Part shown: piece after piece, positions 1 to 64,000 of the stretch
How the letters are laid out: every line of letters starts with the position of its first letter
Numbering within the stretch: position 1 is the first letter of the stretch
Virus record (IMG/VR): IMGVR_UViG_3300012663_000801
Span: 1 to 64,000 of that record
DNA length: 64,000 bases
Source: a virus
Direction: 5' to 3' (one strand)
Made by a program: the position numbers and the translations under genes
The notes under the pieces: model-generated
The model's database searches: none
Seen by the model: the letters and a program-made list of their open reading frames with translations, nothing else
What the model was told of the DNA's origin: nothing

Positions 1-335
1 TTTCGGAATGGTATATAACATTACTGAATAGGGGTGTATACGTGAACACCTAACGACCCGATAGAGACTAAACATGCAAGGTTCGATTCCAAGTGCAAGG
101 TTGCTGTATGTTTAACGAACGAACGTGAAATCCGGGTCATCCCTTTACAAAAACAAAAATATGATTCATAATACCATAATCAAAAAAGGTTATCAATTTG
201 TGGTGTATAATGGTGTTCACATATTGATACATCCAAACTTCATTAACATTATGGTTGCCGTGGAGACTTCACCCGGTGGTAAAATAATTCTAGTTCAAAC
301 ATCTGATCACACACTTAATATAAATTAACAACAAT

Positions 336-641
336 ATGCTACTGGTAAAATTTGACGACAATTGGGCTGATGAAATGGATGTCAGCGGGTTTAAGCTTTT
401 CAAAAGCGAACAAGACTGGCAAAAAGCTATCGATAAATTCAAAGATGAATTGGACATTGATGATGAAGAAGATTGCTGTTTTGAGGTTTACTTTGGAACT
501 AATGAAGAAAATCAATACACTTCATTCAGCCGATTTTTAAGGCGTTTCGAAGTTATACATATCTCTGATGCTGAAGCAGCCGTATTGCTTACACTCTTTC
601 CTAACCTCGTTCAATTCGAATACGGGCACTTCCCAATTTAA
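336..641 (+). CDS. hypothetical acidic protein
   Basis: ATG ORF, 101 aa, tightly packed with next gene. Confidence 0.7.
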   Translation: MLLVKFDDNWADEMDVSGFKLFKSEQDWQKAIDKFKDELDIDDEEDCCFEVYFGTNEENQYTSFSRFLRRFEVIHISDAEAAVLLTLFPNLVQFEYGHFPI

Positions 642-642
642 T

Positions 643-1137
643 ATGAATTCCGTTGAGATTAAAGCACCGACCAGACTTCCCGATCCTTTTGGAAGTGATG
701 TTGAATTGTATAATGCTGATGTTGCCATCTTCCTAGCTGGTAGCATTGAAATGGGATCGGCTGAGAAATGGCAAGATCAATTCGTTGCAAGGTATCCTAA
801 AGGTGTATTGTTCTTTAATCCTCGACGGGATGATTGGGATGCTACTTGGGATCATAATAGCGACCAATTCAACGAACAGGTTAATTGGGAGCTTGACATG
901 CTTGATGATTCTGATATCATCGCCATGTATTTTGATCCCAATACAAAAAGTCCAATCAGTCTTCTTGAACTTGGACTGTATGCGAGCCAACGAAAGTTGA
1001 TTGTCTGCTGTCCTGATGGATATTGGCGACAAGGTAATGTTCGTGTGGTGTGTGAACGCTACAACATTCCATTCTTTACAAACAAAGAGGATTGGTATGC
1101 ATACATTGATAAAAATCTAGTTCCATCTTATGTCTGA
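643..1137 (+). CDS. nucleoside 2-deoxyribosyltransferase-like protein
   Basis: IFLAGSI, NPRRDDW, QVNWEL, SPISLLELG motifs; start moved to ATG 643. Confidence 0.8.
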   Translation: MNSVEIKAPTRLPDPFGSDVELYNADVAIFLAGSIEMGSAEKWQDQFVARYPKGVLFFNPRRDDWDATWDHNSDQFNEQVNWELDMLDDSDIIAMYFDPNTKSPISLLELGLYASQRKLIVCCPDGYWRQGNVRVVCERYNIPFFTNKEDWYAYIDKNLVPSYV

Positions 1138-1324
1138 CAAATTCACAATCCAACAAGTCCGTAATTATGTGGAAGGTTGGCTTACTACATCTTCCGACAC
1201 TTCAAACCTTTCGATCAATGAAATCAAAGCGATGCTCAACAATGCTTTGATTTGTTTGGATGATCATAACGATGGAATTGCATCTTACGTGGAACGATTT
1301 CCTGAATCAAATAACGACGAATAA
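1130..1324 (+). CDS. hypothetical protein
   Basis: ORF whose TAA overlaps the TAAAAACTA repeat. Confidence 0.6.
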   Translation: MSDKFTIQQVRNYVEGWLTTSSDTSNLSINEIKAMLNNALICLDDHNDGIASYVERFPESNNDE

Positions 1325-1345
1325 AAACTAAAGTATCATTCTCCC

Positions 1346-2170
1346 ATGATCGCTTACAAAGCTACCTATAATTTCAAGTGCCGTAATCAAACCTATAAAG
1401 TCGGCAAGACTTATACCTCTGATCGAATGGAAATGTGTAAATACGGATTCCATTTCTGTCAAAAGATGGAGGACGTTCTTGGTTATTACTCTCCCAATAA
1501 TGACTTTATTCTGCTTGAGATTGAGGTTCTCGGCAAGATTGAAACGAGGGGTGATAAGAGTGTTACCGATAAGTTCCGGGTGTTGCGCGTGATTCCTCAA
1601 GAGGAATATACTGAGTATATGAAGAAGCAATTCCCAATCCGCGAATATAACGAGCGGGGAAATATTATCTTTGAGTCAACGCTGTTCAGCGAAGTCACGT
1701 TTCAATACGATGAACGTAACAACAAGATTTCCGAAACCTCTACAACTTACGGCACAATCACCTATAAATACGACAAGCGCAACAATCTGATTTCTGAAGA
1801 GTCGGTATTCGGCAAAATTAAATATACTTACGACGAACGTAACAACCGTATCACTACTAAGTGGAGTAATGGCGACACTGTCACTTTTAAGTATGATGAA
1901 CGGAATAACAAGATTTCCGAGTCTAATTCAAATGGTAATGTATACACTTTTGAATATGATGAGCGCAACAATCTGATTTCTGAAACATATCCAAGTGGCC
2001 GTAGGTATGAATACGCTTATGATGATCGGGGCAATCGCATTTCTGAAAAATATCCAAGTGGTGATGTTCTCACCAAAACATTTGATAAGAACAACAATCT
2101 TATTGAAGAAGGCTTTGCAGATGGCCATATCGTCACTTACGAATTTGCCAACATTACCGAAGAAGACTAA
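1346..2170 (+). CDS. YD-like repeat protein, paralog 1
   Basis: N-terminal MIAYKATYNFKCRNQ...GFHFC domain plus ~21-aa YDERNN repeats; paralogs at 29330 and 30473. Confidence 0.85.
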   Translation: MIAYKATYNFKCRNQTYKVGKTYTSDRMEMCKYGFHFCQKMEDVLGYYSPNNDFILLEIEVLGKIETRGDKSVTDKFRVLRVIPQEEYTEYMKKQFPIREYNERGNIIFESTLFSEVTFQYDERNNKISETSTTYGTITYKYDKRNNLISEESVFGKIKYTYDERNNRITTKWSNGDTVTFKYDERNNKISESNSNGNVYTFEYDERNNLISETYPSGRRYEYAYDDRGNRISEKYPSGDVLTKTFDKNNNLIEEGFADGHIVTYEFANITEED

Positions 2171-2198
2171 AGGGTATTAAGCATACAATTTTAAAACC

Positions 2199-2402
2199 AT
2201 GAGACTACTTGTAGAATCTGATATGGCGAGAGAAGCACGACTGAAACAATGGCATAAATTTTTTAGTATCCTGCCACGTAAAGTATCCACCAACGATCCA
2301 ACTAAAGATTGTTGGGTTTGGTTGGAAACAATCGAACGAGTGCGATATTACTATTTCGTAACAGGTTATCGTAATCATTATCGCCTGATTGAAAAAGAAT
2401 AA
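2199..2402 (+). CDS. hypothetical protein
   Basis: ORF in co-directional run. Confidence 0.6.
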   Translation: MRLLVESDMAREARLKQWHKFFSILPRKVSTNDPTKDCWVWLETIERVRYYYFVTGYRNHYRLIEKE

Positions 2403-2410
2403 AATATATT

Positions 2411-2620
2411 ATGTCATATATCGAATGCTCACCAGACTGGATCAGAAATGTAATTACTGGCAAAATACAATTTCGTAAATGTCCTGTTTGTGATAATGAC
2501 GCAATTGAACACCAAGCGTATGATGAAAACGGGGAGCCATGTGGTTCTGACGTAGAGGATTCTCAACGCCATCCATGTGAAAATTGTGAGGAAATCGGAT
2601 ACATCGAAATTCCAAGATAA
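2411..2620 (+). CDS. small zinc-finger-like protein
   Basis: CPVC and CENC pairs. Confidence 0.6.
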   Translation: MSYIECSPDWIRNVITGKIQFRKCPVCDNDAIEHQAYDENGEPCGSDVEDSQRHPCENCEEIGYIEIPR

Positions 2621-2634
2621 AAATAAATAAAATT

Positions 2635-3060
2635 ATGGGATCATTATTCAACAATCGTAAAATTCTACACGGTCTTCCAAAAGTTGGCCAAAAGATCGTG
2701 TTCAGACAACCAGCAAAATTCGCATTCTTCCGCGCTACTGTGGATGCGGAAAAAAATCTACTTGAAATAGGTAAAACCTATACAGTTCGGGATGTTCAAC
2801 TCAATTCATCCACCACTTATGTTTGGTTGGAAGAATTCACCGATCCTAATGTATTTTTCAATATGCATTCTTTTGATTGGGAAGCCCCAGAGATCCAACC
2901 TGAAGAATTGATTGGTTTCTATGAAAGTGATCTTGCAATTCTTCGTTACAAATATAGCGTTGGTGTTATTATAAATGATGAAGTGCGATACGAAGGTTCG
3001 CCTGTATATTCCCTTACAGTAGAAAATGGGAAAATTGTAAAAGCAGAATTCAGCAAATAA
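2635..3060 (+). CDS. hypothetical protein
   Basis: 141-aa ORF in run. Confidence 0.7.
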   Translation: MGSLFNNRKILHGLPKVGQKIVFRQPAKFAFFRATVDAEKNLLEIGKTYTVRDVQLNSSTTYVWLEEFTDPNVFFNMHSFDWEAPEIQPEELIGFYESDLAILRYKYSVGVIINDEVRYEGSPVYSLTVENGKIVKAEFSK

Positions 3061-3303
3061 ATCAGATGAACACATATGCCCGATGATTATCTGGGGCGAA
3101 GAAACTGGAAAAATTGAAAAGCGTAAAAAAAATTTGGAGAATCTGGGCTAATGCGATGGGGCAAAAAGCCCTCATTGATGATAAAGAAGCAGATATTGTA
3201 GCAATCATTCGCACTGTGTTCTGGGTGGTCAACCTCATTACCTGCTTCTTCATTATCGCAAATGCTATCCATCATTGGTAAAAAATTTATAAATATTAAA
3301 GAA

Positions 3304-3732
3304 ATGAACGTATTCATCGATGACATCCGTTTTCCGAAAGATGCTTGGATCTACCCAAGACGAGACGAAAATAAATTCATTATTTCTGGTAAATCCCTCG
3401 AAAATATTTCTGGTATTCCTAATGGTGATTGGGATATTGTTCGAACTTACAAAGATTTCGTAGCGTATATTGAGAAGAACGGTATTCCTGATGTGATCAG
3501 CTTTGATCACGACTTACATCCAGAACACATGGATCATTATTTTGACGTAACATCCAAAACAGGTATTATCGAATATGGCAATTTAAAAGTTGAAACTGGT
3601 AAGCATTGCGCTGAATACCTCATTGAAAAGTGGAAAGAATCTGGTAAGGTCAAAACCCCAGTGTGTCATGTGCATAGCGCAAACCAATGGGGTGCTGCGA
3701 ATATCAATGAAGTCTTGAAACAACTCATTTAA
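3304..3732 (+). CDS. cyclic-phosphate processing receiver-domain protein
   Basis: FIDDIR, ISFDHDL, TG, HSAN motifs; directly upstream of RNA ligase. Confidence 0.8.
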   Translation: MNVFIDDIRFPKDAWIYPRRDENKFIISGKSLENISGIPNGDWDIVRTYKDFVAYIEKNGIPDVISFDHDLHPEHMDHYFDVTSKTGIIEYGNLKVETGKHCAEYLIEKWKESGKVKTPVCHVHSANQWGAANINEVLKQLI

Positions 3733-3778
3733 AAATACAGTCAATCGTTACTTTTAAAAACTAGAATATCATCGCTGC

Positions 3779-4855
3779 ATGAAGCTCCCGAATCCAGAAG
3801 AATTCAATTTCAAAGATTGTGTAGTGCTTGGCGATGATTGCTGGTTAATCACGCCAAAAGAAATCGGCGTGAAATGGACGGAAGAGACTATGAAGTTCCG
3901 TTCAATGGTGGTCCGTAAGTCTGATCATTTCATTGTTTCGCGTTCATTTCCGAAATTCTTTAATTGGTCCGAGCAACCGGATTTGGATAAATTCCCAATC
4001 AATGAATCTTTCTATGCTTATGAAAAGCTTGATGGATCTCTGGGTATTTTCGATTCATACAAGAATCAACTGGTTGCTAGAACCAGAGGAACAGTGGATC
4101 TGAGACAGCTTCCGAATGGACACGAATTGGATTTCCTTCTGGAAAAATATAAAAAATTCTTCGATTACGTAATCCAAGATTCTGAAATTACCTATCTTTG
4201 CGAATGGCAGACCAACAACAATGTTATTGTTATTGGTGGGTTTCCCGAACCAAAATTGTCTTTGATCGGTGGTATCCATAAGGTTACTGGTAAGATGTTC
4301 TCACAATCCCATTTGGATGATTTGGCTAAAGATCTGGATATTCCTCGCCCAGAAAAATATCATTATAATTCCATTCAGGAATGTATCGATGATGTTGAAA
4401 TGTGGGTGGGGAAAGAAGGTGTCGTTCTCTATTCAGAGAGCAACAAGATGCGTAAAATCAAGGGTAGTTGGTATTGCTCTGTGCATCGCCTTGCCACTGG
4501 ATTGCGTAGCGTTTCCCATGTCTTGGAATTCTTTTTAGAGTCACCGAGATTCACTGAATATCAGGAATTTTATAATTATACTGTTGATCACATCGATTAC
4601 GAAGTCGCTGAAAAAATCAAGGATGAAGCACTGCAAATCACTGATGCTTATGCACAATTCGTGAAAGGTGTTGAAAAAATGCGTGATGCTATCGACCGAA
4701 ATATCCGTCATTATGATACCCGAAAGGAACAGGCAATGACTATCCAACAGGAATTCAGTGGGTGGAAGACACCTATTGCATTTATTCTGCTTGATAATCG
4801 AGAAATCGATGATAAGGTTGTTCGTAAAGCAATGGAAAAGATCCTAGATATTTAA
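3779..4855 (+). CDS. T4 Rnl1-like RNA ligase
   Basis: FPKFFN, EKLDGSL (adenylation motif I), EGVV, KIK motifs. Confidence 0.85.
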   Translation: MKLPNPEEFNFKDCVVLGDDCWLITPKEIGVKWTEETMKFRSMVVRKSDHFIVSRSFPKFFNWSEQPDLDKFPINESFYAYEKLDGSLGIFDSYKNQLVARTRGTVDLRQLPNGHELDFLLEKYKKFFDYVIQDSEITYLCEWQTNNNVIVIGGFPEPKLSLIGGIHKVTGKMFSQSHLDDLAKDLDIPRPEKYHYNSIQECIDDVEMWVGKEGVVLYSESNKMRKIKGSWYCSVHRLATGLRSVSHVLEFFLESPRFTEYQEFYNYTVDHIDYEVAEKIKDEALQITDAYAQFVKGVEKMRDAIDRNIRHYDTRKEQAMTIQQEFSGWKTPIAFILLDNREIDDKVVRKAMEKILDI

Positions 4856-4892
4856 AAAACAAATTAAAAGATAAAAAGAAAGAATTCAGTGT

Positions 4893-5330
4893 ATGTTGAA
4901 CAAAATTAAAGAAGATACTGTCAAAGCCATGCGCGAAAAGACCCAATTGGATTTGGGTGTGTTGCGAATGTTGAAGAGTGCGATTGAGAATGCTCAAATT
5001 GCTAAAAAGGGTGAACTCTCTTCTGCTGAGATTGTCGGTCTAATTCGTAAACAAATCACACAGCGGCAGGATTCTGCTGATCAATTCCGCAATGGTGGAA
5101 GAGAAGAATTAGCAAATAAAGAATTGGCAGAGATTTCCGTTCTTCAGGGATATCTACCAGTCGAATGGTCCGATGAACAGTTGGAAACCAATGTCCAATT
5201 GGCTATTGACAATCTCGGAGCATCTGGTAAAAAGGACATGGGCCGAGTGATCAAAGCTGTCGCTGAATCCGCCAATGGACAATGTGACAACAAGAGAATC
5301 TCGCAAATCGTAGCTAAAAAATTAAATTAA
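4893..5330 (+). CDS. GatB/YqeY domain protein
   Basis: AMR..LRMLKSAI, GREELANKELAEI, KDMGRVIK. Confidence 0.9.
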   Translation: MLNKIKEDTVKAMREKTQLDLGVLRMLKSAIENAQIAKKGELSSAEIVGLIRKQITQRQDSADQFRNGGREELANKELAEISVLQGYLPVEWSDEQLETNVQLAIDNLGASGKKDMGRVIKAVAESANGQCDNKRISQIVAKKLN

Positions 5331-5331
5331 T

Positions 5332-5610
5332 ATGTCTGAAGAAACACAAGAAAATAATAATTCCACCAATTCGGTAAGCATCACATTGGCAACTAGCAGC
5401 ACATGCGGTCCTTGTCATATGCTCAAATCAAAATTGGAGAAATTGGGTTTGTCTGTTGAAAAAAAGAATTATAGCGATATTGAAGATATCGGATGGTTCC
5501 GAAAGCATGGCATTCGGAACGTCCCATGCTTGGTAGTCGAAACGGACAAGAACGTGGAGATTATTCAAGGAATGGAAGAAATCATTCAACGAATCAAGAG
5601 CGGTGCATGA
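5332..5610 (+). CDS. glutaredoxin/thioredoxin-like protein
   Basis: CGPC and VP motifs. Confidence 0.8.
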   Translation: MSEETQENNNSTNSVSITLATSSTCGPCHMLKSKLEKLGLSVEKKNYSDIEDIGWFRKHGIRNVPCLVVETDKNVEIIQGMEEIIQRIKSGA

Positions 5611-6257
5611 ACAAAATTATTAAACATAGATGGGAAGAAAGGAACGATATTTTCTTCTCAAGCGATTGGCACAATTTCCACGATCCAAAATGGCCGACAC
5701 CAATTTGGCAGATGAGAGGCTATGCTTCTCCTCAAGAGTCATTGGATGATGTCGTCAATAAAATCAACGCAAGAGTTGGTCGTAATGGTATTTTATATTT
5801 TCTTGGTGATGGATTCCTGAACACCACCGATGAACAGGTATTGGAGTGGTTCAAAAGAATCGAATGTCGAAATATTCGTCTTCTGTTTGGCAACCACGAA
5901 AGTCAGGTTTATCGGGTCTACAAAAAGGCAGTCCAAGAGAAATACGGATTTGAAGACATAGAGGTGTATCCTCTTCAAGTGGATAATTTGATGTTTCTTG
6001 GTAATTATCAGGAAATACAAATTGGTAAAAAGGGAATTGTGTTACAGCATTTCCCACTGAGAACTTGGAATTGGAATTCCAAAGGTTCTTGGCACCTGCA
6101 TGGTCATTCTCACAATACAGACCAAACAAGAAACCCTGAATATCATATGGGTAAATGTTTGGATTGTTCGTGGGAATATAAAAAGGATATCTGGTCCTTT
6201 TCAGAAATTGAAGAAGTCATGTCAACCAAAGAAATCCAGATCAATGATCATCATTGA
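5607..6257 (+). CDS. calcineurin-like metallophosphoesterase
   Basis: SDWH, LGD, GNHE, HFP, HGHSH motifs; ATG 5607 overlaps upstream TGA. Confidence 0.85.
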   Translation: MNKIIKHRWEERNDIFFSSDWHNFHDPKWPTPIWQMRGYASPQESLDDVVNKINARVGRNGILYFLGDGFLNTTDEQVLEWFKRIECRNIRLLFGNHESQVYRVYKKAVQEKYGFEDIEVYPLQVDNLMFLGNYQEIQIGKKGIVLQHFPLRTWNWNSKGSWHLHGHSHNTDQTRNPEYHMGKCLDCSWEYKKDIWSFSEIEEVMSTKEIQINDHH

Positions 6258-6298
6258 TGGTTGACAATTTGAGAAACAATAGTAACATAAAAATGATT

Positions 6299-6535
6299 AT
6301 GGAAAACAACAATACAAATAGGAAGAACAAGCAGTGGCTTAGAAGCCGTGACCAACGTAAGCACCCGAAGATTTTTAATGTTCAGATGGTGCAATTGAGA
6401 GACGGATCTTTCCACATGTTGGGTGGAGGTTCAAAGGTTGCTGTGAAGCTCAATCAGCACACTGCTCAATGGAAGAATGTCGATGTGCGCGATCTGGCGA
6501 CTGAGATGAGGTTGAACGGTGTTCGTTCATTCTAA
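6299..6535 (+). CDS. basic hypothetical protein
   Basis: ORF after TTGACA-N16-TAACAT (starting 6261) and followed by a hairpin. Confidence 0.65.
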   Translation: MENNNTNRKNKQWLRSRDQRKHPKIFNVQMVQLRDGSFHMLGGGSKVAVKLNQHTAQWKNVDVRDLATEMRLNGVRSF

Positions 6536-6642
6536 TCGAAAATTCCGAAAAGAGTCTCTGAAACACGGGACACTTTTCGTCTTAAAAACTAGAGGATACT
6601 TGCGATCACAAATATTTCATTTAACTCTAACTTTTTAAAATT

Positions 6643-7131
6643 ATTAATATCTTCTCTACCTCAGATTGTCCTGATCAATCAGCAAGATGGCTTGTAAATA
6701 AACATTGTATTAAGATGTTGCTCGAAAGTTCGCAGCTTCTATGCACTGCTTATCACGAACAAGGTATTGAAGCACCATACAAGCCGAGTCACAGGAATCA
6801 TCCGTCCAGCATTTGGACCAGAATGAGTTATGATAATTTCCAATGGCTCATTGCACATGCTCATGCGATCTCCGATGAATATACGGCACGGTATGGGAAG
6901 GTTCACAAATCTAAAGCTGTCCTTGAATGGTGTGAAGATCATGCTCATCTATTGGGTTTCGATTCTTTCGATCTGACACCTTTTGCTATCGCAATTGCAG
7001 ATGATTGTGTTTGTCGGACTCTACCTAATTTCGAGTCTCTTCCAGCCACTGAAAAATACAGGCAATATATTTTGCTGGATAAAAAGCATATCCACGAATG
7101 GAAGAGAAACAAACCTCATTGGATTCTTTAA
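6643..7131 (+). CDS. pyrimidine-dimer DNA glycosylase-like phage protein (apparent ATT start)
   Basis: (M)NIF...KHCIKMLLESSQLLCTA, YKPSHRNHPSSIW, EYTARYGKVH. Confidence 0.7.
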   Translation: MNIFSTSDCPDQSARWLVNKHCIKMLLESSQLLCTAYHEQGIEAPYKPSHRNHPSSIWTRMSYDNFQWLIAHAHAISDEYTARYGKVHKSKAVLEWCEDHAHLLGFDSFDLTPFAIAIADDCVCRTLPNFESLPATEKYRQYILLDKKHIHEWKRNKPHWIL

Positions 7132-7138
7132 AATAATT

Positions 7139-7348
7139 ATGCAAAAATCATCCATCGAAGCACAGTGGGAAGTTGAGCTTAATTGTCACTGCCCGAAATG
7201 TGGGGAATATGTAAATCTTCTCGATTATCCCGATTTCTGGGATGGTAGAAAATTGGATATTCCAGAACACGACACGAAATATAGCGATAATTTGGAAGTT
7301 AATTGTCCCGAATGTGACCACGCTTTTGAAGTGTGTTGCGTCTGGTAA
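7139..7348 (+). CDS. zinc-ribbon protein
   Basis: CPKC and CPEC pairs. Confidence 0.65.
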   Translation: MQKSSIEAQWEVELNCHCPKCGEYVNLLDYPDFWDGRKLDIPEHDTKYSDNLEVNCPECDHAFEVCCVW

Positions 7349-7369
7349 AAACTAGAATACAATTCGTGT

Positions 7370-7810
7370 GTGCTAGAAACCACTGGACAAATCAAAGTTG
7401 ATCAAAAGCAATCACGCATTGTGGTTGAATTGTCTGCTGATATCATCAGATATTATTCATGGTTTGTTTCAAAGGAATACTGGATCAATCTACAGAGTCC
7501 GAAATACGGCGCACATGTCACAATAGGCAACGAAAAAATCCATAAAGATATTGATTGGAAGAAAGCGATTGCATACAATGGCAAGAAAATTAAATTTCAA
7601 TATGATCATTATTTGATTCGTGGTGGCTACACCAAAGGATTCATAATGTTTTATTTAAAAGTCTACTCGGAAGAGCTTGACAAAATGAAGAAAGAACTTA
7701 AAATCATAGACAACGATGGGTTCAGAGGACTTCATATAACTTTAGGTCATTCTGGAAAATCCGATGCATCGCACATGTTGTATTGGCCCAAAATGATTGA
7801 AATAAAATAA
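7370..7810 (+). CDS. 2H phosphoesterase-like protein
   Basis: two HxT motifs (AHVTI, LHITL) about 70 aa apart; GTG start after repeat. Confidence 0.65.
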   Translation: MLETTGQIKVDQKQSRIVVELSADIIRYYSWFVSKEYWINLQSPKYGAHVTIGNEKIHKDIDWKKAIAYNGKKIKFQYDHYLIRGGYTKGFIMFYLKVYSEELDKMKKELKIIDNDGFRGLHITLGHSGKSDASHMLYWPKMIEIK

Positions 7811-7819
7811 AAATACAAA

Positions 7820-8119
7820 ATGGAATACGATTACTACAAGGTAGATTTAGTTAAAAAATCATACACAGAGGCTTACGTCAAAATCCCCAAAGGAGAAAAA
7901 TTAAAATTACAAGATGTTAATCTTTTGATTCCTGAATTTATCGAAGATATTCATGATTATGATTGGGATGACTTCGGATGGGAAAAAGATGTCGATATCC
8001 ATGAAATTTCCAAAGTGTCGGAAAAGGAAGCTATAATTTATCCTGTTTATGACGCGACTGATCACTTTCCGAAACCACAGGAACCCGTTGATCCCAATCA
8101 AATGACCTTCGAACTTTAA
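7820..8119 (+). CDS. hypothetical protein
   Basis: ORF ending in repeat. Confidence 0.65.
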   Translation: MEYDYYKVDLVKKSYTEAYVKIPKGEKLKLQDVNLLIPEFIEDIHDYDWDDFGWEKDVDIHEISKVSEKEAIIYPVYDATDHFPKPQEPVDPNQMTFEL

Positions 8120-8143
8120 AAACTAGAATACAATACACGCATC

Positions 8144-8404
8144 ATGTTAATCAATTATATCAGAAACGAAAATCGTAGACCCCGTGGGGTCGTTGTGGCC
8201 TTCAAGGAAGACGAACAAATCAAATTCGGATTCTCTCTTCACAATCCAATCGATAAGTGGGATCGTGAACTTGGAATCAAGATTGCAGTGGCGCGAGCCA
8301 ATGCCAAGGATTTCCAACTTCCCGATGTCGGCGAACGTCGAGAAAAGGTATCGGAAGCACTGGAACAGATGAAGGTCCGCGCTTCGAAGTATTTCAAGCA
8401 GTAA
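8144..8404 (+). CDS. hypothetical phage protein
   Basis: repeat-led ORF. Confidence 0.7.
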   Translation: MLINYIRNENRRPRGVVVAFKEDEQIKFGFSLHNPIDKWDRELGIKIAVARANAKDFQLPDVGERREKVSEALEQMKVRASKYFKQ

Positions 8405-8418
8405 TTCCATAAAATAAA

Positions 8419-8730
8419 ATGATCCCCGAAAAAACATTACCCATCCACGAACTCAAATATTATCATAGTGATAACCTTGGTTTCGTGTTTATTGGAGCCA
8501 CACCTTCTTCAGATGAAGCAATCCAAAGATTGGGTAATTTTTTAGTGGATATCGGAGTATCTGAAAAATTGCCAGAATTCTATCAGCGTATTGGAAATGC
8601 TACGGCATTTGTGTATGATGGTAACTCTGGCTTTCAAAGCGGTGCCTTTTATCAGGCTTCCAATCGAATCAGTTTTCTAAATAATTTTTTCAAAATCGAA
8701 ACCTTAACTGTTTTTTTGAATGGACTATAA
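8419..8730 (+). CDS. hypothetical protein
   Basis: ORF in run. Confidence 0.65.
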   Translation: MIPEKTLPIHELKYYHSDNLGFVFIGATPSSDEAIQRLGNFLVDIGVSEKLPEFYQRIGNATAFVYDGNSGFQSGAFYQASNRISFLNNFFKIETLTVFLNGL

Positions 8731-8962
8731 GTTGAGGATGGCACCTTTAGAAGAAGGTGGAACGGCTGTTATCGATTATGATCCTGCTTTCCATCACATG
8801 ATGGAAGAAAGTATCGTGCATTGTGGTAGGGAAGATTTGATATTGTGTTCCGTTCCTTCGGTGCATCCGGGGCAATACTCCATGCACTTGATCAGCGATA
8901 ATAACGACTTGACAAATTGGTGGGATAGTGTTAAGATAATTAGTGAAAAATATGCAAACTGA
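8720..8962 (+). CDS. hypothetical protein
   Basis: overlapping ORF in run. Confidence 0.6.
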   Translation: MDYKLRMAPLEEGGTAVIDYDPAFHHMMEESIVHCGREDLILCSVPSVHPGQYSMHLISDNNDLTNWWDSVKIISEKYAN

Positions 8963-9338
8963 CATTACAATCCCTCTCGATCTTTTCAATGGCGAATACT
9001 CTTTGGATGAAATTGCCACAATGTGTATACTTTTTGCTTCACCGCATCTTTCGGAAAAAACTAGGATACAATGGGCAGACAATCAAACCTGCAACGATGT
9101 AACTGAAAAATTGATTCAAGAAGGTATCATCACTATCCACGAAGATAAAATCGAAATCGATATAAGCAAAAAAATTCCGATGAGTATCACTGATAAAATC
9201 GAAAACATCCTAATCAATTCCAATCTCAATCGAGAAACCATTAACGAGGTGTTGGATCTGGTCGAATCGATTCCACAAGAATCTTCGGAAACATCAGAGT
9301 CAATAGTTCGAACCTACGGTAAAAAAGAAGACTATTGA
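8952..9338 (+). CDS. hypothetical protein containing an internal promoter repeat (~9056)
   Basis: ORF in run. Confidence 0.55.
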   Translation: MQTDITIPLDLFNGEYSLDEIATMCILFASPHLSEKTRIQWADNQTCNDVTEKLIQEGIITIHEDKIEIDISKKIPMSITDKIENILINSNLNRETINEVLDLVESIPQESSETSESIVRTYGKKEDY

Positions 9339-9362
9339 CAAACACGAAAACAGTGTTAAATT
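9335..9362 (+). promoter_or_regulatory. sigma70-like promoter for RNA array
   Basis: TTGACA-N16-TAAATT with TG extension; predicted start about 9369, at unit 1. Confidence 0.6.
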
Positions 9363-9369
9363 AATTTCA

Positions 9370-9626
9370 AGCAAAGAGAGTTCCTAACATATATTAACAA
9401 ATACGAAAATACTCTCCGCTAAAATTTCAAACAAAGAAAGTTCCTAAAAAATTTAATTGGTAAAAAATACTTTCCGTTTGAACAACTTTCCAACTTTTGG
9501 ACAAAGGAATTTCCTAACATATTTAAGGAAAATTTACTTCCCGTCCATCACTTTTAAAACATAACAAAAACAACTTTTGGGTATAGGAAGTTCCTAACTA
9601 ATTCTGCAAATTTTACTTCCCACCCA
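9370..9626 (+). ncRNA. array of four covarying stem-loop RNAs (Y-RNA-like candidate)
   Basis: units 9370-9420, 9426-9482, 9498-9547, 9578-9626; outer stem, AWA/C internal loop, inner stem, loop starting UCCUAA; compensatory changes between units. Confidence 0.75.
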
Positions 9627-9651
9627 TCACTTTTAAAACACAACAAAAATT

Positions 9652-11445
9652 ATGAAATCCCTCGAATTGTTTAATTGCGTCGTAGCTGAATCAAAAGGTG
9701 AATTCAAGATTCTACCTGAATATGGCACTGTCATTGAGCCATCAGCTTCTTATGCTCTGGCCGATATCGAGAAATTCTTGAAGTCCAAGAAGCTTAACAG
9801 CAAGCAATTGAATGATACTTTTCATAAGTCTTGGAAGGTCATCAAGGAATCTTCCAGAGAAGAATTGTGGATGCATCAGGTATTGCATTATCTGACCACT
9901 TATGGGACGAATTTTGAATCGTCTTTTGTTTATACTCCGAATGAAGATCTGGATATCCCACAGGTAACCACACGATTTTCGGTTATCCGTGGCTTGAAGA
10001 GGGATGAGATTATCGAAAAGGCACTTGATTTGCTTAAATCCGGTGTGGCCCTGAAGAAGGAAACCATCGATGATATCATTGAAATTCTTTCCGATTTGGA
10101 TTATGAATTCACTGGTAAGGAGTCCATCAAGAATAAGGAAGCATTGATGATCGTTTGTAAAACGGTCGGAACTGTTCCAAGCGATCCATCTGAATTCGTC
10201 CGGTATCTTATTTATCTCGCAACTGGTGAGACTCTTATCATCAAAAACGATGATACTTACAAGAAGATCAAGGGGATGACTTCCACTCAAAGACGAGATG
10301 TCGAAAAGGTATTGGCTAAATGTGATGTCGAATCCTTGGCGGAAGTGTTCAATCGTTTCAAACCAATTTTCCTGACTTTCAAGAAAGCTATTGGTCACAA
10401 ATACTCCAACATCATCAATAAGATTTCCCGTCTTAGTAAGAAGCTTCATGTTCCTATGGAGCAAAACATTCTCAATAACATTGCTTCTTGTAAGCTGGAA
10501 GAATTGCGTAGCCAAAAGGATAATCTCATCAAGAATGCAAATTTCTTTCAATTGGCGAAGTGTCTGCAATTCTTGTCACAATCGAAGAATGCCGACTGTA
10601 AGGTTTATAACATTCGAAATGGTAAATCTTGGGTTGAAGAGAAGAAGCCAAATACTCAATGGTGTGATGCGAAAATCTTGCTTCTCCACGATATCATCTT
10701 TGAAAAATTTGGTGTAAATCTGAATGGTAAGAAGATCTATATCCCCGAGGGTGTTTACTATTCTCTCCCAACATCTGAAAAGATGTTCGTCGGTAATGTT
10801 CCGATGGGTAGCATGTTCGTATCCAAGGAGGCTATCGCTATGGGAATATATTGGAAAAATTCAGGTGGTGCTTATGACTTGGATCTCTCGTCTATCGCCA
10901 ACACTAAAGTCGGATGGAATTCACGATATTCCTATGGTGATGGTGATGTCATGTTCTCTGGTGATATGACAGACGCTAGAAATGGTGCCACTGAGTATAT
11001 CAGAATGAAGAAAGCTGATGATGATTATTTGATTCTGAATAACGTTTTCAGGGGTAATGATAAGGGATCAGTATTCAATATCATTATTGGAAAGGGATCG
11101 AATATCGATAAGTCGTATATGATGGACCCGAATAAGGTTTGGTTCACAACTCAAACTGAAACCATTCAAAAGCAAACAGTCGTTGGTATGATAACCAAAT
11201 ATGGAAAGCATAACGCTGCAATCGTTCTCAACTTCTCTTCTGGTTCCTCACAGGTATCAAAGACTGGTGGTAAGAATGATATCATGCGAAAGGCACTTAT
11301 CCAACGCTGGAAGAATTGTTATCGTCTGAATGATGTCTTGGAATACTGCGGTGCAGTCTTGGTTGATTCTCCCAAGGGTTGCGATGTCGATCTGACACCT
11401 TCAAACCTTGAGAAAGACACCATCCTCAACCTGTTTAAAAACTAA
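9652..11445 (+). CDS. 597-aa protein, helical N-terminus plus TerD-like C-terminal domain (possible Ro/TROVE-related)
   Basis: YW..DLDLS..GWN..FSGDMTDA.NGATE resembles TerD; RFKPIFL helical region. Confidence 0.65.
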   Translation: MKSLELFNCVVAESKGEFKILPEYGTVIEPSASYALADIEKFLKSKKLNSKQLNDTFHKSWKVIKESSREELWMHQVLHYLTTYGTNFESSFVYTPNEDLDIPQVTTRFSVIRGLKRDEIIEKALDLLKSGVALKKETIDDIIEILSDLDYEFTGKESIKNKEALMIVCKTVGTVPSDPSEFVRYLIYLATGETLIIKNDDTYKKIKGMTSTQRRDVEKVLAKCDVESLAEVFNRFKPIFLTFKKAIGHKYSNIINKISRLSKKLHVPMEQNILNNIASCKLEELRSQKDNLIKNANFFQLAKCLQFLSQSKNADCKVYNIRNGKSWVEEKKPNTQWCDAKILLLHDIIFEKFGVNLNGKKIYIPEGVYYSLPTSEKMFVGNVPMGSMFVSKEAIAMGIYWKNSGGAYDLDLSSIANTKVGWNSRYSYGDGDVMFSGDMTDARNGATEYIRMKKADDDYLILNNVFRGNDKGSVFNIIIGKGSNIDKSYMMDPNKVWFTTQTETIQKQTVVGMITKYGKHNAAIVLNFSSGSSQVSKTGGKNDIMRKALIQRWKNCYRLNDVLEYCGAVLVDSPKGCDVDLTPSNLEKDTILNLFKN

Positions 11446-11459
11446 AATACAATCCACAC

Positions 11460-11654
11460 ATGAAAGCAAGCTACCGCAAGGTCAAGAATGGTTACTACCC
11501 TGTCATTATTTTCAACGATAAGTCGCGTATGACCCATCGAACTCTGTGTCTGACTCAGAAGTGGGCTGTCGATTTAGCCAATGTCGTCATTTCCAGCATG
11601 GAAGATCAATTGAAAACCAATAAAATCGAAGATGAGATTACCACTTGTAGTTGA
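11460..11654 (+). CDS. hypothetical protein
   Basis: repeat-led ORF. Confidence 0.6.
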   Translation: MKASYRKVKNGYYPVIIFNDKSRMTHRTLCLTQKWAVDLANVVISSMEDQLKTNKIEDEITTCS

Positions 11655-11856
11655 CATTAATCCGAGACTAATCATTGACGAAATGACTAGGCAGGAGATC
11701 CAAGATTTCATTTGTGGGATCGACATGGAAATCGCCGAAGTCAGTTTCACTGAAAAGCTGATCATTCGTTTGATCAAATCAATTGAAAGTGATTTGTCCT
11801 CTGAAGAATGGAAACCCTATCAGGAATTGCTCAAAGCAATTGAATCGACTTTTTAA
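11632..11856 (+). CDS. hypothetical protein
   Basis: ORF ending in repeat. Confidence 0.6.
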   Translation: MRLPLVVDINPRLIIDEMTRQEIQDFICGIDMEIAEVSFTEKLIIRLIKSIESDLSSEEWKPYQELLKAIESTF

Positions 11857-11877
11857 AAACTAGAATACACTCGCATC

Positions 11878-12837
11878 ATGCAACTGAACACGCTAGAAAC
11901 AAAATTTGCTAAATGCTCGTCCATCGAAATCCCTGATGCGTTCTACAATCGCATGTCAACTGGCTGCGATGAGATCGATCTGATGTTTGGAAACGAGTTC
12001 TACAAGGGCTTCATGCCCGGTAGTGCCATCACCATCACGGGCACTCCGGGTGCTGGTAAATCGTCACTTCTTTGTCAGGTTGCACAAATGCTCACTACTC
12101 AAGGCAAGCGCAGTGCAATTGCCTCTGGTGAAGAATCCCATATTCAGATTGCATACACTTGCAAGCGTTTGGGTGTAACTGATGTGGATGTTGCTCATAT
12201 CAAGGATGTTGAGGAAATCGCTGCTGCCATGCACTCTTATGATTTCATGGTGGTCGATAGCTTCCAAGCTCTTCGTTCCAACAAGAACATGAAGAAGAGG
12301 GAATTCAATCAGTATGCTCAGGATCTGCTTCTTTCTACTGCCAAGGAAACTGGATGTGTCTTGGTGTTCGTTCTACATATCACTGTCACGGGTCTCCCCA
12401 AGGGTGGCACTGATGTCATTCATGCGGTCGATGTGAACATGCGTATCACTGTCGATAAGGAAGATAATTCCATGCGCTTGATCGATGTTTACAAGAACCG
12501 TTTCGGTGATACCAAGACTCATATTGCGCTCATGTCGCCCAATGGATTCGATTTCAAGGGTCTTTATGTTCCTCCTGTGGAAGAAGCGAAGTCTAAGTCT
12601 GCCAAGGTTCCTGCCAATGAAAAGCGCAAAGAAGAGATTCTTACTATGGATGAGCCTCCCCATTTGACACTGGATCGTATCTGTGCCAATTTGGGTGTGT
12701 CGGGACAGGTTGCTGGTATCATTCTCCGTGAAATGGTCGGAGAAGGTAAGCTCCAGAAATTCGGTCGTGGAGCAAACGCTGTCTGGAAGATTGTTCAAGA
12801 GTGTAAGAAGATTAGAGAAGAAGTAACCACACACTAA
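11878..12837 (+). CDS. RadA/Sms-like RecA-family ATPase with C-terminal HTH-like region
   Basis: STG..EID, GTPGAGKS, SGEES, VVDSFQ, KNRFG. Confidence 0.85.
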   Translation: MQLNTLETKFAKCSSIEIPDAFYNRMSTGCDEIDLMFGNEFYKGFMPGSAITITGTPGAGKSSLLCQVAQMLTTQGKRSAIASGEESHIQIAYTCKRLGVTDVDVAHIKDVEEIAAAMHSYDFMVVDSFQALRSNKNMKKREFNQYAQDLLLSTAKETGCVLVFVLHITVTGLPKGGTDVIHAVDVNMRITVDKEDNSMRLIDVYKNRFGDTKTHIALMSPNGFDFKGLYVPPVEEAKSKSAKVPANEKRKEEILTMDEPPHLTLDRICANLGVSGQVAGIILREMVGEGKLQKFGRGANAVWKIVQECKKIREEVTTH

Positions 12838-13009
12838 AATGCAACACGGATATCTTATGACTAGGGAGCTTTTCAGAGATTCGAAAGGCCCGATGAATAC
12901 TGGAAAAAATATCAGATTCAAAAGCAAGAAACTATTACTCGATCCAAAAGCCAAGGAACTTTTAACAAAATACCGAAAGGGAACTATCTGGAAAGATATT
13001 TAAAAAATT

Positions 13010-14023
13010 ATGATTAGTATTTCTAAAAATTGTGATCCGAATTACTTGGCAACAATTATTCAAATAGATAATATCAAAGATCACCCAAACGCGGAAAGAT
13101 TACAAGTCGTATCCATTTTTGGTGGTGATGTGGTAATCGCTAAAAATCAATTCCAAATTGGAGATACTGCCATATATTTCCCTGTGGAGTCTTGTATCTC
13201 CCAGAAATTCCTGTCATGGGCTAACCTACTGGACAAAGCAGAACAGAATGCTGATGGCAAGACCAAGGGTTTCTTTGGATCAAATGGGCGAGTTCGTGCT
13301 ATCAAGCTCCGGGAAATTCCGAGCCAAGGATTCCTTTTCAAGGTATCCAAGCTCGCCGAATACTACGGTGTAAATCAATCCATTTTTAAATTGGGAGAAT
13401 CTTTTGATACTGTCAAGGATGATCTATTGGTTAAGAAATACATTGCAGTAGCAGGTAAGGTCGGTGTGCCGAATACACCCAAGAAGCGTGTGCCTAAGTG
13501 GCTTGAAGCATCTATTCGGGTGTTCCCTCTGCCCATTCGCAAGCATCTATACAATAGCATCAATTATTTCTATGATGGTAGCCGAAATGGTATTAGCAAG
13601 TTAATTGTGGATGGTCAGTGGCACCTGCATTATAAAACTGAGCAATTGGGCAAGAACATTTTTAAAATTAATCCTGAAGACTATATCGTGGTGTCATCAA
13701 AGTGGCACGGGTGTGTAAAGCATGATACACCAGTCGAAACATTAGAATATGGTAGTCTACCGATTAAAAAGATAGTCGATGAACGTTTACCTGTCCATGT
13801 CAAGGGTTATGATACTGAAGCCGATGAAGTGAAGTGGGTGAAAGTTGATGACTATTATTACAAAAAAAATGATGGTGAATGGTATGAAATTGAATTAGAG
13901 GATGGAAGAAAGATCACCATAACGGGAAATAATCCAGTTTGGATGCCCGATTTGAGTTGTTATAGGAAAGTCGAAAATATTAAAGTAGGTGATAATCTTT
14001 TAGTTCTAAATTGCAAAACCTGA
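13010..14023 (+). CDS. Rnl2/DRB0094-type RNA ligase N-part fused to split-intein N-fragment
   Basis: N-terminal OB-like HPNAERL...LREIPSQG; motif I SKWHG then intein CVKHDT..., block B ITGNNPV. Confidence 0.85.
   Translation: MISISKNCDPNYLATIIQIDNIKDHPNAERLQVVSIFGGDVVIAKNQFQIGDTAIYFPVESCISQKFLSWANLLDKAEQNADGKTKGFFGSNGRVRAIKLREIPSQGFLFKVSKLAEYYGVNQSIFKLGESFDTVKDDLLVKKYIAVAGKVGVPNTPKKRVPKWLEASIRVFPLPIRKHLYNSINYFYDGSRNGISKLIVDGQWHLHYKTEQLGKNIFKINPEDYIVVSSKWHGCVKHDTPVETLEYGSLPIKKIVDERLPVHVKGYDTEADEVKWVKVDDYYYKKNDGEWYEIELEDGRKITITGNNPVWMPDLSCYRKVENIKVGDNLLVLNCKT
13712..14020 (+). mobile_element. split intein N-fragment (103 aa, Cys1)
   Basis: starts at C235 directly after KWHG. Confidence 0.85.
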
Positions 14024-14053
14024 AAAATTTGTAATTTAGAACTAAATATATGC

Positions 14054-15031
14054 ATGAGGAAATTAATCTGCCCATACACAAAAAAAGTTATAAGTGAAAA
14101 AAATCAAATAGGTTCTTACATAAGACATTCATCGAAAAAATTTAATATTGATAAGGAGACTCTTAGATACAATATTTTCAAAGAAACTTATGGTGAGATA
14201 ACATGTAAAGAAAAGTTGGTAGAATATTATATCGAAAAGGAGTATTCGCTACCTTTAATGCTTCAGGAATTCGATCTACCATACAATACGACATTATTTT
14301 TATTAAAATATCATAATATCAAATCGAGAAATTCGAAAGAAGGCACTAAAATAGGAGCGAAAAGAAATAAAAAAACAAACTTAGAGAGATATGGAGTTGA
14401 TCAAACTTTCAAAGTCAAGGAATTTGACGAAAAAAGAAAAAAAACATATCGAGAAAAATATGGGGTAGAAAATCCCTTCGAAAAAGGTGTATGTATTAAA
14501 AATATTGATGAGATTTATATTAAGAAATATGGCATAGGGCACCGAGAATACAAATCAATAAAATCAAAACAAGCATGGTTGGACAGATCAGAGGAAGAAA
14601 GAGAAAAATGGTTGAACGATAGTCTCTGTTTGACTAGATCCCTTGTTAATGAATTACCAGCAGCATCGAATAGGATAAGTAAACCAGAAATTTTTATAGG
14701 AAAAATGCTGATGGAAGAGGGGTTTAATATAACTTCACAATACAAAGTTGGGCGATATGCTTTCGATTATAAGTTAAATGACTACAATATATTAGTAGAA
14801 TTTAATGGTGATATTTTCCATGCCAACCCACAAAAATACCTGAAAGATGATTACATACCTTTATTAAAAAAGAGGGCTGAAGAAATATGGGAAAGAGACG
14901 CCGCGAAAATAAAACTTGCAAAGGATAAAAACTATGACACCATAGTTATATGGGAGTCGGATATAAAAAATAAAACAGATCATCATGTCAAAGAAATAAT
15001 ATATGAAAAAATATCAAACATTAAAAATTAA
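14054..15031 (+). CDS. free-standing homing endonuclease (Vsr/PD-(D/E)xK-like)
   Basis: SKPE, FDY, VEFNGDIFH, IWESD; T(N/Y)xExYGV repeats; AT-rich; TAAATA upstream. Confidence 0.8.
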   Translation: MRKLICPYTKKVISEKNQIGSYIRHSSKKFNIDKETLRYNIFKETYGEITCKEKLVEYYIEKEYSLPLMLQEFDLPYNTTLFLLKYHNIKSRNSKEGTKIGAKRNKKTNLERYGVDQTFKVKEFDEKRKKTYREKYGVENPFEKGVCIKNIDEIYIKKYGIGHREYKSIKSKQAWLDRSEEEREKWLNDSLCLTRSLVNELPAASNRISKPEIFIGKMLMEEGFNITSQYKVGRYAFDYKLNDYNILVEFNGDIFHANPQKYLKDDYIPLLKKRAEEIWERDAAKIKLAKDKNYDTIVIWESDIKNKTDHHVKEIIYEKISNIKN

Positions 15032-15125
15032 ATCAATAAAAAAATTGGAAACAGTTTACGATAGATATGATTTGACTGTAGGCGAGACTTCTAATTTCTT
15101 TGCAAACAATGTATTAATCCATAAT
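15003..15125 (+). mobile_element. split intein C-fragment (41 aa, ends HN, +1 Thr)
   Basis: blocks F and G visible. Confidence 0.85.
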
Positions 15126-15812
15126 ACATCCGCAGTCTATGGTAACATTCTCTGTAAGAAGCCATTCAATATCTTCCGATCCATTGGTAAGAAAATTGGA
15201 TTGAATATTCTTGAAACTGAAAATAGATTTGTCTATTCATCCCGGTCTGTCTTGAAGAATCGCCGAGATGGTAAATTCACAGATGATGTTTGGGGTATCA
15301 TTGCAGAGCGTTTGAATGGTAAGATTCCCAAGAATTTCACTATCTATGGAGAAATTGTCGGCTACTCCTCCACCAATAAGATGGTTCAAAAGAATTATGA
15401 TTATGGTGTGAAGCAAGGCGAGTGTGACTTCTTCATCTATCGTATGACCGAGAATACTTACAACGGTGTTCGCGAGTGTTCTTGGGATGAAATCGAAGCC
15501 TTCTGTGTTGAAAAGGAATTGAAACATGTTCCGGTTTATTACATGGGTGTGGCCGAAAGTATGTTTGATATCCCGAATTATGGAGATGATGAGAACAAGC
15601 GCAATTGGAGAGAACAATTCCTCCAAGCTTTGAAGGAAAAGTATCTGGATAAGAAGTGTGAGTTTAATCCTAAACAAATCAACGAGGGTATCGTGATTCG
15701 TAATGAAAGCGATCCAAACAAAACAGCCTTGAAATATAAGTCCCCACTCTTTATCATAGGAGAGGGAAAACTTAGGGATGAAAATTATCAAGACATGGAA
15801 GAATTAAATTAA
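15003..15812 (+). CDS. split-intein C-fragment fused to RNA ligase C-part
   Basis: YDLTV..NFFANNVLIHN/TSA; then IYGEIVG, EGIVIR, KYKS ligase motifs. Confidence 0.85.
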   Translation: MKKYQTLKIKSIKKLETVYDRYDLTVGETSNFFANNVLIHNTSAVYGNILCKKPFNIFRSIGKKIGLNILETENRFVYSSRSVLKNRRDGKFTDDVWGIIAERLNGKIPKNFTIYGEIVGYSSTNKMVQKNYDYGVKQGECDFFIYRMTENTYNGVRECSWDEIEAFCVEKELKHVPVYYMGVAESMFDIPNYGDDENKRNWREQFLQALKEKYLDKKCEFNPKQINEGIVIRNESDPNKTALKYKSPLFIIGEGKLRDENYQDMEELN

Positions 15813-16094
15813 TTGTGGATGTTCATCGTCACTGAATTTTAAAAACTAGAATACACTGGATGCAATCAAAGAATCAAAATAAAATGACAGGACAACCCAC
15901 AGGTGAACATATCACTTCAGAGATCCAGAAAATCGATGATACGCTCTCTATTTTACGAGAGTCTTGGATGGATGCTGGCGAAGATAAGAAGGCGAAATGG
16001 ATGAAGATGATCGACGATCAACTTGACCAACGATTCAAATTGATGGGCATTCGTGATAACATGGCGTAAACCACACTGAGAATAAGAAAAGATC

Positions 16095-16337
16095 GTGAAC
16101 ACGAAACAAACACCACCATTCAGTTATACCTCTTTTTTAGGAAAAATCCTCCGTAAATGGGACTGGTGGATCTATTGTAGATCTATTCATAGCTTGCGTA
16201 GGATGACCCTCGATAATCCCGGATTTGCATATTTAATGGAACTGCAAATCCGGGAGTGGAACGAAAGGTTGTCAATCTCACAAGAGCTTCGCCACGCCAC
16301 GGAAAGCTTCCATGAGTCGATGAGGAAACATGTATAA
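16095..16337 (+). CDS. hypothetical protein
   Basis: GTG ORF in run. Confidence 0.5.
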   Translation: MNTKQTPPFSYTSFLGKILRKWDWWIYCRSIHSLRRMTLDNPGFAYLMELQIREWNERLSISQELRHATESFHESMRKHV

Positions 16338-16415
16338 TAGGGTGATGGCAGAGCGGTAATGCTCCGATCCCTTCTCGCCCCGCCAAATAAAAACTAAAAT
16401 ACAATAACGTCCAAC

Positions 16416-16841
16416 ATGAAAGAATTCACAATCATCTGGGAAGACCGCTGGAAAACAGGTAGCCACTGGCATTGTTCAACTAAAAAATCTTTTGTTCGTG
16501 CCGAAAGCATTGATCATGTGATGGAGAGCAATTTTGGTGCAGTCGCAAGATTTATTTTTGAAGGTTTCGTATGCACTTTGGGAGAAACCTTTTCTGAAGA
16601 AGATGTCGAGACGATCATCGATAATACTGTCAAGGCACCTCAATTCGACCGTAAACGCCATGGTGGACTATTCGACCGAGGTAGTGCCGATGCTTATTAT
16701 GGTCGAGCAGCATCGCCTCATTGGTATCCTCTCGGGACTGGCAAGGGTGAACGTGTCGAGAATCTGACTGAAGAAGAGATTGCTGAATACCAAGCTGGTT
16801 ACGATGATCAGGTGTCCTCTGGAGAATTCAAGCAATACTGA
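16416..16841 (+). CDS. hypothetical phage protein
   Basis: repeat-led; C-terminal RHGGLFDRGSADAYYGR segment. Confidence 0.7.
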   Translation: MKEFTIIWEDRWKTGSHWHCSTKKSFVRAESIDHVMESNFGAVARFIFEGFVCTLGETFSEEDVETIIDNTVKAPQFDRKRHGGLFDRGSADAYYGRAASPHWYPLGTGKGERVENLTEEEIAEYQAGYDDQVSSGEFKQY

Positions 16842-16883
16842 GATTAAAAACTAGCCTACAATAACGCCAACAACATAAATCAA

Positions 16884-17303
16884 ATGGACGACAATAAATA
16901 CGCTCAATACATCGAAGCACAAAAAGCATGGAGTAAACTGGTTGATCTTCAACCGGGTGACAAGGTTAAGGTCTTGTATGCTGTTGAAGATCATAAAGAT
17001 GGCTGGAGCAATAGCTGGGTGAGTTCTATGACTGACGAAGTTGGTAAAGTGCTGACTGTTGTTCGTGTCGAAGGTGGTAGTGGTATCAGACTCAAGGATA
17101 GTAAAGATGGGTTGGGTCTTTCTTATCCATTCTTTGTTCTTCAAAAGGTGGAGAATCCTTTGCCTGAACCTATCAGGATTTCCGATAGCTACAAAGCGGA
17201 ATTCAAGAAAGATGGTAGTATCAAGGTCGGCTGTCAGGATATTTCTTACGACCTTCTGAAACAAATCTACGAAACCGCTACTAGCGTTATTTCTAACAAG
17301 TAA
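16884..17303 (+). CDS. hypothetical protein, IKVGCQ family 1
   Basis: shares KDG(S)IKVGCQ C-terminal module with next gene. Confidence 0.75.
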   Translation: MDDNKYAQYIEAQKAWSKLVDLQPGDKVKVLYAVEDHKDGWSNSWVSSMTDEVGKVLTVVRVEGGSGIRLKDSKDGLGLSYPFFVLQKVENPLPEPIRISDSYKAEFKKDGSIKVGCQDISYDLLKQIYETATSVISNK

Positions 17304-17321
17304 TCAAACACCACTACAAAC

Positions 17322-17891
17322 ATGAAAGATACAATCAAAATCGGTGATACTGTTGTCCGTCGAGTAAGTGATCGAGTCGATTGGTGGAACAATTCTTGTA
17401 ATAAACATAAATTGCCTGTGGATGGACATTATGTTGTCGTTGGATTTAGTGACAGCGGAGGTCTTAGACTACAAGGATTTCATAGTGATTATTCATTCAC
17501 GGAAACTTGTTTCGATGTGGTCGAACTTACACCTGAGCAAGAATACAAAGAAGCCAAGAAACTAATTGGCAAGACTGTCGTTGTTAAGAATGAACCTTCG
17601 GTTAAAATTAAAGTTACCAGTATTGTTTATCGTATGGGTGATGATGCCGATGATCTTTCATTTGCTTGCCAAGACTATCTCAAAAAACATGGTTATCTTA
17701 TTGCTGTGCGAGGTGGCTTATACAGTCGTCCATTCCTTGAGATTGAGGAAGTGACCTCTGATATCAACGTCAAACTCAACGATAACCACGATGCTATCGT
17801 CACTAAGGACGGTATCAAGGTTGGATGCCAAACATTCTCTCACGACGTCGTAGACAAGCTCAAGAGAGCAATCGAACAAATCAACAAGTAA
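17322..17891 (+). CDS. hypothetical protein, IKVGCQ family 2
   Basis: C-terminal module shared with upstream gene. Confidence 0.75.
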   Translation: MKDTIKIGDTVVRRVSDRVDWWNNSCNKHKLPVDGHYVVVGFSDSGGLRLQGFHSDYSFTETCFDVVELTPEQEYKEAKKLIGKTVVVKNEPSVKIKVTSIVYRMGDDADDLSFACQDYLKKHGYLIAVRGGLYSRPFLEIEEVTSDINVKLNDNHDAIVTKDGIKVGCQTFSHDVVDKLKRAIEQINK

Positions 17892-18211
17892 ATATGAAAA
17901 ATCCTCTCGGTCTATTTTTCTCCATCCTTTGGCTTCTCACTATGATTGGATCACTAGCGTTTAGCTGCTGGATTATCTATGTGATCTTCCATTTCGTAGG
18001 CAAATACTGGTAAAAACTAAAATACAATACGCATATGGCAAACAAGAATACACGACAGGCCCGCAAAGCAGGCTTCGCAAGCAAGGACGATCAGAACAAC
18101 AATGGCACCCGTATTTTCAAGGGTAAGGCTTGTGACACTGATTGGGATGCTCCCGAGAGCAGACACAGGAAGCGCAAGGACTATCGGCGCATCAAGCCTG
18201 AGTAAATAGCT

Positions 18212-18398
18212 TTTCGCTTCGGCAGTATCAAAACAATCCAGCAACTCCCTCTACTATATTTACTTAGCATGGAGACTGGTGGGATCGAGACATGGAGCCT
18301 TCGGGTGCGCGGAAAAAGTTAGTAATAACAGGCATTAATTCCATCATCCTGAAACTCGGATATTGAAAAGGTAGCGGACGAACCGTTCCGAAGCGAAA
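18212..18398 (+). ncRNA. candidate structured RNA (~187 nt)
   Basis: 11-bp terminal complement TTTCGCTTCGG/CCGAAGCGAAA enclosing an intergenic region. Confidence 0.4.
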
Positions 18399-18418
18399 TT
18401 AATTTTAAAATAATAACC

Positions 18419-18637
18419 ATGGATCTTGAAATTTACAGAGAAATTAAAATTTTCCCAGATACACATCATGGTTTCTCGATTGAGGATTTCCGTAAGGATG
18501 TGGGAGGACAAGGCATTACGATTGAGTCCTTTGATTTTGTCAAAGGTCATAAACAAAATGTCACTGGAATCTATACTGATAAAAAGACTGCTGTTGCAAT
18601 TGCAAAAGCTATTTTAGAATTGTGCGAAGATGTTTAA
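18419..18637 (+). CDS. hypothetical protein
   Basis: ORF in run. Confidence 0.6.
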   Translation: MDLEIYREIKIFPDTHHGFSIEDFRKDVGGQGITIESFDFVKGHKQNVTGIYTDKKTAVAIAKAILELCEDV

Positions 18638-18932
18638 ATTACCTTACATTATCTTAGGTCTTTTCCTATTCCTGATTGGAATGGCAATGTCATCGGGATT
18701 CTTTTCTTTGGGATTGGCTCTCATTGGTTGTTTCATTCTTTCGAGAATCATGGCATTGGATCACGGTGTTCCGGCTTTTTTCATCATCGGTATCGTTATT
18801 TTTGGATTCGGTTTTTTTATGCTGGCACCACTTCTACAAGAAATTGGGTTGGATAGGGGAACATCTAATATCTCACGACTGGTGTTTACCTTGGCTTCCG
18901 GTATCTTCACATGGTTATCAGTAGCAAAATAA
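18630..18932 (+). CDS. membrane protein
   Basis: 3-4 hydrophobic segments. Confidence 0.7.
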   Translation: MFKLPYIILGLFLFLIGMAMSSGFFSLGLALIGCFILSRIMALDHGVPAFFIIGIVIFGFGFFMLAPLLQEIGLDRGTSNISRLVFTLASGIFTWLSVAK

Positions 18933-18938
18933 AATAAT

Positions 18939-19427
18939 ATGCATAAAATATTCAATCCTATCAATTTACTAAATCAGGACGTTCGGATTTCTTATCACCC
19001 TGATGATTTCGGCGAAGATGCCAAAGTAATTGAAATCGAATCCAGAAATAATGAAAGAACTTTTGAGATCGTATTTTCGAATTATCCCGAGCTTGAAGAT
19101 GATGAAAGATTCATTTGGACAACGCAAGAACCATATGAAATCGTTGGCGATAAAGCAGTCTTTTCGGATATCGGGCACATGCGAAGAATCTACTTGCAAT
19201 GTAAAAAACTAGAATATACTGAAGAAGTAACAAGCGAAACAAATAATATGAAAACAACTGTTAAGGAATTGAGCGAAAAGCTGGGTGTTGATGTTGTCTA
19301 TGTGAATGGATTCATCCAAACGCTCATCAAGATTGGCAAGGCTGAAGTTATTGGCAAGACCGAAAGGCCCGCTGGTAGTCGAGGAAAGCCATCGAATATC
19401 TATCAGATTGCTGAAGGCATTCTGTGA
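18939..19427 (+). CDS. hypothetical protein; C-terminal HTH-like part may start separately at 19248
   Basis: internal repeat at ~19203; TVKELSEKLGV...RGKPSNIY. Confidence 0.6.
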   Translation: MHKIFNPINLLNQDVRISYHPDDFGEDAKVIEIESRNNERTFEIVFSNYPELEDDERFIWTTQEPYEIVGDKAVFSDIGHMRRIYLQCKKLEYTEEVTSETNNMKTTVKELSEKLGVDVVYVNGFIQTLIKIGKAEVIGKTERPAGSRGKPSNIYQIAEGIL

Positions 19428-19540
19428 GAGGGTTGCAGCATGGGCTTGGTCCGTCTCATGCTCTTGAACAGCGTCCAAGGATGTCCAAAATCCTAAAAGT
19501 CAACGGACCTCCAATTTAAAAACTAGGCTACCATCGTGCC

Positions 19541-19894
19541 ATGCTTAAAGAAACTTTATTTGAACTTTTCGGTGAACTTGATACGGTTCACGAATTGGAT
19601 GAATCTGGTTATGGTTACTATACAACCGACGATTTTATCATCTGTGTTAGTGAACGTCATGGCTTTTACCTTGTCTCTGTAGACTTGAGAGGTGTTTTCA
19701 ACAAGACCTCACAATGTCCCATTCACTTTGAAATCTCTTCCTATAAGGAACTTTCCAAGCGCAAGAAGAATCGAATTCGTGAAGCCACAAGGTTCCTTCT
19801 TGCCAATCGAAAAATTGCTGGAGAATTTTTCGGTGAAATGGATGGTTTCGATGACCTGAGTTCCAGTGCCCGAGATCAATTCTACTCCTATTAA
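19541..19894 (+). CDS. hypothetical protein
   Basis: repeat-bounded ORF. Confidence 0.7.
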   Translation: MLKETLFELFGELDTVHELDESGYGYYTTDDFIICVSERHGFYLVSVDLRGVFNKTSQCPIHFEISSYKELSKRKKNRIREATRFLLANRKIAGEFFGEMDGFDDLSSSARDQFYSY

Positions 19895-19915
19895 AAACTA
19901 AACAATAATCGGCCC

Positions 19916-20185
19916 ATGCAGAAACGCTACTACATGTTCATCCCCTTGGATATTGACAAAGACAAATCTTCACGCTTCGTCGTCGAGACTGATGGCATTC
20001 CTGAAAGGGATCTGTTCTTTGGCAAGGTCGTTGCAAGGAATCATAAAGCATATTACTACCTTGGACAGGAATCCTCCGATTGGTGCAATCCAATTGCCGA
20101 TCTGAGACATGGACATAAGCCATCTTTCATTCCAATCAATAAGGATGAAGTGGAGGAGAAGTTTGAGGAAGTTAATTTCATTTAA
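19916..20185 (+). CDS. hypothetical protein
   Basis: repeat-led ORF. Confidence 0.7.
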   Translation: MQKRYYMFIPLDIDKDKSSRFVVETDGIPERDLFFGKVVARNHKAYYYLGQESSDWCNPIADLRHGHKPSFIPINKDEVEEKFEEVNFI

Positions 20186-20191
20186 AAAATC

Positions 20192-20449
20192 ATGAAAAGA
20201 GAAGTCGCAGAAATGATTGTTGATCAACCTATTTTTGTTGAAGATGGTGATAATGTATATTTTCCTAAAAATGGAATGTGTTTTCATAAATCATTCTCGG
20301 AAAAATACAATGGCATGACCTTCATTCAAGCTAGGACTATTCTGCGGAAGTATTACACTCATGGTCAACAAGACAGTATCATCCATTATCTGAAAAAAAG
20401 TGGTGTTGTGAAAGCACCAATTAAAAACTACGCTACCATTCAGGCATGA
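20192..20449 (+). CDS. hypothetical protein
   Basis: ORF in run. Confidence 0.6.
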   Translation: MKREVAEMIVDQPIFVEDGDNVYFPKNGMCFHKSFSEKYNGMTFIQARTILRKYYTHGQQDSIIHYLKKSGVVKAPIKNYATIQA

Positions 20450-20564
20450 TCGCTTACGTGGAAAATGAATTCATCCTGAAGAATTCCACCGAGCGTCAAA
20501 AAATCGATTAAAAACTACGATACAATCGGGGCACACCACAAACCAACACAACTAAACAAAATAT

Positions 20565-21599
20565 ATGGCACACGAAATTGAAATCGGAACTGATCGCGTC
20601 ATCACCTTCGGAGACCGTGCATGGCACAAGCTCGACGAGAACCATCAGATCCCTCTCACAAGGGAGATCATCAAGCCTCTGTTCATTCCCTATCTGGATG
20701 GACAGGCTAACGTCAACATCGATGGAGTAGAAGTCCCGCTGGAAGGCTGGAAGACCATCGTTGCTGATCTTCGTGATATCGAAGACATTGAAGGCGATTT
20801 CCGCCCGGTGCATGTTGCATCTGACAAGTATGAAATCCTTCAGAATGAGGTGCTTTTCGATGCTCTTCAGGAATCTCTGAACGGTATCAATTACAAGATC
20901 GTTTCCGCTGGAACTCTGTCGGGTCTGAAGAACTTCTTCGTCTCTGTTGAATTCGATAACGATTCGAATATCAAGCTTCCTGATGGAAGTGAGTGCAAGG
21001 CATTCTTCTCTCTGTTCACCTCACACGATGGCACTAAGAATGCATCGTATTACGATACGACTCACCGGACTGTCTGTATGAACACCGTTCGTTCATCTTA
21101 TTCGTCACGGGGTAATCAGGGATTCAATATCGCTCACACCAAGAACGCCAGCGTCCGTATCACGAACATGGCACAGATTGTGAACAATACTCTCCTTGGT
21201 CGTCGTGCCTTCGAGGAAAAGATGGCGGAATTGTTCTCGGTCGAATGTGACCTGTCGAAGGCTGAACGCTTTGTTGCTGGCTTCTTGGCAGACAAGACCA
21301 AGGCTGAAGAGAAGCTCTCCACCCGCTCCTTCAATCAGATGAGTGAAATCGTGTCTCTGGCATGGAATGGTGCTGGTAATCGTGGCGGGAACATGTTCTA
21401 CCTTGCACAAGGTGCAACTGAGTATTGGACCCGTGGAAATGGCACTGGTGGCGCAAACAAGGATCTTGGGCGCAAGGCATTCTCCTCCGAATTCGGACTT
21501 GGAATGGACAACAAGTGCAATTTCCTCGCTGCTCTTAGCAATCCAGCACAACGCGACAAGCTTATCCAGCGGGGTGATCTGGTCCTTAGCAATAACTAA
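20565..21599 (+). CDS. DUF932-family phage/plasmid protein
   Basis: MAHEI..AWHKL, YEILQN, SHDG, RTVCMNT, HTKNA. Confidence 0.85.
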   Translation: MAHEIEIGTDRVITFGDRAWHKLDENHQIPLTREIIKPLFIPYLDGQANVNIDGVEVPLEGWKTIVADLRDIEDIEGDFRPVHVASDKYEILQNEVLFDALQESLNGINYKIVSAGTLSGLKNFFVSVEFDNDSNIKLPDGSECKAFFSLFTSHDGTKNASYYDTTHRTVCMNTVRSSYSSRGNQGFNIAHTKNASVRITNMAQIVNNTLLGRRAFEEKMAELFSVECDLSKAERFVAGFLADKTKAEEKLSTRSFNQMSEIVSLAWNGAGNRGGNMFYLAQGATEYWTRGNGTGGANKDLGRKAFSSEFGLGMDNKCNFLAALSNPAQRDKLIQRGDLVLSNN

Positions 21600-21609
21600 G
21601 GGATAAATT

Positions 21610-21644
21610 TGGGGGAGGAGGATTCGAATCCCCCTCCCCCTTTT
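21610..21644 (+). terminator. intrinsic terminator-like hairpin
   Basis: GGGGGAGG...CCTCCCCC followed by TTTT. Confidence 0.6.
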
Positions 21645-21667
21645 AACTACATTGAAGAAAAAATAGA

Positions 21668-21934
21668 ATGGATACAAAAACAGAATTGAGAAAAATTGGC
21701 GGTGAAAAATTTTTAAATGAAAAAGATTTAAAGGATTTTGGGAAAGCAGAAAAGAAAATATACGAATTGATGTGTGATCTCGAATGGCATTCTGCCACTG
21801 AGATAATTAGTATTAGTGGGCAAAGAGAAGGATTGAGAAGACTCCGAACACTTAGAGACAAAGGACTAACAATAGAAACTAAAAGAGAACCTGAAAGTAG
21901 GGATTTCTCATATAAGATGTCCTTCAATGTTTGA
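21668..21934 (+). CDS. winged-helix-like protein
   Basis: WHSATEI..GLRRLRTLRDKGLTIE. Confidence 0.6.
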   Translation: MDTKTELRKIGGEKFLNEKDLKDFGKAEKKIYELMCDLEWHSATEIISISGQREGLRRLRTLRDKGLTIETKREPESRDFSYKMSFNV

Positions 21935-21970
21935 AATAAAGTTTCATAAAAACTAAATCAAAATTACAGC

Positions 21971-22357
21971 ATGCAAGAGTCAAGAATGTATTTCTTTGTC
22001 ATGAGACAATTAAACGGCTTAAATAAGGGAATCCAAGCGGGTCATGCCGCTGTTGAGTATGGTTTGAAACACGGTAAAAAGAAGGCATACAAGAACTTCG
22101 CACAACATCACAAGACGTTCATCGTATTGGATGGTGGTGGTTCGGAAGACATGAAGTCACGCATGGTGGAACTTGTGTGTTTCAAAGTTGATCATGCTCC
22201 TTTCTATGAACCTGATCTGAATAACTCACTGTCTGCCATCGCTTTTATCGTTCCTGAAAGTATCTACGGTATGGATATTAAAGGATTGGATGATACACAC
22301 ACAAAAGAAATCGAATTTGCTCGGTATCTCAAATCTTTCAAATTGGCAAGCAACTGA
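21971..22357 (+). CDS. peptidyl-tRNA hydrolase (PTH2)-like phage protein
   Basis: GIQAGHA, KTFIVLDGG, FYEPDLNNSLSAIA. Confidence 0.65.
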   Translation: MQESRMYFFVMRQLNGLNKGIQAGHAAVEYGLKHGKKKAYKNFAQHHKTFIVLDGGGSEDMKSRMVELVCFKVDHAPFYEPDLNNSLSAIAFIVPESIYGMDIKGLDDTHTKEIEFARYLKSFKLASN

Positions 22358-22396
22358 GAAGCGACCACAAAATAAAAACTACAATAAACTACTGGC

Positions 22397-22888
22397 ATGT
22401 CGAACACAACCACACAATCGCTGACCGCTGAAGAAATCCTGAACCGCATCCTCAATAGCAGGGGCCAGTTTGTCAAAGCGGTCTGGAAGTCCAATCCATC
22501 CCCTGCTGCTGCCCACAAGAAGGCTGGTGTGCTTCTCGAAAAGCATACGAGTGCAGTCTGTCGCGCCGGAATCAATTTCGCCAATCTCTCCTCCGTTCAA
22601 GAGGGTATTGCGAATGGTGAGCGTGGTCCGGTGCAGGAACTGCCATGGGGTGAGTGGAAGAGTTTCCCCTACATCATCACCCACAAGGAAACTGAATATG
22701 TTCGCCTGTATCCAACGGATACTCGCTGCGAGACTATCTACTTCGTCAATGGTGAGAAGGTGGACAAGGACACCTTCACAAGCTATCTGACTCCATCGGA
22801 AGCAGCCAAGCTTTCCTCCGGTGAAAAGCCTGAGTGCTTCACCATCAAGCGTGAAAACATCCTTGCCACTGAAGACTTCGGTGGTTAA
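22397..22888 (+). CDS. hypothetical phage protein
   Basis: repeat-led; LPWGEW motif. Confidence 0.75.
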   Translation: MSNTTTQSLTAEEILNRILNSRGQFVKAVWKSNPSPAAAHKKAGVLLEKHTSAVCRAGINFANLSSVQEGIANGERGPVQELPWGEWKSFPYIITHKETEYVRLYPTDTRCETIYFVNGEKVDKDTFTSYLTPSEAAKLSSGEKPECFTIKRENILATEDFGG

Positions 22889-22926
22889 TCAATCTCAATA
22901 ACATAACACAAACACAACACAAACGC

Positions 22927-23166
22927 ATGAATAACAAACTGAACTGCTGTGCCTATAACATCACCCGTCCTGATCGTCGCAAGAATCGTGGTTGGATCAA
23001 TAGGGGTGCCACTGAAACTCTCGATGCCAATCGAAAGGGTATTGAAACGCTTCGTCAGCGTGGATTCAGTTGGGGACAGATCCATCGTGTTCTTGAGCGT
23101 ATGGGAGTCGATATTGAACTCAACAATCTCTATCAGTGGAAGTTGAGCCGATTCGATAAGCGTTAA
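22927..23166 (+). CDS. small HTH-like protein
   Basis: LRQRGFSWGQIHRVL. Confidence 0.55.
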   Translation: MNNKLNCCAYNITRPDRRKNRGWINRGATETLDANRKGIETLRQRGFSWGQIHRVLERMGVDIELNNLYQWKLSRFDKR

Positions 23167-23246
23167 TTTTACATTTCGATTCCATGTCCCCTCCCTTTAA
23201 TCGGGGAGGGGATTTACTTCTTTAAAAACTAGACTAAAATTCCCTC

Positions 23247-23570
23247 ATGCACACTCCTGAAGCCATTCGAATCCTGAAGAAAAGGTTGAGCTACATCCAT
23301 TCGATTGAACCGATTGGTAAGAATCTCTACAAAGTCAAGTATGCTGCATGGATTATCGATGATGAGGATATGACCTCTCGTCAATTGATCAAATGGGCTA
23401 AGGTGCATACCGCAGACAGTAAACAGAATACTGCGATTAAAAGTAATATCAAACATTACGATCACCATAAAAATCGCACTGCGACAAGGGATGCCATCAA
23501 GACCGAAAATTTCGACATCATTCCACAGGGTAACAAAGTGGTTGCCGAGAATCCTTGGAACTGGGACTGA
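23247..23570 (+). CDS. hypothetical protein
   Basis: repeat-bounded ORF. Confidence 0.7.
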   Translation: MHTPEAIRILKKRLSYIHSIEPIGKNLYKVKYAAWIIDDEDMTSRQLIKWAKVHTADSKQNTAIKSNIKHYDHHKNRTATRDAIKTENFDIIPQGNKVVAENPWNWD

Positions 23571-23594
23571 TAAAAACTACACCAAAATACTGCC

Positions 23595-23834
23595 ATGCGA
23601 AACGAGATAATTACAAAAGAGTTTGGAAAATACTTCGTCACACTTGAAATGTTTGAGGAAGATGGCGAACAACGAGCATTCTGCGACATTGAAAACACTG
23701 CCACATCGGCAGCAGCATCACTAGGTCTTGCTCAAGATTCGGGCTGTCTTTATACTCTACATGGTGATGAGGAAGCAATTTCCGAGAGAATCACATCTCA
23801 AATCGAAAAATGGGCAATCGCCAATGGCTATTGA
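23595..23834 (+). CDS. hypothetical protein
   Basis: repeat-bounded ORF. Confidence 0.7.
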   Translation: MRNEIITKEFGKYFVTLEMFEEDGEQRAFCDIENTATSAAASLGLAQDSGCLYTLHGDEEAISERITSQIEKWAIANGY

Positions 23835-23861
23835 ATTTAAAAACTAATCCAAAATACTGCC

Positions 23862-24104
23862 ATGGAAACTCTCGACGATATCCAACCACAACCTTATAAA
23901 TCTCAAGGTGTTGTTCTAATTGATAATCAATTAGTTCCGGTTTATTGTCGAACTTTTGAATTCTCTAAAAAGGCAGCAAGGGATCATTTTGTTTCTACCC
24001 ATGAAAAGGAATGTATCTCTGTTTACAAATGGTCATCCATTCGTGGAAAAAAAGGCTATAAATTCGAAGTGCATTTTGCATCCATGTATACCCACCGGGA
24101 TTAA
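23862..24104 (+). CDS. hypothetical protein
   Basis: repeat-bounded ORF. Confidence 0.7.
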   Translation: METLDDIQPQPYKSQGVVLIDNQLVPVYCRTFEFSKKAARDHFVSTHEKECISVYKWSSIRGKKGYKFEVHFASMYTHRD

Positions 24105-24125
24105 AAACTAGAATAAAATCTGATC

Positions 24126-24887
24126 ATGCAAGACAATCTGGCAACCATCGCTAAAGCATTCCGTCACAATTCTGGCAAACACTTTCTTGATAGTGGAGAC
24201 TATTATGGTCGCCACTATGACAAGCCACCGATCACAGAACAGACTCCTCTGGTTTCCATTGAAACTTGGGGTAATAGTGAAGTCAATGCGACAATCGACA
24301 CTGCTCGTTTCCTCGATGAAACATGTGAAGTGGATTCGGAAATTCAATCCAATTTTGATGCATGGGCGGCACTGGAAGAGAATTCTGAACTTAATTGGTT
24401 TGAAGCAGGAGAAACCTTCGCCACTGAAATTCTTGGATTGAAACAACTCGCAAGGGACAATACATACAACGGGGAGAACGATCTATCTCAAACGTATGTC
24501 TGGGAAGTCTATGCTGGTGAAGACGATGGCGATTGGATTTACAATGACGATGCTCTGATGGTCGTCTATGCTCACACGGGCTGCGATGTGAGGGGTGGCT
24601 ATGCTTACCCACTGTTCCTACGCCACCAAGGGGATTATTCGATTCCTGTTGATCTGGTGGCCGAATTCGGCATTGTCGAGGGTCGTCGTGATGGTGAGGA
24701 ATTGAGTCGTGAGGAATGCCAAGAACTGGATGAGGAATGGCAGTGTGGCTATTCATCCAATCCATCGTATCAGATGTCCAAACAGATTGAGCGTATCTTT
24801 GGATTCACGAAAACGGTGGACACTGTGGTCGTGAAGCTGAAGAGCGGCGAGATCGTGAAGATCGCAGCAGGAGCAAGAACCTACTGA
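24126..24887 (+). CDS. hypothetical phage protein
   Basis: HFLDSG.YYGR, NTYNGENDLSQ, HTGCDVRGGY. Confidence 0.8.
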   Translation: MQDNLATIAKAFRHNSGKHFLDSGDYYGRHYDKPPITEQTPLVSIETWGNSEVNATIDTARFLDETCEVDSEIQSNFDAWAALEENSELNWFEAGETFATEILGLKQLARDNTYNGENDLSQTYVWEVYAGEDDGDWIYNDDALMVVYAHTGCDVRGGYAYPLFLRHQGDYSIPVDLVAEFGIVEGRRDGEELSREECQELDEEWQCGYSSNPSYQMSKQIERIFGFTKTVDTVVVKLKSGEIVKIAAGARTY

Positions 24888-24911
24888 TAAAAACTACACT
24901 ACAATCAAGGC

Positions 24912-25109
24912 ATGATGAAGATCGTCAAACTGGACATGGAACATGTCAACAAAGGCACTCTCACCCATGAATTACCGCTTGTCTTCAAGGGTAGTAAGAA
25001 ACGGTGTGAAGGTATCTTGAAAAGATTTGAATTCGAAAAAGATACCAATCTTTATGGTGGCTATTGGGTGGATAAAGATGGAACTTGTTACTTCATCATC
25101 CCTCTCTGA
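24912..25109 (+). CDS. hypothetical protein
   Basis: repeat-bounded ORF. Confidence 0.65.
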   Translation: MMKIVKLDMEHVNKGTLTHELPLVFKGSKKRCEGILKRFEFEKDTNLYGGYWVDKDGTCYFIIPL

Positions 25110-25135
25110 TAAAAACTACACTATAATCAAAGCAG

Positions 25136-25300
25136 ATGACAAGAGACGAACTACTACCAATCATGCATGCGATGGGCACCTACGGAGGCAGCTTCGCGAA
25201 GAGCCTTTCACAAGCCATGCTGCTCGCAGATCCCGACAATCTCCAGCGGATTGTGAATGCCTTTCCTGAACTGATCGAAAAATACAAAGAATACGTTTAA
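25136..25300 (+). CDS. 54-aa hypothetical protein (below ORF-track cutoff)
   Basis: MTRDELLPIMHAMGTYGGSF...; repeat-bounded. Confidence 0.65.
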   Translation: MTRDELLPIMHAMGTYGGSFAKSLSQAMLLADPDNLQRIVNAFPELIEKYKEYV

Positions 25301-25467
25301 AAACTAAAATACAATTACACCATGAAATACATCCTCAAAGTCTGGAACTTCTTTTTCCCACCACCAACTCCTACTTACGGTTGGAACATCTTCCGCCAGA
25401 AGTCTTGGCTGGAAAAGCAAGTCAATGAAGAACTCATCAAACGCCGGGAACGGAACTATTGAATCTT

Positions 25468-25782
25468 ATGAGCGAAGTGAAAGACATCACTGAACAGGAA
25501 ATCATCGATTTCATCAAATCCCAACCTGATGATCGAAAAGTCGATTTCGTCGATAACTTGTCTCACGATAAGTGTGGTTGTGTAATGGTTCATTATGGGC
25601 GAGATGTTTTGAATCTTAAAGATTTCGCCTGTTCTTATTTGACCATTAAATCATATCCAAATGAAAAAGAACATGTCGAAGCATCTCTCGAAAAGAACAT
25701 CAAGGAAATCGTCGGCCTTGAAACATGGCATCGTCAACCAGAAACTTATGGCGAACTGAAGCAACTGATGGGCCTGAACTGA
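25468..25782 (+). CDS. CGCVMVHYG family paralog 1
   Basis: tandem paralog of next gene. Confidence 0.75.
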   Translation: MSEVKDITEQEIIDFIKSQPDDRKVDFVDNLSHDKCGCVMVHYGRDVLNLKDFACSYLTIKSYPNEKEHVEASLEKNIKEIVGLETWHRQPETYGELKQLMGLN

Positions 25783-25807
25783 ATAAAAACTACAATACAA
25801 TAATCAC

Positions 25808-26119
25808 ATGAAGAAAATCACCAAACAGCAAATCATTGATTTCATCAAATCCCAGCCTAATGATCGCGAAGTCAATATGCAGGGTCCAAATTCCGACCAT
25901 GAATGCGGCTGTGTAATGGTCCATTATGGTAAAGATGTTTTGAATATGAGAAATGTTTCCTGTGGTTACTACGATTTCATCTCATTCTTTGAAGATGGAA
26001 GCGGACACAGTGTTGATGCAACTCTGGAAGAAAGCATCGATAACATCGTGGGCGAGTCGGTATGGGGTCAGAAGGGGAAGATTACATACGGTGAGGTCAA
26101 GGAACTTATGGGGTTGTGA
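25808..26119 (+). CDS. CGCVMVHYG family paralog 2
   Basis: IIDFIKSQP..CGCVMVHYG..TYGE.K.LMGL shared. Confidence 0.75.
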   Translation: MKKITKQQIIDFIKSQPNDREVNMQGPNSDHECGCVMVHYGKDVLNMRNVSCGYYDFISFFEDGSGHSVDATLEESIDNIVGESVWGQKGKITYGEVKELMGL

Positions 26120-26166
26120 ATCTCCCTATAGACTTTTGAAGAAAGCGTTGTAAGTATTATCATACT

Positions 26167-26394
26167 ATGAATGATATCGCACTAGACTTTATAAAGAATC
26201 TCCCTGTTTATCAGGATTCCGATCATTTGAAATGTCTGTGTGAGCTTTTATCAGATCCTAGACATGATGTGAAAGATGCGTCATATCTATTTCAGCATGA
26301 CCGTAATGATTATTATATCATTGTGAAAAGTAAGCAAGTCATCTCAATTGTAAAAAATAATCCTTATCAAGGTGGTGTGATTTGGGCGCAATAA
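26167..26394 (+). CDS. hypothetical protein
   Basis: ORF before tRNA cluster. Confidence 0.55.
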   Translation: MNDIALDFIKNLPVYQDSDHLKCLCELLSDPRHDVKDASYLFQHDRNDYYIIVKSKQVISIVKNNPYQGGVIWAQ

Positions 26395-26399
26395 AATCT

Positions 26400-26475
26400 G
26401 GATGCAATCGTCTAAGCGTAAGGACACTGACCATTCCGCGTCAGAAATGGGGCATTGACAATCCTCTTGCATTCT
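26400..26475 (+). pseudogene. degenerate tRNA-Glu-like element
   Basis: acceptor GGATGCA/TGCATTC, D arm GTCT/GGAC, stem CTGAC/GTCAG with 8-nt loop, no GTTCGA. Confidence 0.5.
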
Positions 26476-26482
26476 ATAATTT

Positions 26483-26558
26483 GTCTCCTTAGTTAAGTTG
26501 GATATAACAGGAACCTTCTAAGTTCTAATCCCCCGTTCGATCCGGGGAGGGGACACCA
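26483..26558 (+). tRNA. tRNA-Arg(UCU)
   Basis: cloverleaf, loop CTTCTAA, CCA end. Confidence 0.9.
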
Positions 26559-26572
26559 TTCAATTTTCATAA

Positions 26573-26647
26573 GTGCTTGAAGCTCAATGACCGAGCGGCG
26601 GTCTCATAAACCGTAGGAAGCTGGTTTGATTCCAGTCGGGCACACCA
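26573..26647 (+). tRNA. tRNA with CAU anticodon (elongator Met or Ile2)
   Basis: loop CTCATAA, CCA end. Confidence 0.8.
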
Positions 26648-26679
26648 CTCTCTTTTAAAAACTACAATACAATCAAAGC

Positions 26680-26853
26680 ATGATCGAAACGATTGACATC
26701 ACCCCGACTTGGGAATCATTGGTTCTGACCCTCGCCAGCCTTTATACTGATGGCACCACCTTTGAATCCCGAAAGATCGCAGAAGAGGAACTGTTGAGGA
26801 TGGCGAAGATCGCTGACATTCTGGTGGAAGAGAGGAAGGCACGAAAAAACTAA
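26680..26853 (+). CDS. 57-aa hypothetical protein
   Basis: MIETIDITPTW...; ends KN* inside repeat. Confidence 0.65.
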   Translation: MIETIDITPTWESLVLTLASLYTDGTTFESRKIAEEELLRMAKIADILVEERKARKN

Positions 26854-26866
26854 GGTATAATTCAAA

Positions 26867-26940
26867 CGTCCAGTAGCTCAGTTGGTTAGAGCGGGTTCTT
26901 TATAAGGGCCGGGTCAGGGGTTCGAGTCCCCTCTGGACAA
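26867..26940 (+). tRNA. tRNA-Ile(UAU)
   Basis: loop TTTATAA, canonical D and T arms, no encoded CCA. Confidence 0.8.
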
Positions 26941-26987
26941 CTTTCAAAATAAAATCACATCATGGGAACACTCTGAAAATAAAAAAT

Positions 26988-27277
26988 GGCCATGTGGCGG
27001 AATTGGTAGACGCCGCAGACTTAGAAGAAATTGAGCCTCATTTGAGAAATCTTATGAGTGTAACCTGTCAAATTCGGGGAAGGCTTTAAAATGCTAATCC
27101 CGAGCCAAGCCTTAGCAATAAGGAAGGTGTAGAGACTAGACGGCAGGAACCTAAAATCGAAAGATTATGGTTAAGGGATAGTCCAGACTACAAACGTAAA
27201 AGGTAATGAAAATTATAGTAGTAAGAAAATCTGTTGCCCCTTTGGGCGTCCCGGTTCGAGTCCGGGCGTGGCCACCA
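26988..27277 (+). tRNA. tRNA-Leu(UAA) interrupted by group I intron
   Basis: exon1 26988-27022 ends GACTT; exon2 27226-27277 starts AAAATCTG, long variable arm, CCA. Confidence 0.9.
27023..27225 (+). mobile_element. ORF-less group I intron (trnL-UAA/IC3-like)
   Basis: AATTGAGCC start, AAATTCGGGGAA, AATCCCGAGC, GTAGAGACTAGACGG, AGGGATAGTCC core elements; terminal G. Confidence 0.9.
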
Positions 27278-27290
27278 TTTTGTAAAAATA

Positions 27291-27725
27291 TTACACAATA
27301 TCACGTTTTCTATTTCTAAAAGTAGGCGTTAAGGAATGACAATTCGCACACAACAATCTAAGATTTTCAATTTTGTTATTGGTTCTATCACCATCAATAT
27401 GGTCTAATTCTATTGGAATCATTTGTCCCATCCATTCTTCAAGATTACAATGCTCGCATTTATGACCTCGTTCTTTGATAAGGTGTGGTTTCAAATTTGA
27501 TCCTCTGGTGTATTGATCCCAATCTTTAAGTTTAGCATCTTTATTCCAACCTTGCCCGGTCCAATGTTCTGTATTCACATTTAATCTTTGGAGATTTCGT
27601 TTGATGTTATCAAAATTACCTCCTGCTTTTCTCAACTTTAATTTATCCAATAAACCTGATATGCTTTTAACTTCTTTGGCGTAATTAATAATATCTTCAT
27701 CTGTGTAAGCTCTGTATGCTCTCAT
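27291..27725 (-). CDS. HNH endonuclease
   Basis: CEHC, ELDHIDGDRTNNKIENLRLLCANCH; TAAATA upstream. Confidence 0.9.
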   Translation of the reverse strand: MRAYRAYTDEDIINYAKEVKSISGLLDKLKLRKAGGNFDNIKRNLQRLNVNTEHWTGQGWNKDAKLKDWDQYTRGSNLKPHLIKERGHKCEHCNLEEWMGQMIPIELDHIDGDRTNNKIENLRLLCANCHSLTPTFRNRKRDIV

Positions 27726-27820
27726 ATTAGTATTTAGTAGACACGGCAGTAAATACTAGAGCGTTTACCATTTAAAAAATAAAAACTAGAATATAATCGT
27801 AGCATAATAAAAAAACAAAC

Positions 27821-27902
27821 GGCGTTGTGGTGGAACTGGTAGACACGGCTGTTTCAAACGCAGTTACCTTCGGGTGTGCAGGTTCGAGTCCTGTCAACGC
27901 TA
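27821..27902 (+). tRNA. tRNA-Leu(CAA)
   Basis: loop TTCAAAC, long variable arm, no encoded CCA. Confidence 0.75.
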
Positions 27903-27929
27903 TCTTCTTAAAATAAAATAAAATGAAAT

Positions 27930-28301
27930 ATGCAATTCAATAATACATTTGAATTCCCTTCTTGGGTGAAAAGCTATCACGAAACAATCGGGCATTATCC
28001 CGAAGGATGGCAAGAAATCGCCAATCGACTCTTCGAAAAGGCTGAAGAAGTCTCCAACAAATGGCGTGGTGTTGGTGTGAAGGATTTGCCTTTCTATCAA
28101 CCTGAGATCGACATGAAAATGGGTGCTGATGTCGATAATTACGAAACCCATCCTGTCTATTGCGCCAACAAGGGTTCCCGGCCTTCAGAGTGGGATCATC
28201 TTTATGATTCAAAGGATCGCTATAATTTCTCAAGGATCGGTAATTTCGAGGAAGCCAAGATCGGCGAATGGTATCTGATTCTTGGATTCGATTTCGATTG
28301 A
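27930..28301 (+). CDS. hypothetical protein
   Basis: ORF ending at repeat. Confidence 0.7.
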   Translation: MQFNNTFEFPSWVKSYHETIGHYPEGWQEIANRLFEKAEEVSNKWRGVGVKDLPFYQPEIDMKMGADVDNYETHPVYCANKGSRPSEWDHLYDSKDRYNFSRIGNFEEAKIGEWYLILGFDFD

Positions 28302-28325
28302 TAAAAACTACAGTAACATCACGAC

Positions 28326-28808
28326 ATGAAAGAAATTCTACCATTCGAATTCAAGAATCCATATTTCTTCCCAATTGATGAGATTCGCAAGTCAATCAGG
28401 GATAATTATGAAAATGTTGTCAGCTTGGTCAAAGAGACAATATACTATTACAATTATGGCAATCGCTCAGTTGAAGGAACACACTGTAAGTATCAAAGCA
28501 ATACAGGTAATATGTGTGCCGTTGGTCGCTGTCTTACTGAGCAAGCTCTTAATGACTTCCATGATCATGAAGTAGCAAAGACATTCGCTATTATTTCTTT
28601 GCCCGAATTTATCACTGAAAAGTATAGCAGCTTTGATAGCATGTTCCAAGAAAAGTATCAGGGTATTCATGTGCAAGTGTGGAGCTTTATGCAAAGCTTA
28701 CACGATGAAGATATCAATTGGGATGAGAATGGTTTGAGTAGCGATGGTGAGCAGGAAATTCTCAATACTCTTGGAACCAAGATCCACAACGACGTTTTCG
28801 GGAAGTAA
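28326..28808 (+). CDS. MCAVGRCL family paralog 1
   Basis: C.Y..GNMCAVGRCL, Q.LHD..NW..NGL. Confidence 0.8.
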   Translation: MKEILPFEFKNPYFFPIDEIRKSIRDNYENVVSLVKETIYYYNYGNRSVEGTHCKYQSNTGNMCAVGRCLTEQALNDFHDHEVAKTFAIISLPEFITEKYSSFDSMFQEKYQGIHVQVWSFMQSLHDEDINWDENGLSSDGEQEILNTLGTKIHNDVFGK

Positions 28809-28831
28809 AAACTACAATACAATACTGGCAT

Positions 28832-29326
28832 ATGGAATACATCGAACCATTCACAGACTTCAATGACATTTCCCATTTGACTGAAAAAGTTATTGGTGAA
28901 ACTCGTCAGTCAATCAAAGATAATCATGACAAGATTGTTGCCTTACTCAAGGAACTGACAAGTCATTACAATACCGGAAATCGCTCAATTGAAGGTATCT
29001 CATGTCGGTATAAAAATGATGCTGGTAATATGTGCGCTGTTGGGCGTTGTCTTACCGAGGAAGCTCTTAATGACTTCAACATCTACGAACGCACTGAAAG
29101 GACATTCGGTATTACTGTTTTACCAACTGTTATTACTGACAAGTATAGCGACTTTGATAGCATGTTCCAAGAAAAGTATCAGGGTATCCATGAACAGGTG
29201 TGGGGCTTTATGCAAGGCTTGCATGATGATGAAAATTGGGATGAGAATGGTTTGAATGATGAAGGGGCGATGGCCATTCTCAATACCCTCGGGACCAAGA
29301 TCCACAACGACGTTTTCGGAAAATAA
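28832..29326 (+). CDS. MCAVGRCL family paralog 2
   Basis: tandem duplicate with identical C-terminus. Confidence 0.8.
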   Translation: MEYIEPFTDFNDISHLTEKVIGETRQSIKDNHDKIVALLKELTSHYNTGNRSIEGISCRYKNDAGNMCAVGRCLTEEALNDFNIYERTERTFGITVLPTVITDKYSDFDSMFQEKYQGIHEQVWGFMQGLHDDENWDENGLNDEGAMAILNTLGTKIHNDVFGK

Positions 29327-29329
29327 AAT

Positions 29330-30094
29330 ATGATCGCTTACAAAGCCACATACAATTTCAAGTGCCGTAATCAAGAGTATAAAGTCGGAAAGACTTATAC
29401 TTCTGATCGTATGGAAATCTGCGAATACGGATTCCATTTCTGTCAAAAGATGGAAAATGTCCTCAATTATTATTCATTTTCTTCGGATCTCATTCTATTG
29501 GAAGTCGAGATCCTTGGTAATGTGCATACTGAAGGCGACAAGTCTGTTACGGATAAGCTCAAGGTCATCCGTGTCATTCCTGAAGAGGAATACACCGATA
29601 GTATGAAATCTCAAATTACCATCTATGAATATGATGATAGGAATAATCTGATTTCTGAAAAGTATCCAAATGGTAACAAGTGGACTTATGAATATGATGA
29701 ACGGAATAACAAGATTTCCAAGACGTATCCAGATGGTGACAAGTGGACCTATGAATATGATGAGAGGGATAATCGTATTTCCGAGACACATTCAAATGGT
29801 GAAAAGTATACCTATGAATATGATGATAGGAATAATAGGATTTCCGAAACGTATCCAGATGGTGACAAATACAGCTATGAATATGATGATAGGAATAATA
29901 GGATTTCTGAAACGTATCCAGATGGTAAAAAATGCACCTATGAATATGATGATAGGAATAACAATATTTCCACGACGTATCCAAATGGTGGCAAATACAT
30001 CTATGAATATGATGAACGGAATAATCTGATTTCCGAAACGTATCCAGATGGTAAAAAATGCACCTTTGAATATGCGGTGATCACTGAGGAATAA
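29330..30094 (+). CDS. YD-like repeat protein, paralog 2 (about seven 63-bp units)
   Basis: YEYDDRNN.ISETYPDG repeats. Confidence 0.85.
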   Translation: MIAYKATYNFKCRNQEYKVGKTYTSDRMEICEYGFHFCQKMENVLNYYSFSSDLILLEVEILGNVHTEGDKSVTDKLKVIRVIPEEEYTDSMKSQITIYEYDDRNNLISEKYPNGNKWTYEYDERNNKISKTYPDGDKWTYEYDERDNRISETHSNGEKYTYEYDDRNNRISETYPDGDKYSYEYDDRNNRISETYPDGKKCTYEYDDRNNNISTTYPNGGKYIYEYDERNNLISETYPDGKKCTFEYAVITEE

Positions 30095-30118
30095 AAACTA
30101 ATCTAAAATAATGCCATC

Positions 30119-30451
30119 ATGAAAGTCAATCGAGAGAACGTCATCAGTGCCATCATCCGGGAACAAATCAGCCATCGTGGTGGGGGAGTCGAAATCGATC
30201 TCAGCCATTTCGGATTCAAAAATGGTCGAATGGCAGCTTATCAGAATTACCTCGGAGGAGGACTGCTAGGAGCAATCCAAAGCAATCACAATATGTTCGA
30301 AGGGGAATTCACCAAAGCCCAACAGAAGAAGATCGAGAAATTGTCCGACATCCTCAAAAGGTATCTCCATGACCAAACAAATCATGAGGACGATGAATGG
30401 GAATGCGCAACCTTTGAACAGAATCAAATGCGCCCAGTGTCTGGATATTAA
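30119..30451 (+). CDS. hypothetical protein
   Basis: repeat-led ORF. Confidence 0.7.
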   Translation: MKVNRENVISAIIREQISHRGGGVEIDLSHFGFKNGRMAAYQNYLGGGLLGAIQSNHNMFEGEFTKAQQKKIEKLSDILKRYLHDQTNHEDDEWECATFEQNQMRPVSGY

Positions 30452-30472
30452 AGACAACAATACAATCATAAC

Positions 30473-31174
30473 ATGATCGCTTACAAAGCCACCTACAATT
30501 TCAAGTGCCGTAATCAGGAATACAAAGTCGGAAAGACTTATACTTCTGATCGTATGGAAATCTGCGAATACGGATTTCATTTCTGTCAAAAGATGGAAGA
30601 CGTTCTCAATTACTATAAAAATTCTTCGGATTTCATTCTATTGGAAGTTGAAATTCTTGGTAAGATCGAAACGGAAGGAGATAAATCTGTTACTGATAAA
30701 CTGAAAGTTCTGCGCATCATTCCCTTTGAGGAATACACCGATAGCATGAAGTCTCGATTTCCCATCTTTGAATACGATGAGAGGGATAATTGTATTTCCA
30801 TGACGTATCCAAGTGGTGAAAAACACACCTATGAATATGATGATAGGAATAACAAGATTTCCTTGACGTATTCAAATGGTGAAAAGAATACCTATGAATA
30901 TGATGAACGGAATAACAAGATTTCCGCAACGTATACAAATGGTAACAAGTGGACCTATGAATATGATGAACGGAATAACATGATTTCCGCGACACAGCTA
31001 AATGGTTACAAATGCACCTATGAATATGATGATAGGAATAACAAGATTTCCGAGACACTTCCAGATGGTAACAAGTGGACTTATGAATACGATGAGAGGG
31101 ATAATCGTATTTCCATGACGTATCCAAGTGGTAAAAAATGCACCTATGAATATGCCACGATCACCGAGGAATAA
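30473..31174 (+). CDS. YD-like repeat protein, paralog 3 (about six 63-bp units)
   Basis: as above. Confidence 0.85.
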   Translation: MIAYKATYNFKCRNQEYKVGKTYTSDRMEICEYGFHFCQKMEDVLNYYKNSSDFILLEVEILGKIETEGDKSVTDKLKVLRIIPFEEYTDSMKSRFPIFEYDERDNCISMTYPSGEKHTYEYDDRNNKISLTYSNGEKNTYEYDERNNKISATYTNGNKWTYEYDERNNMISATQLNGYKCTYEYDDRNNKISETLPDGNKWTYEYDERDNRISMTYPSGKKCTYEYATITEE

Positions 31175-31442
31175 AAACTAATCTAAAATAATGGCATCAT
31201 GCACATGGTTTTCATCAAACACGAAAAGCGAATCGAATTCGTCAGTAATAACTTCAAAGGCTCCCAAATCATCAAAAATGACTGGGAGGAAACGATTGAA
31301 ATCCTGAAAGACATCTATCGTCCCGTATCGTGGGAAGTGATCGAAAGCTGAATGATTAAAACCTTGATAAATCAAGGAAAAACGATGCGACAAAATGACA
31401 CACCAGCTGTGACAAATTGACACGGGAATAGAAGGATAGCAT

Positions 31443-31458
31443 TGTTCCATGTGGAACA
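31443..31458. promoter_or_regulatory. parS-like palindrome
   Basis: TGTTCCATGTGGAACA, one mismatch to TGTTCCACGTGGAACA. Confidence 0.5.
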
Positions 31459-31744
31459 TTTTCAAGAATAAAAACTACAGTAGAATTTTGACATGCAACA
31501 CATCAATTACGCTCAAGAAGCTGGTTATCTCGCTGGTGCTTTTCGATTCCTTTCGCACGACTTGGTTCGCCAAGGTTTGATCAGCTACGAGAACGCGCCA
31601 GAAGTCGATGAGATCATCAAGAAAATCATCAAAGAAGCTCGCGAAAAATCAACCTATTCTTTTCCGCAGTAAGTGGAAGCACCACCGGAATATGGCAGTG
31701 ATACCGATACTGCCAACTTTTAAAAACTAAACTAAAATCAGCGC

Positions 31745-31999
31745 ATGCCTTCTTACATCTACTCAAGTCCGAAAGGAGTCACGATCTATTATTCAGACGA
31801 AAAAAAGAAAATCATACATCGTGAAGATGGTCCCGCGATGATCCTTTCGGACGGAAGTAAGGAATGGCGCATCAATAACAAGCTCCACCGTGAAGATGGA
31901 CCTGCTTATGATTATGCGAACGGACGCAGAGGCTGGTATTTACATGGTATTGAATTGACAGAAGAAGAACACTCCAAGAGAACAACAAATAAAAACTAA
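31745..31999 (+). CDS. HREDGPA-repeat protein 1
   Basis: two HREDGPA repeats. Confidence 0.8.
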   Translation: MPSYIYSSPKGVTIYYSDEKKKIIHREDGPAMILSDGSKEWRINNKLHREDGPAYDYANGRRGWYLHGIELTEEEHSKRTTNKN

Positions 32000-32013
32000 A
32001 GTAGAATACTGAC

Positions 32014-32265
32014 ATGGTTAAACTCAAAGACACAAACAAAGTCATCAAGGCATCGGAAATGAGGGATGGACAAATCGGCGTGATCCATGAACATAGTTGC
32101 CCTGATTATTTCGGTCGAATTGTCCAGCGATACAAGGAGGTTCTGATTACGATTGGAGAGAGTTCGGGACATGCCTTCCCATCTATTCTGGGATCATCTG
32201 CTGCTGAAAATGTCAAAATCAGGCTTCTGGAAGCTGGCGACACAATCGAGATCGTTAAAAACTAA
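32014..32265 (+). CDS. hypothetical protein
   Basis: repeat-bounded, ends KN*. Confidence 0.7.
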   Translation: MVKLKDTNKVIKASEMRDGQIGVIHEHSCPDYFGRIVQRYKEVLITIGESSGHAFPSILGSSAAENVKIRLLEAGDTIEIVKN

Positions 32266-32279
32266 ACCAAAATACACCC

Positions 32280-32606
32280 ATGACTCCGCAATACATTCAC
32301 ATTGACAAAGATGGTGACAAGTTCTATTACAAGGACATGCAAATGACAATCCGCCATCGTGAAGACGGACCTGCTGTCAAACTTACCGATGGTTACGAGG
32401 GATGGTATTTCAATGATATGTGTCACCGTGAAGATGGTCCCGCTATTGTGTATCCAAATGGTCAAAAGTATTGGTATCTCAATGGTGTGCAGCATACCGA
32501 AGAGGCGCATGCACGACGCACTGCAAAAGTCGTGGAACTCACACTGGATCAGATCGCAGAGAAATTTGGAATCTCAGTGGAGAAGCTGAAGATCGTTAAA
32601 AACTAA
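32280..32606 (+). CDS. HREDGPA-repeat protein 2
   Basis: two repeats plus ELTLDQIAEKFG tail. Confidence 0.8.
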   Translation: MTPQYIHIDKDGDKFYYKDMQMTIRHREDGPAVKLTDGYEGWYFNDMCHREDGPAIVYPNGQKYWYLNGVQHTEEAHARRTAKVVELTLDQIAEKFGISVEKLKIVKN

Positions 32607-32820
32607 GCCAAAATCAGCGCATGGTCGCAATCAAAATTGAAATCGAAAATGAGTCTCTGGATGGTGCTGATGTCCCGGAGATCTTGGAAAGTCTTGCATC
32701 TGCCATTCATGGAAATGAATTGGATGAACTGATGGATGGTAGTTACAAAGTGGATACTGCGCATGGGAAGGTGTGGCTCCACATCTTGGATTGAATTAAA
32801 AACTAAACCAAAATACTGAC

Positions 32821-33246
32821 ATGAAACACACGCTCGTTACTCTCCTTCAGGAAACCATCAATCACTATCACTCGGGAAATCGTTCTTCAACTAAATCTGG
32901 TGTGTGTAGCTATCTTTCAGATGATGGTTCCATGTGCGCTGTTGGTAGATGTTTGAAGCCTGAGTATCTGGAAACCTTCCATGAGATCGAGGAAAACATA
33001 TCAGCAAATGGAGCTTTTGGATCAGCAATCAGTGAAATTTTTGAATCGAGTCTTTTGGTAGGTTTGGGAATTTCAGATGTTGTCATGGATGAGTATTCCG
33101 ACATTACTTTTGAAGATTGGAGGAAAGTTCAGCGTTTGCATGACAATCCAGATAATTGGAATGATAATGGATTGAGTAAGGTGGGGCGCACATTTATTCG
33201 CAATTTCGGAGAGGAAATTTACGACCAATTGTTTCCTTCGAATTAA
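32821..33246 (+). CDS. MCAVGRCL family paralog 3
   Basis: shared motifs. Confidence 0.75.
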   Translation: MKHTLVTLLQETINHYHSGNRSSTKSGVCSYLSDDGSMCAVGRCLKPEYLETFHEIEENISANGAFGSAISEIFESSLLVGLGISDVVMDEYSDITFEDWRKVQRLHDNPDNWNDNGLSKVGRTFIRNFGEEIYDQLFPSN

Positions 33247-33267
33247 AAACTAAGCCAAAATACTGGC

Positions 33268-33837
33268 ATGAAGCATTGTGATAAAATCATGATTGTTGCA
33301 TCCATTACATATGCAATTGTTGCACTATCGGTGCAGACAGTTCCCAGTGTTGCGATAGTGAAGAACCTGAAAAGCTATCCTGTTCTTGTTTCACCAAAGA
33401 ACAAGATCCCATGGTTTTCCAAGATGACTGATAAAGTTAAGTCTTTTGAGTCATACAGATCACAACCCTATCGTTGTCCTGCTGGTGTTCTGACTGTTGG
33501 ATATGGGCACACTGGTAGATACGCCAGCAACAGCATGTCCTTGTCCAAAGCGGAATCTGTTCTTAATCAAGAACTGATTGAAACAAAGAGAGTTGTGCTA
33601 TCCAAGGTCAAAGTGAAGCTGACTGAATATCAATTGGCGGCACTTGTTAGCTTCACACATAACACAAATGAAAGTTGTCTTGATACTTTAATCAATGGCA
33701 AGAACAGACTCAACTCTGGCAATTATGATAGTGTGCCCAAGTTGCTCCCTCTCTACTGCAAAGCATCGGGGGAGACATTGCGCGGGCTGGTCATTCGCAG
33801 GAATTGGGAAGTGAAGCTCTGGAGAGGGATTTCCTAA
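33268..33837 (+). CDS. GH24 lysozyme with N-terminal hydrophobic segment
   Basis: FES..PYRCPAGVLTVGYGHT, AALVSF..N, GLVIRR..E. Confidence 0.85.
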   Translation: MKHCDKIMIVASITYAIVALSVQTVPSVAIVKNLKSYPVLVSPKNKIPWFSKMTDKVKSFESYRSQPYRCPAGVLTVGYGHTGRYASNSMSLSKAESVLNQELIETKRVVLSKVKVKLTEYQLAALVSFTHNTNESCLDTLINGKNRLNSGNYDSVPKLLPLYCKASGETLRGLVIRRNWEVKLWRGIS

Positions 33838-33862
33838 TTAAAAACTACACCAAAATACTGGC

Positions 33863-34099
33863 ATGTTCGCAGTTACCAATAACAAAGGATTCCACATTAA
33901 GTTTGCAAACGGAAACACGATCTCCGTTCAATTCGGAGAAGGAAATTATTGCGACAATCGGCATCTGAATGAGCCGAAACAGTGCGCAAATGCTGAAGTC
34001 TGGGCATGGGATGAGAATGGCAAGCCACTGTTCGATGAACCTCTGGGATGGCAGACCCCTGATAAGGTGGCTGCTCTGATCGCAAAATACAGCGCATAA
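33863..34099 (+). CDS. hypothetical phage protein
   Basis: GFHIKFANGNTISVQFG.GNYC. Confidence 0.75.
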   Translation: MFAVTNNKGFHIKFANGNTISVQFGEGNYCDNRHLNEPKQCANAEVWAWDENGKPLFDEPLGWQTPDKVAALIAKYSA

Positions 34100-34302
34100 A
34101 AACTACACCAAAATACTGGCATGCAAGTCGCTACCCTACTGGTCTGGAAAGAAGGAACTGATCCCGAGCGTATCAAGAAGTGGATCAAGAAGCTGGAAGA
34201 GTTGGAAGTTCTTGAGAATTATTCTCAATCGAATTTCGATGTGGAGGATTGCTATCCGGTTCTCTACTTCCCCTGAGTTAAAAACTACACCAAAATACCA
34301 CC

Positions 34303-34494
34303 ATGAAAGTTCGACCACTTGAGAATTACTGGCTGATGGGCACTGAATTCAAGCTCGACAGCACCAAGGTTTACGATGCCACCCATGCCACCAATCTCCC
34401 TGACTGGGAAGCAAAGGGGAAAATCTTCGTGTATGAAGATGAGGATGGTCCTTCGATTGTCCTTGAGAAAGGGGAATACGAAATCGTCGGTTAA
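34303..34494 (+). CDS. hypothetical protein
   Basis: repeat-bounded ORF. Confidence 0.7.
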   Translation: MKVRPLENYWLMGTEFKLDSTKVYDATHATNLPDWEAKGKIFVYEDEDGPSIVLEKGEYEIVG

Positions 34495-34515
34495 AAACTA
34501 CACCAAAATACTGCC

Positions 34516-34764
34516 ATGATCAAGAAGAGATACCCTTGGATTTTGATTGATAAAGCGAATATGTCCAAGATGTTGCATCGCTTTTCCAGTGTCGAAAGTG
34601 TGGCATTTGCAATGATGAAAAGCGGGACTTGGACTTACAGGGATTTCTCAGAGTTCATTGTTATCAAGGATGAGATGAAAGTTGTGGATCTTTCTGCTCT
34701 GACAAAGGGTGGGGATCTTGTATCTTTCCATGCGAAAGTGAAGAAATTGCTTGAACTCTCCTGA
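34516..34764 (+). CDS. hypothetical protein
   Basis: repeat-bounded ORF. Confidence 0.7.
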   Translation: MIKKRYPWILIDKANMSKMLHRFSSVESVAFAMMKSGTWTYRDFSEFIVIKDEMKVVDLSALTKGGDLVSFHAKVKKLLELS

Positions 34765-35003
34765 GATAAAAACTACACCAAAATACCGACAAAAAGAAAC
34801 AACAAAACAAGAAAGCCTGCCGCAAATGAATTACCTCGGATGGAAGATTTCTTACTTTCCAATTGGCTCGCAAGTCTGGAAAGCGTCACGCTTTGGAGTT
34901 GACCTATGTGCCAATTCTAAAGAATTGCTGATGGCAATGATTGCCAGCCGCAAGTAATTTTCTGCTTGACTCACTCTTTTTAACTCTTCAAAATATCACT
35001 ACT

Positions 35004-35330
35004 ATGCCCGAAACTCCCATAATCATCAGAGTAAATAATGATCTTGATCTGCGCAATCCTATCCATGCGAAAGCGTATCTAAAAGCCGCCAATCATTTCT
35101 TGTCTGGCTGGCCCGAAGAATGGGACGCCGAAACTCTTTGCCTTGCTCTTCTTGCTGAAGAAGAAGACGACGAAGAAAACCTTGCTAATCGAAAGAAGGT
35201 CTTCCCTTGGGAGGCAATCAAAAACTCAAGCTGTTTCGAGACACAAGGCGAGTATCGTTTTCTTGAAGAAATCATCTGTAATCTGGCAGAAGATTTCATT
35301 GATTTTCTAAACGAAACTGATCCGAGTTAA
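35004..35330 (+). CDS. hypothetical acidic protein
   Basis: ATG 35004; ends in repeat. Confidence 0.65.
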   Translation: MPETPIIIRVNNDLDLRNPIHAKAYLKAANHFLSGWPEEWDAETLCLALLAEEEDDEENLANRKKVFPWEAIKNSSCFETQGEYRFLEEIICNLAEDFIDFLNETDPS

Positions 35331-35351
35331 AAACTACACTAAAATACTGCC

Positions 35352-35594
35352 ATGCTCGACATCACCATTGACCCGAAGGAAATCAGAGCCAGATATCACG
35401 CCGACGACACCGGACGCGGATGGTTGTATTTCTCAGTCCCAAATGGATGGGAGGATGTGGAAAAGGTTCACAAGAAAGTCCTGACCTACGACGGGCGCAA
35501 GTTTCTCTTCAGCGGGTGGAACTCGGATCGAAACGACTGCTTCTTCAGGGAGGAACTGAAGGGAGGCCCGATGGTGGTCGCCCGCTTCCAATAA
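35352..35594 (+). CDS. hypothetical protein
   Basis: repeat-bounded ORF. Confidence 0.7.
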   Translation: MLDITIDPKEIRARYHADDTGRGWLYFSVPNGWEDVEKVHKKVLTYDGRKFLFSGWNSDRNDCFFREELKGGPMVVARFQ

Positions 35595-35890
35595 AAACTA
35601 CACCAAAATACTGCCATGAGAACAAACGAATTGTTTGAAACGCTGCAAAATCTGCTCATTCTCTCCCTGATACTGTTCACCATCTTAGTGGGAATGGCAA
35701 TCGGCACCCTTGTGACTGCGATCATCGGGTCTCTTGCCCAATAAAAACTACACCAAAATCGCTGCATGCAATTCCTACTCACGCTCTGCGTCACATTCAT
35801 TGCCATTGGAACTCGAAGTCTGATCATGTATGTGTTCGCTGCCATCCTCTGGTATCTCGTCGTTGTTAAAAACTAAACCAAAATACTGCC

Positions 35891-36184
35891 ATGTCGAAAC
35901 CATACATGACCATCAATTCCGAAGGTAACACGCTCTACTTCAAGGACAAGGGGATGACCATTCCCCACCGGGAAGACGGTCCCGCTGTTGAGTGGCCCAA
36001 TGGGCACAAGGTTTGGTATGTCAATGGCAAGCGTCATCGTGAAGATGGCCCTGCGATTGAACACGCCAACGGTGGGAAGTATTGGTATCAGAACGATGTC
36101 CTCCACCGTGAAGATGGCCCTGCGATTGAACACGCCAATGGGAACAAAGCATGGTTCCTGAATGGCCGCGAAGTTAAAAACTAA
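35891..36184 (+). CDS. HREDGPA-repeat protein 3
   Basis: three repeats; ends KN*. Confidence 0.8.
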   Translation: MSKPYMTINSEGNTLYFKDKGMTIPHREDGPAVEWPNGHKVWYVNGKRHREDGPAIEHANGGKYWYQNDVLHREDGPAIEHANGNKAWFLNGREVKN

Positions 36185-36198
36185 ACCAAAATACTGCC

Positions 36199-36411
36199 AT
36201 GTCCAAACCGAAGTTCAAATCATTCCTTCTCACCAAGACTCATGTGACCGCAATGGTGAAAGCCATGAAGCAAGCGGGCCTGCGCGTCGTGGAAGACAAG
36301 TCCGCTGGCACTGTCCAAGCGTTTTATGGTGAGCACGAAGTTTATGCAGCAATCGAGAAGGGGCACAATCAGCCTTGGATCGTGCGCCATGTCGAGAACC
36401 TGTTCGACTGA
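36199..36411 (+). CDS. hypothetical protein
   Basis: repeat-led ORF. Confidence 0.7.
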   Translation: MSKPKFKSFLLTKTHVTAMVKAMKQAGLRVVEDKSAGTVQAFYGEHEVYAAIEKGHNQPWIVRHVENLFD

Positions 36412-36441
36412 TCAACACGGGGGAAGCGCATCCTACACGCT
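36412..36441 (+). repeat. 30-nt pseudoknot-like repeat, copy 1 (others 38233-38262, 41035-41064)
   Basis: TCAACA(C/A)GGGGGAAGCGCATCC(T/G)ACACGCT in three intergenic gaps. Confidence 0.8.
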
Positions 36442-36465
36442 TAAAAACTTCAGCAAAATACTGCC

Positions 36466-36648
36466 ATGACCAAGAAGCACTTCGAGTTTATCGCCTCCAC
36501 CATCGAGTCCATGCCATCCTTTTCCGCCACTCTGAGGGCACAGAAGCTCTCCTGCGCGAACACCTTCGCCGATGCCTTCGCCAAGGAGTTCCCGCGATTT
36601 GATCGGGACAAGTTCCTGCAAGCCTGCGGTGTCTATTACTTTCAATGA
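36466..36648 (+). CDS. hypothetical phage protein
   Basis: MTKKHFEFIA...PRFDRDKFLQACG. Confidence 0.75.
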   Translation: MTKKHFEFIASTIESMPSFSATLRAQKLSCANTFADAFAKEFPRFDRDKFLQACGVYYFQ

Positions 36649-36728
36649 GTGCATGGCAAAGTCCCCTCTCTCTGGTGGTTCGGAGAGAGGGGCAACCCTT
36701 TTAAAAACTACAGCAAAATCATGGCACC

Positions 36729-37076
36729 ATGAAAGTCCGTGTTTACTTCAACCTGCACAAGAAACTCCTTTCGATTCAAACGAAAGTGAATGGCGCGTGG
36801 AAGGTGATCAGCCACCGCCAGAGCGTTAGCCTGTCCGATGTCACCTTCAAGGTGTCGGAGCGTGGTCGCCAGCGGGTGATCAAGAACAAGCGGAAGAACG
36901 TCCACGCCTACATCTGCGGCACCCTCAACGATGAACTGGTGAACGAGAGCGGGATGGACCCGATCATCTACAACCCCTACAAGTTCGAGCGTTTCTTCAA
37001 TGGTGAGCGATACGTGGACACCGCTGAAAGGGTCTTCATCGATGGTCGCAAGGTTTACGCCGCGAACGCCCAATAA
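36729..37076 (+). CDS. hypothetical phage protein
   Basis: VRVYFNLHKK, KRKNVHAY, YNPYK. Confidence 0.8.
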   Translation: MKVRVYFNLHKKLLSIQTKVNGAWKVISHRQSVSLSDVTFKVSERGRQRVIKNKRKNVHAYICGTLNDELVNESGMDPIIYNPYKFERFFNGERYVDTAERVFIDGRKVYAANAQ

Positions 37077-37259
37077 AAACTACAGCAAAATACTGACATG
37101 CGCCAACGCTACTTCCTCTGGAACCTGCCACTCATCGACGGTGGCGAAATGATCATCATCCACGAAATCACCCGGAACAACAACAAGGTGACCGGGTTCA
37201 TCAACCACCGCTTCACCTTCCCGAAGGACCAATAAAAACTACACCAAAATACCCCTGCC

Positions 37260-37493
37260 ATGAAAAACAAATTCCGCAACCAAGACGGCACGATCACCTC
37301 TTATTCATTCGCCTGTGGATACGTTGAAAGATACGGAAACTGGGATATTCCACGGGCCACAATTTCCCGCGAGGCCAATGGCTACCATGTCAAAGGGTTC
37401 GACAAGGACGGGAAACACTTCTGGGAAATCGTGGACAAGGTGAAGGACGCCAGAGCGATTGCCCGCAAGCAAGGGGGGAAGCTGAACAAATAA
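37260..37493 (+). CDS. hypothetical protein
   Basis: repeat-bounded ORF. Confidence 0.7.
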   Translation: MKNKFRNQDGTITSYSFACGYVERYGNWDIPRATISREANGYHVKGFDKDGKHFWEIVDKVKDARAIARKQGGKLNK

Positions 37494-37517
37494 AAACTAC
37501 AGGAGAATAGCTGCACT

Positions 37518-37733
37518 ATGGAACACTTTCTAACTGAACAGCAAAAACATATCATCTATCAGGAATATCGCAGTTATGATTGCGCAATGAGCGATCCATG
37601 GCGCAATGACTTTTCTGATGATGGGCAAGCGGATGATGAATGGAGACGGGAAAACATGCTGGAAAATATCCGCGAGCAAATGCCCGAAATTCCCCTCGAA
37701 ATGATTGAGGACGAAATTGACAGAATTTCTTGA
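37518..37733 (+). CDS. hypothetical acidic protein
   Basis: repeat-bounded ORF. Confidence 0.65.
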   Translation: MEHFLTEQQKHIIYQEYRSYDCAMSDPWRNDFSDDGQADDEWRRENMLENIREQMPEIPLEMIEDEIDRIS

Positions 37734-37947
37734 AATCTTCTGATAAAAACTACAGCAAAATAACGCTGCCATGCAGAACAACATGCTATTCACTGTCAGC
37801 GGGGAAGTCCTCGCCTATGCCGTCACAAGGGATGCGGCAATCGCCATCTCGAATTTCGCTCGTCGCCCCGTTCGCTGGGGGGATGAATTGATCGGAGGAG
37901 AATACGTCGGATGCGTCGGATAAAAACTACAGTAAAATAACGCTGCC

Positions 37948-38229
37948 ATGAAGACCAAGAAAGAAATCAAGCTCAAGGACGGTTCCACTCTTCCCAAGGG
38001 ACTCCGCGTCACGTTCATCGAGGACAAGCCCACCCGATGCCTTGTCCACTCGCCTGCTCATCCGGCACCGCTGCAAGTGCGGATCACCAGCGCGTTTCAC
38101 GCCCCATCATACGAGAGGATGGAAGGCTGGGGCTGCATCTGCAAGACTCCCACCGGGCAGACTGTCGAGCCTGACGGCTACGGGGAAGACGGAAGCCCTT
38201 CGTGGCTGATCGTTCTCGGTCTGATCTGA
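37948..38229 (+). CDS. hypothetical phage protein
   Basis: VEPDG...SWL..LGLI C-terminus. Confidence 0.75.
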   Translation: MKTKKEIKLKDGSTLPKGLRVTFIEDKPTRCLVHSPAHPAPLQVRITSAFHAPSYERMEGWGCICKTPTGQTVEPDGYGEDGSPSWLIVLGLI

Positions 38230-38414
38230 TACTCAACACGGGGGAAGCGCATCCGACACGCTTAAAAACTACAGTAAACTCCCGCCATGCCTGACCTCAC
38301 CAACCTCAACGACGCAGACCTGCAAGACCTCATCGACTTCCTCGCAGGTGTGACAAAATGACGCACCTGACCGAAACCCGCCTGTAAAAACTACACTAAA
38401 CTTTTGCCACGACC

Positions 38415-38630
38415 ATGAAAATCAACTGCATCGACATCGAATGGGACACAGACGGAGACGAAGAAATCCTTGCCACTCTTCCGACCGAAGTGATCGTTGA
38501 CCTCAACGAAATCGAAGGCTTTGAGGATGAAGATGTTACAGAGGAAAACTCTTCCGATATTGCGGACTATCTTTCGGACGAATACGGGTTCTGCATCTTC
38601 AGCTTCAACTATCAAACGCTCAATTCCTGA
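38415..38630 (+). CDS. highly acidic small protein (possible DNA mimic)
   Basis: IEWDTDGDEE..LP, IADYLSDEYGFC; very D/E rich. Confidence 0.7.
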   Translation: MKINCIDIEWDTDGDEEILATLPTEVIVDLNEIEGFEDEDVTEENSSDIADYLSDEYGFCIFSFNYQTLNS

Positions 38631-38669
38631 CCACCCGCTTTTAAAAACTTCAGCAAAATCGCTACCGAC

Positions 38670-38951
38670 ATGAGACTCATCACCAAGAAAATCCACCTCG
38701 CCTTCTTCGCAGGCCGCGCCCTCACCCTCGGCAACACCCGCACAGACGGCAACAGCGTCTGGCTCCACGGCAACAAGATCGTGGAGATGCGCGAGGACGG
38801 CGTTTACGCTACCCTCGCAGGCTGGAACACTCCCACGACTCGGGAGCGCGTGAACGGCATCACGGGTGCCCGGTTCAGCCAGAAAAATTTCACCCCGCAC
38901 TTGGACGGGAAGCCAATCGACGCAAACGAATGGCACAAGGTTCTAGGCTGA
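38670..38951 (+). CDS. hypothetical phage protein
   Basis: LHGNKI, GWNTPTTRERVN. Confidence 0.75.
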   Translation: MRLITKKIHLAFFAGRALTLGNTRTDGNSVWLHGNKIVEMREDGVYATLAGWNTPTTRERVNGITGARFSQKNFTPHLDGKPIDANEWHKVLG

Positions 38952-39033
38952 AGTCATGGCAAAAGTCCTCCCTCTCTGGTGGTTCGGAGAGGGAGGCATC
39001 TCTTTTAAAAACTTGAGTAAGATCCCTACCGAC

Positions 39034-39306
39034 ATGAACGACACGCTCGCTACCCTGATCCGCTCCATCCCGCTCATCACCCGTTTCGAGGAGAACGGTG
39101 TGATTCGGGAATATCCCGCTCGCTTCCACTTTGTGGAAGCAGAGGTCAACCCGGCCTTCGGACCAGTCCAAGAACACCTCGCTCTGGTGGACGAAAGCGG
39201 TGGCGACCCCGCCCTGCTCTTCGATGCTAGCACCATCAAAACCAACGGCGACTGGTTCACCTTCGAGGACTCGCTCCACGGCACGGTCGAGTTCAAGCCA
39301 GCCTAA
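39034..39306 (+). CDS. hypothetical protein
   Basis: start moved to repeat-adjacent ATG 39034. Confidence 0.65.
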   Translation: MNDTLATLIRSIPLITRFEENGVIREYPARFHFVEAEVNPAFGPVQEHLALVDESGGDPALLFDASTIKTNGDWFTFEDSLHGTVEFKPA

Positions 39307-39312
39307 CAATCC

Positions 39313-39347
39313 AGCCCCCAGTGTTCACCTGAGCACTGGGGGCTTTT
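39313..39347 (+). terminator. repeated long-stem terminator family (also 39916-39951, 40601-40636, 41691-41722, 42076-42121)
   Basis: GCCCCC(A/G)GTGTTCA...(T/C)GGGGGC with T-tract; A-T/G-C covariation. Confidence 0.8.
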
Positions 39348-39380
39348 CTCTTTTAAAAACTTCACCAAAATAGCTGCGCC

Positions 39381-39602
39381 ATGATTCCTACCACTTACTA
39401 CTGCCCGATCCGCTCGAACACTTTCGAGGTCCAAATCATTGAGGTGAAGTCCCACTGGGCATGTGCAGCTTTTGCACGCTTCCGCTGCCTGATCGGTGTG
39501 TGGAACTTCAACTGCACCTCGTTCATCGACATTGCCCAAGGCAATGGCATGACCGAGAAAGAGGCTTTCGACGCTGCCGTTAAAGACGCACAGGGAGTCT
39601 GA
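39381..39602 (+). CDS. hypothetical protein
   Basis: repeat-led ORF. Confidence 0.65.
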   Translation: MIPTTYYCPIRSNTFEVQIIEVKSHWACAAFARFRCLIGVWNFNCTSFIDIAQGNGMTEKEAFDAAVKDAQGV

Positions 39603-39641
39603 TCACCCCGCTTTTAAAAACTTCACCAAAATAGCTGCACC

Positions 39642-39908
39642 ATGACAACGCTCATTACCGGAAACACCTACCCCGTCCGCGACCAAATCAAAGCCCTCGG
39701 TGGTCGCTGGAATGCACCACGTAAGGGCTGGGAAGTCCCCAACGACAAGGCCGACGAAGCCCGCGCCATCGTGGCGGATGCACCCGTCAACTACCGCTCG
39801 CGCTCCCGCTACGTGTCCGACACGTTCAAGACCAGCGGCGGCACGTTCTACCGCAACCGCAACGGACGATGCGAGGATGCACCCTGCTGCGGCTGCTGCA
39901 CCTTCTGA
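39642..39908 (+). CDS. hypothetical protein with Cys-rich tail
   Basis: GNTYPVRDQIKALGGRWN; GRCEDAPCCGCC. Confidence 0.75.
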   Translation: MTTLITGNTYPVRDQIKALGGRWNAPRKGWEVPNDKADEARAIVADAPVNYRSRSRYVSDTFKTSGGTFYRNRNGRCEDAPCCGCCTF

Positions 39909-40245
39909 TTCAATCGCCCCCAGTGTTCACCTGAGCACTGGGGGCTTTTTTCATTTAAAAACTTCGACAAAATAGCTGCGCCATGAAGCCCACCCTACAC
40001 GAAACCCACAAAGGAGGTGCCCAATGATTCGCGCCTTCGATTCAAGGGGTCGCGAAGTGTTCCTGCGTCCGGGTCGAATCCTTCCAGAGGGAACGATCAC
40101 CCAGCGCGGGAATGATTTCCAGACTCTGGAAACTCCGGTGGTTTACCGGAAAAGTCGAGTCTGGAACACGCTGACCCAATCGTGGGACGAATCGGAAGAT
40201 CTGATCCCAATTGAGAAATAAAAACTTGAGTAAGATCCTGCTGCC

Positions 40246-40593
40246 ATGAGCACCACCACCACCATCGTCACCAAGCAGTCCCTCCTCGAAATGCTCACCG
40301 CCTCCCGCGAGCGTCAAGCTCAGGTTGTCGGTCGCGCCCTCGTCGCTCTCTTCCTTCGCCAGACGGAGGATGAGAAGGACGCCAACAAAACGAACCACGA
40401 CAACGATGTCGGGTTCCAGCACTCGGACGCCAAGAGGGGCAGCATCACCGCCAAGTATTTCCTGAAGCACCGCACGCTTCAGGACTGGCAGATCGAGCCT
40501 TGGCTTGCCCCACAGGGTGCCAAGGGCTATCCTCGGATTGCCAAGTATTCGCGCCAGCTGAACGAAATCGCCCTCGAAAAGCGCAAGGGCTGA
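40246..40593 (+). CDS. hypothetical phage protein
   Basis: RQTEDEK..T...NDVGF..DA, KYSRQL. Confidence 0.8.
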   Translation: MSTTTTIVTKQSLLEMLTASRERQAQVVGRALVALFLRQTEDEKDANKTNHDNDVGFQHSDAKRGSITAKYFLKHRTLQDWQIEPWLAPQGAKGYPRIAKYSRQLNEIALEKRKG

Positions 40594-40667
40594 TTCAATC
40601 GCCCCCGGTGTTCAAACGGACACCGGGGGCTTTTTTCATTTAAAAACTTCGCCAAAATACCCCTGCC

Positions 40668-41033
40668 ATGAAAACATACCAAGTTCGCTACAACGGAAAG
40701 CAGACCACAGCCCTCTGGATCGCGGAGGGCTGGATCATCGACGGTGCCCTCGTCCCTACCGGGGCAGCGGCAATCCTCAATCCCTACGTCACCCGCGCCC
40801 AGATCTGGGAGTGGTATGGCGAAGAGGAACACGTTGGTGACCCCGCCTTCGGTCGCTACAAGGCCAAGGGTGGGCAAGACTTCATCGTTCACCTGACCAC
40901 TGAGCAGGCATACGATGAGGAAGCGGTCCTCGCGAAGCTCAACGAGCGGCTGAACACGAACGGGAAATGGACCCGGTTCGAGTTCAAGGGTGAACTCGAA
41001 TACTACTTCGAGCCAACGGTGGTGGAACTGTGA
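40668..41033 (+). CDS. hypothetical protein
   Basis: repeat-led ORF. Confidence 0.7.
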   Translation: MKTYQVRYNGKQTTALWIAEGWIIDGALVPTGAAAILNPYVTRAQIWEWYGEEEHVGDPAFGRYKAKGGQDFIVHLTTEQAYDEEAVLAKLNERLNTNGKWTRFEFKGELEYYFEPTVVEL

Positions 41034-41091
41034 ATCAACAAGGGGGAAGCGCATCCTACACGCTTAAAAACTTCGCCAAAATAGCTACGCC

Positions 41092-41316
41092 ATGATCGAC
41101 CACATCACCACTGGCCCTCTCGCTGGGCACTTCACCCTCAATGGGTCCACTGACTTCGCTGGAGATGTCCTCCAGTTGTTCCGGGATGGCGTGAAAGCCA
41201 CCCCAAAAGCCCGCGTCCTGCTTTCTAAGTGGGCGAAGGAAGCCGATGCCCAAGCGGCAGCCAATGAGAAGGCATGGGACGAATTCAACGCCCATTACCC
41301 GTTTGGCGTTTATTAA
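41092..41316 (+). CDS. hypothetical protein
   Basis: repeat-bounded ORF. Confidence 0.7.
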   Translation: MIDHITTGPLAGHFTLNGSTDFAGDVLQLFRDGVKATPKARVLLSKWAKEADAQAAANEKAWDEFNAHYPFGVY

Positions 41317-41755
41317 AAACTTCGCCAAAATAGCTACGCCATGAACATCATCATCCTTGCCATCACAATCGCCTTCGTCGCCCCTGCCCTCGCCACCCGT
41401 GCGGCTGGGTCCAGCATCGTGGACTCCATCACCGCAGGGGTCGCAGGCGTCGGCATCGGCGTCCTTCTCTACACCGCTGCCGTGCTGGCAGCAGCCTTCG
41501 GGCACGTTACCGCTCTGTAAAAACTTGGGTAAACTCCTGCCATGCCTGACAACCTCACCGCCGCCGAGCTTGACGAGCTTATCGCCAAGCTCGCCCCCGT
41601 GACGCTCACCGCTTCCGCCATCGACCCCGCCCTCTTCGGACCAACAGCCCCCAGCGGGCTGCGTCTCGTCAGCGAAGCCTGATTCAATCCAGCCCCCGGT
41701 GTTCACCCAAGCACCGGGGGCTTCCTTTTAAAAACTTGGGTAAACTGTTACTACC

Positions 41756-42070
41756 ATGAACCTGATCAACCTCACGCCCCACGCCATCAACGAAGTCACA
41801 ACCGGGAGCACATTCGCTCCATCGGGCACTGTCGCCCGAGTGTCCACCAGCCTCGCCCCCCTTGGCGAGGTCAACGGAATCCCCTTGTTCTCAAGGGCTT
41901 TCGGAGAGGTCATCGGCCTCCCAGCCCCTGCCGAGGGTGTCCTGCTCATCGTCTCGGCCCTCGTGGCTGATGCCAGCCCTGACAGGCTGGATCTCGTCAG
42001 CCCCGGCGAATTGGTCAGGGATGACAAGGGCCAGCCCGTGGGCTGCAAGGGCTTTGTCCGCAAAGCCTGA
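41756..42070 (+). CDS. hypothetical phage protein
   Basis: INLTPHAI, GLPAP.EGV..IVS..VA, VRD..G..VGC. Confidence 0.8.
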   Translation: MNLINLTPHAINEVTTGSTFAPSGTVARVSTSLAPLGEVNGIPLFSRAFGEVIGLPAPAEGVLLIVSALVADASPDRLDLVSPGELVRDDKGQPVGCKGFVRKA

Positions 42071-42134
42071 CTCTCAGCCCCCGGTGTTCACCTGAACGGT
42101 GGACGCCGGGGGCTTTTTTTTGGCTTTCGTTTTT

Positions 42135-42300
42135 GTAGTTTTTAACAGAGCTTGATAAAAACTAGGGGGTCTGTTTGGATTTGCTTTAGTTTTTAAAAGG
42201 GGGTCGGGGGGTGGTGGGGGCCATGGCCAAAAATATTTATTTTATAAAATTCTTAAAATCTGCCTATTGAAAAAAATTTTTTTTTCTAAAATTCTCCCGA
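42135..42300. other. boundary element: three AAAAACTA cores in alternating orientation, G-tract, palindrome, AT-rich stretch
   Basis: 42135-42145 (-), 42155-42165 (+), 42185-42198 (-); G-tract 42199-42220; GGCCATGGCC. Confidence 0.55.
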
Positions 42301-42317
42301 TTTTCCCTATAGGGAAT

Positions 42318-43640
42318 TTATCTATTACTCATTAAATTCAATATAGCTTTTTTATGGTTTGAAGGGAGCTTGAGAAATTCCTCCACTCCCGTTGCCCATA
42401 ACTCATCATCATTTGCCATGCCATAGGAGTCTACCCACTTTACCAAATCTCTCATTTCTTCGCGATATGGGGATTTGTCATTCCCTACCAACTTGTCTTC
42501 GGATTGGGGGAAATTTTTTTGAGTTAATGTATTTTCAAAAATATTATATACAAAATTTATTATCATCATAACGATTCCATATCTATTATTATCTAATTCA
42601 TCAAATTTATTACTAACTTCCGTATAAGAATCATCATTAGCGAATATAAAATTCTCGTTATGTTTTGTTTCACTTAATAGATAATTAGAAATGGATTCAA
42701 ATTCTGATACCCAATCTTCTCCATCTTCCTTCGCCCACTTCCAATCACCCTCATCCGCTTCCACTGAACGTTTTATATTCTTTATTAATTTTTCATAAAA
42801 TAATTTTGTTAAGGCATTACTTAGATAATTGAGTTGTTTCTTATAAATTTTCATATCAACATACCAGAACTGTGATTTGGTTTGCATATCACTAATTATT
42901 TTTAATATTAATGCTCTAGTTTTGAATTTAAAATTATCTCTCCAAGAATTGATGTATGTTTTTTCATCTTCTTTCCATGGAGAATCGTCATCATTATATT
43001 TGTTTATAACGTATCCTTGGTAGATGTTTCTGACGATATACATCATTTCTCTGACCACCTCATTCCATATTGTATCACTATAATTACGACCCAATAATTT
43101 TTCTGTTTGTTCAAAACTTTTAATTTTTGTTATGTGTTTAAATGGTTCTTTTTCTCTTTCTTTTTGTGCCACGGCGAAATTTGTTTTGTATTGGTTCAAT
43201 AGAGTATTGTAGTATTCCTTTACTGCCATTTTGAATCCTTTGGAATTGTTGAACATCCATAGGTGCGCCCATTCATGGACTATAACCTTTATTAGATAAT
43301 TTGGTTTGTTAATTTGATTCAATCCAACTGTCATGTATTTCCCTTTGCGGTGTGCATAACCCCCAACTCCTCCTCCTGAAACCCAATTTACTTCCTCTGA
43401 TAAGTTTTTGATGAGAATGTTTGCATGCATGGAAGGAAAACCCATCTTGGTGATTATCTTTCTTGCTTCCGTGCAAGCGTCCGTTATTTTTTCTTTTAAT
43501 TCATTCATGCTCTCTACTTTATCCGCATCATCTTTAAAAAGATAAACAGTAAACATAGGTAACTTTGTGATGGGGATCACCTTTTTTGATTGGGAGAATT
43601 TTGCTTCTCTTATTAAAAAGTATTCTTTGAAAGATATCAT
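42318..43640 (-). CDS. zincin-like metallopeptidase domain protein
   Basis: VHEWAH plus distal YG..NDDELWA; low GC; TAAATA upstream. Confidence 0.7.
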   Translation of the reverse strand: MISFKEYFLIREAKFSQSKKVIPITKLPMFTVYLFKDDADKVESMNELKEKITDACTEARKIITKMGFPSMHANILIKNLSEEVNWVSGGGVGGYAHRKGKYMTVGLNQINKPNYLIKVIVHEWAHLWMFNNSKGFKMAVKEYYNTLLNQYKTNFAVAQKEREKEPFKHITKIKSFEQTEKLLGRNYSDTIWNEVVREMMYIVRNIYQGYVINKYNDDDSPWKEDEKTYINSWRDNFKFKTRALILKIISDMQTKSQFWYVDMKIYKKQLNYLSNALTKLFYEKLIKNIKRSVEADEGDWKWAKEDGEDWVSEFESISNYLLSETKHNENFIFANDDSYTEVSNKFDELDNNRYGIVMMIINFVYNIFENTLTQKNFPQSEDKLVGNDKSPYREEMRDLVKWVDSYGMANDDELWATGVEEFLKLPSNHKKAILNLMSNR

Positions 43641-43982
43641 TCTATTATTTAATTTTTTTTCCCAATTCTCCCGATTCGACCGTATAAAAACTACGGTATA
43701 ATCCTGACATGAATAAAGACAAACTGCTCATCGCTGTAATTATTGCATCTGCCATCATTCCCATCATGTATTTCCTGACGCAGTTATCGCCTCTTGAAAC
43801 TCGCCAATACAATGGTAAGAATTCTTGCAAATGTGGTTGCCACTGTGACGGATAAAAACTACAGTATAATGATGGCAGATCACGACGGCAACAAACCGAA
43901 CACGATCTTCGAAATTTAAAAAATAAAAAAGTTCTTAATGATGTTGACAAATGAAAATCTCATGATTAAATACTAACTCAAT

Positions 43983-44059
43983 CGCGGGTTAGACAGGAGG
44001 TGGTTCCTGCCGGGTTTCATAAGCCTAGTACGTCGGTTCGACTCCGACACCCGCTACCA
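43983..44059 (+). tRNA. tRNA-Met(CAU), initiator-like
   Basis: CGCGGG start with 1:72 mismatch, loop TTCATAA, CCA. Confidence 0.75.
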
Positions 44060-44060
44060 A

Positions 44061-44135
44061 GCGTTCTTGATGTAATGGTTAACATGCCCTCCTTCCAAGT
44101 GGGTTACGAGAGTTCGAGTCTCTCAGAGCGCACCA
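44061..44135 (+). tRNA. tRNA-Gly(UCC)
   Basis: loop CTTCCAA, CCA. Confidence 0.9.
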
Positions 44136-44150
44136 TTTTAAATCAATCGA

Positions 44151-44414
44151 ATGAGAATAACATATAAAGAAACAACAGAGTCCTTTTCACCTATTCCTCT
44201 TGTTTCCATCTTTTATGGAATATTTTATAAAGATGGTGTTGAATTTGTTCGTATTAAGGATTCATTTGTATACGGTTTTAAAATGTATTATAAAAATGAT
44301 GATGATATGAAAACTGAAATGAAAAGGGTTTTGTTTCATGCATTGAATGATCCTTCTTTGGAGGATGAATTTTGGAAAGTGTTCGAAGAAAGGTTCTTAA
44401 AAACTAGACTATAA
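44151..44414 (+). CDS. hypothetical protein
   Basis: ORF between tRNAs. Confidence 0.55.
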   Translation: MRITYKETTESFSPIPLVSIFYGIFYKDGVEFVRIKDSFVYGFKMYYKNDDDMKTEMKRVLFHALNDPSLEDEFWKVFEERFLKTRL

Positions 44415-44482
44415 TGAGGGCATGTAAAAAATTGAAGAAAATTCTTGAAAAAAGTTTTGATATTGCTAAGTATTACTACAGC

Positions 44483-44603
44483 ATGAAATACCAGCAATAT
44501 AATCAAAACAAACCAGCGACACCGATTGGGTGGCGGCGTGGATGATTCTATTGTAAATCATATTGAATCTTGCGCCCCATCTCTTCCAAAGATGGGGTTT
44601 TTT
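44483..44603 (+). promoter_or_regulatory. leader peptide (44483-44545) plus terminator (44575-44603), attenuator-like
   Basis: MKYQQYNQNKPATPIGWRRG*; CCCCATCT/AGATGGGG then T6. Confidence 0.5.
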
Positions 44604-44681
44604 ATTTTAGGGGTGAACGAAGCGACCTGAACAGCTAGAGAGTGGTGAAAGACTAATAGAGAATACGGTAATATATTTTTT

Positions 44682-44756
44682 GGGTTCATAATTCAATGGT
44701 AGAATAACTCACTTTTAATGAGTAAGCTGAAGGTTCGAGTCCTTCTGGACCCACCA
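44682..44756 (+). tRNA. tRNA-Lys(UUU)
   Basis: loop CTTTTAA, CCA. Confidence 0.9.
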
Positions 44757-44769
44757 TATTTTTTTTAAT

Positions 44770-44845
44770 GCTCCTGTCGTCTAAAGGTTAGGACAAAGGA
44801 TTTTCAATCCTTAGATCGTGGGTTCAAGTCCCCGTGGGAGCACCA
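44770..44845 (+). tRNA. tRNA-Glu(UUC)
   Basis: loop TTTTCAA, CCA. Confidence 0.9.
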
Positions 44846-44855
44846 TTTTTTAAAT

Positions 44856-44942
44856 GCGTTAGCGGCGAAGTAGGTGAGTCGCGGCGGTCTGTAAAACCGC
44901 AGCCTTCGGGCTAAGTAGGTTCGAACCCTACCTGACGCACCA
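44856..44942 (+). tRNA. tRNA-Tyr(GUA)
   Basis: loop CTGTAAA, long variable arm, CCA. Confidence 0.9.
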
Positions 44943-44945
44943 TAT

Positions 44946-45021
44946 CTTGGCGTAGCGCAATTGGTAGCGCGGGTAGTTTGGGACTATCAGGTTGTAGGTT
45001 CGAGTCCTACCGTCGAGACCA
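44946..45021 (+). tRNA. tRNA-Pro(UGG)
   Basis: loop TTTGGGA, CCA. Confidence 0.9.
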
Positions 45022-45031
45022 TTTTTTTCAT

Positions 45032-45108
45032 GGGCCATTAGTTCAGCTGGTAGAACGTCTGATTTGCATTCAGAATGTCATGAGTTCGAGTCTCATATGT
45101 GTCCACCA
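45032..45108 (+). tRNA. tRNA-Ala(UGC)
   Basis: loop TTTGCAT, G3:U70, one extra base in acceptor stem. Confidence 0.8.
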
Positions 45109-45112
45109 TAAT

Positions 45113-45186
45113 TGGGGGTTGGTGTAATGGTAGCACCGCAGATTTTGATTCTGTTAGCGAGGGTTCGACTCCCTCATCCCCTGCCA
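45113..45186 (+). tRNA. tRNA-Gln(UUG)
   Basis: loop TTTTGAT, CCA. Confidence 0.9.
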
Positions 45187-45195
45187 ATTTTCAAA

Positions 45196-45271
45196 TCCCA
45201 AGTAGCACAGCGGTAGTTGCGTTCGACTGTTAATCGAAATGTCGGTGGTTCGATCCCACCCTTGGGAGCCA
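45196..45271 (+). tRNA. tRNA-Asn(GUU)
   Basis: loop CTGTTAA, CCA. Confidence 0.9.
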
Positions 45272-45279
45272 GATATAAA

Positions 45280-45353
45280 GGCCCGGTAGTTAAATGGTAG
45301 AACAGTAGATTTGTAACCTTCAGACGAGAGTTCGATTCTCTCTCGGGCCTCCA
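45280..45353 (+). tRNA. tRNA-Thr(UGU), weak anticodon stem
   Basis: loop TTTGTAA, CCA; two anticodon-stem mismatches. Confidence 0.65.
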
Positions 45354-45363
45354 TTATTCATAT

Positions 45364-45440
45364 CCTCCTATAGCTCAGTTGGTTAGAGCACTCGTTTGAT
45401 AAATGAGAGGTCGTTAGTTCAAGTCTAACTGGGAGGACCA
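45364..45440 (+). tRNA. tRNA-Ile(GAU)
   Basis: loop TTGATAA, CCA. Confidence 0.9.
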
Positions 45441-45443
45441 CTT

Positions 45444-45770
45444 ATGACACTAAATGAATACGAACAATTCGCACTCTCCACAGCAATATACGGAGAGGGC
45501 CAAAAAATAACATATCCAACTCTGGGACTTGCTGGTGAATCTGGGGAAGTTGCAGATAAAGTTAAGAAGGTTTTGAGGGATTATGATGGTGTTTTCACCG
45601 ATGAACTCAAGCTTAATATTGCCAAAGAGATTGGTGATGTCCTCTGGTATATCACGGCATTGTCAAGAGACTTGGGTTTCTCGCTAGAGGAAGTGGCCAA
45701 GATGAATGTTGATAAATTGGAATCCAGAAGACAACGAAATGTGATTTCTGGTTCCGGTGATGATCGATAA
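45444..45770 (+). CDS. mazG: MazG-like NTP pyrophosphohydrolase
   Basis: LGLAGESGEVADKVKK, KEIGDVLWY, GSGDDR. Confidence 0.85.
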   Translation: MTLNEYEQFALSTAIYGEGQKITYPTLGLAGESGEVADKVKKVLRDYDGVFTDELKLNIAKEIGDVLWYITALSRDLGFSLEEVAKMNVDKLESRRQRNVISGSGDDR

Positions 45771-45772
45771 AT

Positions 45773-45866
45773 GGATCGGTATGATCGGGCTGGGCTGATG
45801 ATTACGCACCGAAGTGTAATAGCTTGTAAAAGTCTTAGGGAAGTTCGAATCTTCCGCCATCCGCCA
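45773..45866 (+). ncRNA. atypical tRNA-Ser-like element
   Basis: T arm GGAAG-TTCGAAT-CTTCC, 3' CCATCCGCCA, extended anticodon-like stem, non-canonical D arm. Confidence 0.5.
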
Positions 45867-45886
45867 ATTTTATATTAAATAATACC

Positions 45887-46360
45887 ATGAGAACCTTTTT
45901 AGAATCTTTCTATGATATTCAGGAATTGAAACCAAATTCCAAATTGAAAGATATCATCAAACATCCTTATCTTAAAGTCTTTCGTTCTTCGGCTCGTCCC
46001 AATAAGAATGATTATGTATCGGGTTCTCATGCTGGGACGAAACAACAAGCTTTGATTCGGGCCGATTATATGATAAATGATGAAGGTAGATACGATACCT
46101 ATTATTTGTATGAATTGATTATTCGTATTGAAAATGTGTATCCCGAATTATTACCCGATGATGGGACTGATCATGGATACGGATTTGTCAAGGATTTGAA
46201 TAATTATGATGTCGCCTTTTACAAAAATACGGGAGAAGGTGATATCAGAAACGAGAATCTTTCAATTATCATTATCAATCCTGATAGTGTCTTCGAATCC
46301 AAGATGGTTGAAGAGATCGATGGGGAATATTTGACCGCTATTCAGGATGAATTATACTAA
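45887..46360 (+). CDS. hypothetical protein (possible ADP-ribosyltransferase-like fold)
   Basis: HAGTKQQA..RA, YKNTGEG..SIII; TAAATA upstream. Confidence 0.55.
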   Translation: MRTFLESFYDIQELKPNSKLKDIIKHPYLKVFRSSARPNKNDYVSGSHAGTKQQALIRADYMINDEGRYDTYYLYELIIRIENVYPELLPDDGTDHGYGFVKDLNNYDVAFYKNTGEGDIRNENLSIIIINPDSVFESKMVEEIDGEYLTAIQDELY

Positions 46361-46368
46361 ATAATGGA

Positions 46369-49275
46369 ATGAGAAGATTTCATGGATTGTATAAAAAGTT
46401 GATGGCGACATTATCTGAAGAGGTATGGCAACCATCGACTGTTATTGAGTTGGGGAATAAAAGAAAAAAATCAGATAGTGGATATTGCGAATATAACCCA
46501 TTAATCAATAAATTTGCCATGGAAAATTCCGATAACTTGGCAATGGTATTTGCATTTGTTTTCTATACTATTCAGACTGACTGGAACGTGGTTGTTGATA
46601 ATTTTCCCCATTTCATAAAATGGTTCTATACAGAAGCAGTTAAGAAAAAAGGTAATAAATTAATGGTTGATAGATCAGCTAAACCTCCGGGTATGGGTCA
46701 TATGATGACATCCCCTAGTAAAAAATATAATGGGTTGGCTAGTGAAAGATTACAAAATTTATATGAAGTTTATGACAATAGACATAAAATATATGAAAAT
46801 TTTGTTAAAAAAATTGATAATCCTAGAGAGTTATTCATCTATATTTTAAAAAATATAAAAGGCTTGGCAGCAGTAAAGGCTGGTTTCGTGGTTCAGTTGG
46901 TGACTGGTAGAATTGGTTGCATGGATAGTATAAATTCAAAAGTTTATACCGGAGATATTACCGGATTCAATCCGAGTTCTAAAATTTCTAAAAATAAAGC
47001 AGGAGACTTTTCACCGAATACTTTAAAAAAAATCGACCAATATATTGAATATGTCGATCCTCTGAGTCAAATACTTTGGGATGATTGGTGTGAAATCGTT
47101 GAAAGTAAATTATTATATGCAATCCTAAAACCAAAGAAAGATGAAAAGGAAAGAGGTGAGCATAAAGTCATAGGAACCAGATTTAAAGATAACGATAATG
47201 TTATGACGCAAACATCGTATCTTTTAAATAAAAGAAAAGGAAACGCTGATAGTATCGGAAAACACATTAAAAGATTGAATCAAGGTAAAGAAAAAGGTAA
47301 AGTTATATCTGGTGATCATTACAATGTTTTAAAGGACATAGAACAATACATGAGAAAAGAATCTTTCGATCAAGAATACGAGATGTTGATGCGTGAATAT
47401 GTGGAAGATTTCGATCAAAAATGGACTAAAGCTGTTGACGATTCTGAAGAACTTAGAGTCGCACTTGATCTGATGCAGCAAATCAAATCAAAATTAAAGG
47501 GTGAGATTTATATTGTTGGTGGAGTTCCCCGTGATTTGCTTATGGGAAACGCGATTGATGATGTGGATCTGGCTACCAACATTCCGGTTGAAGAGTTGGA
47601 GAAACATTTTGAATTGAGAAATATCTCCAAGAACGATTCACAACCAGTCTATGCTATTCTTTGGAAGGGATATGTGTATGATTTAGCGAAATTCAGAACA
47701 GACTCGGGTGACATCGGCAGACAAGCCAATGTTTCGACCGAGACAGATTCCTTTGAGAAAGATTCCGAGCGTAGGGATTTAACAATCAACTCCTTTGGAT
47801 TGGACGAGAATGGAAAAATCGTGGATTATCAAGGTGGTCTCGATGATTTGAAAAACAAAATCGTGCGTGCTGTCGGTGATGCCAAGAAAAGATTCTTGGA
47901 GGATGCGACGAGAATTCTTCGTGTTTTCCGTTTTGCCGCTAAAATGGATTTCGAAATTGAAGATAAAACCAAAAGAGCAGCAATTGAATTGAAACATTTG
48001 CTTCAAGATCCGAAGGCGATTTCCAAAGAAAGTATCTCAAAAGAATTTTACAAGTCTGCCAAGTCTGGTAGAACTCTCGCCAACTTCTTGAAGAAATTAC
48101 AGGACACGAAAATCCTACATGATATCCTTCCTGAATTTACGGAGATGGAAGGTTTCGATCACGATCCAGAGCATCATCCTGAAGGTGAATCCCAAGTATT
48201 GGGACACATCTATGAGTGTTTGAATGCTTCCCCATACAAAGATCCAGTGATTAATCTCGCAGTATTGTTCCACGATTTTGGCAAAGCCACTACAAGAGGA
48301 CGAAAAGATAATGGATTCAGTAGCTATCATGGACACGAAGCTGCTGGTGTTCCTATTGTCGAGAGAATATTCGAAAGATTGCGATTTGCCGAATTGTCTC
48401 AGCAAGATAAAAAGAACATCTTAGCGGCAGTGGATAAGCATATGCTTGTTCACAATATCGATAAACTCAATATCAAAACGTTGACAAAGTTAATTCAAAA
48501 TCCTGCATGGGAAACCATCAAAGCAGTTGGATATTGCGATGAAGCTTCTAGGGGATCTGGTCTCTTCAATGAAAAAGAATTTTGGGACAAGATCAAAAGG
48601 GCTGAAGAAAAAGTTGCCAATATTGGAGGTTCCGAAGATGAAACCAGAAAGAGACTCAAGCAATATTTCAGTGGTGATAAATTGATGAAATGGTTCCCAA
48701 TTCTTGTCAAAGATAAATCAAAATTCAGAGAAATCACATCAGCACTTCAAGAATATACTTTAGAAGAATTGAATGCTGGTAGAGAACCGAATGAAGCGGA
48801 GATGAAGACGATTGTTTCTGGTATTCTGAAAGGAAATCAATTTAATGAGTGGGTTGCTATGTTTGAATCTTCTTTAAGAAAGAATGAAACCCATTTACCA
48901 GAAAATCCATTTGCTGTATTCGTGGTCCACCAATTTCCAAATGGTAAAATAGCGGCGACCACTAGACCAAAAGATAGAATGAAAGATGATGAAGGTTTGT
49001 CTTATGGACTTCCGGGTGGTAAGGTAGATCCCGGCGAAGATCCCATGGAAGCAGCTATCAGAGAATCAAAAGAAGAAGGTTGGAAGGTTTCTGGATTGAC
49101 TCAAAAACATTCTGATATCGTTCAAGGTAAATTAGTGTGGTGGTATCACGCAAAATCTGCTACTCCTTTACGGGAATACAAAGAAAAATATCGTGGTATT
49201 AAACCAATTCAAATTGGTATGGATCAATTAAAAGGATTTGGGAACGAAATCGCTATTCCAAAATCATTGGAATAA
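46369..49275 (+). CDS. cca: fusion: HhH-like domain + CCA-adding enzyme with HD domain + Nudix
   Basis: VGGVPRD, DVDLAT, RRDLTINS, EDATRILR, HHPEG, FHDFGK; Nudix GGKVDPGEDPMEAAIRESKEEG; IKGLAAVKA..CMD. Confidence 0.85.
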   Translation: MRRFHGLYKKLMATLSEEVWQPSTVIELGNKRKKSDSGYCEYNPLINKFAMENSDNLAMVFAFVFYTIQTDWNVVVDNFPHFIKWFYTEAVKKKGNKLMVDRSAKPPGMGHMMTSPSKKYNGLASERLQNLYEVYDNRHKIYENFVKKIDNPRELFIYILKNIKGLAAVKAGFVVQLVTGRIGCMDSINSKVYTGDITGFNPSSKISKNKAGDFSPNTLKKIDQYIEYVDPLSQILWDDWCEIVESKLLYAILKPKKDEKERGEHKVIGTRFKDNDNVMTQTSYLLNKRKGNADSIGKHIKRLNQGKEKGKVISGDHYNVLKDIEQYMRKESFDQEYEMLMREYVEDFDQKWTKAVDDSEELRVALDLMQQIKSKLKGEIYIVGGVPRDLLMGNAIDDVDLATNIPVEELEKHFELRNISKNDSQPVYAILWKGYVYDLAKFRTDSGDIGRQANVSTETDSFEKDSERRDLTINSFGLDENGKIVDYQGGLDDLKNKIVRAVGDAKKRFLEDATRILRVFRFAAKMDFEIEDKTKRAAIELKHLLQDPKAISKESISKEFYKSAKSGRTLANFLKKLQDTKILHDILPEFTEMEGFDHDPEHHPEGESQVLGHIYECLNASPYKDPVINLAVLFHDFGKATTRGRKDNGFSSYHGHEAAGVPIVERIFERLRFAELSQQDKKNILAAVDKHMLVHNIDKLNIKTLTKLIQNPAWETIKAVGYCDEASRGSGLFNEKEFWDKIKRAEEKVANIGGSEDETRKRLKQYFSGDKLMKWFPILVKDKSKFREITSALQEYTLEELNAGREPNEAEMKTIVSGILKGNQFNEWVAMFESSLRKNETHLPENPFAVFVVHQFPNGKIAATTRPKDRMKDDEGLSYGLPGGKVDPGEDPMEAAIRESKEEGWKVSGLTQKHSDIVQGKLVWWYHAKSATPLREYKEKYRGIKPIQIGMDQLKGFGNEIAIPKSLE

Positions 49276-49282
49276 TGAAAAA

Positions 49283-49507
49283 TTAATCCTTATGCCATTT
49301 CTCCATCTTTGAATAATACTTAGGATCTTCCTCAACGTGTTGTTTGGAGATGGTTCTCGCTAATTTTTTACCTAATTTAGATTTACGTTTGGATGGTGCA
49401 ACGTGTTCTTTTTCCACGTTCTCACCTTTGGAGACTTCTGATTCGGGTAAATCCTTCTTCTCAACTTTCTTGAAGTAGTCATCAAAGAAATCTTGGAATT
49501 TTTTCAT
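49283..49507 (-). CDS. small late protein (DUF5661-like)
   Basis: G..VEKEH, H.EEDPKYYSK; start moved to 49507. Confidence 0.65.
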   Translation of the reverse strand: MKKFQDFFDDYFKKVEKKDLPESEVSKGENVEKEHVAPSKRKSKLGKKLARTISKQHVEEDPKYYSKMEKWHKD

Positions 49508-49511
49508 AATA

Positions 49512-50333
49512 TTATTTAAGTTCGTGTAACAAAGGATCGCTTGATGTGATGCGATGTTTCTTTCCTTCGTCATCCAAATAGATCACGGGATCGACGACAA
49601 AAATATTTCCATCATCATCCATCAATACGTTTTCATCGTGCATGTCTTCCACACGAATCCCTTTTTCTTGATTAATGTAATCATGCTGGGTTCCCGGAAT
49701 TTTTGAGTAACCCAAATTATTCATCAATTGTTCAACGTCTACAGGAGATGCGCCTTTAGTGGCACGAACATGTGGTTGTGAAATAACTGGCTGCAATTCG
49801 CCATGATTCATCACGAAACCTTCTAAAGCATAAGGAGCTTCAGGGAAAGCAGAATTATGGAGTGCTAATCTATAAAAGAATTCTAAATATGTGGTGTGGT
49901 AGGAGAGATTATTCCGCTTGAACCATCTCTGGGATTCTTCATCGAAATATACATTATTCTCTGCTTCCCCTTTTTCACCTTGCTGCTTCCATTTGCGATC
50001 AAATTCTTTGTTGTCCATCATTAGACCGACTTGTTCAGCCCAATGCTTCAGCCATTTTTCTTCTACGGGTTTGACCCGTTTGGACATCAGATTTCTCGCA
50101 GCGACTTTTTTCTTGTAATCTTTTTCCGCTGCGAACTCTGGGATCGAATCATCTCGTATTGATTCATGGCTTCTGTAAGCGACAGCGGTGGCAGCTTTGA
50201 GCTTTTTTCCACCTCTTCCAGAATAGCCTTGTTCCGCTCCAGATGGGATTCTGTCAGGAGTGTATTTTTCATATTGTTCATAAATTATTCTTAAAAAATT
50301 TTCAAGATTTATCAAATCTTTCTGTTTAAACAT
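49512..50333 (-). CDS. polyvalent-protein kinase-like domain protein
   Basis: GEAENNVY, LHN..FPE, SQPHV, DMHDENVL, VVDP. Confidence 0.7.
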   Translation of the reverse strand: MFKQKDLINLENFLRIIYEQYEKYTPDRIPSGAEQGYSGRGGKKLKAATAVAYRSHESIRDDSIPEFAAEKDYKKKVAARNLMSKRVKPVEEKWLKHWAEQVGLMMDNKEFDRKWKQQGEKGEAENNVYFDEESQRWFKRNNLSYHTTYLEFFYRLALHNSAFPEAPYALEGFVMNHGELQPVISQPHVRATKGASPVDVEQLMNNLGYSKIPGTQHDYINQEKGIRVEDMHDENVLMDDDGNIFVVDPVIYLDDEGKKHRITSSDPLLHELK

Positions 50334-50347
50334 ATTATTATTTAGGA

Positions 50348-51256
50348 TTAATCTTCATGATTCGTATTCTCGCTTAGTTTTTTACGATATCCATATTCTG
50401 CTACAGAAGGATATCCGCCTGTAACGTGTTTGATTTCTGAAGGATCGAAACCTCTGAATTCCCATACGATTTTCTTTTCATAAGGTGTCATTTTGAATCC
50501 AGTATGCGCTCTCATCAAAATATCTACGATATCATCGTGTGACAATTCTGGATGGATTCTACTTTTCAATTCCTTGACTTCTCCCAATTCGGTTTCTCTG
50601 TAATCATCTCCGTAGTGGTTGAATTTAGTTGAATCGGTAGCAGACCAGAATATATCACCCAAGTTGAAATATTTTTTCAAATTTTTGAGATCGTCTGGCT
50701 TCAAATCTCTTTCTCTACACCAAAAAACAATAACATCAACATCTTTTTTCAATGTTTTAGATGGAACTGAAAACCATATTCTCCCTGCTCTGGTATTTCG
50801 TCTAGTATCAGTAGCCATTCCAGCTTTCTGTTCTTTCGCAAAATATTCCAGATTGGAGGCATCCAATTTACCCAAAAATGACACACCATCATCTTTAAGA
50901 ATTTTCTTCGCATCTTTGATTTTGGTATTGACATACATCGACTTCAAATAACTCATCGTCGCTGGGAATGGGATGATATTCAATGCCGCAGCTAATTTAG
51001 TAAATGCTGAAAATATGTATGGGTGCGTTCCTTCTCTGTGATTGATAGTGCCAATCAATTCGGAATTATCTCCGATGAAGCAGAATGGTCTGGTGTTATC
51101 ATCGAAATTCTTAGAAATCCCATCAAATTCAAGTCTATCAGGACTTGATCGTGTTACTGGGATATTTACATTTTCGAATAAAACAACACCTCTCGCCGCT
51201 GCTCTTTCTTGAATAATTTGATTATATAAATCTCTAATTTTTAGATCATCTTTCAT
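50348..51256 (-). CDS. hypothetical protein
   Basis: 302-aa ORF; AGRIW. Confidence 0.75.
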   Translation of the reverse strand: MKDDLKIRDLYNQIIQERAAARGVVLFENVNIPVTRSSPDRLEFDGISKNFDDNTRPFCFIGDNSELIGTINHREGTHPYIFSAFTKLAAALNIIPFPATMSYLKSMYVNTKIKDAKKILKDDGVSFLGKLDASNLEYFAKEQKAGMATDTRRNTRAGRIWFSVPSKTLKKDVDVIVFWCRERDLKPDDLKNLKKYFNLGDIFWSATDSTKFNHYGDDYRETELGEVKELKSRIHPELSHDDIVDILMRAHTGFKMTPYEKKIVWEFRGFDPSEIKHVTGGYPSVAEYGYRKKLSENTNHED

Positions 51257-51542
51257 GGTTCCAAATATCTTCTATTGTTTTAAATTTTGTTATCAGTAAA
51301 TCCAAATTTTTGGAATGGAAATTACAGTCTATCGAAGTTTTTATAGTGTGTCTGTTGTTATTATTACAGAATGACAATTCGTAATTCAAATCACCCATTC
51401 CAGAAACGTGTTGAACTTCCATCACGAAAGTATCACACATGCCTGATGGAAGTGGACTTTGATTTTCAGAAAAAATAATATCCACTTCCGAATGATTTTT
51501 CGGAGCGTTCTCAATATATTCTTTAGGGTAAATTACTGTCAT
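51246..51542 (-). CDS. hypothetical protein
   Basis: coupled ORF. Confidence 0.6.
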   Translation of the reverse strand: MTVIYPKEYIENAPKNHSEVDIIFSENQSPLPSGMCDTFVMEVQHVSGMGDLNYELSFCNNNNRHTIKTSIDCNFHSKNLDLLITKFKTIEDIWNHER

Positions 51543-52141
51543 TATTTTAATTTCATGTATACAACAACCGTCTCAGCATCCTTGTGGATCACGCCATCAT
51601 CATCCACATAGTAGGAAATGCCATTGAAGATCGGATACGGCATGCTATCATCATTTTTGTCAGTGTCAATCACAAAACCATTTCTACTGTAAAGTTTGAA
51701 TAATTTAGTAGATTTGATATTACCGTTTTCATCTTGTTCAGCGAAACAATCCAAACGTCTCGCACCATTTTTAATCGCACTCTTTACGATGGCATCGCCC
51801 GAAGATTCCCCAGCAGAGAAAACAGAAACCAATTCATCTCCCTCTTTGAGGCAATATCCGCTGGTATTATTCGGACCAACGAAACATTCCATTTTTGAAT
51901 ATTCTTCTGGTTTGTAAATGGTGATATTATTTTTAATATCTTTGAAAAGCTCAGGATTATTGGATCGAGACTCATCAGCTTTCATGTAAGCATTGATGAT
52001 TTTATAAAATGATCTCCAATCAACCTTTTTAAATTTTTCAGAATCGTCGGAGGTGAGTCTTCTACTGATTTTTAATTGCTCAGGTGATAATTTGCCGATG
52101 TCTGAGAATGCTTCCCAAAAGAATTGATAAAATGTCTTCAT
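51542..52141 (-). CDS. GNAT-like protein
   Basis: ELVSVFS, AIKNGARRLDCF, LYSRNGF. Confidence 0.6.
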   Translation of the reverse strand: MKTFYQFFWEAFSDIGKLSPEQLKISRRLTSDDSEKFKKVDWRSFYKIINAYMKADESRSNNPELFKDIKNNITIYKPEEYSKMECFVGPNNTSGYCLKEGDELVSVFSAGESSGDAIVKSAIKNGARRLDCFAEQDENGNIKSTKLFKLYSRNGFVIDTDKNDDSMPYPIFNGISYYVDDDGVIHKDAETVVVYMKLK

Positions 52142-52302
52142 TCTATTATTTAACTATTTCGACGTTTTCCCAAAACATATTTGTCGAACATACATGGTCT
52201 GGGAACCCCATCATCTCCTTAAAATTCCAAGCTTCTATCAAATCATGAAATATACAATTAGCTACTATGTAGTATTCCACCATAACTATTTCAAATTCCT
52301 TT

Positions 52303-52581
52303 TTATTTTTCCAAATATTTGTCAATCACCATGGTCAGGTAATCAGCAAACCAACAAATGGAAGATGCATAGAACCCCCATAAAGGCATAAGCCAAGGGG
52401 TTCCACTCCAAAACATACCGAAGAAACATCCCACCCAAAATCCAAGACACATGCAACATTTAAATAATTTTTTGAAGAAATCATTTTTAGATAAATGCTC
52501 ACGAACAGGATTCAAGATTGACCCATATTTCAGAATCAAACAAGCACCAATTAAAACGAAAGATTGAAACCAAAGACTCAT
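52303..52581 (-). CDS. small membrane protein (DUF1360-like)
   Basis: CCMCLGFWVG plus hydrophobic helices. Confidence 0.65.
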   Translation of the reverse strand: MSLWFQSFVLIGACLILKYGSILNPVREHLSKNDFFKKLFKCCMCLGFWVGCFFGMFWSGTPWLMPLWGFYASSICWFADYLTMVIDKYLEK

Positions 52582-52775
52582 CCGAGAATAAGCTTTTGGT
52601 CATCAATCGTTTTAACACCATCGGAAATCAGAAGAGCTTCTTCCTTTTTCACTGTAATCTTGTTACCGAAATCGTCGGTAATTTCAACCATACCATTAGT
52701 AAGCTCTGTGACGACTGGACAACCTTTTCCCTTACAGCACAATTTAACACTATTATTCGATAATACTTTGATCAT
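52578..52775 (-). CDS. hypothetical protein
   Basis: CC...CPVV, ITDDFG; TAAATA upstream. Confidence 0.7.
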   Translation of the reverse strand: MIKVLSNNSVKLCCKGKGCPVVTELTNGMVEITDDFGNKITVKKEEALLISDGVKTIDDQKLILG

Positions 52776-52836
52776 ACTAATTTATTTATCCGAATTGTAG
52801 AAAAATCAACAAAGAAATGTGTCCGAATTTGGGAAC

Positions 52837-53421
52837 TTATTGTTCCCAAACAGAGACTGTCATACCTTTTCCTCTGGTGGCGGATTGGGTGTCGATGATT
52901 TCTTCTTCATCATAAAAAACAGATACCAGATAATCCATATCATTTGGTCCTTCGATTGTGTTGAATTTCAATTTGGATATTTCGAAATTATCAGTTTCAA
53001 TGTATCCTCCGAAAATTGTTCCCTTTTCATACGAATTGATTTCCATCATTCGATCTGGGCCTCGTAATGTCTCAGTAGATTCCAAACATTCGTATTCATC
53101 ATTGAATTCGATGAAGGATTTATTCAAAATTTCCACATCATCTTCTTCAATACAGATATCACAATTGTCGAAGTCAGGAGTGCTAGAATGGAATTCAATA
53201 AGTGGATTTTCATCCCAACTATAAATTTCATCATTCTCGACTAGCAAATTCATTTCATCTGGAATGTCACCCTGAAAATCTTCAGGGGACCAAATGTAAT
53301 CTGTGATTTCAAAATCCTCATCATCATTTTTCTTGAACCAATAAGAATATTGTTTGGGAGTGAGTCGCAGAATTACGGTTTCTACTCCATGACCATTTAG
53401 TGTAATTAGATATTTTTTCAT
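52837..53421 (-). CDS. acidic hypothetical phage protein
   Basis: G.G.E, EKG.IFGG, TRGKG. Confidence 0.75.
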   Translation of the reverse strand: MKKYLITLNGHGVETVILRLTPKQYSYWFKKNDDEDFEITDYIWSPEDFQGDIPDEMNLLVENDEIYSWDENPLIEFHSSTPDFDNCDICIEEDDVEILNKSFIEFNDEYECLESTETLRGPDRMMEINSYEKGTIFGGYIETDNFEISKLKFNTIEGPNDMDYLVSVFYDEEEIIDTQSATRGKGMTVSVWEQ

Positions 53422-53435
53422 TTTATATTATTATT

Positions 53436-53762
53436 TTAAGGTATTTCCATTGCAGCGTCAATCGCTTCGCGTAAAGTCTTTCGCGAAGTTGTTCCTTCTT
53501 TCGGAGTCCAAACTGACCAACGAGGATATTCTCCATTCATCGTAACAGTTGAAAGTCCGATATGCCGAAACCATGAAGAATTTTCTTCGAAAAAATCCAA
53601 ACGAATTTTATCGATATGATTATCGTGTTCTTCACGATCCCGATCACAATATTCGCAATCGTATTCTTGTTTATGTGTCCCTAAAACAACAGGGCAATCT
53701 TCATCACCGTATTTACAACCATGTCGAACGCAGCAATGTGATGTATGAACTCCAATATTCAT
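53436..53762 (-). CDS. Cys/His-rich hypothetical protein
   Basis: HCCVRHGCKYGDEDCPV. Confidence 0.7.
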   Translation of the reverse strand: MNIGVHTSHCCVRHGCKYGDEDCPVVLGTHKQEYDCEYCDRDREEHDNHIDKIRLDFFEENSSWFRHIGLSTVTMNGEYPRWSVWTPKEGTTSRKTLREAIDAAMEIP

Positions 53763-54434
53763 TTAATACCCCCAAGCTTTTAAAGTGTGTTCGAAAGGAT
53801 TGCCTTCGATGTTCTTCACCAATTCCAACATTTCAGCAGCGATTTCTCGGATCTCTTTTTGAGCATGTTCGCTGTTTCGCAGCTTCAAGAAATTGGCAAA
53901 CGAACGCATGTTAAACATTACATCAGCTTGAATTTGAGAATTGTAAGTCTTGAAGAATCGTGCGCTTTCTTTGGCACGTTTACGTCCAAGGATTGGAGTG
54001 AGATCCGCTAGACATGCGTGATATAGCATGTTACCTCTCTTGGTGTATTCTTCGAGTTGATCTAACCATTCAAACTGAGTCGGATTAAAAGTTAGTGGAT
54101 CGAGCACAGTTCCTTTAATACCTTCCCAATCTTCAGGCAAGTAATACTTGTCGTCCTTCAATTCTTTGTAGCGAGCACTCTCGGCATTCATGCTGCTGAT
54201 ACGATGCTTCAAAAGATGAATATGCGAAGCGATTTCTGTGTCAACAAGAAAGTGAACCATTCCTTTTTCGAACGGAGTGTGGTGTCCTTCGCTCCAGAGC
54301 ATATTGATAAGCTTTGGAATTCGTTCGCGTTTGTCGTCTGACAAATCACGAGAAGTGCTAGTCCAAGCTGAACAAGCGATAATTTCATCGCTCCCATAGT
54401 GTCCAATTAGGGATACTGTATTTTTATTACTCAT
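53763..54434 (-). CDS. thyX: FAD-dependent thymidylate synthase
   Basis: HHTPFE, KHRISSMNAESARY, LRNSEHAQKEIR. Confidence 0.95.
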   Translation of the reverse strand: MSNKNTVSLIGHYGSDEIIACSAWTSTSRDLSDDKRERIPKLINMLWSEGHHTPFEKGMVHFLVDTEIASHIHLLKHRISSMNAESARYKELKDDKYYLPEDWEGIKGTVLDPLTFNPTQFEWLDQLEEYTKRGNMLYHACLADLTPILGRKRAKESARFFKTYNSQIQADVMFNMRSFANFLKLRNSEHAQKEIREIAAEMLELVKNIEGNPFEHTLKAWGY

Positions 54435-54440
54435 ATATTT

Positions 54441-54833
54441 TTATTGTAGAACTTCAACCTTGACATCGGTAACGCCTTGCGATTTGAATCCAAGACGAGA
54501 CGCAACGCCGACTGTCACATCAATGACACGACCCTTGACATACGGTCCTCTGTCAGAGATTTTAACGATCTCGCTTTTACCATTACGAACATTGGTGACT
54601 TTTACCTTTGTTCCCATTGGAAGTGTTTTGTGCGCAGCCGTTGAGCTATTATTGTTCAAACGTTCACCGCTTGCGGTCTTGCTTCCTCTGTTGCAGAGAG
54701 TGGAATACCACGACGCTTTTCCAGTTTGAACTTGGATTTGTTTGCTTGATTTCGACGGTTTGCTGGCTGGATTCACAGCGGAGCAGCTGACCGAGAAAAT
54801 AAGAAGTAGTGCTGTTGTCAGTATTGTCTTCAT
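54441..54833 (-). CDS. rlpA: RlpA-like lytic transglycosylase (lipoprotein-like signal)
   Basis: GKASWY, TASGE, TAAHKTLP, DRGPY..RVID. Confidence 0.9.
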   Translation of the reverse strand: MKTILTTALLLIFSVSCSAVNPASKPSKSSKQIQVQTGKASWYSTLCNRGSKTASGERLNNNSSTAAHKTLPMGTKVKVTNVRNGKSEIVKISDRGPYVKGRVIDVTVGVASRLGFKSQGVTDVKVEVLQ

Positions 54834-54989
54834 ATCGGGGAGTATTTAAGCAGGTAAATTTGGTTTGTCAACCCCGAGAATCGATGAGATCTTCTGGATT
54901 ATTTTTTAATATAAAAGAATCGTATCACATTACCGATTGAATGTCAAGTATTTTTCTTAAAAATCCAAGATGGTAAATTAAATACATAT

Positions 54990-56417
54990 ATGGCTATCAA
55001 TTCTAATATCAACGCGAATCCCGCTATTGTTGACTACGGTAAATATGTGCAGATCGTTGATGATGCGAGATTTCCGAATATTAGTTCATATAATGGAACG
55101 CCTTTGACTCTGAGTGAATTTCCAAAATATGCGACGTTGACTTATAATGTTAATACATCTGATAACAGCGAACCTCAACCTATTGTAATTGTAGATCCTA
55201 CACGTTTTAATGGTAACTTCAATATGGCGAGCGATGCATTTGGTCGTGTTCGTATGTCTACACCACTAACTCTATTTGATTCATCTCACAGATACTCAGA
55301 CAACAACTTGTGGGCAACTCTAACTGCTGGCACGACTACAACATCTGCTTCTGCTTCATTTAATCAGACACAAGGATTGGTAGATTTGAGAGTTGATGCA
55401 TTGAGTGGTTCTAAGGTGTATAGAGAGACTAAAAAGGTATTCGCATATCAGCCCGGTAAGTCTCTTCAAGTTATGAACACTTTCACATTCAACGCAGATA
55501 AAACAAATCTTAGACAGCGTGTTGGATATTTTGGAAATGACAATGGTATTTACTTGGAGCTTGATGATTCAACACTATATATGGTTGAGCGTAGCATAAC
55601 GTCAGGATCACTCTCTTCGACTCGTATAGCGCAGGCCAATTGGAATGTTGATCCTCTTGATGGTTCTGGACCGTCTGGTTTGGTGCTAGATATTACAAAA
55701 GCTCAGATATTTTTCATGGATATTGAATGGCTTGGCCTTGGCACCGTTAGAACAGGTTTTGTTATCAACGGACAATTTGTGCCATGTCATTATTTTCATC
55801 ACGCAAATGTAATAGCATCAACGTATATTACAACAGCATCTTTGCCATTGAGATATGAAATAGAAAACAAAGCAGCTACATCTAGTCCTAGCTTATTGAA
55901 GCAAGTTTGTAGCACTGTTATATCCGAAGGTGGTTATGAGCTAAGAGGATTGCAACAAGCAGTTGGCACAGATATTGAAACTCCGAGAGATCTTGGTAAT
56001 GCTAGTGCATATATACCTGTTGTTTCAATTCGTTTAAGATCCATTAGGTTAGATGCTATTGTTATCTTAACAGCCCTATCAATAATGGGTGTTGGGACAG
56101 GTGTTTACAATTGGAGGGTTATTACAAGCGGTGTAACGAGTGGTGGTAGTTGGTTACCTGCTGCTGATAATTCAAGTGTTGAATATAACCTTACCGGGAC
56201 TAGCTTATCAGGAGGTCGCGTATTAGCTTCTGGCTTTTTAACTTCTAGCAATTCGACGACCATAACTACAGATATCTTGAAAGAAGCCTTGTTTAAATTT
56301 CAGTTGGAAAGAAATTCATTTACTAATACAGCTTACGAACTTACATTGGCTGTTGCTTCTAGGGATAATGGCGATGATGTTTATGCTTCAATGGATTGGG
56401 AAGAAGTATCCAGATAA
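54990..56417 (+). CDS. probable virion structural protein
   Basis: DAFGRVR, YQPGKS, EWLGLG.VR, SLPLRYEI; late promoter. Confidence 0.7.
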   Translation: MAINSNINANPAIVDYGKYVQIVDDARFPNISSYNGTPLTLSEFPKYATLTYNVNTSDNSEPQPIVIVDPTRFNGNFNMASDAFGRVRMSTPLTLFDSSHRYSDNNLWATLTAGTTTTSASASFNQTQGLVDLRVDALSGSKVYRETKKVFAYQPGKSLQVMNTFTFNADKTNLRQRVGYFGNDNGIYLELDDSTLYMVERSITSGSLSSTRIAQANWNVDPLDGSGPSGLVLDITKAQIFFMDIEWLGLGTVRTGFVINGQFVPCHYFHHANVIASTYITTASLPLRYEIENKAATSSPSLLKQVCSTVISEGGYELRGLQQAVGTDIETPRDLGNASAYIPVVSIRLRSIRLDAIVILTALSIMGVGTGVYNWRVITSGVTSGGSWLPAADNSSVEYNLTGTSLSGGRVLASGFLTSSNSTTITTDILKEALFKFQLERNSFTNTAYELTLAVASRDNGDDVYASMDWEEVSR

Positions 56418-56445
56418 TCGAAAATTTCAAGCACTAAATAATAAT

Positions 56446-56850
56446 ATGGGCGAATTAAATAAAAATGTTTTTCCAGACACCATTCAATTGGAGGATCTGG
56501 GTATTATCAAAGGAACTAGAAAATTTCGACTTTTGAAAGATTTTCGTTGTTTTTATAAAGGAAAATTAACAACGGTTCAAAAAGGATTCATCACCGATGG
56601 TATTTCTGCACCTAAATTTGCATGGCCAATTATTGGGCCATATGGACCAGCTTTCCCCGCTGCTTTAATTCACGATTGGTGCTTCTCACCTTTTAATAAA
56701 GAATATTCTTGGAAAGATACCAATTGGTTATTCTTGGAATTGATGAAAGAAGCTGGAGTCGGATTCGTGATGAGATGGACTATCTATTCTGCGGTTGTAG
56801 TTGGTTCATACCCATTATGGCTCAAAAGAATTGAAAGTTATGGTAACTAA
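56446..56850 (+). CDS. DUF1353-family protein
   Basis: GFITDG.S.P, AALIHDW. Confidence 0.8.
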   Translation: MGELNKNVFPDTIQLEDLGIIKGTRKFRLLKDFRCFYKGKLTTVQKGFITDGISAPKFAWPIIGPYGPAFPAALIHDWCFSPFNKEYSWKDTNWLFLELMKEAGVGFVMRWTIYSAVVVGSYPLWLKRIESYGN

Positions 56851-56858
56851 ATAATAAT

Positions 56859-57434
56859 ATGAAAGTTTTAGAAGATCATTGGGTAGACACCGCGAAAAGA
56901 GTCCCATTGGAAGGTGGCAGTAAAATGTATGTTCGTAGATTTCTCATTCAACATTTTACAAGTGGTGCGACTGGAATGTCCTCTATTAATTTTTGGAAAA
57001 CTCCCGACGCTAAAGGCGCATCTGCACATTTCGTGATTGATAGAGACGGAACATTATTTCAATGTCGTCCTTGTAACGTCACATGCGGTCACGCAGGCAA
57101 ATCATCGTGGACTTTCAAAGGTAAAACATATACAGGATTAAATTCTTGTTCAATTGGTATTGAATATGCCAATGCTGGTGATTCTACTAATTTAATTAAA
57201 CGTTATTCTAAATTGCCACCTCTGAGAGCTAAACACAAAAATGGTGGACCGCTTTGTGATTGGGAACAATATACTCCCGAACAAATCGCAACTGGCAAAG
57301 AATTGAGTAAAGTTCTCACCGAGCGTTATAAATTAGACGCTATCTTGGGTCATGATGACATCGCACCTGATCGTAAAGTCGATCCGGGTCCAGCATTTCC
57401 TATGGAAGAATTTCGTAAATATTGTGGATTTTAA
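56859..57434 (+). CDS. N-acetylmuramoyl-L-alanine amidase
   Basis: HFT, SAHFVI, HAG, SIGIE, GHDDIAP.RK.DPG. Confidence 0.9.
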   Translation: MKVLEDHWVDTAKRVPLEGGSKMYVRRFLIQHFTSGATGMSSINFWKTPDAKGASAHFVIDRDGTLFQCRPCNVTCGHAGKSSWTFKGKTYTGLNSCSIGIEYANAGDSTNLIKRYSKLPPLRAKHKNGGPLCDWEQYTPEQIATGKELSKVLTERYKLDAILGHDDIAPDRKVDPGPAFPMEEFRKYCGF

Positions 57435-57442
57435 TACAATAT

Positions 57443-57748
57443 TTATTTAATTTTCTCTTTTAATTTGGCGAATGCTAATCGCACTGCATTGTTAATGGGA
57501 GAATCACCTTCATATTCACTCTCAATATCTTTGATAATTTTTAAAATATTGGATGGTTCTTCTTCTTGTTCGCCATAAACAGTGGAAGTCACCATTGGTG
57601 GTGCTATCCCGATTACCTGCTTATTATAAGATAATTTAGTTCCCGCTTCTTTGGGCACCACTTGATTGGGGACTCTTTGGGGAGGATTGAATCCCGATTG
57701 ATATTCTAAAATTAGATCGGCGTAAAGGTTTTGTAAATTTTTGTCCAC
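57443..57748 (-). CDS. hypothetical late protein
   Basis: GTG start after TAAATA. Confidence 0.65.
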   Translation of the reverse strand: MDKNLQNLYADLILEYQSGFNPPQRVPNQVVPKEAGTKLSYNKQVIGIAPPMVTSTVYGEQEEEPSNILKIIKDIESEYEGDSPINNAVRLAFAKLKEKIK

Positions 57749-57795
57749 GATATTATTTAATTTGATAAGCTCATCTTTCGTGGTTAAATAATAAT

Positions 57796-58440
57796 ATGAA
57801 AAGATGGGGATATCGAAATGAAGAAGAAGCTGAAACTAAAACCAATAATCTTCCAAACATTATTATAACATCTCCAAGTGAAGATCTGACTACAACTGGT
57901 TATGGTATAAGGGTTATAAATAATAAAATTTTATTTTACGCTGATATTGACGAAGGTTCTGTTTTGGAATTGAATCGCATTCTTCTTGAATTGGATTCCA
58001 AATTACAAAGTATCAAAACCATGGGATTTGATGATAATTTCGATCCAACCATTCATTTACACATCAATACCCACGGTGGTGTCGTGTTTGCAGCCTTTTC
58101 CACCGTTGACACGATTCGTAGATTAAAATCAAAGGTCCACACATACGTGGATGGTAACGTCGCCTCTGCTGGCACTCTGATCAGTTGCATTGGTGTCAAG
58201 AGATACATGGGACAACATGCCCATTTACTGATCCATCAATTGAGTTCTGGTGTCTATGGTAAATTTTCTGAAATGGAAGACGAAATGGTCACGTGCAATA
58301 AATTGATGAAATTGCTAAAAGATTTTTATAAAAAGCACACAAAAGTTCCGATGAAAAAAATGGATGAACTCATGAAGCGTGACATTTGGTTGGATGCTCA
58401 AGAGTGCCTCGAATACGGAATAATTGACGAAATTATTTGA
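57796..58440 (+). CDS. clpP: ClpP-like protease
   Basis: INTHGG, ASAGT, IHQ, RDIWLDAQECLEYGIIDEI. Confidence 0.9.
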   Translation: MKRWGYRNEEEAETKTNNLPNIIITSPSEDLTTTGYGIRVINNKILFYADIDEGSVLELNRILLELDSKLQSIKTMGFDDNFDPTIHLHINTHGGVVFAAFSTVDTIRRLKSKVHTYVDGNVASAGTLISCIGVKRYMGQHAHLLIHQLSSGVYGKFSEMEDEMVTCNKLMKLLKDFYKKHTKVPMKKMDELMKRDIWLDAQECLEYGIIDEII

Positions 58441-58546
58441 GAAAATAGGGGTTGATTTTTTGTAGCTTCGTGGCATATTTAGCAAAACGAATGACAAAAA
58501 ATCTGGAAATGAATGAGGAGAATTGAGGGATAAGTAATAGACAATT

Positions 58547-59521
58547 ATGAGTATTTTCGACGAACAAATTAGCAGAAAACCAAACAAATATCCATGGACA
58601 ACGAAATTTATCGAAGCCATGCATCAGGGTTTTTGGACCGATAAAGAATTCAGCTTTAAAGCGGATTATCACCAATTTAAGACTGTTTTGACTGATAGTG
58701 AACGAGAAATTATCGTTCGAACCTTATCGGCAATTGGTCAAATTGAAGTGGCAGTTAAGACATTTTGGTCAAAGCTCGGTGAGAATCTTCCCCATCCATC
58801 GTTATCCGATCTTGGGTTTGTCATGGCAAATGTTGAAGTTATTCACAATAATGCCTATGAGCGTCTTTTGGATGAACTCAATATGGAAGATATTTTCGAG
58901 GAAAATCTTAAACTCGAATGGATTCAAGGTCGCGTGAAGTATCTTAAAAAATATACACATCGCTTTTACAAAGATTCTAAGAAGCAATACCTTTACGCAT
59001 TGATTCTTTTCACATTATTTGTTGAAAATGTTTCTCTGTTCAGCCAATTTTATGTTATCAATTGGTTCGCAAAGAATAAGAATGTTCTTAAGGACACTGA
59101 TCAACAAGTTCGCTATACAAGAAACGAAGAAGCGATCCATGCAATGGTTGGTATGAAGATTATCAATACGATTCGCGAAGAACATCCAGAATTGTTCGAT
59201 AAGGAATTGGAAGAACGTATTCTACATGAAGCGGAGCAAGCTTTCATCGCAGAAAGTAAAATGATCGATTGGATGGTTAATGGTATCGATGAACAGGGAT
59301 TATCGGCACCAATTTTAAAGGAATTTATTAAAAATAGGATAAATGACTCTTTGGATGGAATCGGATTTCCGAAAGTGTTTGAGGTTGACACCAGCATTCT
59401 GGATGATACATTTTGGTTCGATGAGCAAATGCTTGCTCCCAACATGACGGATTTTTTCCATTCCAGACCTGTTGAATACGCTAAAAACACACAATCCTAC
59501 GACGAAGACGATTTATTTTAA
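58547..59521 (+). CDS. nrdB: ribonucleotide reductase class I beta subunit
   Basis: EVIHNNAY, ENVSLFSQF, EEAIH, DFF. Confidence 0.95.
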   Translation: MSIFDEQISRKPNKYPWTTKFIEAMHQGFWTDKEFSFKADYHQFKTVLTDSEREIIVRTLSAIGQIEVAVKTFWSKLGENLPHPSLSDLGFVMANVEVIHNNAYERLLDELNMEDIFEENLKLEWIQGRVKYLKKYTHRFYKDSKKQYLYALILFTLFVENVSLFSQFYVINWFAKNKNVLKDTDQQVRYTRNEEAIHAMVGMKIINTIREEHPELFDKELEERILHEAEQAFIAESKMIDWMVNGIDEQGLSAPILKEFIKNRINDSLDGIGFPKVFEVDTSILDDTFWFDEQMLAPNMTDFFHSRPVEYAKNTQSYDEDDLF

Positions 59522-59524
59522 TAT

Positions 59525-61177
59525 ATGACAAGAGAAAAATACTACTGGTTAAACGAAGATTCAATTAAATTTTTAGAGCAAGGCTATCTTAGAGAAGGGC
59601 AATCACCCATCGATAGAATCCAAGAAATTGCAAATACTGCTCAAAAAATCCTCGGTATTGAAGGGTTCGCTGATAAATTTATTGATTACATGTCCCGTGG
59701 CTTTTATAGCCTTTCCACTCCAGTCTGGATGAACTTTGGAAATGATAGGGGCAACCCAATTTCTTGTTTCAATTCCCATATTGGCGATAGTGTGGAAGAT
59801 TTTCTAACCAAACAAGCTGAAGTTGGAATGATGACTAAAGTTGGTGGTGGAACATCTGGATATTTCGGCGATATTCGTCCCCGAGGTTCTAAAATTTCCA
59901 CTGGTGGTGTCGCTGAAGGTTCTGTCAGATGTATGGAATTATTCGACAATGTTGCCAAGATCATTAGCCAAGGGAGCGCACGTAGAGGAAGCTTTGCGGC
60001 ATATTTACCTATTGACCATGGTGACTTTGATGAATTCATGAAGATTCGTTCAGAGGGCCATTCCATCCAAGAGATGTCCATCGGTGTTACCATTCCTGAT
60101 GGATGGATGCAGTCGATGAGAGATGGTGACAAGGAAAAGAGACGTAGATGGGCTGCTGTGATTAAAAAGCGTTCGGAAACTGGATACCCATATATTTTCT
60201 TCACAGATAATGCCAATAAAAATGCCCCACAAGTCTATAAAGATAAGGGATATAAGATCAATGCGAGTAATCTCTGCTCTGAGATTTTCCTGCCATCATC
60301 GAAAGATGAATCTTTCGTCTGTTGTCTCTCATCGTTGAATTTGCTTTGGTGGGATGAAATCAAAGAAACGGATGCAGTTGAAACATTGATCATGTTCTTG
60401 GATGCTGTCATGACAGAATTTATTTCGAAGACCAAGGACATTCGTTTGATGGAAGCTGCTCATAATTTCGCCAAGAATCATAGAGCATTGGGTATGGGCG
60501 TTCTCGGATACCATAGTTATCTCCAATCTAAAATGATTGCATGGGAAAGTATGGATGCACACTATGAGAATATTTCAATCTTTTTTGAAATCCGCAAACG
60601 TGCTGATGATGCAACGAAAAAGCTTGCTGAAATGTTCGGTGAACCTGAAGTATTGAAGGGTTATGGTCGTCGCAATACCACGACTCTCGCGATTGCTCCA
60701 ACTACGAGTTCTAGCTTTATTCTGGGACAAGTCAGTCCAAGCATCGAACCACTTAATAGTAATTACTTCGTCAAGAATCTCGCGAAGGGTCAATTCATCT
60801 ATCGCAACCCCAAACTTGAAGAATTATTGAAATCTAAAGATAAGGATCAAAAAGAAATTTGGAAGAGTATTTTGCTTCATGGTGGCAGTGTCCAGCATCT
60901 TGATTTTCTCACAGATCACGAAAAAGATGTTTTGAAAACATTTGCAGAATTATCACAAAAAGAAGTTGTGATACATGCTGCTCAAAGACAACCCCATATC
61001 GACCAAGGACAATCTCTTAATTTGATGATTCCCGCTGGAACGAAACCAAAAGAAATTAACGAATTGATGATTTTTGCTTGGGAAATGGGTGTCAAGTCAT
61101 TGTATTACCAACGCTCTTCGAATCCAAGTCAAGAATTATCCAGATCAATCCTCACATGTAAATCATGTGAGGGTTAA
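59525..61177 (+). CDS. nrdA: ribonucleotide reductase class I alpha subunit (no ATP cone)
   Basis: ISCF, SNLCSEI, APTTSSS, KSLYY, C-terminal CKSC. Confidence 0.95.
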   Translation: MTREKYYWLNEDSIKFLEQGYLREGQSPIDRIQEIANTAQKILGIEGFADKFIDYMSRGFYSLSTPVWMNFGNDRGNPISCFNSHIGDSVEDFLTKQAEVGMMTKVGGGTSGYFGDIRPRGSKISTGGVAEGSVRCMELFDNVAKIISQGSARRGSFAAYLPIDHGDFDEFMKIRSEGHSIQEMSIGVTIPDGWMQSMRDGDKEKRRRWAAVIKKRSETGYPYIFFTDNANKNAPQVYKDKGYKINASNLCSEIFLPSSKDESFVCCLSSLNLLWWDEIKETDAVETLIMFLDAVMTEFISKTKDIRLMEAAHNFAKNHRALGMGVLGYHSYLQSKMIAWESMDAHYENISIFFEIRKRADDATKKLAEMFGEPEVLKGYGRRNTTTLAIAPTTSSSFILGQVSPSIEPLNSNYFVKNLAKGQFIYRNPKLEELLKSKDKDQKEIWKSILLHGGSVQHLDFLTDHEKDVLKTFAELSQKEVVIHAAQRQPHIDQGQSLNLMIPAGTKPKEINELMIFAWEMGVKSLYYQRSSNPSQELSRSILTCKSCEG

Positions 61178-62766
61178 ATGATCCTGATAGGAATTTTCTT
61201 TTCATGTAATTGCGCATAAGACTGGGCCACAGTGTTATGCGCGTTTATTTTATTATTTTGAGCGTCTTTTCGAACATCTAAATTCGATTCAACGAGTTTC
61301 AAAGGAATGTTGTTGAAATGGTGACTATGTGGATACATCACAATCAAATCATCGGATGCTTTGGCATACACGGGGAAATAGCTACCACCGATATAACATT
61401 CACCGATAATTAATCGTCTATCCCTATCTATGGCGAACTTGCCAGTCACCACCGTATTTTCGGTTTGTTGCACCTCCAGAGGCGCTGTGACATGCTGTAG
61501 ATAGGTTTCACCTTCAACTGCCAATCCACCACCTACGATTAAATTATTTTTAACTCCTAGAGAAGATTCGACGTATACTTGCCTATTGGTTCTCAAAACA
61601 ATAGTCTTTAGAGATTGTATCTCAACATTGCTTTCCGATGCGATATGAATACCATGAGAAGCATTTAGATTTATTTGTTTGAATCCTCCTCTTAAAACAG
61701 TTCCACCCATTTCAAATGAACCAGTGGTTTTCAAAGAAATACCCCCAGAGCCAACGATTCTGCTGAAAATATTTCCAACAATCGCATGATCTTTACCACA
61801 AGGGAAATTGGATGCATTGTCAACTTCCTCGACGAGAGGTATATAATCATGATTTTTGTAGATGCCTTTATCAGATACCAACATTTCAAGTGGTTGACTT
61901 CTGCCTTTTTCATCAATCCTTACAGATGGGAAATCATTGAAAATTGCGCCAATCGTTTCAATTTTATTTCTTTTGGTGATAAGATGCTCATCGCCTCCAT
62001 CACCCATTTTCCCTTCAATAATAGTTAATTGTTCTTGGGTGTCCAGTAATTGTTTATCGATATCCAACGCATCTTGATCACTCGCCCATTCACCATTTTC
62101 AGTGGCAGCAGAAACAGATGCACCGAATTCTAAGACACCCGGAGCTTGTGAGCCTCGTGTCCCAGCACTTTTCCCAATATCTTGGAGAGAGATCGATTCA
62201 TATTTCGCAGATTCCCCAATTCTTTCAGTAATGGGAGTATAAACAGTTACTTCATCAATTTTTGATGTCCGGTAAGGTGTTCTACCATAGCCTATGAATT
62301 TATTTTCAACGACAAATACTTTCGAACCTATTACCGGGTTAGCACTACGAGTTCCGCTTGGTGAACTACTCGCACCATTTGGTAATGATATTCCGCCTCT
62401 TTTTATTTTAAATTTTGAATTATTATCCGCAATAGGTTTGATCAAATCTTTCCATTCTTGGAATGCGTTTATCTCATTTTCATCTATGAAACCTTTATAA
62501 TTATAAACAGTGCCTCCGACTCTTTCATTTTTACCACCGACGATAAATTCACTGGAATCTCCTTTGACGGTATCAAATTTATCATTCAATACCATAGTTT
62601 GTTTATTGTTGGTCGCCAATTCGGAATTAGCCACATTGTTCAATAAAATGTTACTTCCCGATCTTTGAGAAATATGAAGTGATTCGTTATCGCTCGTATT
62701 GTTGATAACGATTGATCCACCTCTTTGGTTCAACACTGTGCGGTTTCTATATTTCTTTTTAGACAT
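61174..62766 (-). CDS. baseplate spike/gp5 C-terminal-like protein
   Basis: beta-rich repeats, HSHHF near end, follows OB-fold gene. Confidence 0.6.
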   Translation of the reverse strand: MSKKKYRNRTVLNQRGGSIVINNTSDNESLHISQRSGSNILLNNVANSELATNNKQTMVLNDKFDTVKGDSSEFIVGGKNERVGGTVYNYKGFIDENEINAFQEWKDLIKPIADNNSKFKIKRGGISLPNGASSSPSGTRSANPVIGSKVFVVENKFIGYGRTPYRTSKIDEVTVYTPITERIGESAKYESISLQDIGKSAGTRGSQAPGVLEFGASVSAATENGEWASDQDALDIDKQLLDTQEQLTIIEGKMGDGGDEHLITKRNKIETIGAIFNDFPSVRIDEKGRSQPLEMLVSDKGIYKNHDYIPLVEEVDNASNFPCGKDHAIVGNIFSRIVGSGGISLKTTGSFEMGGTVLRGGFKQINLNASHGIHIASESNVEIQSLKTIVLRTNRQVYVESSLGVKNNLIVGGGLAVEGETYLQHVTAPLEVQQTENTVVTGKFAIDRDRRLIIGECYIGGSYFPVYAKASDDLIVMYPHSHHFNNIPLKLVESNLDVRKDAQNNKINAHNTVAQSYAQLHEKKIPIRII

Positions 62767-62768
62767 AT

Positions 62769-63494
62769 TTAATTTTCAAAATTAGATGGATAATAAGGGG
62801 AAATGTTAGATTGATTATCAGTCCTATTTATGAGTGTGAGACTTCTGTAATCTTGCGTGACTCCGAAATAAACAGGGAAATTGAAATCTCCCAGATAATG
62901 GAATAACCATACTTTAGAACCAACTTCTGGAATTCCCATCAATCCCTTTGTTTTATTGGCGAATTTTTCGGATTTATAACCAAAGGAATATGAATTACAT
63001 TTTACGGAAAATGCATTGATTGGATTATTGAAAGCATCACCCATGATGGTATCTTTATTTTCATAAATGAATGAAGGTGAGAATGAACCGTTTTGTAAAG
63101 TCGGTGGGTCTTCATCGTTTGTTCTGAAACCTTCTTCGTAATTACAATCGGAAATGGTGGAAATGCTATCCTCATCGTTTTGATAATATCGCCCATTCCC
63201 TGACTCACCAATTATAGGGTAACATGGTTCAGCCCATGGAATATTATTCACTATCTCTTTGAAAATTGCAGTGTCATACCAATTATCAGTCGGATTATTA
63301 ACACCACCAATTTTTACATTAATTTCGTCGTATTTATCAAACCAATCATCAAATGGTTGATTTGATAATTCTGGAATATAAATCTTGATTCTATTCAATT
63401 TTAAAGGATCATCATTTTTTACGACGATACCGCTATAAAATGATTCATCAGTTCTTTTGGATTCTATTCCAGAACCACTTCCCCTATTAAACAT
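62769..63494 (-). CDS. gp5 N-terminal OB-fold baseplate hub protein
   Basis: GIVVKNDDP..RIKI.IP, PWAEP, IPEVGSKVW.F..GD..FPVYFG. Confidence 0.8.
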   Translation of the reverse strand: MFNRGSGSGIESKRTDESFYSGIVVKNDDPLKLNRIKIYIPELSNQPFDDWFDKYDEINVKIGGVNNPTDNWYDTAIFKEIVNNIPWAEPCYPIIGESGNGRYYQNDEDSISTISDCNYEEGFRTNDEDPPTLQNGSFSPSFIYENKDTIMGDAFNNPINAFSVKCNSYSFGYKSEKFANKTKGLMGIPEVGSKVWLFHYLGDFNFPVYFGVTQDYRSLTLINRTDNQSNISPYYPSNFEN

Positions 63495-63572
63495 AATATT
63501 ATTTAAGAGAAAAGCACACGAATCAACCGTGTGCTTTCATATTCGAAAATAAAGACGGAGAGTGTCTTACTA

Positions 63573-64000
63573 TTAATATCCGAGTAATCTCTTTCTACGA
63601 GTGTCAGGAGTAGAAACAGAATCTCCTTCGGTGAATGCCGAAGTTGGGACAGTTGTGACTGAACTCAGGAATGTGAAGGTCGTAAATGTATTATCTGTAT
63701 TCACAAGAGCCATCTGAGTGTTATGGAGCGAATTAGGGATATTAAACACCGAACCAAGGACATTCACTGTGACACTTGGATAAGCAGCAAGAGAAAATGA
63801 AGATGCAGTATTGACCGTAGTGCCCACTGAGAAAACAACTGGATTGAATGTGAGACCAACATCAGTAGTGGAAAGAGAAACCATGCCAAGATCTCTGGTC
63901 GCGACAACGACATCAGCACCAGAAACAAATGTAACACCTGTCGAAGAAAGTGTGGTATTGGTGAGATTAGGGTTGCCAGTTTTTTGGGCAGAAAGAATGT
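63573..64000 (-). CDS. Ser/Thr-rich probable structural protein (5' end likely outside window)
   Basis: frame appears open upstream of annotated 63884; hairpin at ~63510-63538 downstream. Confidence 0.55.
   Translation of the reverse strand, partial: ILSAQKTGNPNLTNTTLSSTGVTFVSGADVVVATRDLGMVSLSTTDVGLTFNPVVFSVGTTVNTASSFSLAAYPSVTVNVLGSVFNIPNSLHNTQMALVNTDNTFTTFTFLSSVTTVPTSAFTEGDSVSTPDTRRKRLLGY

What the first reader, a model, noticed from the sequence alone, without database searches (positions are those of the whole stretch)
9335..11445. Array of four covarying stem-loop RNAs with variable loops leading into a TerD-tailed protein: candidate RNP system
Seen: after a TTGACA/TAAATT promoter come four units with one architecture but different sequence. 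The stems are AGC-AAA-GAGAGT..ACTCTC-C-GCT, CAAAC-AAA-GAAAGT..ACTTTC-C-GTTTG, TGGAC-AAA-GGAATT..ACTTCC-C-GTCCA and TGGGT-ATA-GGAAGT..ACTTCC-C-ACCCA. Stem changes are compensatory (one mismatch in unit 3). The 3-nt/1-C internal loop and TTCCTAA are invariant, and the remaining 17-23 nt of each loop vary. Units 3 and 4 share flanks, suggesting recent duplication. The 597-aa gene starts 25 nt later. Established: Ro60/Rsr proteins bind bulged-helix Y RNAs encoded beside them, often near RNA ligases. Inference: these are ligands of the adjacent protein, acting as Y-RNA-like scaffolds, decoys (UUCCUAA matches a tRNA-Arg(CCU) anticodon loop), guides or autoregulatory operators.
Basis: partly seen in the sequence, partly recalled or inferred. 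Interest (0 to 1): 0.85.

Follow-up and report, generated by a model that had tools for sequence, protein, structure and literature searches.

The report
Handle RNAs beside TerD-fold partner protein
Four small folded RNAs with one conserved "handle" lie just in front of an unannotated phage gene, and the same RNA-gene pair recurs in most related phage and bacterial loci examined, often among RNA-repair genes, so it is probably an undescribed RNA-protein particle built on the plan of Ro60 with its Y RNAs.

Summary
A sigma-70-like promoter (9335-9362) is followed by four hairpins (9370-9420, 9426-9482, 9498-9547, 9578-9626). Each has an outer stem, a 3-nt 5' bulge, a 6-bp inner stem ending GU/AC, a loop starting UCCUA, and a single C bulge. 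The 597-aa gene starts 25 nt later.

A covariance model of this fold hits only these four sites in the 97-kb phage. It hits the gene's strand in 66 of 69 related viral loci and 24 of 24 bacterial loci tested. In three complete bacterial genomes it hits nowhere else. Nine of 11 pairs show compensatory changes.

In relatives the loop carries hairpins or a whole tRNA-like body, in either circular order. The protein has a new helical domain and a TerD-fold domain. No TROVE or Ro60 signal was found, and Rfam has no match for the RNA.

The surroundings point to RNA repair. This phage has two RNA ligases and a cREC domain nearby. Chryseobacterium has rtcB, then the RNAs, then the gene, then rlaP.

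Best reading: an RNA-protein particle analogous to Ro60/Y RNA but not homologous to it. Binding and function are inferred, not shown. Earlier notes of this scan reached the same reading on other genomes. I found no paper describing it.

The parts
9335..9362 (+). Sigma-70-like promoter: TTGACA, 16 nt, TAAATT with TG upstream. The predicted transcription start is about 9368-9371, at the 5' end of handle 1.
   Evidence: 10 of 12 matches, TG present. The promoter is conserved in related phages L004 and L007. The start site is inferred.
9370..9420 (+). Handle RNA unit 1: 3-bp outer stem AGC/GCU, AAA bulge, inner stem GAGAGU/ACUCUC, 29-nt loop starting UCCUAA, C bulge.
   Evidence: Model R1 scores 47.5 bits, E 6e-12.
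9426..9482 (+). Handle RNA unit 2: 7-bp outer stem, AAA bulge, inner stem GAAAGU/ACUUUC, 27-nt loop containing UUGG, C bulge.
   Evidence: R1 scores 58.1 bits, E 3e-15.
9498..9547 (+). Handle RNA unit 3: UGGAC/GUCCA, AAA bulge, inner stem GGAAUU/ACUUCC. Its U replaces the G of a G-C pair kept in 110 of 111 units, so this copy may be weakened.
   Evidence: 48.2 bits. The orthologous unit in L004 has the G.
9578..9626 (+). Handle RNA unit 4: UGGGU/ACCCA, AUA bulge, inner stem GGAAGU/ACUUCC. It is a duplicate of unit 3 with compensatory outer-stem changes.
   Evidence: 47.9 bits; duplication.
9652..11445 (+). 597-aa partner protein: helical N-terminal domain (about residues 1-360) with no known-fold match, TerD-fold beta-sandwich (about 390-549), short C-terminal helices.
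   Evidence: AF2 model pLDDT 91.5. TerD fold. N-domain alone: no match. 1377 family clusters. Sources name it 'hypothetical protein'.
3262..5330 (+). Context: cREC_REC cyclic-phosphate-processing receiver domain (3262-3732), T4 Rnl1-type RNA ligase (3779-4855), YqeY-like protein (4893-5330).
   Evidence: Pfam.
8943..9338 (+). Context: small protein just upstream with a weak HTH / transcription-regulator-like match. Also upstream in related phages L007 and L008.
11878..12837 (+). Context: KaiC/RecA/DnaB-like P-loop ATPase downstream.
13010..15812 (+). Context: RNA ligase with N-terminal OB domain (PF21189) and C-terminal nucleotidyltransferase (PF09414). It is interrupted by intein halves and an endonuclease-like ORF and reads as three ORFs.
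   Evidence: Pfam.

Best explanation
The four hairpins are members of a widespread, undescribed family of small structured 'handle' RNAs. Each has a conserved protein-docking module: an outer stem, a 3-nt/1-nt internal loop (A-H-A opposite C), a 6-bp stem closed by G-C and U-A, and single-stranded UCCUA. Each also has a free-to-vary loop. In this phage the loop is a short AU-rich linker. In relatives it carries hairpins or a whole tRNA-like body. They are transcribed from the promoter at 9335, with handle 1 starting at about the 5' end of the transcript, together with the 597-aa gene. I infer that this helical + TerD-fold protein binds the handles to form an RNA-protein particle analogous to Ro60 with its Y RNAs. 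I also infer that the particle acts in RNA (probably tRNA) repair or quality control during phage-host conflict. In this phage the handles sit in the gene's own leader, so they could also feed back on its translation. Shown: the RNA structure, its covariation, its exclusive linkage to the gene, the protein folds and the repair-gene context. Inferred: binding, processing into separate RNAs, and function.
For: Structure:
- RNAalifold and my own structure agree, with 97.4% of cells paired.
- Nine of 11 pairs show double compensatory changes: 334 such cells against 90 in shuffles (0 of 500 shuffles reach it).
- Slid controls pair only 34-52%.
- 39 G.U cells indicate that the + strand is the folded one.

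Specificity:
- Model R1 hits only 9368-9626 in the phage's own genome.
- In three complete bacterial genomes it hits only the three units beside the gene.

Linkage:
- There are 186 R1 hits, all on the gene's strand, in 66 of 69 viral loci at 32-82% protein identity.
- All 24 bacterial loci tested have hits.
- TTCCTA is 11 times denser in the 600 nt upstream, and 75% of those sites form the strict fold against 12% elsewhere.

Trans-acting rather than a mere leader:
- Arrays lie only downstream of the gene in L028, L053, L067 and L076.
- Units are fused to tRNA-like bodies in both circular orders. L066, L029 and L046 are permuted; L037, L115 and L120 are in tRNA order and score 42-58 bits on Rfam's tRNA model.

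Context:
- This phage has cREC, an Rnl1-type ligase, YqeY and an OB-type RNA ligase nearby.
- Chryseobacterium has rtcB, a tRNA-handle chimera, three handles, the gene, then rlaP.
- rtcB lies directly upstream on the same strand in 61 of 80 cellular loci, and rlaP downstream in 22.

Precedent:
- Y-RNA genes lie beside Ro60, and YrlA mimics tRNA (PMC4201824).
- Thermus phage phiLo has Yrl1 and Yrl2 upstream of its Ro60 gene (PMC12135203).
Against: - No experiment or RNA-seq shows transcription, processing or binding.
- The protein's helical domain has no recognisable RNA-binding fold. No Ro60 similarity was detected, so the analogy rests on architecture and context only.
- In this window there is no terminator between the array and the gene, and no tRNA-like cargo. 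Here the array could act purely in cis.
- The cellular loci are dominated by one genus (Chryseobacterium), so the rtcB linkage represents few independent events.
- The covariance model was built from units chosen for pairing. This is mitigated by RNAalifold, the anchor-only test and the whole-genome searches.
Confidence: 0.6

Rival explanations
1. Cis-regulatory leader: the hairpins are operators in the gene's 5' UTR. The protein, or another factor, binds them to autoregulate translation or mRNA stability, and they have no function as separate RNAs.
For: In this window the array lies between the promoter and the ATG, with no terminator-like site in between. Most loci have the array directly upstream on the same strand.
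Against: There are 2-8 copies per locus and no expression platform. Arrays lie only downstream of the gene in L028, L053, L067 and L076. Some units are built into tRNA-like bodies with free acceptor ends. This role can coexist with the RNP reading.
Confidence: 0.15
2. Decoy or sponge: the handles, and the tRNA-like chimeras in relatives, mimic a host RNA target such as a tRNA anticodon arm. They soak up a host ribotoxin or defence nuclease. The protein stabilises or loads them.
For: The system is phage-rich and often sits beside tRNA arrays. tRNA-like cargo occurs in relatives.
Against: Loops are 23-29 nt, not 7, and most of the family has UCCUAU. The same pair sits in bacterial chromosomes inside an rtcB-rlaP operon, which fits housekeeping or stress repair better than anti-defence.
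Confidence: 0.1
3. Guide RNAs: the variable loops base-pair with target RNAs or DNA and direct the protein to them.
For: A constant scaffold with a variable loop is the layout of guide RNAs. Loops diverge quickly between close relatives while stems stay fixed.
Against: The longest matches of the four loops to the phage's own genome are no better than shuffles. U1 to U3 reach 10-13 nt, with 39-190 of 200 shuffles equal or better. U4 has one 13-mer at 60940-60952, with 5 of 200 shuffles, which is not significant over four tests. The loops are AU-rich and low in complexity. In relatives the loop is replaced by structured cargo rather than by diverse single-stranded sequence.
Confidence: 0.05
4. 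DNA-level element: the inverted repeats are protein-binding sites or cruciforms in double-stranded DNA, such as iterons or operators for the upstream HTH protein.
For: The repeats are tandem and lie next to an HTH-like gene.
Against: The stems covary while their sequence is free. There are 39 G.U pairs that would be A.C on the other strand. All 186 viral hits are on the gene's strand. The distance between the arms varies from 23 to more than 100 nt.
Confidence: 0.03

Closest known systems
Ro60 (Rsr; TROVE + vWA) with bacterial and phage Y RNAs: Salmonella rsr-yrlBA-rtcBA, Deinococcus Yrn1, Thermus phage phiLo Ro60 with Yrl1/Yrl2 (PMC4201824; 10.1101/312249; PMC7790460; PMC12135203)
   Same: One to several small RNA genes lie directly beside the gene of a roughly 550-600-aa protein made of a helical domain plus a metal-binding-type domain. 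The RNAs are modular: a conserved bulged stem formed by the 5' and 3' ends plus a variable module. That variable module is a tRNA mimic in some members. The genes neighbour RtcB and other RNA-repair genes. Both occur in bacteria and phages.
   Different: Pfam's TROVE model found no match, and no Ro60 structure appeared among the fold matches. A TerD-fold sandwich stands where Ro60 has vWA. The handle lacks the Rsr-binding motif (GNCGAAN0-1G, or CGAA) and has A-H-A/C bulges plus UCCUA instead. Rfam models including YrlA do not match. Arrays reach 8 units. tRNA-like cargo occurs in both circular permutations.
TerD family (PF02342; structures 2kxt, 3ibz, 2qz7)
   Same: Residues about 390-549 adopt the TerD beta-sandwich. 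They keep DLDLS- and SGDxT..E-type acidic motifs, which I recall as the TerD calcium sites.
   Different: Classical TerD proteins are about 190-aa single-domain proteins of tellurite-resistance/Ter operons with no known RNA partner. Here the fold is one domain of a 597-aa protein, and Pfam's model does not match.
MXAN_6230/SCO0854 family RING-domain proteins (NCBIfam NF041916)
   Same: The Atlas's predicted models align over 573 residues (TM 0.75 normalised by the query). 7 of 36 homologues match the model weakly over the start of the TerD region.
   Different: Those proteins are 840-990 aa with a Prok-RING_4 domain, found in Actinomycetota. Scores here (27-47 bits) are far below the 600-bit cut-off. 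There is no RING here. I did not test whether they have handle RNAs.
Type III toxin-antitoxin systems (ToxIN: promoter, tandem RNA repeats, protein gene)
   Same: The layout is a promoter, then a tandem array of small RNA units, then the gene of the presumed binding protein.
   Different: From my knowledge, ToxI repeats are near-identical 36-nt units cut by a roughly 170-aa endoribonuclease toxin. Here the units differ in sequence and covary. The protein is 597 aa with no nuclease signature. There is no PADLOC match.

Membership tests
Y RNA / YrlA (Rfam RF00019, RF02553) | Match to the Rfam covariance models | tested here: not met
   No Y RNA or YrlA hit at gathering score in the window or at E up to 10 in 9300-9700. 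None in 20 related loci, which gave only tRNA and tmRNA hits.
Y RNA / YrlA (Rfam RF00019, RF02553) | Ro60/Rsr-binding motif in the stem (GNCGAAN0-1G in bacteria, GGUCCGA in vertebrates; PMC4201824) | tested here: not met
   The conserved handle positions are G-C, A-H-A, NNNNGU, UCCUA ... U, ACNNNN, C, G-C. There is no CGAA-type motif.
Y RNA / YrlA (Rfam RF00019, RF02553) | Encoded next to a TROVE-domain (Ro60) gene | tested here: not met
   PF05731 finds nothing in the phage genome, while the control genomes Deinococcus and Bacteroides thetaiotaomicron score. The neighbouring protein has no TROVE match.
Y RNA / YrlA (Rfam RF00019, RF02553) | Modular build: terminal bulged stem plus a variable or tRNA-like module | tested here: met
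   The bulged stem is conserved. The loops carry nothing, hairpins or tRNA-like bodies in relatives. In this window only short linkers are present.
Ro60 / Rsr (TROVE + vWA) | TROVE HEAT-repeat ring by sequence | tested here: not met
   No Pfam TROVE match at E up to 0.1 in any of 36 family members.
Ro60 / Rsr (TROVE + vWA) | Ro60 fold by structure comparison | tested here: inconclusive
   The listed matches of the whole model and of the N-domain model contain only generic helical repeats. The best is Z 6.8 over 75 residues, and the best Foldseek E is 9e-3. A distant relationship cannot be excluded.
Ro60 / Rsr (TROVE + vWA) | C-terminal vWA domain with MIDAS site | tested here: not met
   The C-terminal domain is a TerD-fold sandwich (2qz7 Z 9.4; 2kxt Z 8.9).
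TerD family (PF02342) | TerD beta-sandwich fold | tested here: met
   Foldseek gives probability 1.0 for 3ibz, 2kxt and 2qz7. VIA gives Z 9.4 (138 aligned, rmsd 3.2) and Z 8.9 (139 aligned, rmsd 3.0).
TerD family (PF02342) | Match to the Pfam sequence model | tested here: not met
   No PF02342 hit at E up to 0.1 in the window protein or in 35 homologues. The nearest Atlas cluster with a Pfam family has TerD on 22% of its members.
MXAN_6230/SCO0854 RING family (NF041916) | Score over the 600-bit cut-off and presence of the Prok-RING_4 domain | tested here: not met
   The window protein has no hit. 7 of 36 homologues score up to 46.8 bits over positions 524-622 of the 842-position profile. There is no RING.
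Type III toxin-antitoxin (ToxIN-like) | Near-identical tandem repeats and a small endoribonuclease toxin known to defence databases | tested here: not met
   The units differ in stem sequence. The protein has no PADLOC match.

The most novel reading that the evidence does not exclude
The handle is a portable tag that loads whatever RNA is inserted in its loop onto the TerD-fold protein. Cargo ranges from none, through hairpins, to tRNA bodies in either permutation. The particle would then present tRNA-like cargo to RtcB or Rnl-type ligases and RlaP. That would make it a cargo-presenting tRNA repair or decoy machine unrelated to Ro60, working either by 'spare-part' or templated mending of ribotoxin-cut tRNAs, or by trapping tRNA-directed nucleases.
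Probability: 0.12. Interest if true: 0.9.

Novelty: new variant of a known kind. Interest (0 to 1): 0.8.

Why it matters
If the pairing is real, this is a second, independently evolved solution to the Ro60/Y-RNA design. That design is a helical protein with a metal-site domain, accompanied by modular small RNAs that can mimic tRNA, sitting in RNA-repair operons.

The system is abundant. The protein family has 1377 clusters at 50% identity, mostly viral, and also occurs in Bacteroidota chromosomes. Both partners are unannotated: the protein is called 'hypothetical protein' and the RNA has no Rfam family.

It offers a tractable route into two open questions:
- What bacterial RtcB/RlaP operons actually repair.
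- What Y-RNA-like tRNA mimics are for.

Cultivable Chryseobacterium species carry the complete rtcB-RNA-gene-rlaP unit, so these questions can be tested genetically. It would also give TerD-fold domains a first link to RNA biology.

Tried and rejected
- DNA similarity to 50,697 deposited phage genomes: no match.
- Pfam, PHROGs, NCBIfam and PADLOC on the 597-aa protein: nothing at family level.
- Profile search of PDB sequences: nothing.
- Fold searches of the whole model and of the N-domain alone. Only TerD was found for the C-terminal part. The listed hits for the helical domain were generic helical repeats, and no Ro60 structure was listed.
- Rfam at permissive threshold on 9300-9700: only chance-level hits.
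- Expression: no RNA holder listed among the public runs. The DNA is held by freshwater and other metagenome runs.
- Guide idea: loop matches to the phage's own genome are no better than shuffles.
- Canonical tRNA-intron idea for the chimeras. In L037 and L115 the sequence next to the anticodon stem does not leave a plausible 7-nt anticodon loop if the handle is removed. This was by inspection, so I dropped it.
- K-turn idea. The pairs flanking the 3-nt bulge covary as Watson-Crick pairs and are not G.A/A.G, so I rejected it.
- HEPN-like Rx4-6H motif: not seen around the conserved RNGK or H266.
- The first genome-contig scan with the 36-sequence alignment failed for lack of a conserved block. 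It succeeded with 12 sequences.
- Literature searches for SCO0854/MXAN_6230, for TerD with Y RNA, and for RlaP/RtcB/TerD found no description of this pair.
- Complex prediction was not used. It cannot model RNA, and two copies of the protein exceed its size limit.
Full report
**1. What is in the window**

The window is the first 64 kb of a 96,954-bp IMG/VR virus contig, estimated 71% complete. It carries 14-15 tRNA genes and a group I intron.

At 9335-9362 lies TTGACA, 16 nt, TAAATT with a TG just upstream. This is one of the two best promoter-like sites in 8900-12000.

- U1, 9370-9420
- U2, 9426-9482
- U3, 9498-9547
- U4, 9578-9626

RNAfold recovers all four (z = -3.3). The 597-aa ORF starts at 9652, 25 nt after U4. 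No Shine-Dalgarno sequence precedes it, and no terminator-like site was found between the array and the gene.

U3 and U4 with their flanks are a duplication. The predicted transcription start falls at the first base pair of U1 (inference from the -10 position).

**2. Is it more than chance?**

The architecture occurs nowhere else in the phage. Neither the sequence pattern nor the covariance model R1 finds another copy.

The 597-aa protein has 1377 relatives among 50%-identity cluster representatives. I fetched 80 viral loci at 32-82% identity and 80 cellular loci.

A structure-aware scan anchored on TTCCTA found the same two-helix design beside nearly all of them. From these I aligned 111 non-redundant short-loop units (A2). 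On this alignment:
- 97.4% of cells pair.
- Nine of 11 pairs have double compensatory changes: 334 cells against 90 ± 13 in shuffles, with 0 of 500 shuffles reaching the observed value.
- Sliding the 3' partners drops pairing to 34-52%.
- RNAalifold predicts the identical structure on its own.

The units had been chosen for pairing, so I ran an anchor-only control. TTCCTA is 11 times denser in the 600 nt upstream on the gene's strand (4.11 against 0.37 per kb). Of those sites 75% form the strict fold, against 12% elsewhere, and 'elsewhere' includes genuine downstream units.

The 39 G.U cells, and the fact that all 186 viral R1 hits lie on the gene's strand, show that the + strand RNA is what folds.

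**3. Anatomy of the handle**

Invariant or nearly invariant features:
- The outer stem ends in G-C pairs.
- A 5' bulge reads A-[A/U/C]-A.
- The inner stem is 6 bp and ends in G-C then U-A.
- The loop begins UCCUA, ends in an A/U-rich run plus U, and is followed by AC.
- A single C bulge sits on the 3' strand.

The rest of the loop varies freely. About half of the short-loop units carry a GG 15-19 nt into the loop (51 of 111 against 19.4 ± 3.5 expected). This could pair with the CC of UCCUA. U2 and U3 of this window have it.

Among the three closest phages, the promoter and stems are identical or compensated while the loops diverge. Unit number varies from 3 to 4.

Window U3 has a U where 110 of 111 units have the G of the invariant G-C pair. 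Its orthologue in L004 keeps the G. U3 may therefore be a weakened copy backed up by its duplicate, U4.

**4. Cargo in relatives**

In many loci the loop holds an extra hairpin or a whole tRNA-like body with T arm, acceptor stem and D arm.
- Some are circularly permuted, with the ends at the handle and the acceptor stem closed by a short loop. Examples are L066 1178-1303, L029 and L046.
- Others are in normal tRNA order, with the handle turned inside-out in place of the anticodon loop. Examples are L037 1128-1242, L115 2687-2796 and L120 2642-2755. Rfam's tRNA model scores these at 42-58 bits across a roughly 40-nt insertion.

Both orders give the same secondary structure: a tRNA elbow whose anticodon stem continues through a large internal loop into the handle. 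This is the layout of the bacterial Y RNA YrlA (PMC4201824; 10.1101/312249). The four units of this window carry no cargo.

**5. Linkage to the gene**

- R1 hits 66 of 69 viral loci. Two of the three exceptions have no upstream DNA.
- R1 hits 24 of 24 cellular loci tested.
- In three complete bacterial genomes of 3.4-5.6 Mb, the only hits are the three units beside the gene.
- Arrays are usually upstream. They lie only downstream in L028, L053, L067 and L076, and on both sides in several other loci.

**6. The protein**

AlphaFold2 with 36 homologues gives pLDDT 91.5.

Residues about 390-549 form a TerD-fold sandwich:
- 2qz7: Z 9.4, 138 aligned, rmsd 3.2
- 2kxt: Z 8.9
- Foldseek probability 1.0 for 3ibz, 2kxt and 2qz7

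Invariant acidic motifs are D409, D411, G437-D438, T440 and E448. I recall these as TerD's calcium sites, so this point rests on inference.

Residues 1-360 are helical. Invariant basic and polar residues include N161/E163, R184, R235/K237, H266 and R322/N323. Folded alone (pLDDT 79), this domain matches nothing specific. The best Foldseek E is 9e-3 and the best VIA Z is 6.8 over 75 residues.

No TROVE signal was found in any member by Pfam, and none in the phage genome. The ESM Atlas shows that the family is mostly viral. Its whole length superposes on the actinobacterial MXAN_6230/SCO0854 RING proteins (TM 0.75), which add a RING domain. Sources call the protein 'hypothetical'.

**7. Context**

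In this phage the neighbours are:
- a cREC_REC cyclic-phosphate-processing domain (3262-3732)
- a T4 Rnl1-type RNA ligase (3779-4855)
- YqeY (4893-5330)
- a weakly HTH-like protein (8943-9338)
- a KaiC/RecA-like ATPase (11878-12837)
- an OB + nucleotidyltransferase RNA ligase interrupted by an intein (13010-15812)

In Chryseobacterium the order is rtcB, tRNA-handle chimera, three handles, the gene, rlaP, an unknown gene, and an R2K ATP-grasp.

rtcB lies directly upstream on the same strand in 61 of 80 cellular loci, and rlaP downstream in 22. One genus dominates these loci, so they represent few independent events.

RlaP adds nucleotides to the 3' end of cleaved tRNA halves before ligation (10.64898/2025.12.29.696909). 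Other loci sit beside long tRNA arrays.

**8. Interpretation**

The best-supported reading is an RNA-protein particle that is analogous to Ro60 with Y RNAs but not demonstrably homologous to it. The protein docks on the distorted helix and the UCCUA junction. The loop is a free site for cargo. The particle works with RNA ligases on damaged or foreign-attacked RNA, most likely tRNA.

Binding, processing and function are all inferred. I put this reading at about 0.6.

A purely cis-acting autoregulatory leader (0.15) fits this window's layout. It does not fit the downstream arrays or the tRNA chimeras, though the two roles can coexist. The decoy (0.1), guide (0.05) and DNA-element (0.03) readings have specific evidence against them (see the rivals).

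**9. Known or new?**

Rfam 15 has no matching family. The protein has no Pfam, PHROG, NCBIfam or PADLOC family. Full-text searches found no description.

The closest described systems are Salmonella rsr-yrlBA-rtcBA and Thermus phage phiLo Ro60 with Yrl1 and Yrl2 upstream (PMC4201824, PMC7790460, PMC12135203).

Earlier notes of this scan report the same RNA-protein pair on at least eight other genomes, with the same reading. They are unreviewed AI notes, not independent evidence. I formed my reading before opening them and re-tested the main claims here.

I class the finding as a new variant of a known kind: the Y-RNA/Ro60 design with unrelated parts.

Noticed in passing
window 13010-15812 (+): An RNA ligase with an N-terminal OB domain (PF21189) and a C-terminal nucleotidyltransferase (PF09414) is interrupted by intein-splicing halves and a DUF7487/endonuclease-like ORF. 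It reads as three ORFs. The first two are in one frame separated by a stop, and the third is in another frame. The intein-bearing gene may therefore be broken, mis-sequenced or expressed in an unusual way.
   Followed up: partly
window 27013-27199 (+): A group I catalytic intron (Rfam 70.8 bits) lies within a cluster of tRNA genes (26483-27902). I did not determine which gene it interrupts. Rfam also calls a tRNA at 26573-26644 that ARAGORN does not list.
   Followed up: no
window 1346-2170 and 29330-30094 (+): Two paralogous proteins combine DUF7666 with RHS repeats. This is unusual cargo for a phage.
   Followed up: no
window 3262-5330 (+): A cREC_REC cyclic-phosphate-processing receiver domain, a T4 Rnl1-type RNA ligase and a YqeY-like protein lie in a row. 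This is a second RNA-repair cluster about 4 kb upstream of the handle array. A nucleoside 2-deoxyribosyltransferase-like gene lies at 568-1137.
   Followed up: partly
window 60940-60952 (-): This is the only other copy of the 13-mer TAATTCTGCAAAT from the loop of handle 4, so the + strand there is complementary to the loop. 5 of 200 shuffles do as well, which is not significant over four loops.
   Followed up: partly
L043 886-1436; L022 3530-3806: One related phage (L043) carries eight or more handle units in a row upstream of the gene. Another (L022) has a tmRNA gene just downstream of the partner gene.
   Followed up: no
L120, L134, L155, L154 (Flavobacteriaceae contigs): Arrays of roughly 15-25 tRNA genes lie directly beside the handle-protein locus, and a Band_7/SPFH gene lies downstream in L120. 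These look like prophage or tRNA-island contexts inside bacterial assemblies.
   Followed up: no

Follow-up and report, generated by a model that had tools for sequence, protein, structure and literature searches.

A putative promoter repeat fronting small, reshuffled genes of an uncultured T4-like virus, compared with the shuffling cassettes of T4-type phages

The locus analysed here raises the question of why dozens of small genes should be fronted, one by one, by nearly the same short repeat. The window is the whole stretch under study, 64,000 nt long (positions 1 to 64,000 of the IMG/VR record IMGVR_UViG_3300012663_000801). The original prediction was that a repeat of about 24 bp, ending at the ATG, is both a promoter and a recombination handle by which genes are gained, duplicated and lost as units, with the newest at the right end; the simpler alternative was an early region with many promoters. 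The sequence features from which it set out are all confirmed. To judge from its protein matches, the contig is a distant, uncultured T4-like myovirus. T4-like PHROG matches were obtained for the major head protein, portal, sheath stabiliser and helicase, the head protein is 31–33% identical to cyanophage gp23, and relatives with terminal repeats are of about 200 kb. The window would represent the early/middle, hyperplastic half of such a phage.

In the form TAAAAACT-N4-YAnAAT-N5-C-ATG, the repeat occurs 64 times on the + strand and not once on the − strand, between 1.3 and 44.4 kb. Searching the whole 96,954-bp contig with the strict pattern TAAAAACTNNNNNANNAT gave the same counts (+ 64, − 0), with 0 and 1 matches for the reversed-pattern control, and the core AAAAACT is found 79 times on + and 9 times on −, 77 of the + copies lying before 44.4 kb. 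Altogether, 76 copies of the box plus −10 hexamer (core [T/A]AAAAACT) span 1322..44424, every one on the + strand. The predicted bounds do enclose a dense array (16388..42121, + strand; 63 copies, about one per 417 bp, and 59 promoter-fronted ORFs of 21–344 aa), but the repeat is not confined to it, ranging from 1,322 to 44,398 and also fronting long conserved genes and tRNA genes, including some outside the plastic zone. Position weights over the 76 copies gave T1 in 73, A2–A6, C7 and T8 in all, A14 and T18 in 75 each and C24 in 63, with no conservation upstream of the box (beyond position −1). The ATG begins 24 nt past the first T in most copies, and 27–28 nt past it at 36.7–42 kb. In a typical copy, TAAAAACTACACCAAAATACTGCCATG (35592..35618, +), the preceding ORF stops at the TAA, the box occupies −24..−17 and the −10-like hexamer CAAAAT −12..−7, a C stands at −1, and the A of the ATG is the predicted +1. 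This reuse of stops had been noted before and is common: the TAA at motif positions 1–3 terminates the upstream ORF in 25 copies, and a TAA/TAG at positions 8–10 does so in seven (AAA-AAC-TAA, giving proteins ending in KN), among which are all six coordinates originally singled out for that ending (11445, 26853, 31999, 32265, 32606 and 36184). The upstream stop falls inside the motif or ≤12 nt before it in 43 of the 76 copies, and the repeat occupies nearly all of the intergenic DNA of the array. Neighbouring copies are, as proposed, more alike than distant ones (genomic distance against Hamming distance over the 16 nt after the core, Spearman rho 0.41, permutation p<0.0005), adjacent copies differing at 5.35 of these positions compared with 7.21 for all pairs.

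By its anatomy the repeat reads as a promoter, with a box, a −10 hexamer 7 nt ahead of the ATG and C/A at the predicted transcription start. The conserved hexamer positions (A at 2, T at 6) match a −10 element, the C/A dinucleotide lies 7 nt downstream, and no −35 element was found in the position weights of the 76 copies. It would be the standard non-late promoter of the phage (box T-AAAAAC-T at −24..−17, YAnAAT at −12..−7, C(−1)/A(+1), no −35), the predicted +1 being the A of the start codon or, in a GC-rich block near the right end, about 3 nt ahead of it. As the ATG sits at the predicted transcription start, the repeat 'ends at the ATG', and as the genes are packed end to end, the TAA and the TA(A/G) inside the box serve as stops of the upstream gene. 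With a −10 hexamer about 7 nt before the start codon, transcription would be expected to start at the AUG and the message to lack a ribosome-binding site; no use of Shine-Dalgarno sequences was found anywhere (SD-like 4-mers precede 5 of 127 ORFs, against 10.3 expected). From this anatomy, the mRNAs are predicted to be leaderless and translated as such, each small gene probably being transcribed alone. Copies of the repeat also stand before tRNA genes: AAAAAACTAAGGTATAAT precedes tRNA-Ile(TAT) (26844..26941, +), which starts at the ATG position of other copies, and further copies lie at 27780 before tRNA-Leu and at 43853 and 44398 before a tRNA block. A terminator scan with folding placed strong intrinsic terminators directly upstream of about 8–10 copies, and at late genes TAAATA lies exactly 5 nt ahead of the ATG in 22 of 28 cases. 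The promoter half of the prediction is supported by this anatomy. A TTGACT-N17-CAAAAT site at 34966–34994 suggests a second promoter type, with a −35 element.

It could be argued instead that the repeat is no promoter at all but acts in RNA, where it would mark processing sites or, being rich in A, help to initiate translation within long polycistronic early transcripts. A genome without Shine-Dalgarno sequences could need another initiation signal, and the A-rich element keeps a constant spacing to the ATG, but the copies ahead of tRNA genes, the strong terminators directly upstream of several others, the fit of the conserved positions to a −10 hexamer and C/A start, and the T4-type late box, TAAATA, at the corresponding position of late genes make this very unlikely. 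As to what reads the box, whether polymerase or another factor, a box-binding factor encoded by the phage itself is hinted at by the lineage-specific box and by its palindromic copies bordering the array. The box might then be the site of an activator, as in MotA-like middle promoters, with the positional subtypes of the repeat being timing or strength classes kept by selection, which would explain the similarity of neighbours without recombination. Consistent with this, the box, invariant within a genome, varies from one lineage to another within a constant architecture (TAAAAACT versus TAATTAAAACCG, with AAAAC common to both at −22..−18), the repeat lacks a −35 element and a separate site of a −35-bearing type appears to exist, a non-coding element conserved at the end of the array holds inverted and palindromic boxes that lack a −10 hexamer, and the window and its closest complete relative, G006, have common subtype zones at syntenic positions. 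Against it, the position of the box is not that of any standard sigma-70 element and no candidate factor was found: the MotA C-terminal domain was not detected, in a search whose positive controls gave no match either, and sigma-70 region 2 matches were weak and in ORFs of about 150 aa resembling gp55-type late factors. The hosts of the two lineages may also simply differ, and the activator is best regarded as a tentative proposal.

T4 middle promoters, which join a MotA box at −30 to a sigma-70 −10 element and involve AsiA (PMC2988021), are similar, in the available part of that source, in that a −10 hexamer is accompanied by a conserved box farther upstream, possibly read by a phage factor, and not by a usable −35, but differ in the sequence and position of the box (centred at −30, compared with −24..−17 here). 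In Deinococcus-Thermus (PMC12340547) and mycobacteria (PMC4633059), leaderless genes are described in which the −10 element immediately precedes the ORF, and the accessible sections of those papers likewise place the hexamer about 7 nt ahead of the start codon. In those cases, however, both the genes and the sigma factors reading them are those of the host, whereas here the layout extends over an entire phage genome, in early/middle and late classes, with an extra invariant box in its non-late class.

Among relatives the promoter architecture is conserved clade-wide and the genes are not. G000, G001, G003 and G006 each contain 31–37 instances of AAAAC-N5-YAnAAT-N6-ATG, all on one strand (reversed controls 0), with a different flank in G003 (TAATTAAAACCGAA). 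Gene content is far from conserved: homologs of the promoter-fronted ORFs number 41/59 in G006 and 16/59 in the next genome, G001, only three units (35352, 37771 and 37948) are widely shared across six further arrays, and the last three units of the array are unique to this genome. Units have changed their order but not their orientation, as in 38642..41316 (+), where units at 38642, 39006, 39615, 40219, 40641 and 41065 correspond to G006rc 68897, 71015, 70404, 69558, 69979 and 70757, and rearrangements are found all along the array. Genes are therefore gained, lost and duplicated promoter to promoter, as had been proposed, and are also reordered. That the small ORFs are real genes, under purifying selection, follows from comparison with their orthologs in G006: pN/pS is <0.5 in each of the 32 pairs and 0.24 when pooled.

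Tandem paralogs fill whole units, again as predicted. At 28326..29326 (+) a pair of 160 and 164 aa, 66% identical, comprises two complete promoter-to-promoter units (28326 and 28832), of which G006 has one copy, and a further pair lies at 25468/25808. HREDGPA-repeat paralogs, for which there was no Pfam match at E≤0.001, occur at 31745–31999 and 32280–32606, split by an unrelated unit, with a third at 35891–36184, and RHS-repeat/DUF7666 paralogs at 29330–30094 and 30473–31174 flank one small unit, with a third at 1346–2170 (all +). Non-coding composites of 50–71 nt, combining terminator and promoter, are also 88–94% identical within the array. In the first of four + strand copies of a PeSL-like composite (39313..39384), a strong hairpin (−28.7 kcal/mol) has a T-run that merges into the box, and 71 nt are 94% identical to 39916–39986; the second (39905..39986) has 70 nt 88.6% identical to 40590–40659, and the others, likewise recognised by terminator scan and folding (and the third by identity to its fellows), lie at 40590..40670 and 41691..41758. 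A second family (GGGGGAAGCGCATCCTACACGCTT plus box) is at 36411..36468, 38233–38289 and 41034–41094 (+; 50 nt at 94% and 38 nt at 95–97% between copies) and in several places in G006, and a third (CCCCTCTCTCTGGTGGTTCGGAGAGAGGGG hairpin plus box) at 36655..36731 and 38962–39036 (+; −25.3 and −26.6 kcal/mol, 52 nt at 88%). A strong terminator with a 17-bp stem followed by T8, conserved in G006, closes the array (42076..42122, +).

The closest known system is the PeSL (promoter-early stem-loop) cassettes of the T4-type phages RB49/phi1, T4/PST and KVP40/nt-1 (Arbiol et al. 2010, PMC2839356; Comeau et al. 2014, PMC4122927). There too, a hyperplastic region of small, mostly unknown genes in a T4-type phage carries a conserved intergenic promoter repeat, in part joined to a stem-loop or terminator, whole-ORF indels, replacements and displacements between relatives coincide with the repeats, and homologous rather than site-specific recombination is implied. 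The present array differs in having no sigma-70 −35/N17/−10 layout, only a box at −24..−17 beside a −10 hexamer; in having no Shine-Dalgarno sequence and no leader, with the ATG at the predicted start and the upstream stop inside the repeat; in carrying a strong stem-loop on only about 8–10 of 63 copies; and in being far denser, with a copy roughly every 417 bp along 26 kb. It would evolve like other T4-type hyperplastic regions, by gain, loss, tandem duplication and transposition of whole promoter-to-promoter units. The likeliest mechanism, as for PeSL cassettes, would be UvsX/RecA-type homologous recombination between the many near-identical promoters, with the 50–71-nt terminator-plus-promoter composites as especially favoured substrates; both G001 and G006 carry a gene of the RecA/UvsX family.

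Whether the repeat itself is the handle is less clear. Breakpoints are not random with respect to it, since 31 of 61 synteny-break edges lie ≤5 nt from a repeat (5.5 expected; maximum 14 in 5000 randomisations). The preference is not specific over gene junctions in general: breaks occur at 39/62 junctions with a repeat and 7/14 without (Fisher p=0.38, of low power with 14 repeat-less junctions). Because junctions without a repeat break about as often, a repeat-specific role in recombination does not follow, and because the repeat fills nearly all intergenic DNA, selection for intact genes would give the same pattern. Orthologous genes have promoters that resemble each other no more than neighbouring promoters do, no contrast between orthologs and own-genome neighbours being significant, which fits homogenisation and, equally, selection for positional promoter classes. 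The nearest relative found is already at pS ~0.5, and no recent, cleanly resolvable recombination event was seen. The repeats may accordingly be promoters only, turnover proceeding by illegitimate or homing-type events anywhere, of which only cuts at gene boundaries survive, so that their coincidence with repeats is a by-product of dense packing. The junction counts, the upstream stops in or just before the motif (43/76) and the copies fronting long conserved genes outside the plastic zone speak for this. It appears less likely, given that few repeat-less junctions were available, that unit order changes without inversion, that tandem duplicates cover exactly one unit, that identical 50–71-nt composites recur within and between genomes, and that recombination between such promoter repeats has been demonstrated experimentally in RB49 and phi1 (PMC2839356). 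We favour, with a probability of about 0.7, the combination of a non-late, leaderless-type promoter repeat with PeSL-like turnover of units by homologous recombination. The early region with many promoters, once the simpler alternative, thus forms the core of the best explanation, joined to PeSL-type plasticity. A dedicated, integron-like capture system, in which a site-specific recombinase inserts new cassettes at the right end, is scarcely credible. One-strand, single-gene units bounded by a repeat do recall an integron array, composition shifts along it, the fraction alignable to G006 drops from 0.78 to 0.59 toward the right, and the last three units occur in this genome alone. However, searches of G000 and two complete relatives, with positive controls that matched, yielded neither a tyrosine recombinase nor any significant serine recombinase, the repeat is a direct, one-strand element without an attC-like imperfect palindrome, insertion polarity is not demonstrated, rearrangement affects the entire array, and each unit has its own promoter, whereas integron cassettes share one Pc promoter. 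Rather than a new capture system, the array represents an unusual form of the shuffling cassettes that T4-type phages are already known to carry.

The predicted rise in GC toward 42 kb is real. Along the array GC climbs from 0.40 to 0.58, falling to 0.35 after 42.1 kb, and per-gene GC3 from about 0.45 to 0.65–0.85. In the GC-rich distal block (35328..42121, +), GC3 is mostly 0.6–0.85 and GC at codon positions 1+2 reaches about 0.5. The same rise and fall is seen in G006, G001 and L129–L139, and orthologs of the block in G006 have equally high GC3. A GC-rich right end is present in all eight related arrays examined and belongs to the ancestral state of the clade, so that it does not simply represent the most recent part, as had been supposed; it also contains the most widely shared units (35352, 37771 and 37948). 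Turnover there is mildly higher, with 0.59 of the DNA alignable to G006 compared with 0.78 further left. The right part of the block (36.7–42.1 kb) mostly combines the 27–28-nt box-to-ATG spacing with the ACTT(C/G) variant of the repeat.

The array at 16,388–42,121 is best interpreted as a set of promoters, predicted to give leaderless mRNAs, in a hyperplastic region of the T4 type. The feature itself was confirmed, and there is good support for its anatomy. By its gene content, the contig is assigned to an uncultured, distant T4-type myovirus. The source record is linear, 96,954 bp long and estimated to be ~71% complete, the window being its first 64 kb, and the assignment follows from the genes found past 64 kb, which encode a gp23-type major head protein (phrog_138, E 4.6e-79), a portal (phrog_213), a head-tail adaptor, a tail-sheath stabiliser and a helicase, and from the head protein itself, which has matches in 2574 T4-like phage records, the best of them, from cyanophages, being only 31–33% identical. 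A T4-type genome is also indicated by the TAAATA late box described below. Relatives were retrieved by protein searches and not by the repeat pattern; the full pattern, when scanned over viral contigs, gave only single, chance-level matches per contig. Three related genomes found via the head protein and an array gene (G001, G002 and G006, the last being the closest complete genome) are classed as having direct terminal repeats and are 198–207 kb long. Head-protein identity to this phage is 85% in G001, 75% in G002 and 72% in a further relative, G003. A megablast of 30.0–42.2 kb against cultured phage records returned no match, the best hit to the probe gene in a search of metagenome contigs for a strain-level relative had ~75% amino acid identity, and neither psbA nor WhiB, sought for host inference in five related genomes, was found.

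The strict form of the repeat, TAAAAACTNNNNNANNAT, occurs 64 times on the plus strand of the contig and not at all on the minus strand (reversed control, 0 and 1), and its core, AAAAACT, is found 79 times on the plus and nine times on the minus strand, with 77 of the plus-strand copies lying before 44.4 kb. The original prediction had placed the array at 16,388–42,121, and the dense portion, with 63 copies, is indeed there, but the repeat is not confined to it and begins at 1,322. When copies are aligned on their first T, there is no conservation upstream and therefore no -35 element, and positions 1–8 (TAAAAACT) are essentially invariant. Positions 13–18 form a -10-type hexamer (Y, A in 75/76 copies, a, A, A, T in 75/76), position 24 is C in 63/76, and the A of the ATG stands at position 25, which places the hexamer at -12 to -7 from the start codon and provides a C/A start dinucleotide. 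This geometry is that of a bacterial promoter predicted to initiate transcription on the AUG itself, and the full layout, with the hexamer at 13–18 and the ATG at 25, is present in 45 of the 67 ORF-bearing units. The repeat often contains the stop codon of the upstream ORF, as TAA at motif positions 1–3 in 25 copies and as TA(A/G) at positions 8–10 in seven, the latter giving the …KN* protein tails that the original prediction had listed, and that were seen again, at 11445, 26853, 31999, 32265, 32606 and 36184. Also confirmed were the greater likeness of neighbouring than of distant copies (rho 0.41, permutation p<0.0005), with subtypes ACTAGAATACAAT, ACTACACCAAAAT and ACTTCGCCAAAAT arranged by position, and the occupation of whole units by tandem paralogs. 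Promoters of the GC-rich block (36.7–42.1 kb) have a common 9–10-nt segment, AGCTGC(A/G)CC, between the -10 hexamer and the ATG; it is kept at orthologous units in three genomes, and the stretch from the box to the -10 hexamer differs from genome to genome.

An element abutting start codons might act at the RNA level, but we favour a promoter because copies also precede tRNA genes, because strong intrinsic terminators lie directly upstream of ~8–10 copies with their T-runs merging into the box, because the element is strictly one-stranded, and because late genes carry a different, T4-type box in the equivalent place. The promoter function proposed originally is thus supported by this evidence and by the anatomy of the repeat. 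At tRNA-Ile(TAT) (26844–26941), TATAAT is followed by 6 nt and then by the tRNA, which starts at 26,867, the position otherwise taken by the ATG and the predicted +1, so that the primary transcript may need no 5' processing. In the late genes (42318–64000 and contig 64–97 kb), a late box, (C)TAAATAATAnn, lies directly before the ATG, with TAAATA exactly 5 nt upstream in 22 of 28 cases, and late mRNAs are therefore likewise predicted to be leaderless. Shine-Dalgarno-like 4-mers are rarer upstream of ORFs than in the background (5 of 127, with 10.3 expected). Promoters thus appear, from sequence, to be fused to start codons across the whole phage, which would be the reason that the repeat ends at the ATG; the start sites, at the ATG or, at 36.7–42 kb, 2–3 nt ahead of it, and the leaderless translation are predictions. 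We found no paper describing a phage with this box or with a genome-wide fusion of promoters to ATG codons.

The same arrangement recurs among the relatives, with 81 copies on one strand in G001, 65 in G006, and six further related arrays that are equally dense (e.g., 40 copies in 9.6 kb). The more distant G003 is without TAAAAACT and has AAAACCG instead, 39 times and on a single strand. Almost all of these copies are inside TAATTAAAACCGAAnTAnAAT, and 26 have an ATG at N6 spacing; the 39 copies lie on the reverse strand of a 60-kb region (60–120 kb), and the box, TAATTAAAACCGAA, keeps the same -10 and ATG geometry. A generalised pattern, AAAAC-N5-YAnAAT-N6-ATG, occurs 31–37 times per genome in G000 (the full contig), G001, G003 and G006 and not in the controls; neither this pattern nor either box type was found in G002. 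By these comparisons, the promoter architecture is clade-wide and the box lineage-specific. Since the box is invariant within a genome, differs between lineages and recurs as inverted or palindromic cores without a -10 hexamer at the array end, the data suggest a putative sequence-specific factor that reads it. MotA, which is encoded by the phage where MotA/AsiA middle promoters are used, is a known factor of this kind, but its C-terminal domain (MotCF, PF09158) had no match in G000, G001 or G006, nor in the control genomes, and the search for a candidate among sigma factors gave only weak region 2 matches, in gp55-sized ORFs. The element that closes the array (42121–42310) is non-coding, with three AAAAACTA cores in alternating orientation and lacking the -10 hexamer, after which come G-runs, GCCATGGC and a stretch rich in A and T. 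G006 and three related arrays (L129, L131 and L133) also have the element, and there the cores form a perfect palindrome, CTAGTTTTTAAAAACTAG. Its role could be to bind a factor, to serve as an origin or to mark a boundary.

The small ORFs of the array are, by their substitution patterns, real genes, since pN/pS is <0.5 in each of the 32 pairs of orthologs shared with G006 (pooled 0.24, pS 0.50). The few recognisable products include a phage lysozyme, RHS-repeat/DUF7666 proteins, an L5 gp82-like protein, a Kyanoviridae gp96-like protein, a DUF932 protein and a KaiC-like ATPase. The three RHS-repeat/DUF7666 paralogs (1346–2170, 29330–30094 and 30473–31174) are built of 63-bp (21-aa) tandem repeats, and the latter two flank one small array unit. 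At the DNA level the array is broadly colinear with G006 at ~80% identity, interrupted by many indels and replacements, and homology starts at the first box bases or the ATG and stops at the stop codon. Of the 59 units, 41 have a homolog in G006 and 16 in G001, and across six more arrays wide sharing is limited to units 35352, 37771 and 37948. Some units have moved without inversion (38642, 39006, 39615, 40219, 40641 and 41065 of the window correspond to 68897, 71015, 70404, 69558, 69979 and 70757 of G006, respectively), and units 16388 and 16845 have a distant location in G006. With 63 repeat copies in 26 kb, the array packs promoter-bounded gene modules very densely, and their turnover by whole units is documented.

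Whether the repeat is also a recombination handle, as had been proposed, is a more difficult matter. Break edges between relatives do cluster at repeats: 31 of 61 lie within 5 nt of one, where 5.5 would be expected and none of 5000 randomisations gave more than 14. But junctions without a repeat break as often (7 of 14) as those with one (39 of 62; Fisher p = 0.38), and since the repeat fills nearly all of the intergenic DNA, breakpoints would be expected in the same places if selection simply kept genes intact. For this and similar arrays, then, coincidence of breakpoints with repeats is not by itself proof that the repeat drives recombination. In five promoter positions, orthologs differ by 1.81 and same-genome neighbours by 1.72 in the comparison with G006, and by 2.6 and 1.8 in that with G001; ortholog promoters are no more alike than those of neighbours, which is compatible with homogenisation, although the contrasts, which lie in the direction of concerted evolution, are not significant. 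Three families of composites, in which a terminator hairpin is merged with the promoter box, have 50–71 nt in common within the array, at 88–94% identity, and are also found in G006, and these would be available as recombination substrates. Both G001 and G006 carry a gene of the RecA/UvsX type. A dedicated capture system of the integron type would have an IntI tyrosine recombinase adjoining the array and an attC-type imperfect inverted repeat in each cassette, whereas the repeat here is a direct, one-strand element without internal symmetry, no tyrosine recombinase (PF00589) was detected in G000, G001 or G006 although all 14 control genomes were positive, and the same three genomes gave no significant match to a serine recombinase. 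An integron-like system was rejected on these grounds.

The closest described system is that of the promoter-early stem-loop (PeSL) cassettes of T4-type phages (PMC2839356, PMC4122927), which have the same setting and unit-wise plasticity. The hyperplastic region of small, variable ORFs in which they occur has its counterpart here in 59 promoter-fronted ORFs within 26 kb. PeSLs consist of a stem-loop, a sigma-70-like early promoter (-35, N17, -10), a Shine-Dalgarno sequence and the ATG, a composite layout that is not found in this array, where the box lacks a -35, there is no Shine-Dalgarno sequence and, by prediction, no leader, the -10 hexamer precedes the ATG by 7 nt and the repeat itself includes the stop codon. 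Strong stem-loops are also scarcer, at only ~8–10 of 63 copies, and the density is much higher. With this array, the PeSL concept comes to include promoters that lack a -35 and a Shine-Dalgarno sequence and, in most copies, a stem-loop as well. For PeSLs, homologous exchange between promoter repeats, yielding mini-circles, has been shown experimentally (PMC2839356), and exchange of this kind would be the most likely mechanism here.

The rise in GC toward 42 kb was confirmed, from 0.40 to 0.58 along the array before a fall to 0.35 at 42.1 kb, and GC3 per gene goes from ~0.45 to 0.65–0.85. GC at codon positions 1 and 2 rises too, so that overall composition has shifted, beyond codon choice. The original prediction took this polarity to mean that the newest genes lie at the right end, and that is unsupported. 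Orthologs of the GC-rich block have an equally high GC3 in G006 (0.6–0.8) and a moderate one in G001 (0.5–0.6), and the rise and abrupt fall are found in every related array examined; G003, of the other-box lineage, has no GC-rich block and lacks them. The likeness to G006 and the recurrence across arrays indicate that this genome did not acquire the distal block recently. Genome-unique units match the GC3 of their position (0.77–0.79 at the distal end, 0.45–0.51 in mid-array), and the gradient would thus track position, not age. The fraction alignable to G006 is 0.78–0.79 in the left part and drops to 0.63 and 0.59 in the right part, a turnover only mildly higher distally. A gene-capture system with polarity is not supported as stated. 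Homologs of the GC-rich genes are distant (37–47% identity) and scattered over phages of unrelated hosts, and no direct donor could be named from them. For the gene at 41756–42070, which is unique to this genome in the comparison with its relatives, 380 homologs were retrieved, and one of these, on a contig of 2.3 kb, is 91% identical; a search for related loci with this single protein found none.

A wider scheme can be drawn from these elements, though we consider it improbable: the box would be the site of a phage-encoded factor that also binds the closing palindrome, the repeat subtypes and the three composite families would steer homologous recombination of like with like, and incoming GC-rich cassettes would collect at the boundary element, making the array a compositionally sorted, self-organising gene-capture region. 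If true, this would explain how the GC gradient persists clade-wide despite near-complete gene turnover. If the predictions on expression hold, a lineage made up of large, uncultured T4-like phages expresses its early/middle and late genes from start-codon-fused promoters without ribosome-binding sites; this limits what the ribosomes of the hosts must accept, and the true starts of very small phage genes, in their hundreds, could then be annotated by a simple rule. The region 20422–20565 departs from the leaderless arrangement: two repeat copies lie 87 nt apart there, and the second is 56 nt from the ATG of the conserved DUF932 gene, a leader that is kept in G006 and G001. At 34966–35010, a -35-bearing, sigma-70-like site (TTGACT-N17-CAAAAT, 9 nt, ATG) precedes the ORF that ends at 35330; no other unit there lacks the box, which hints at a second promoter class.
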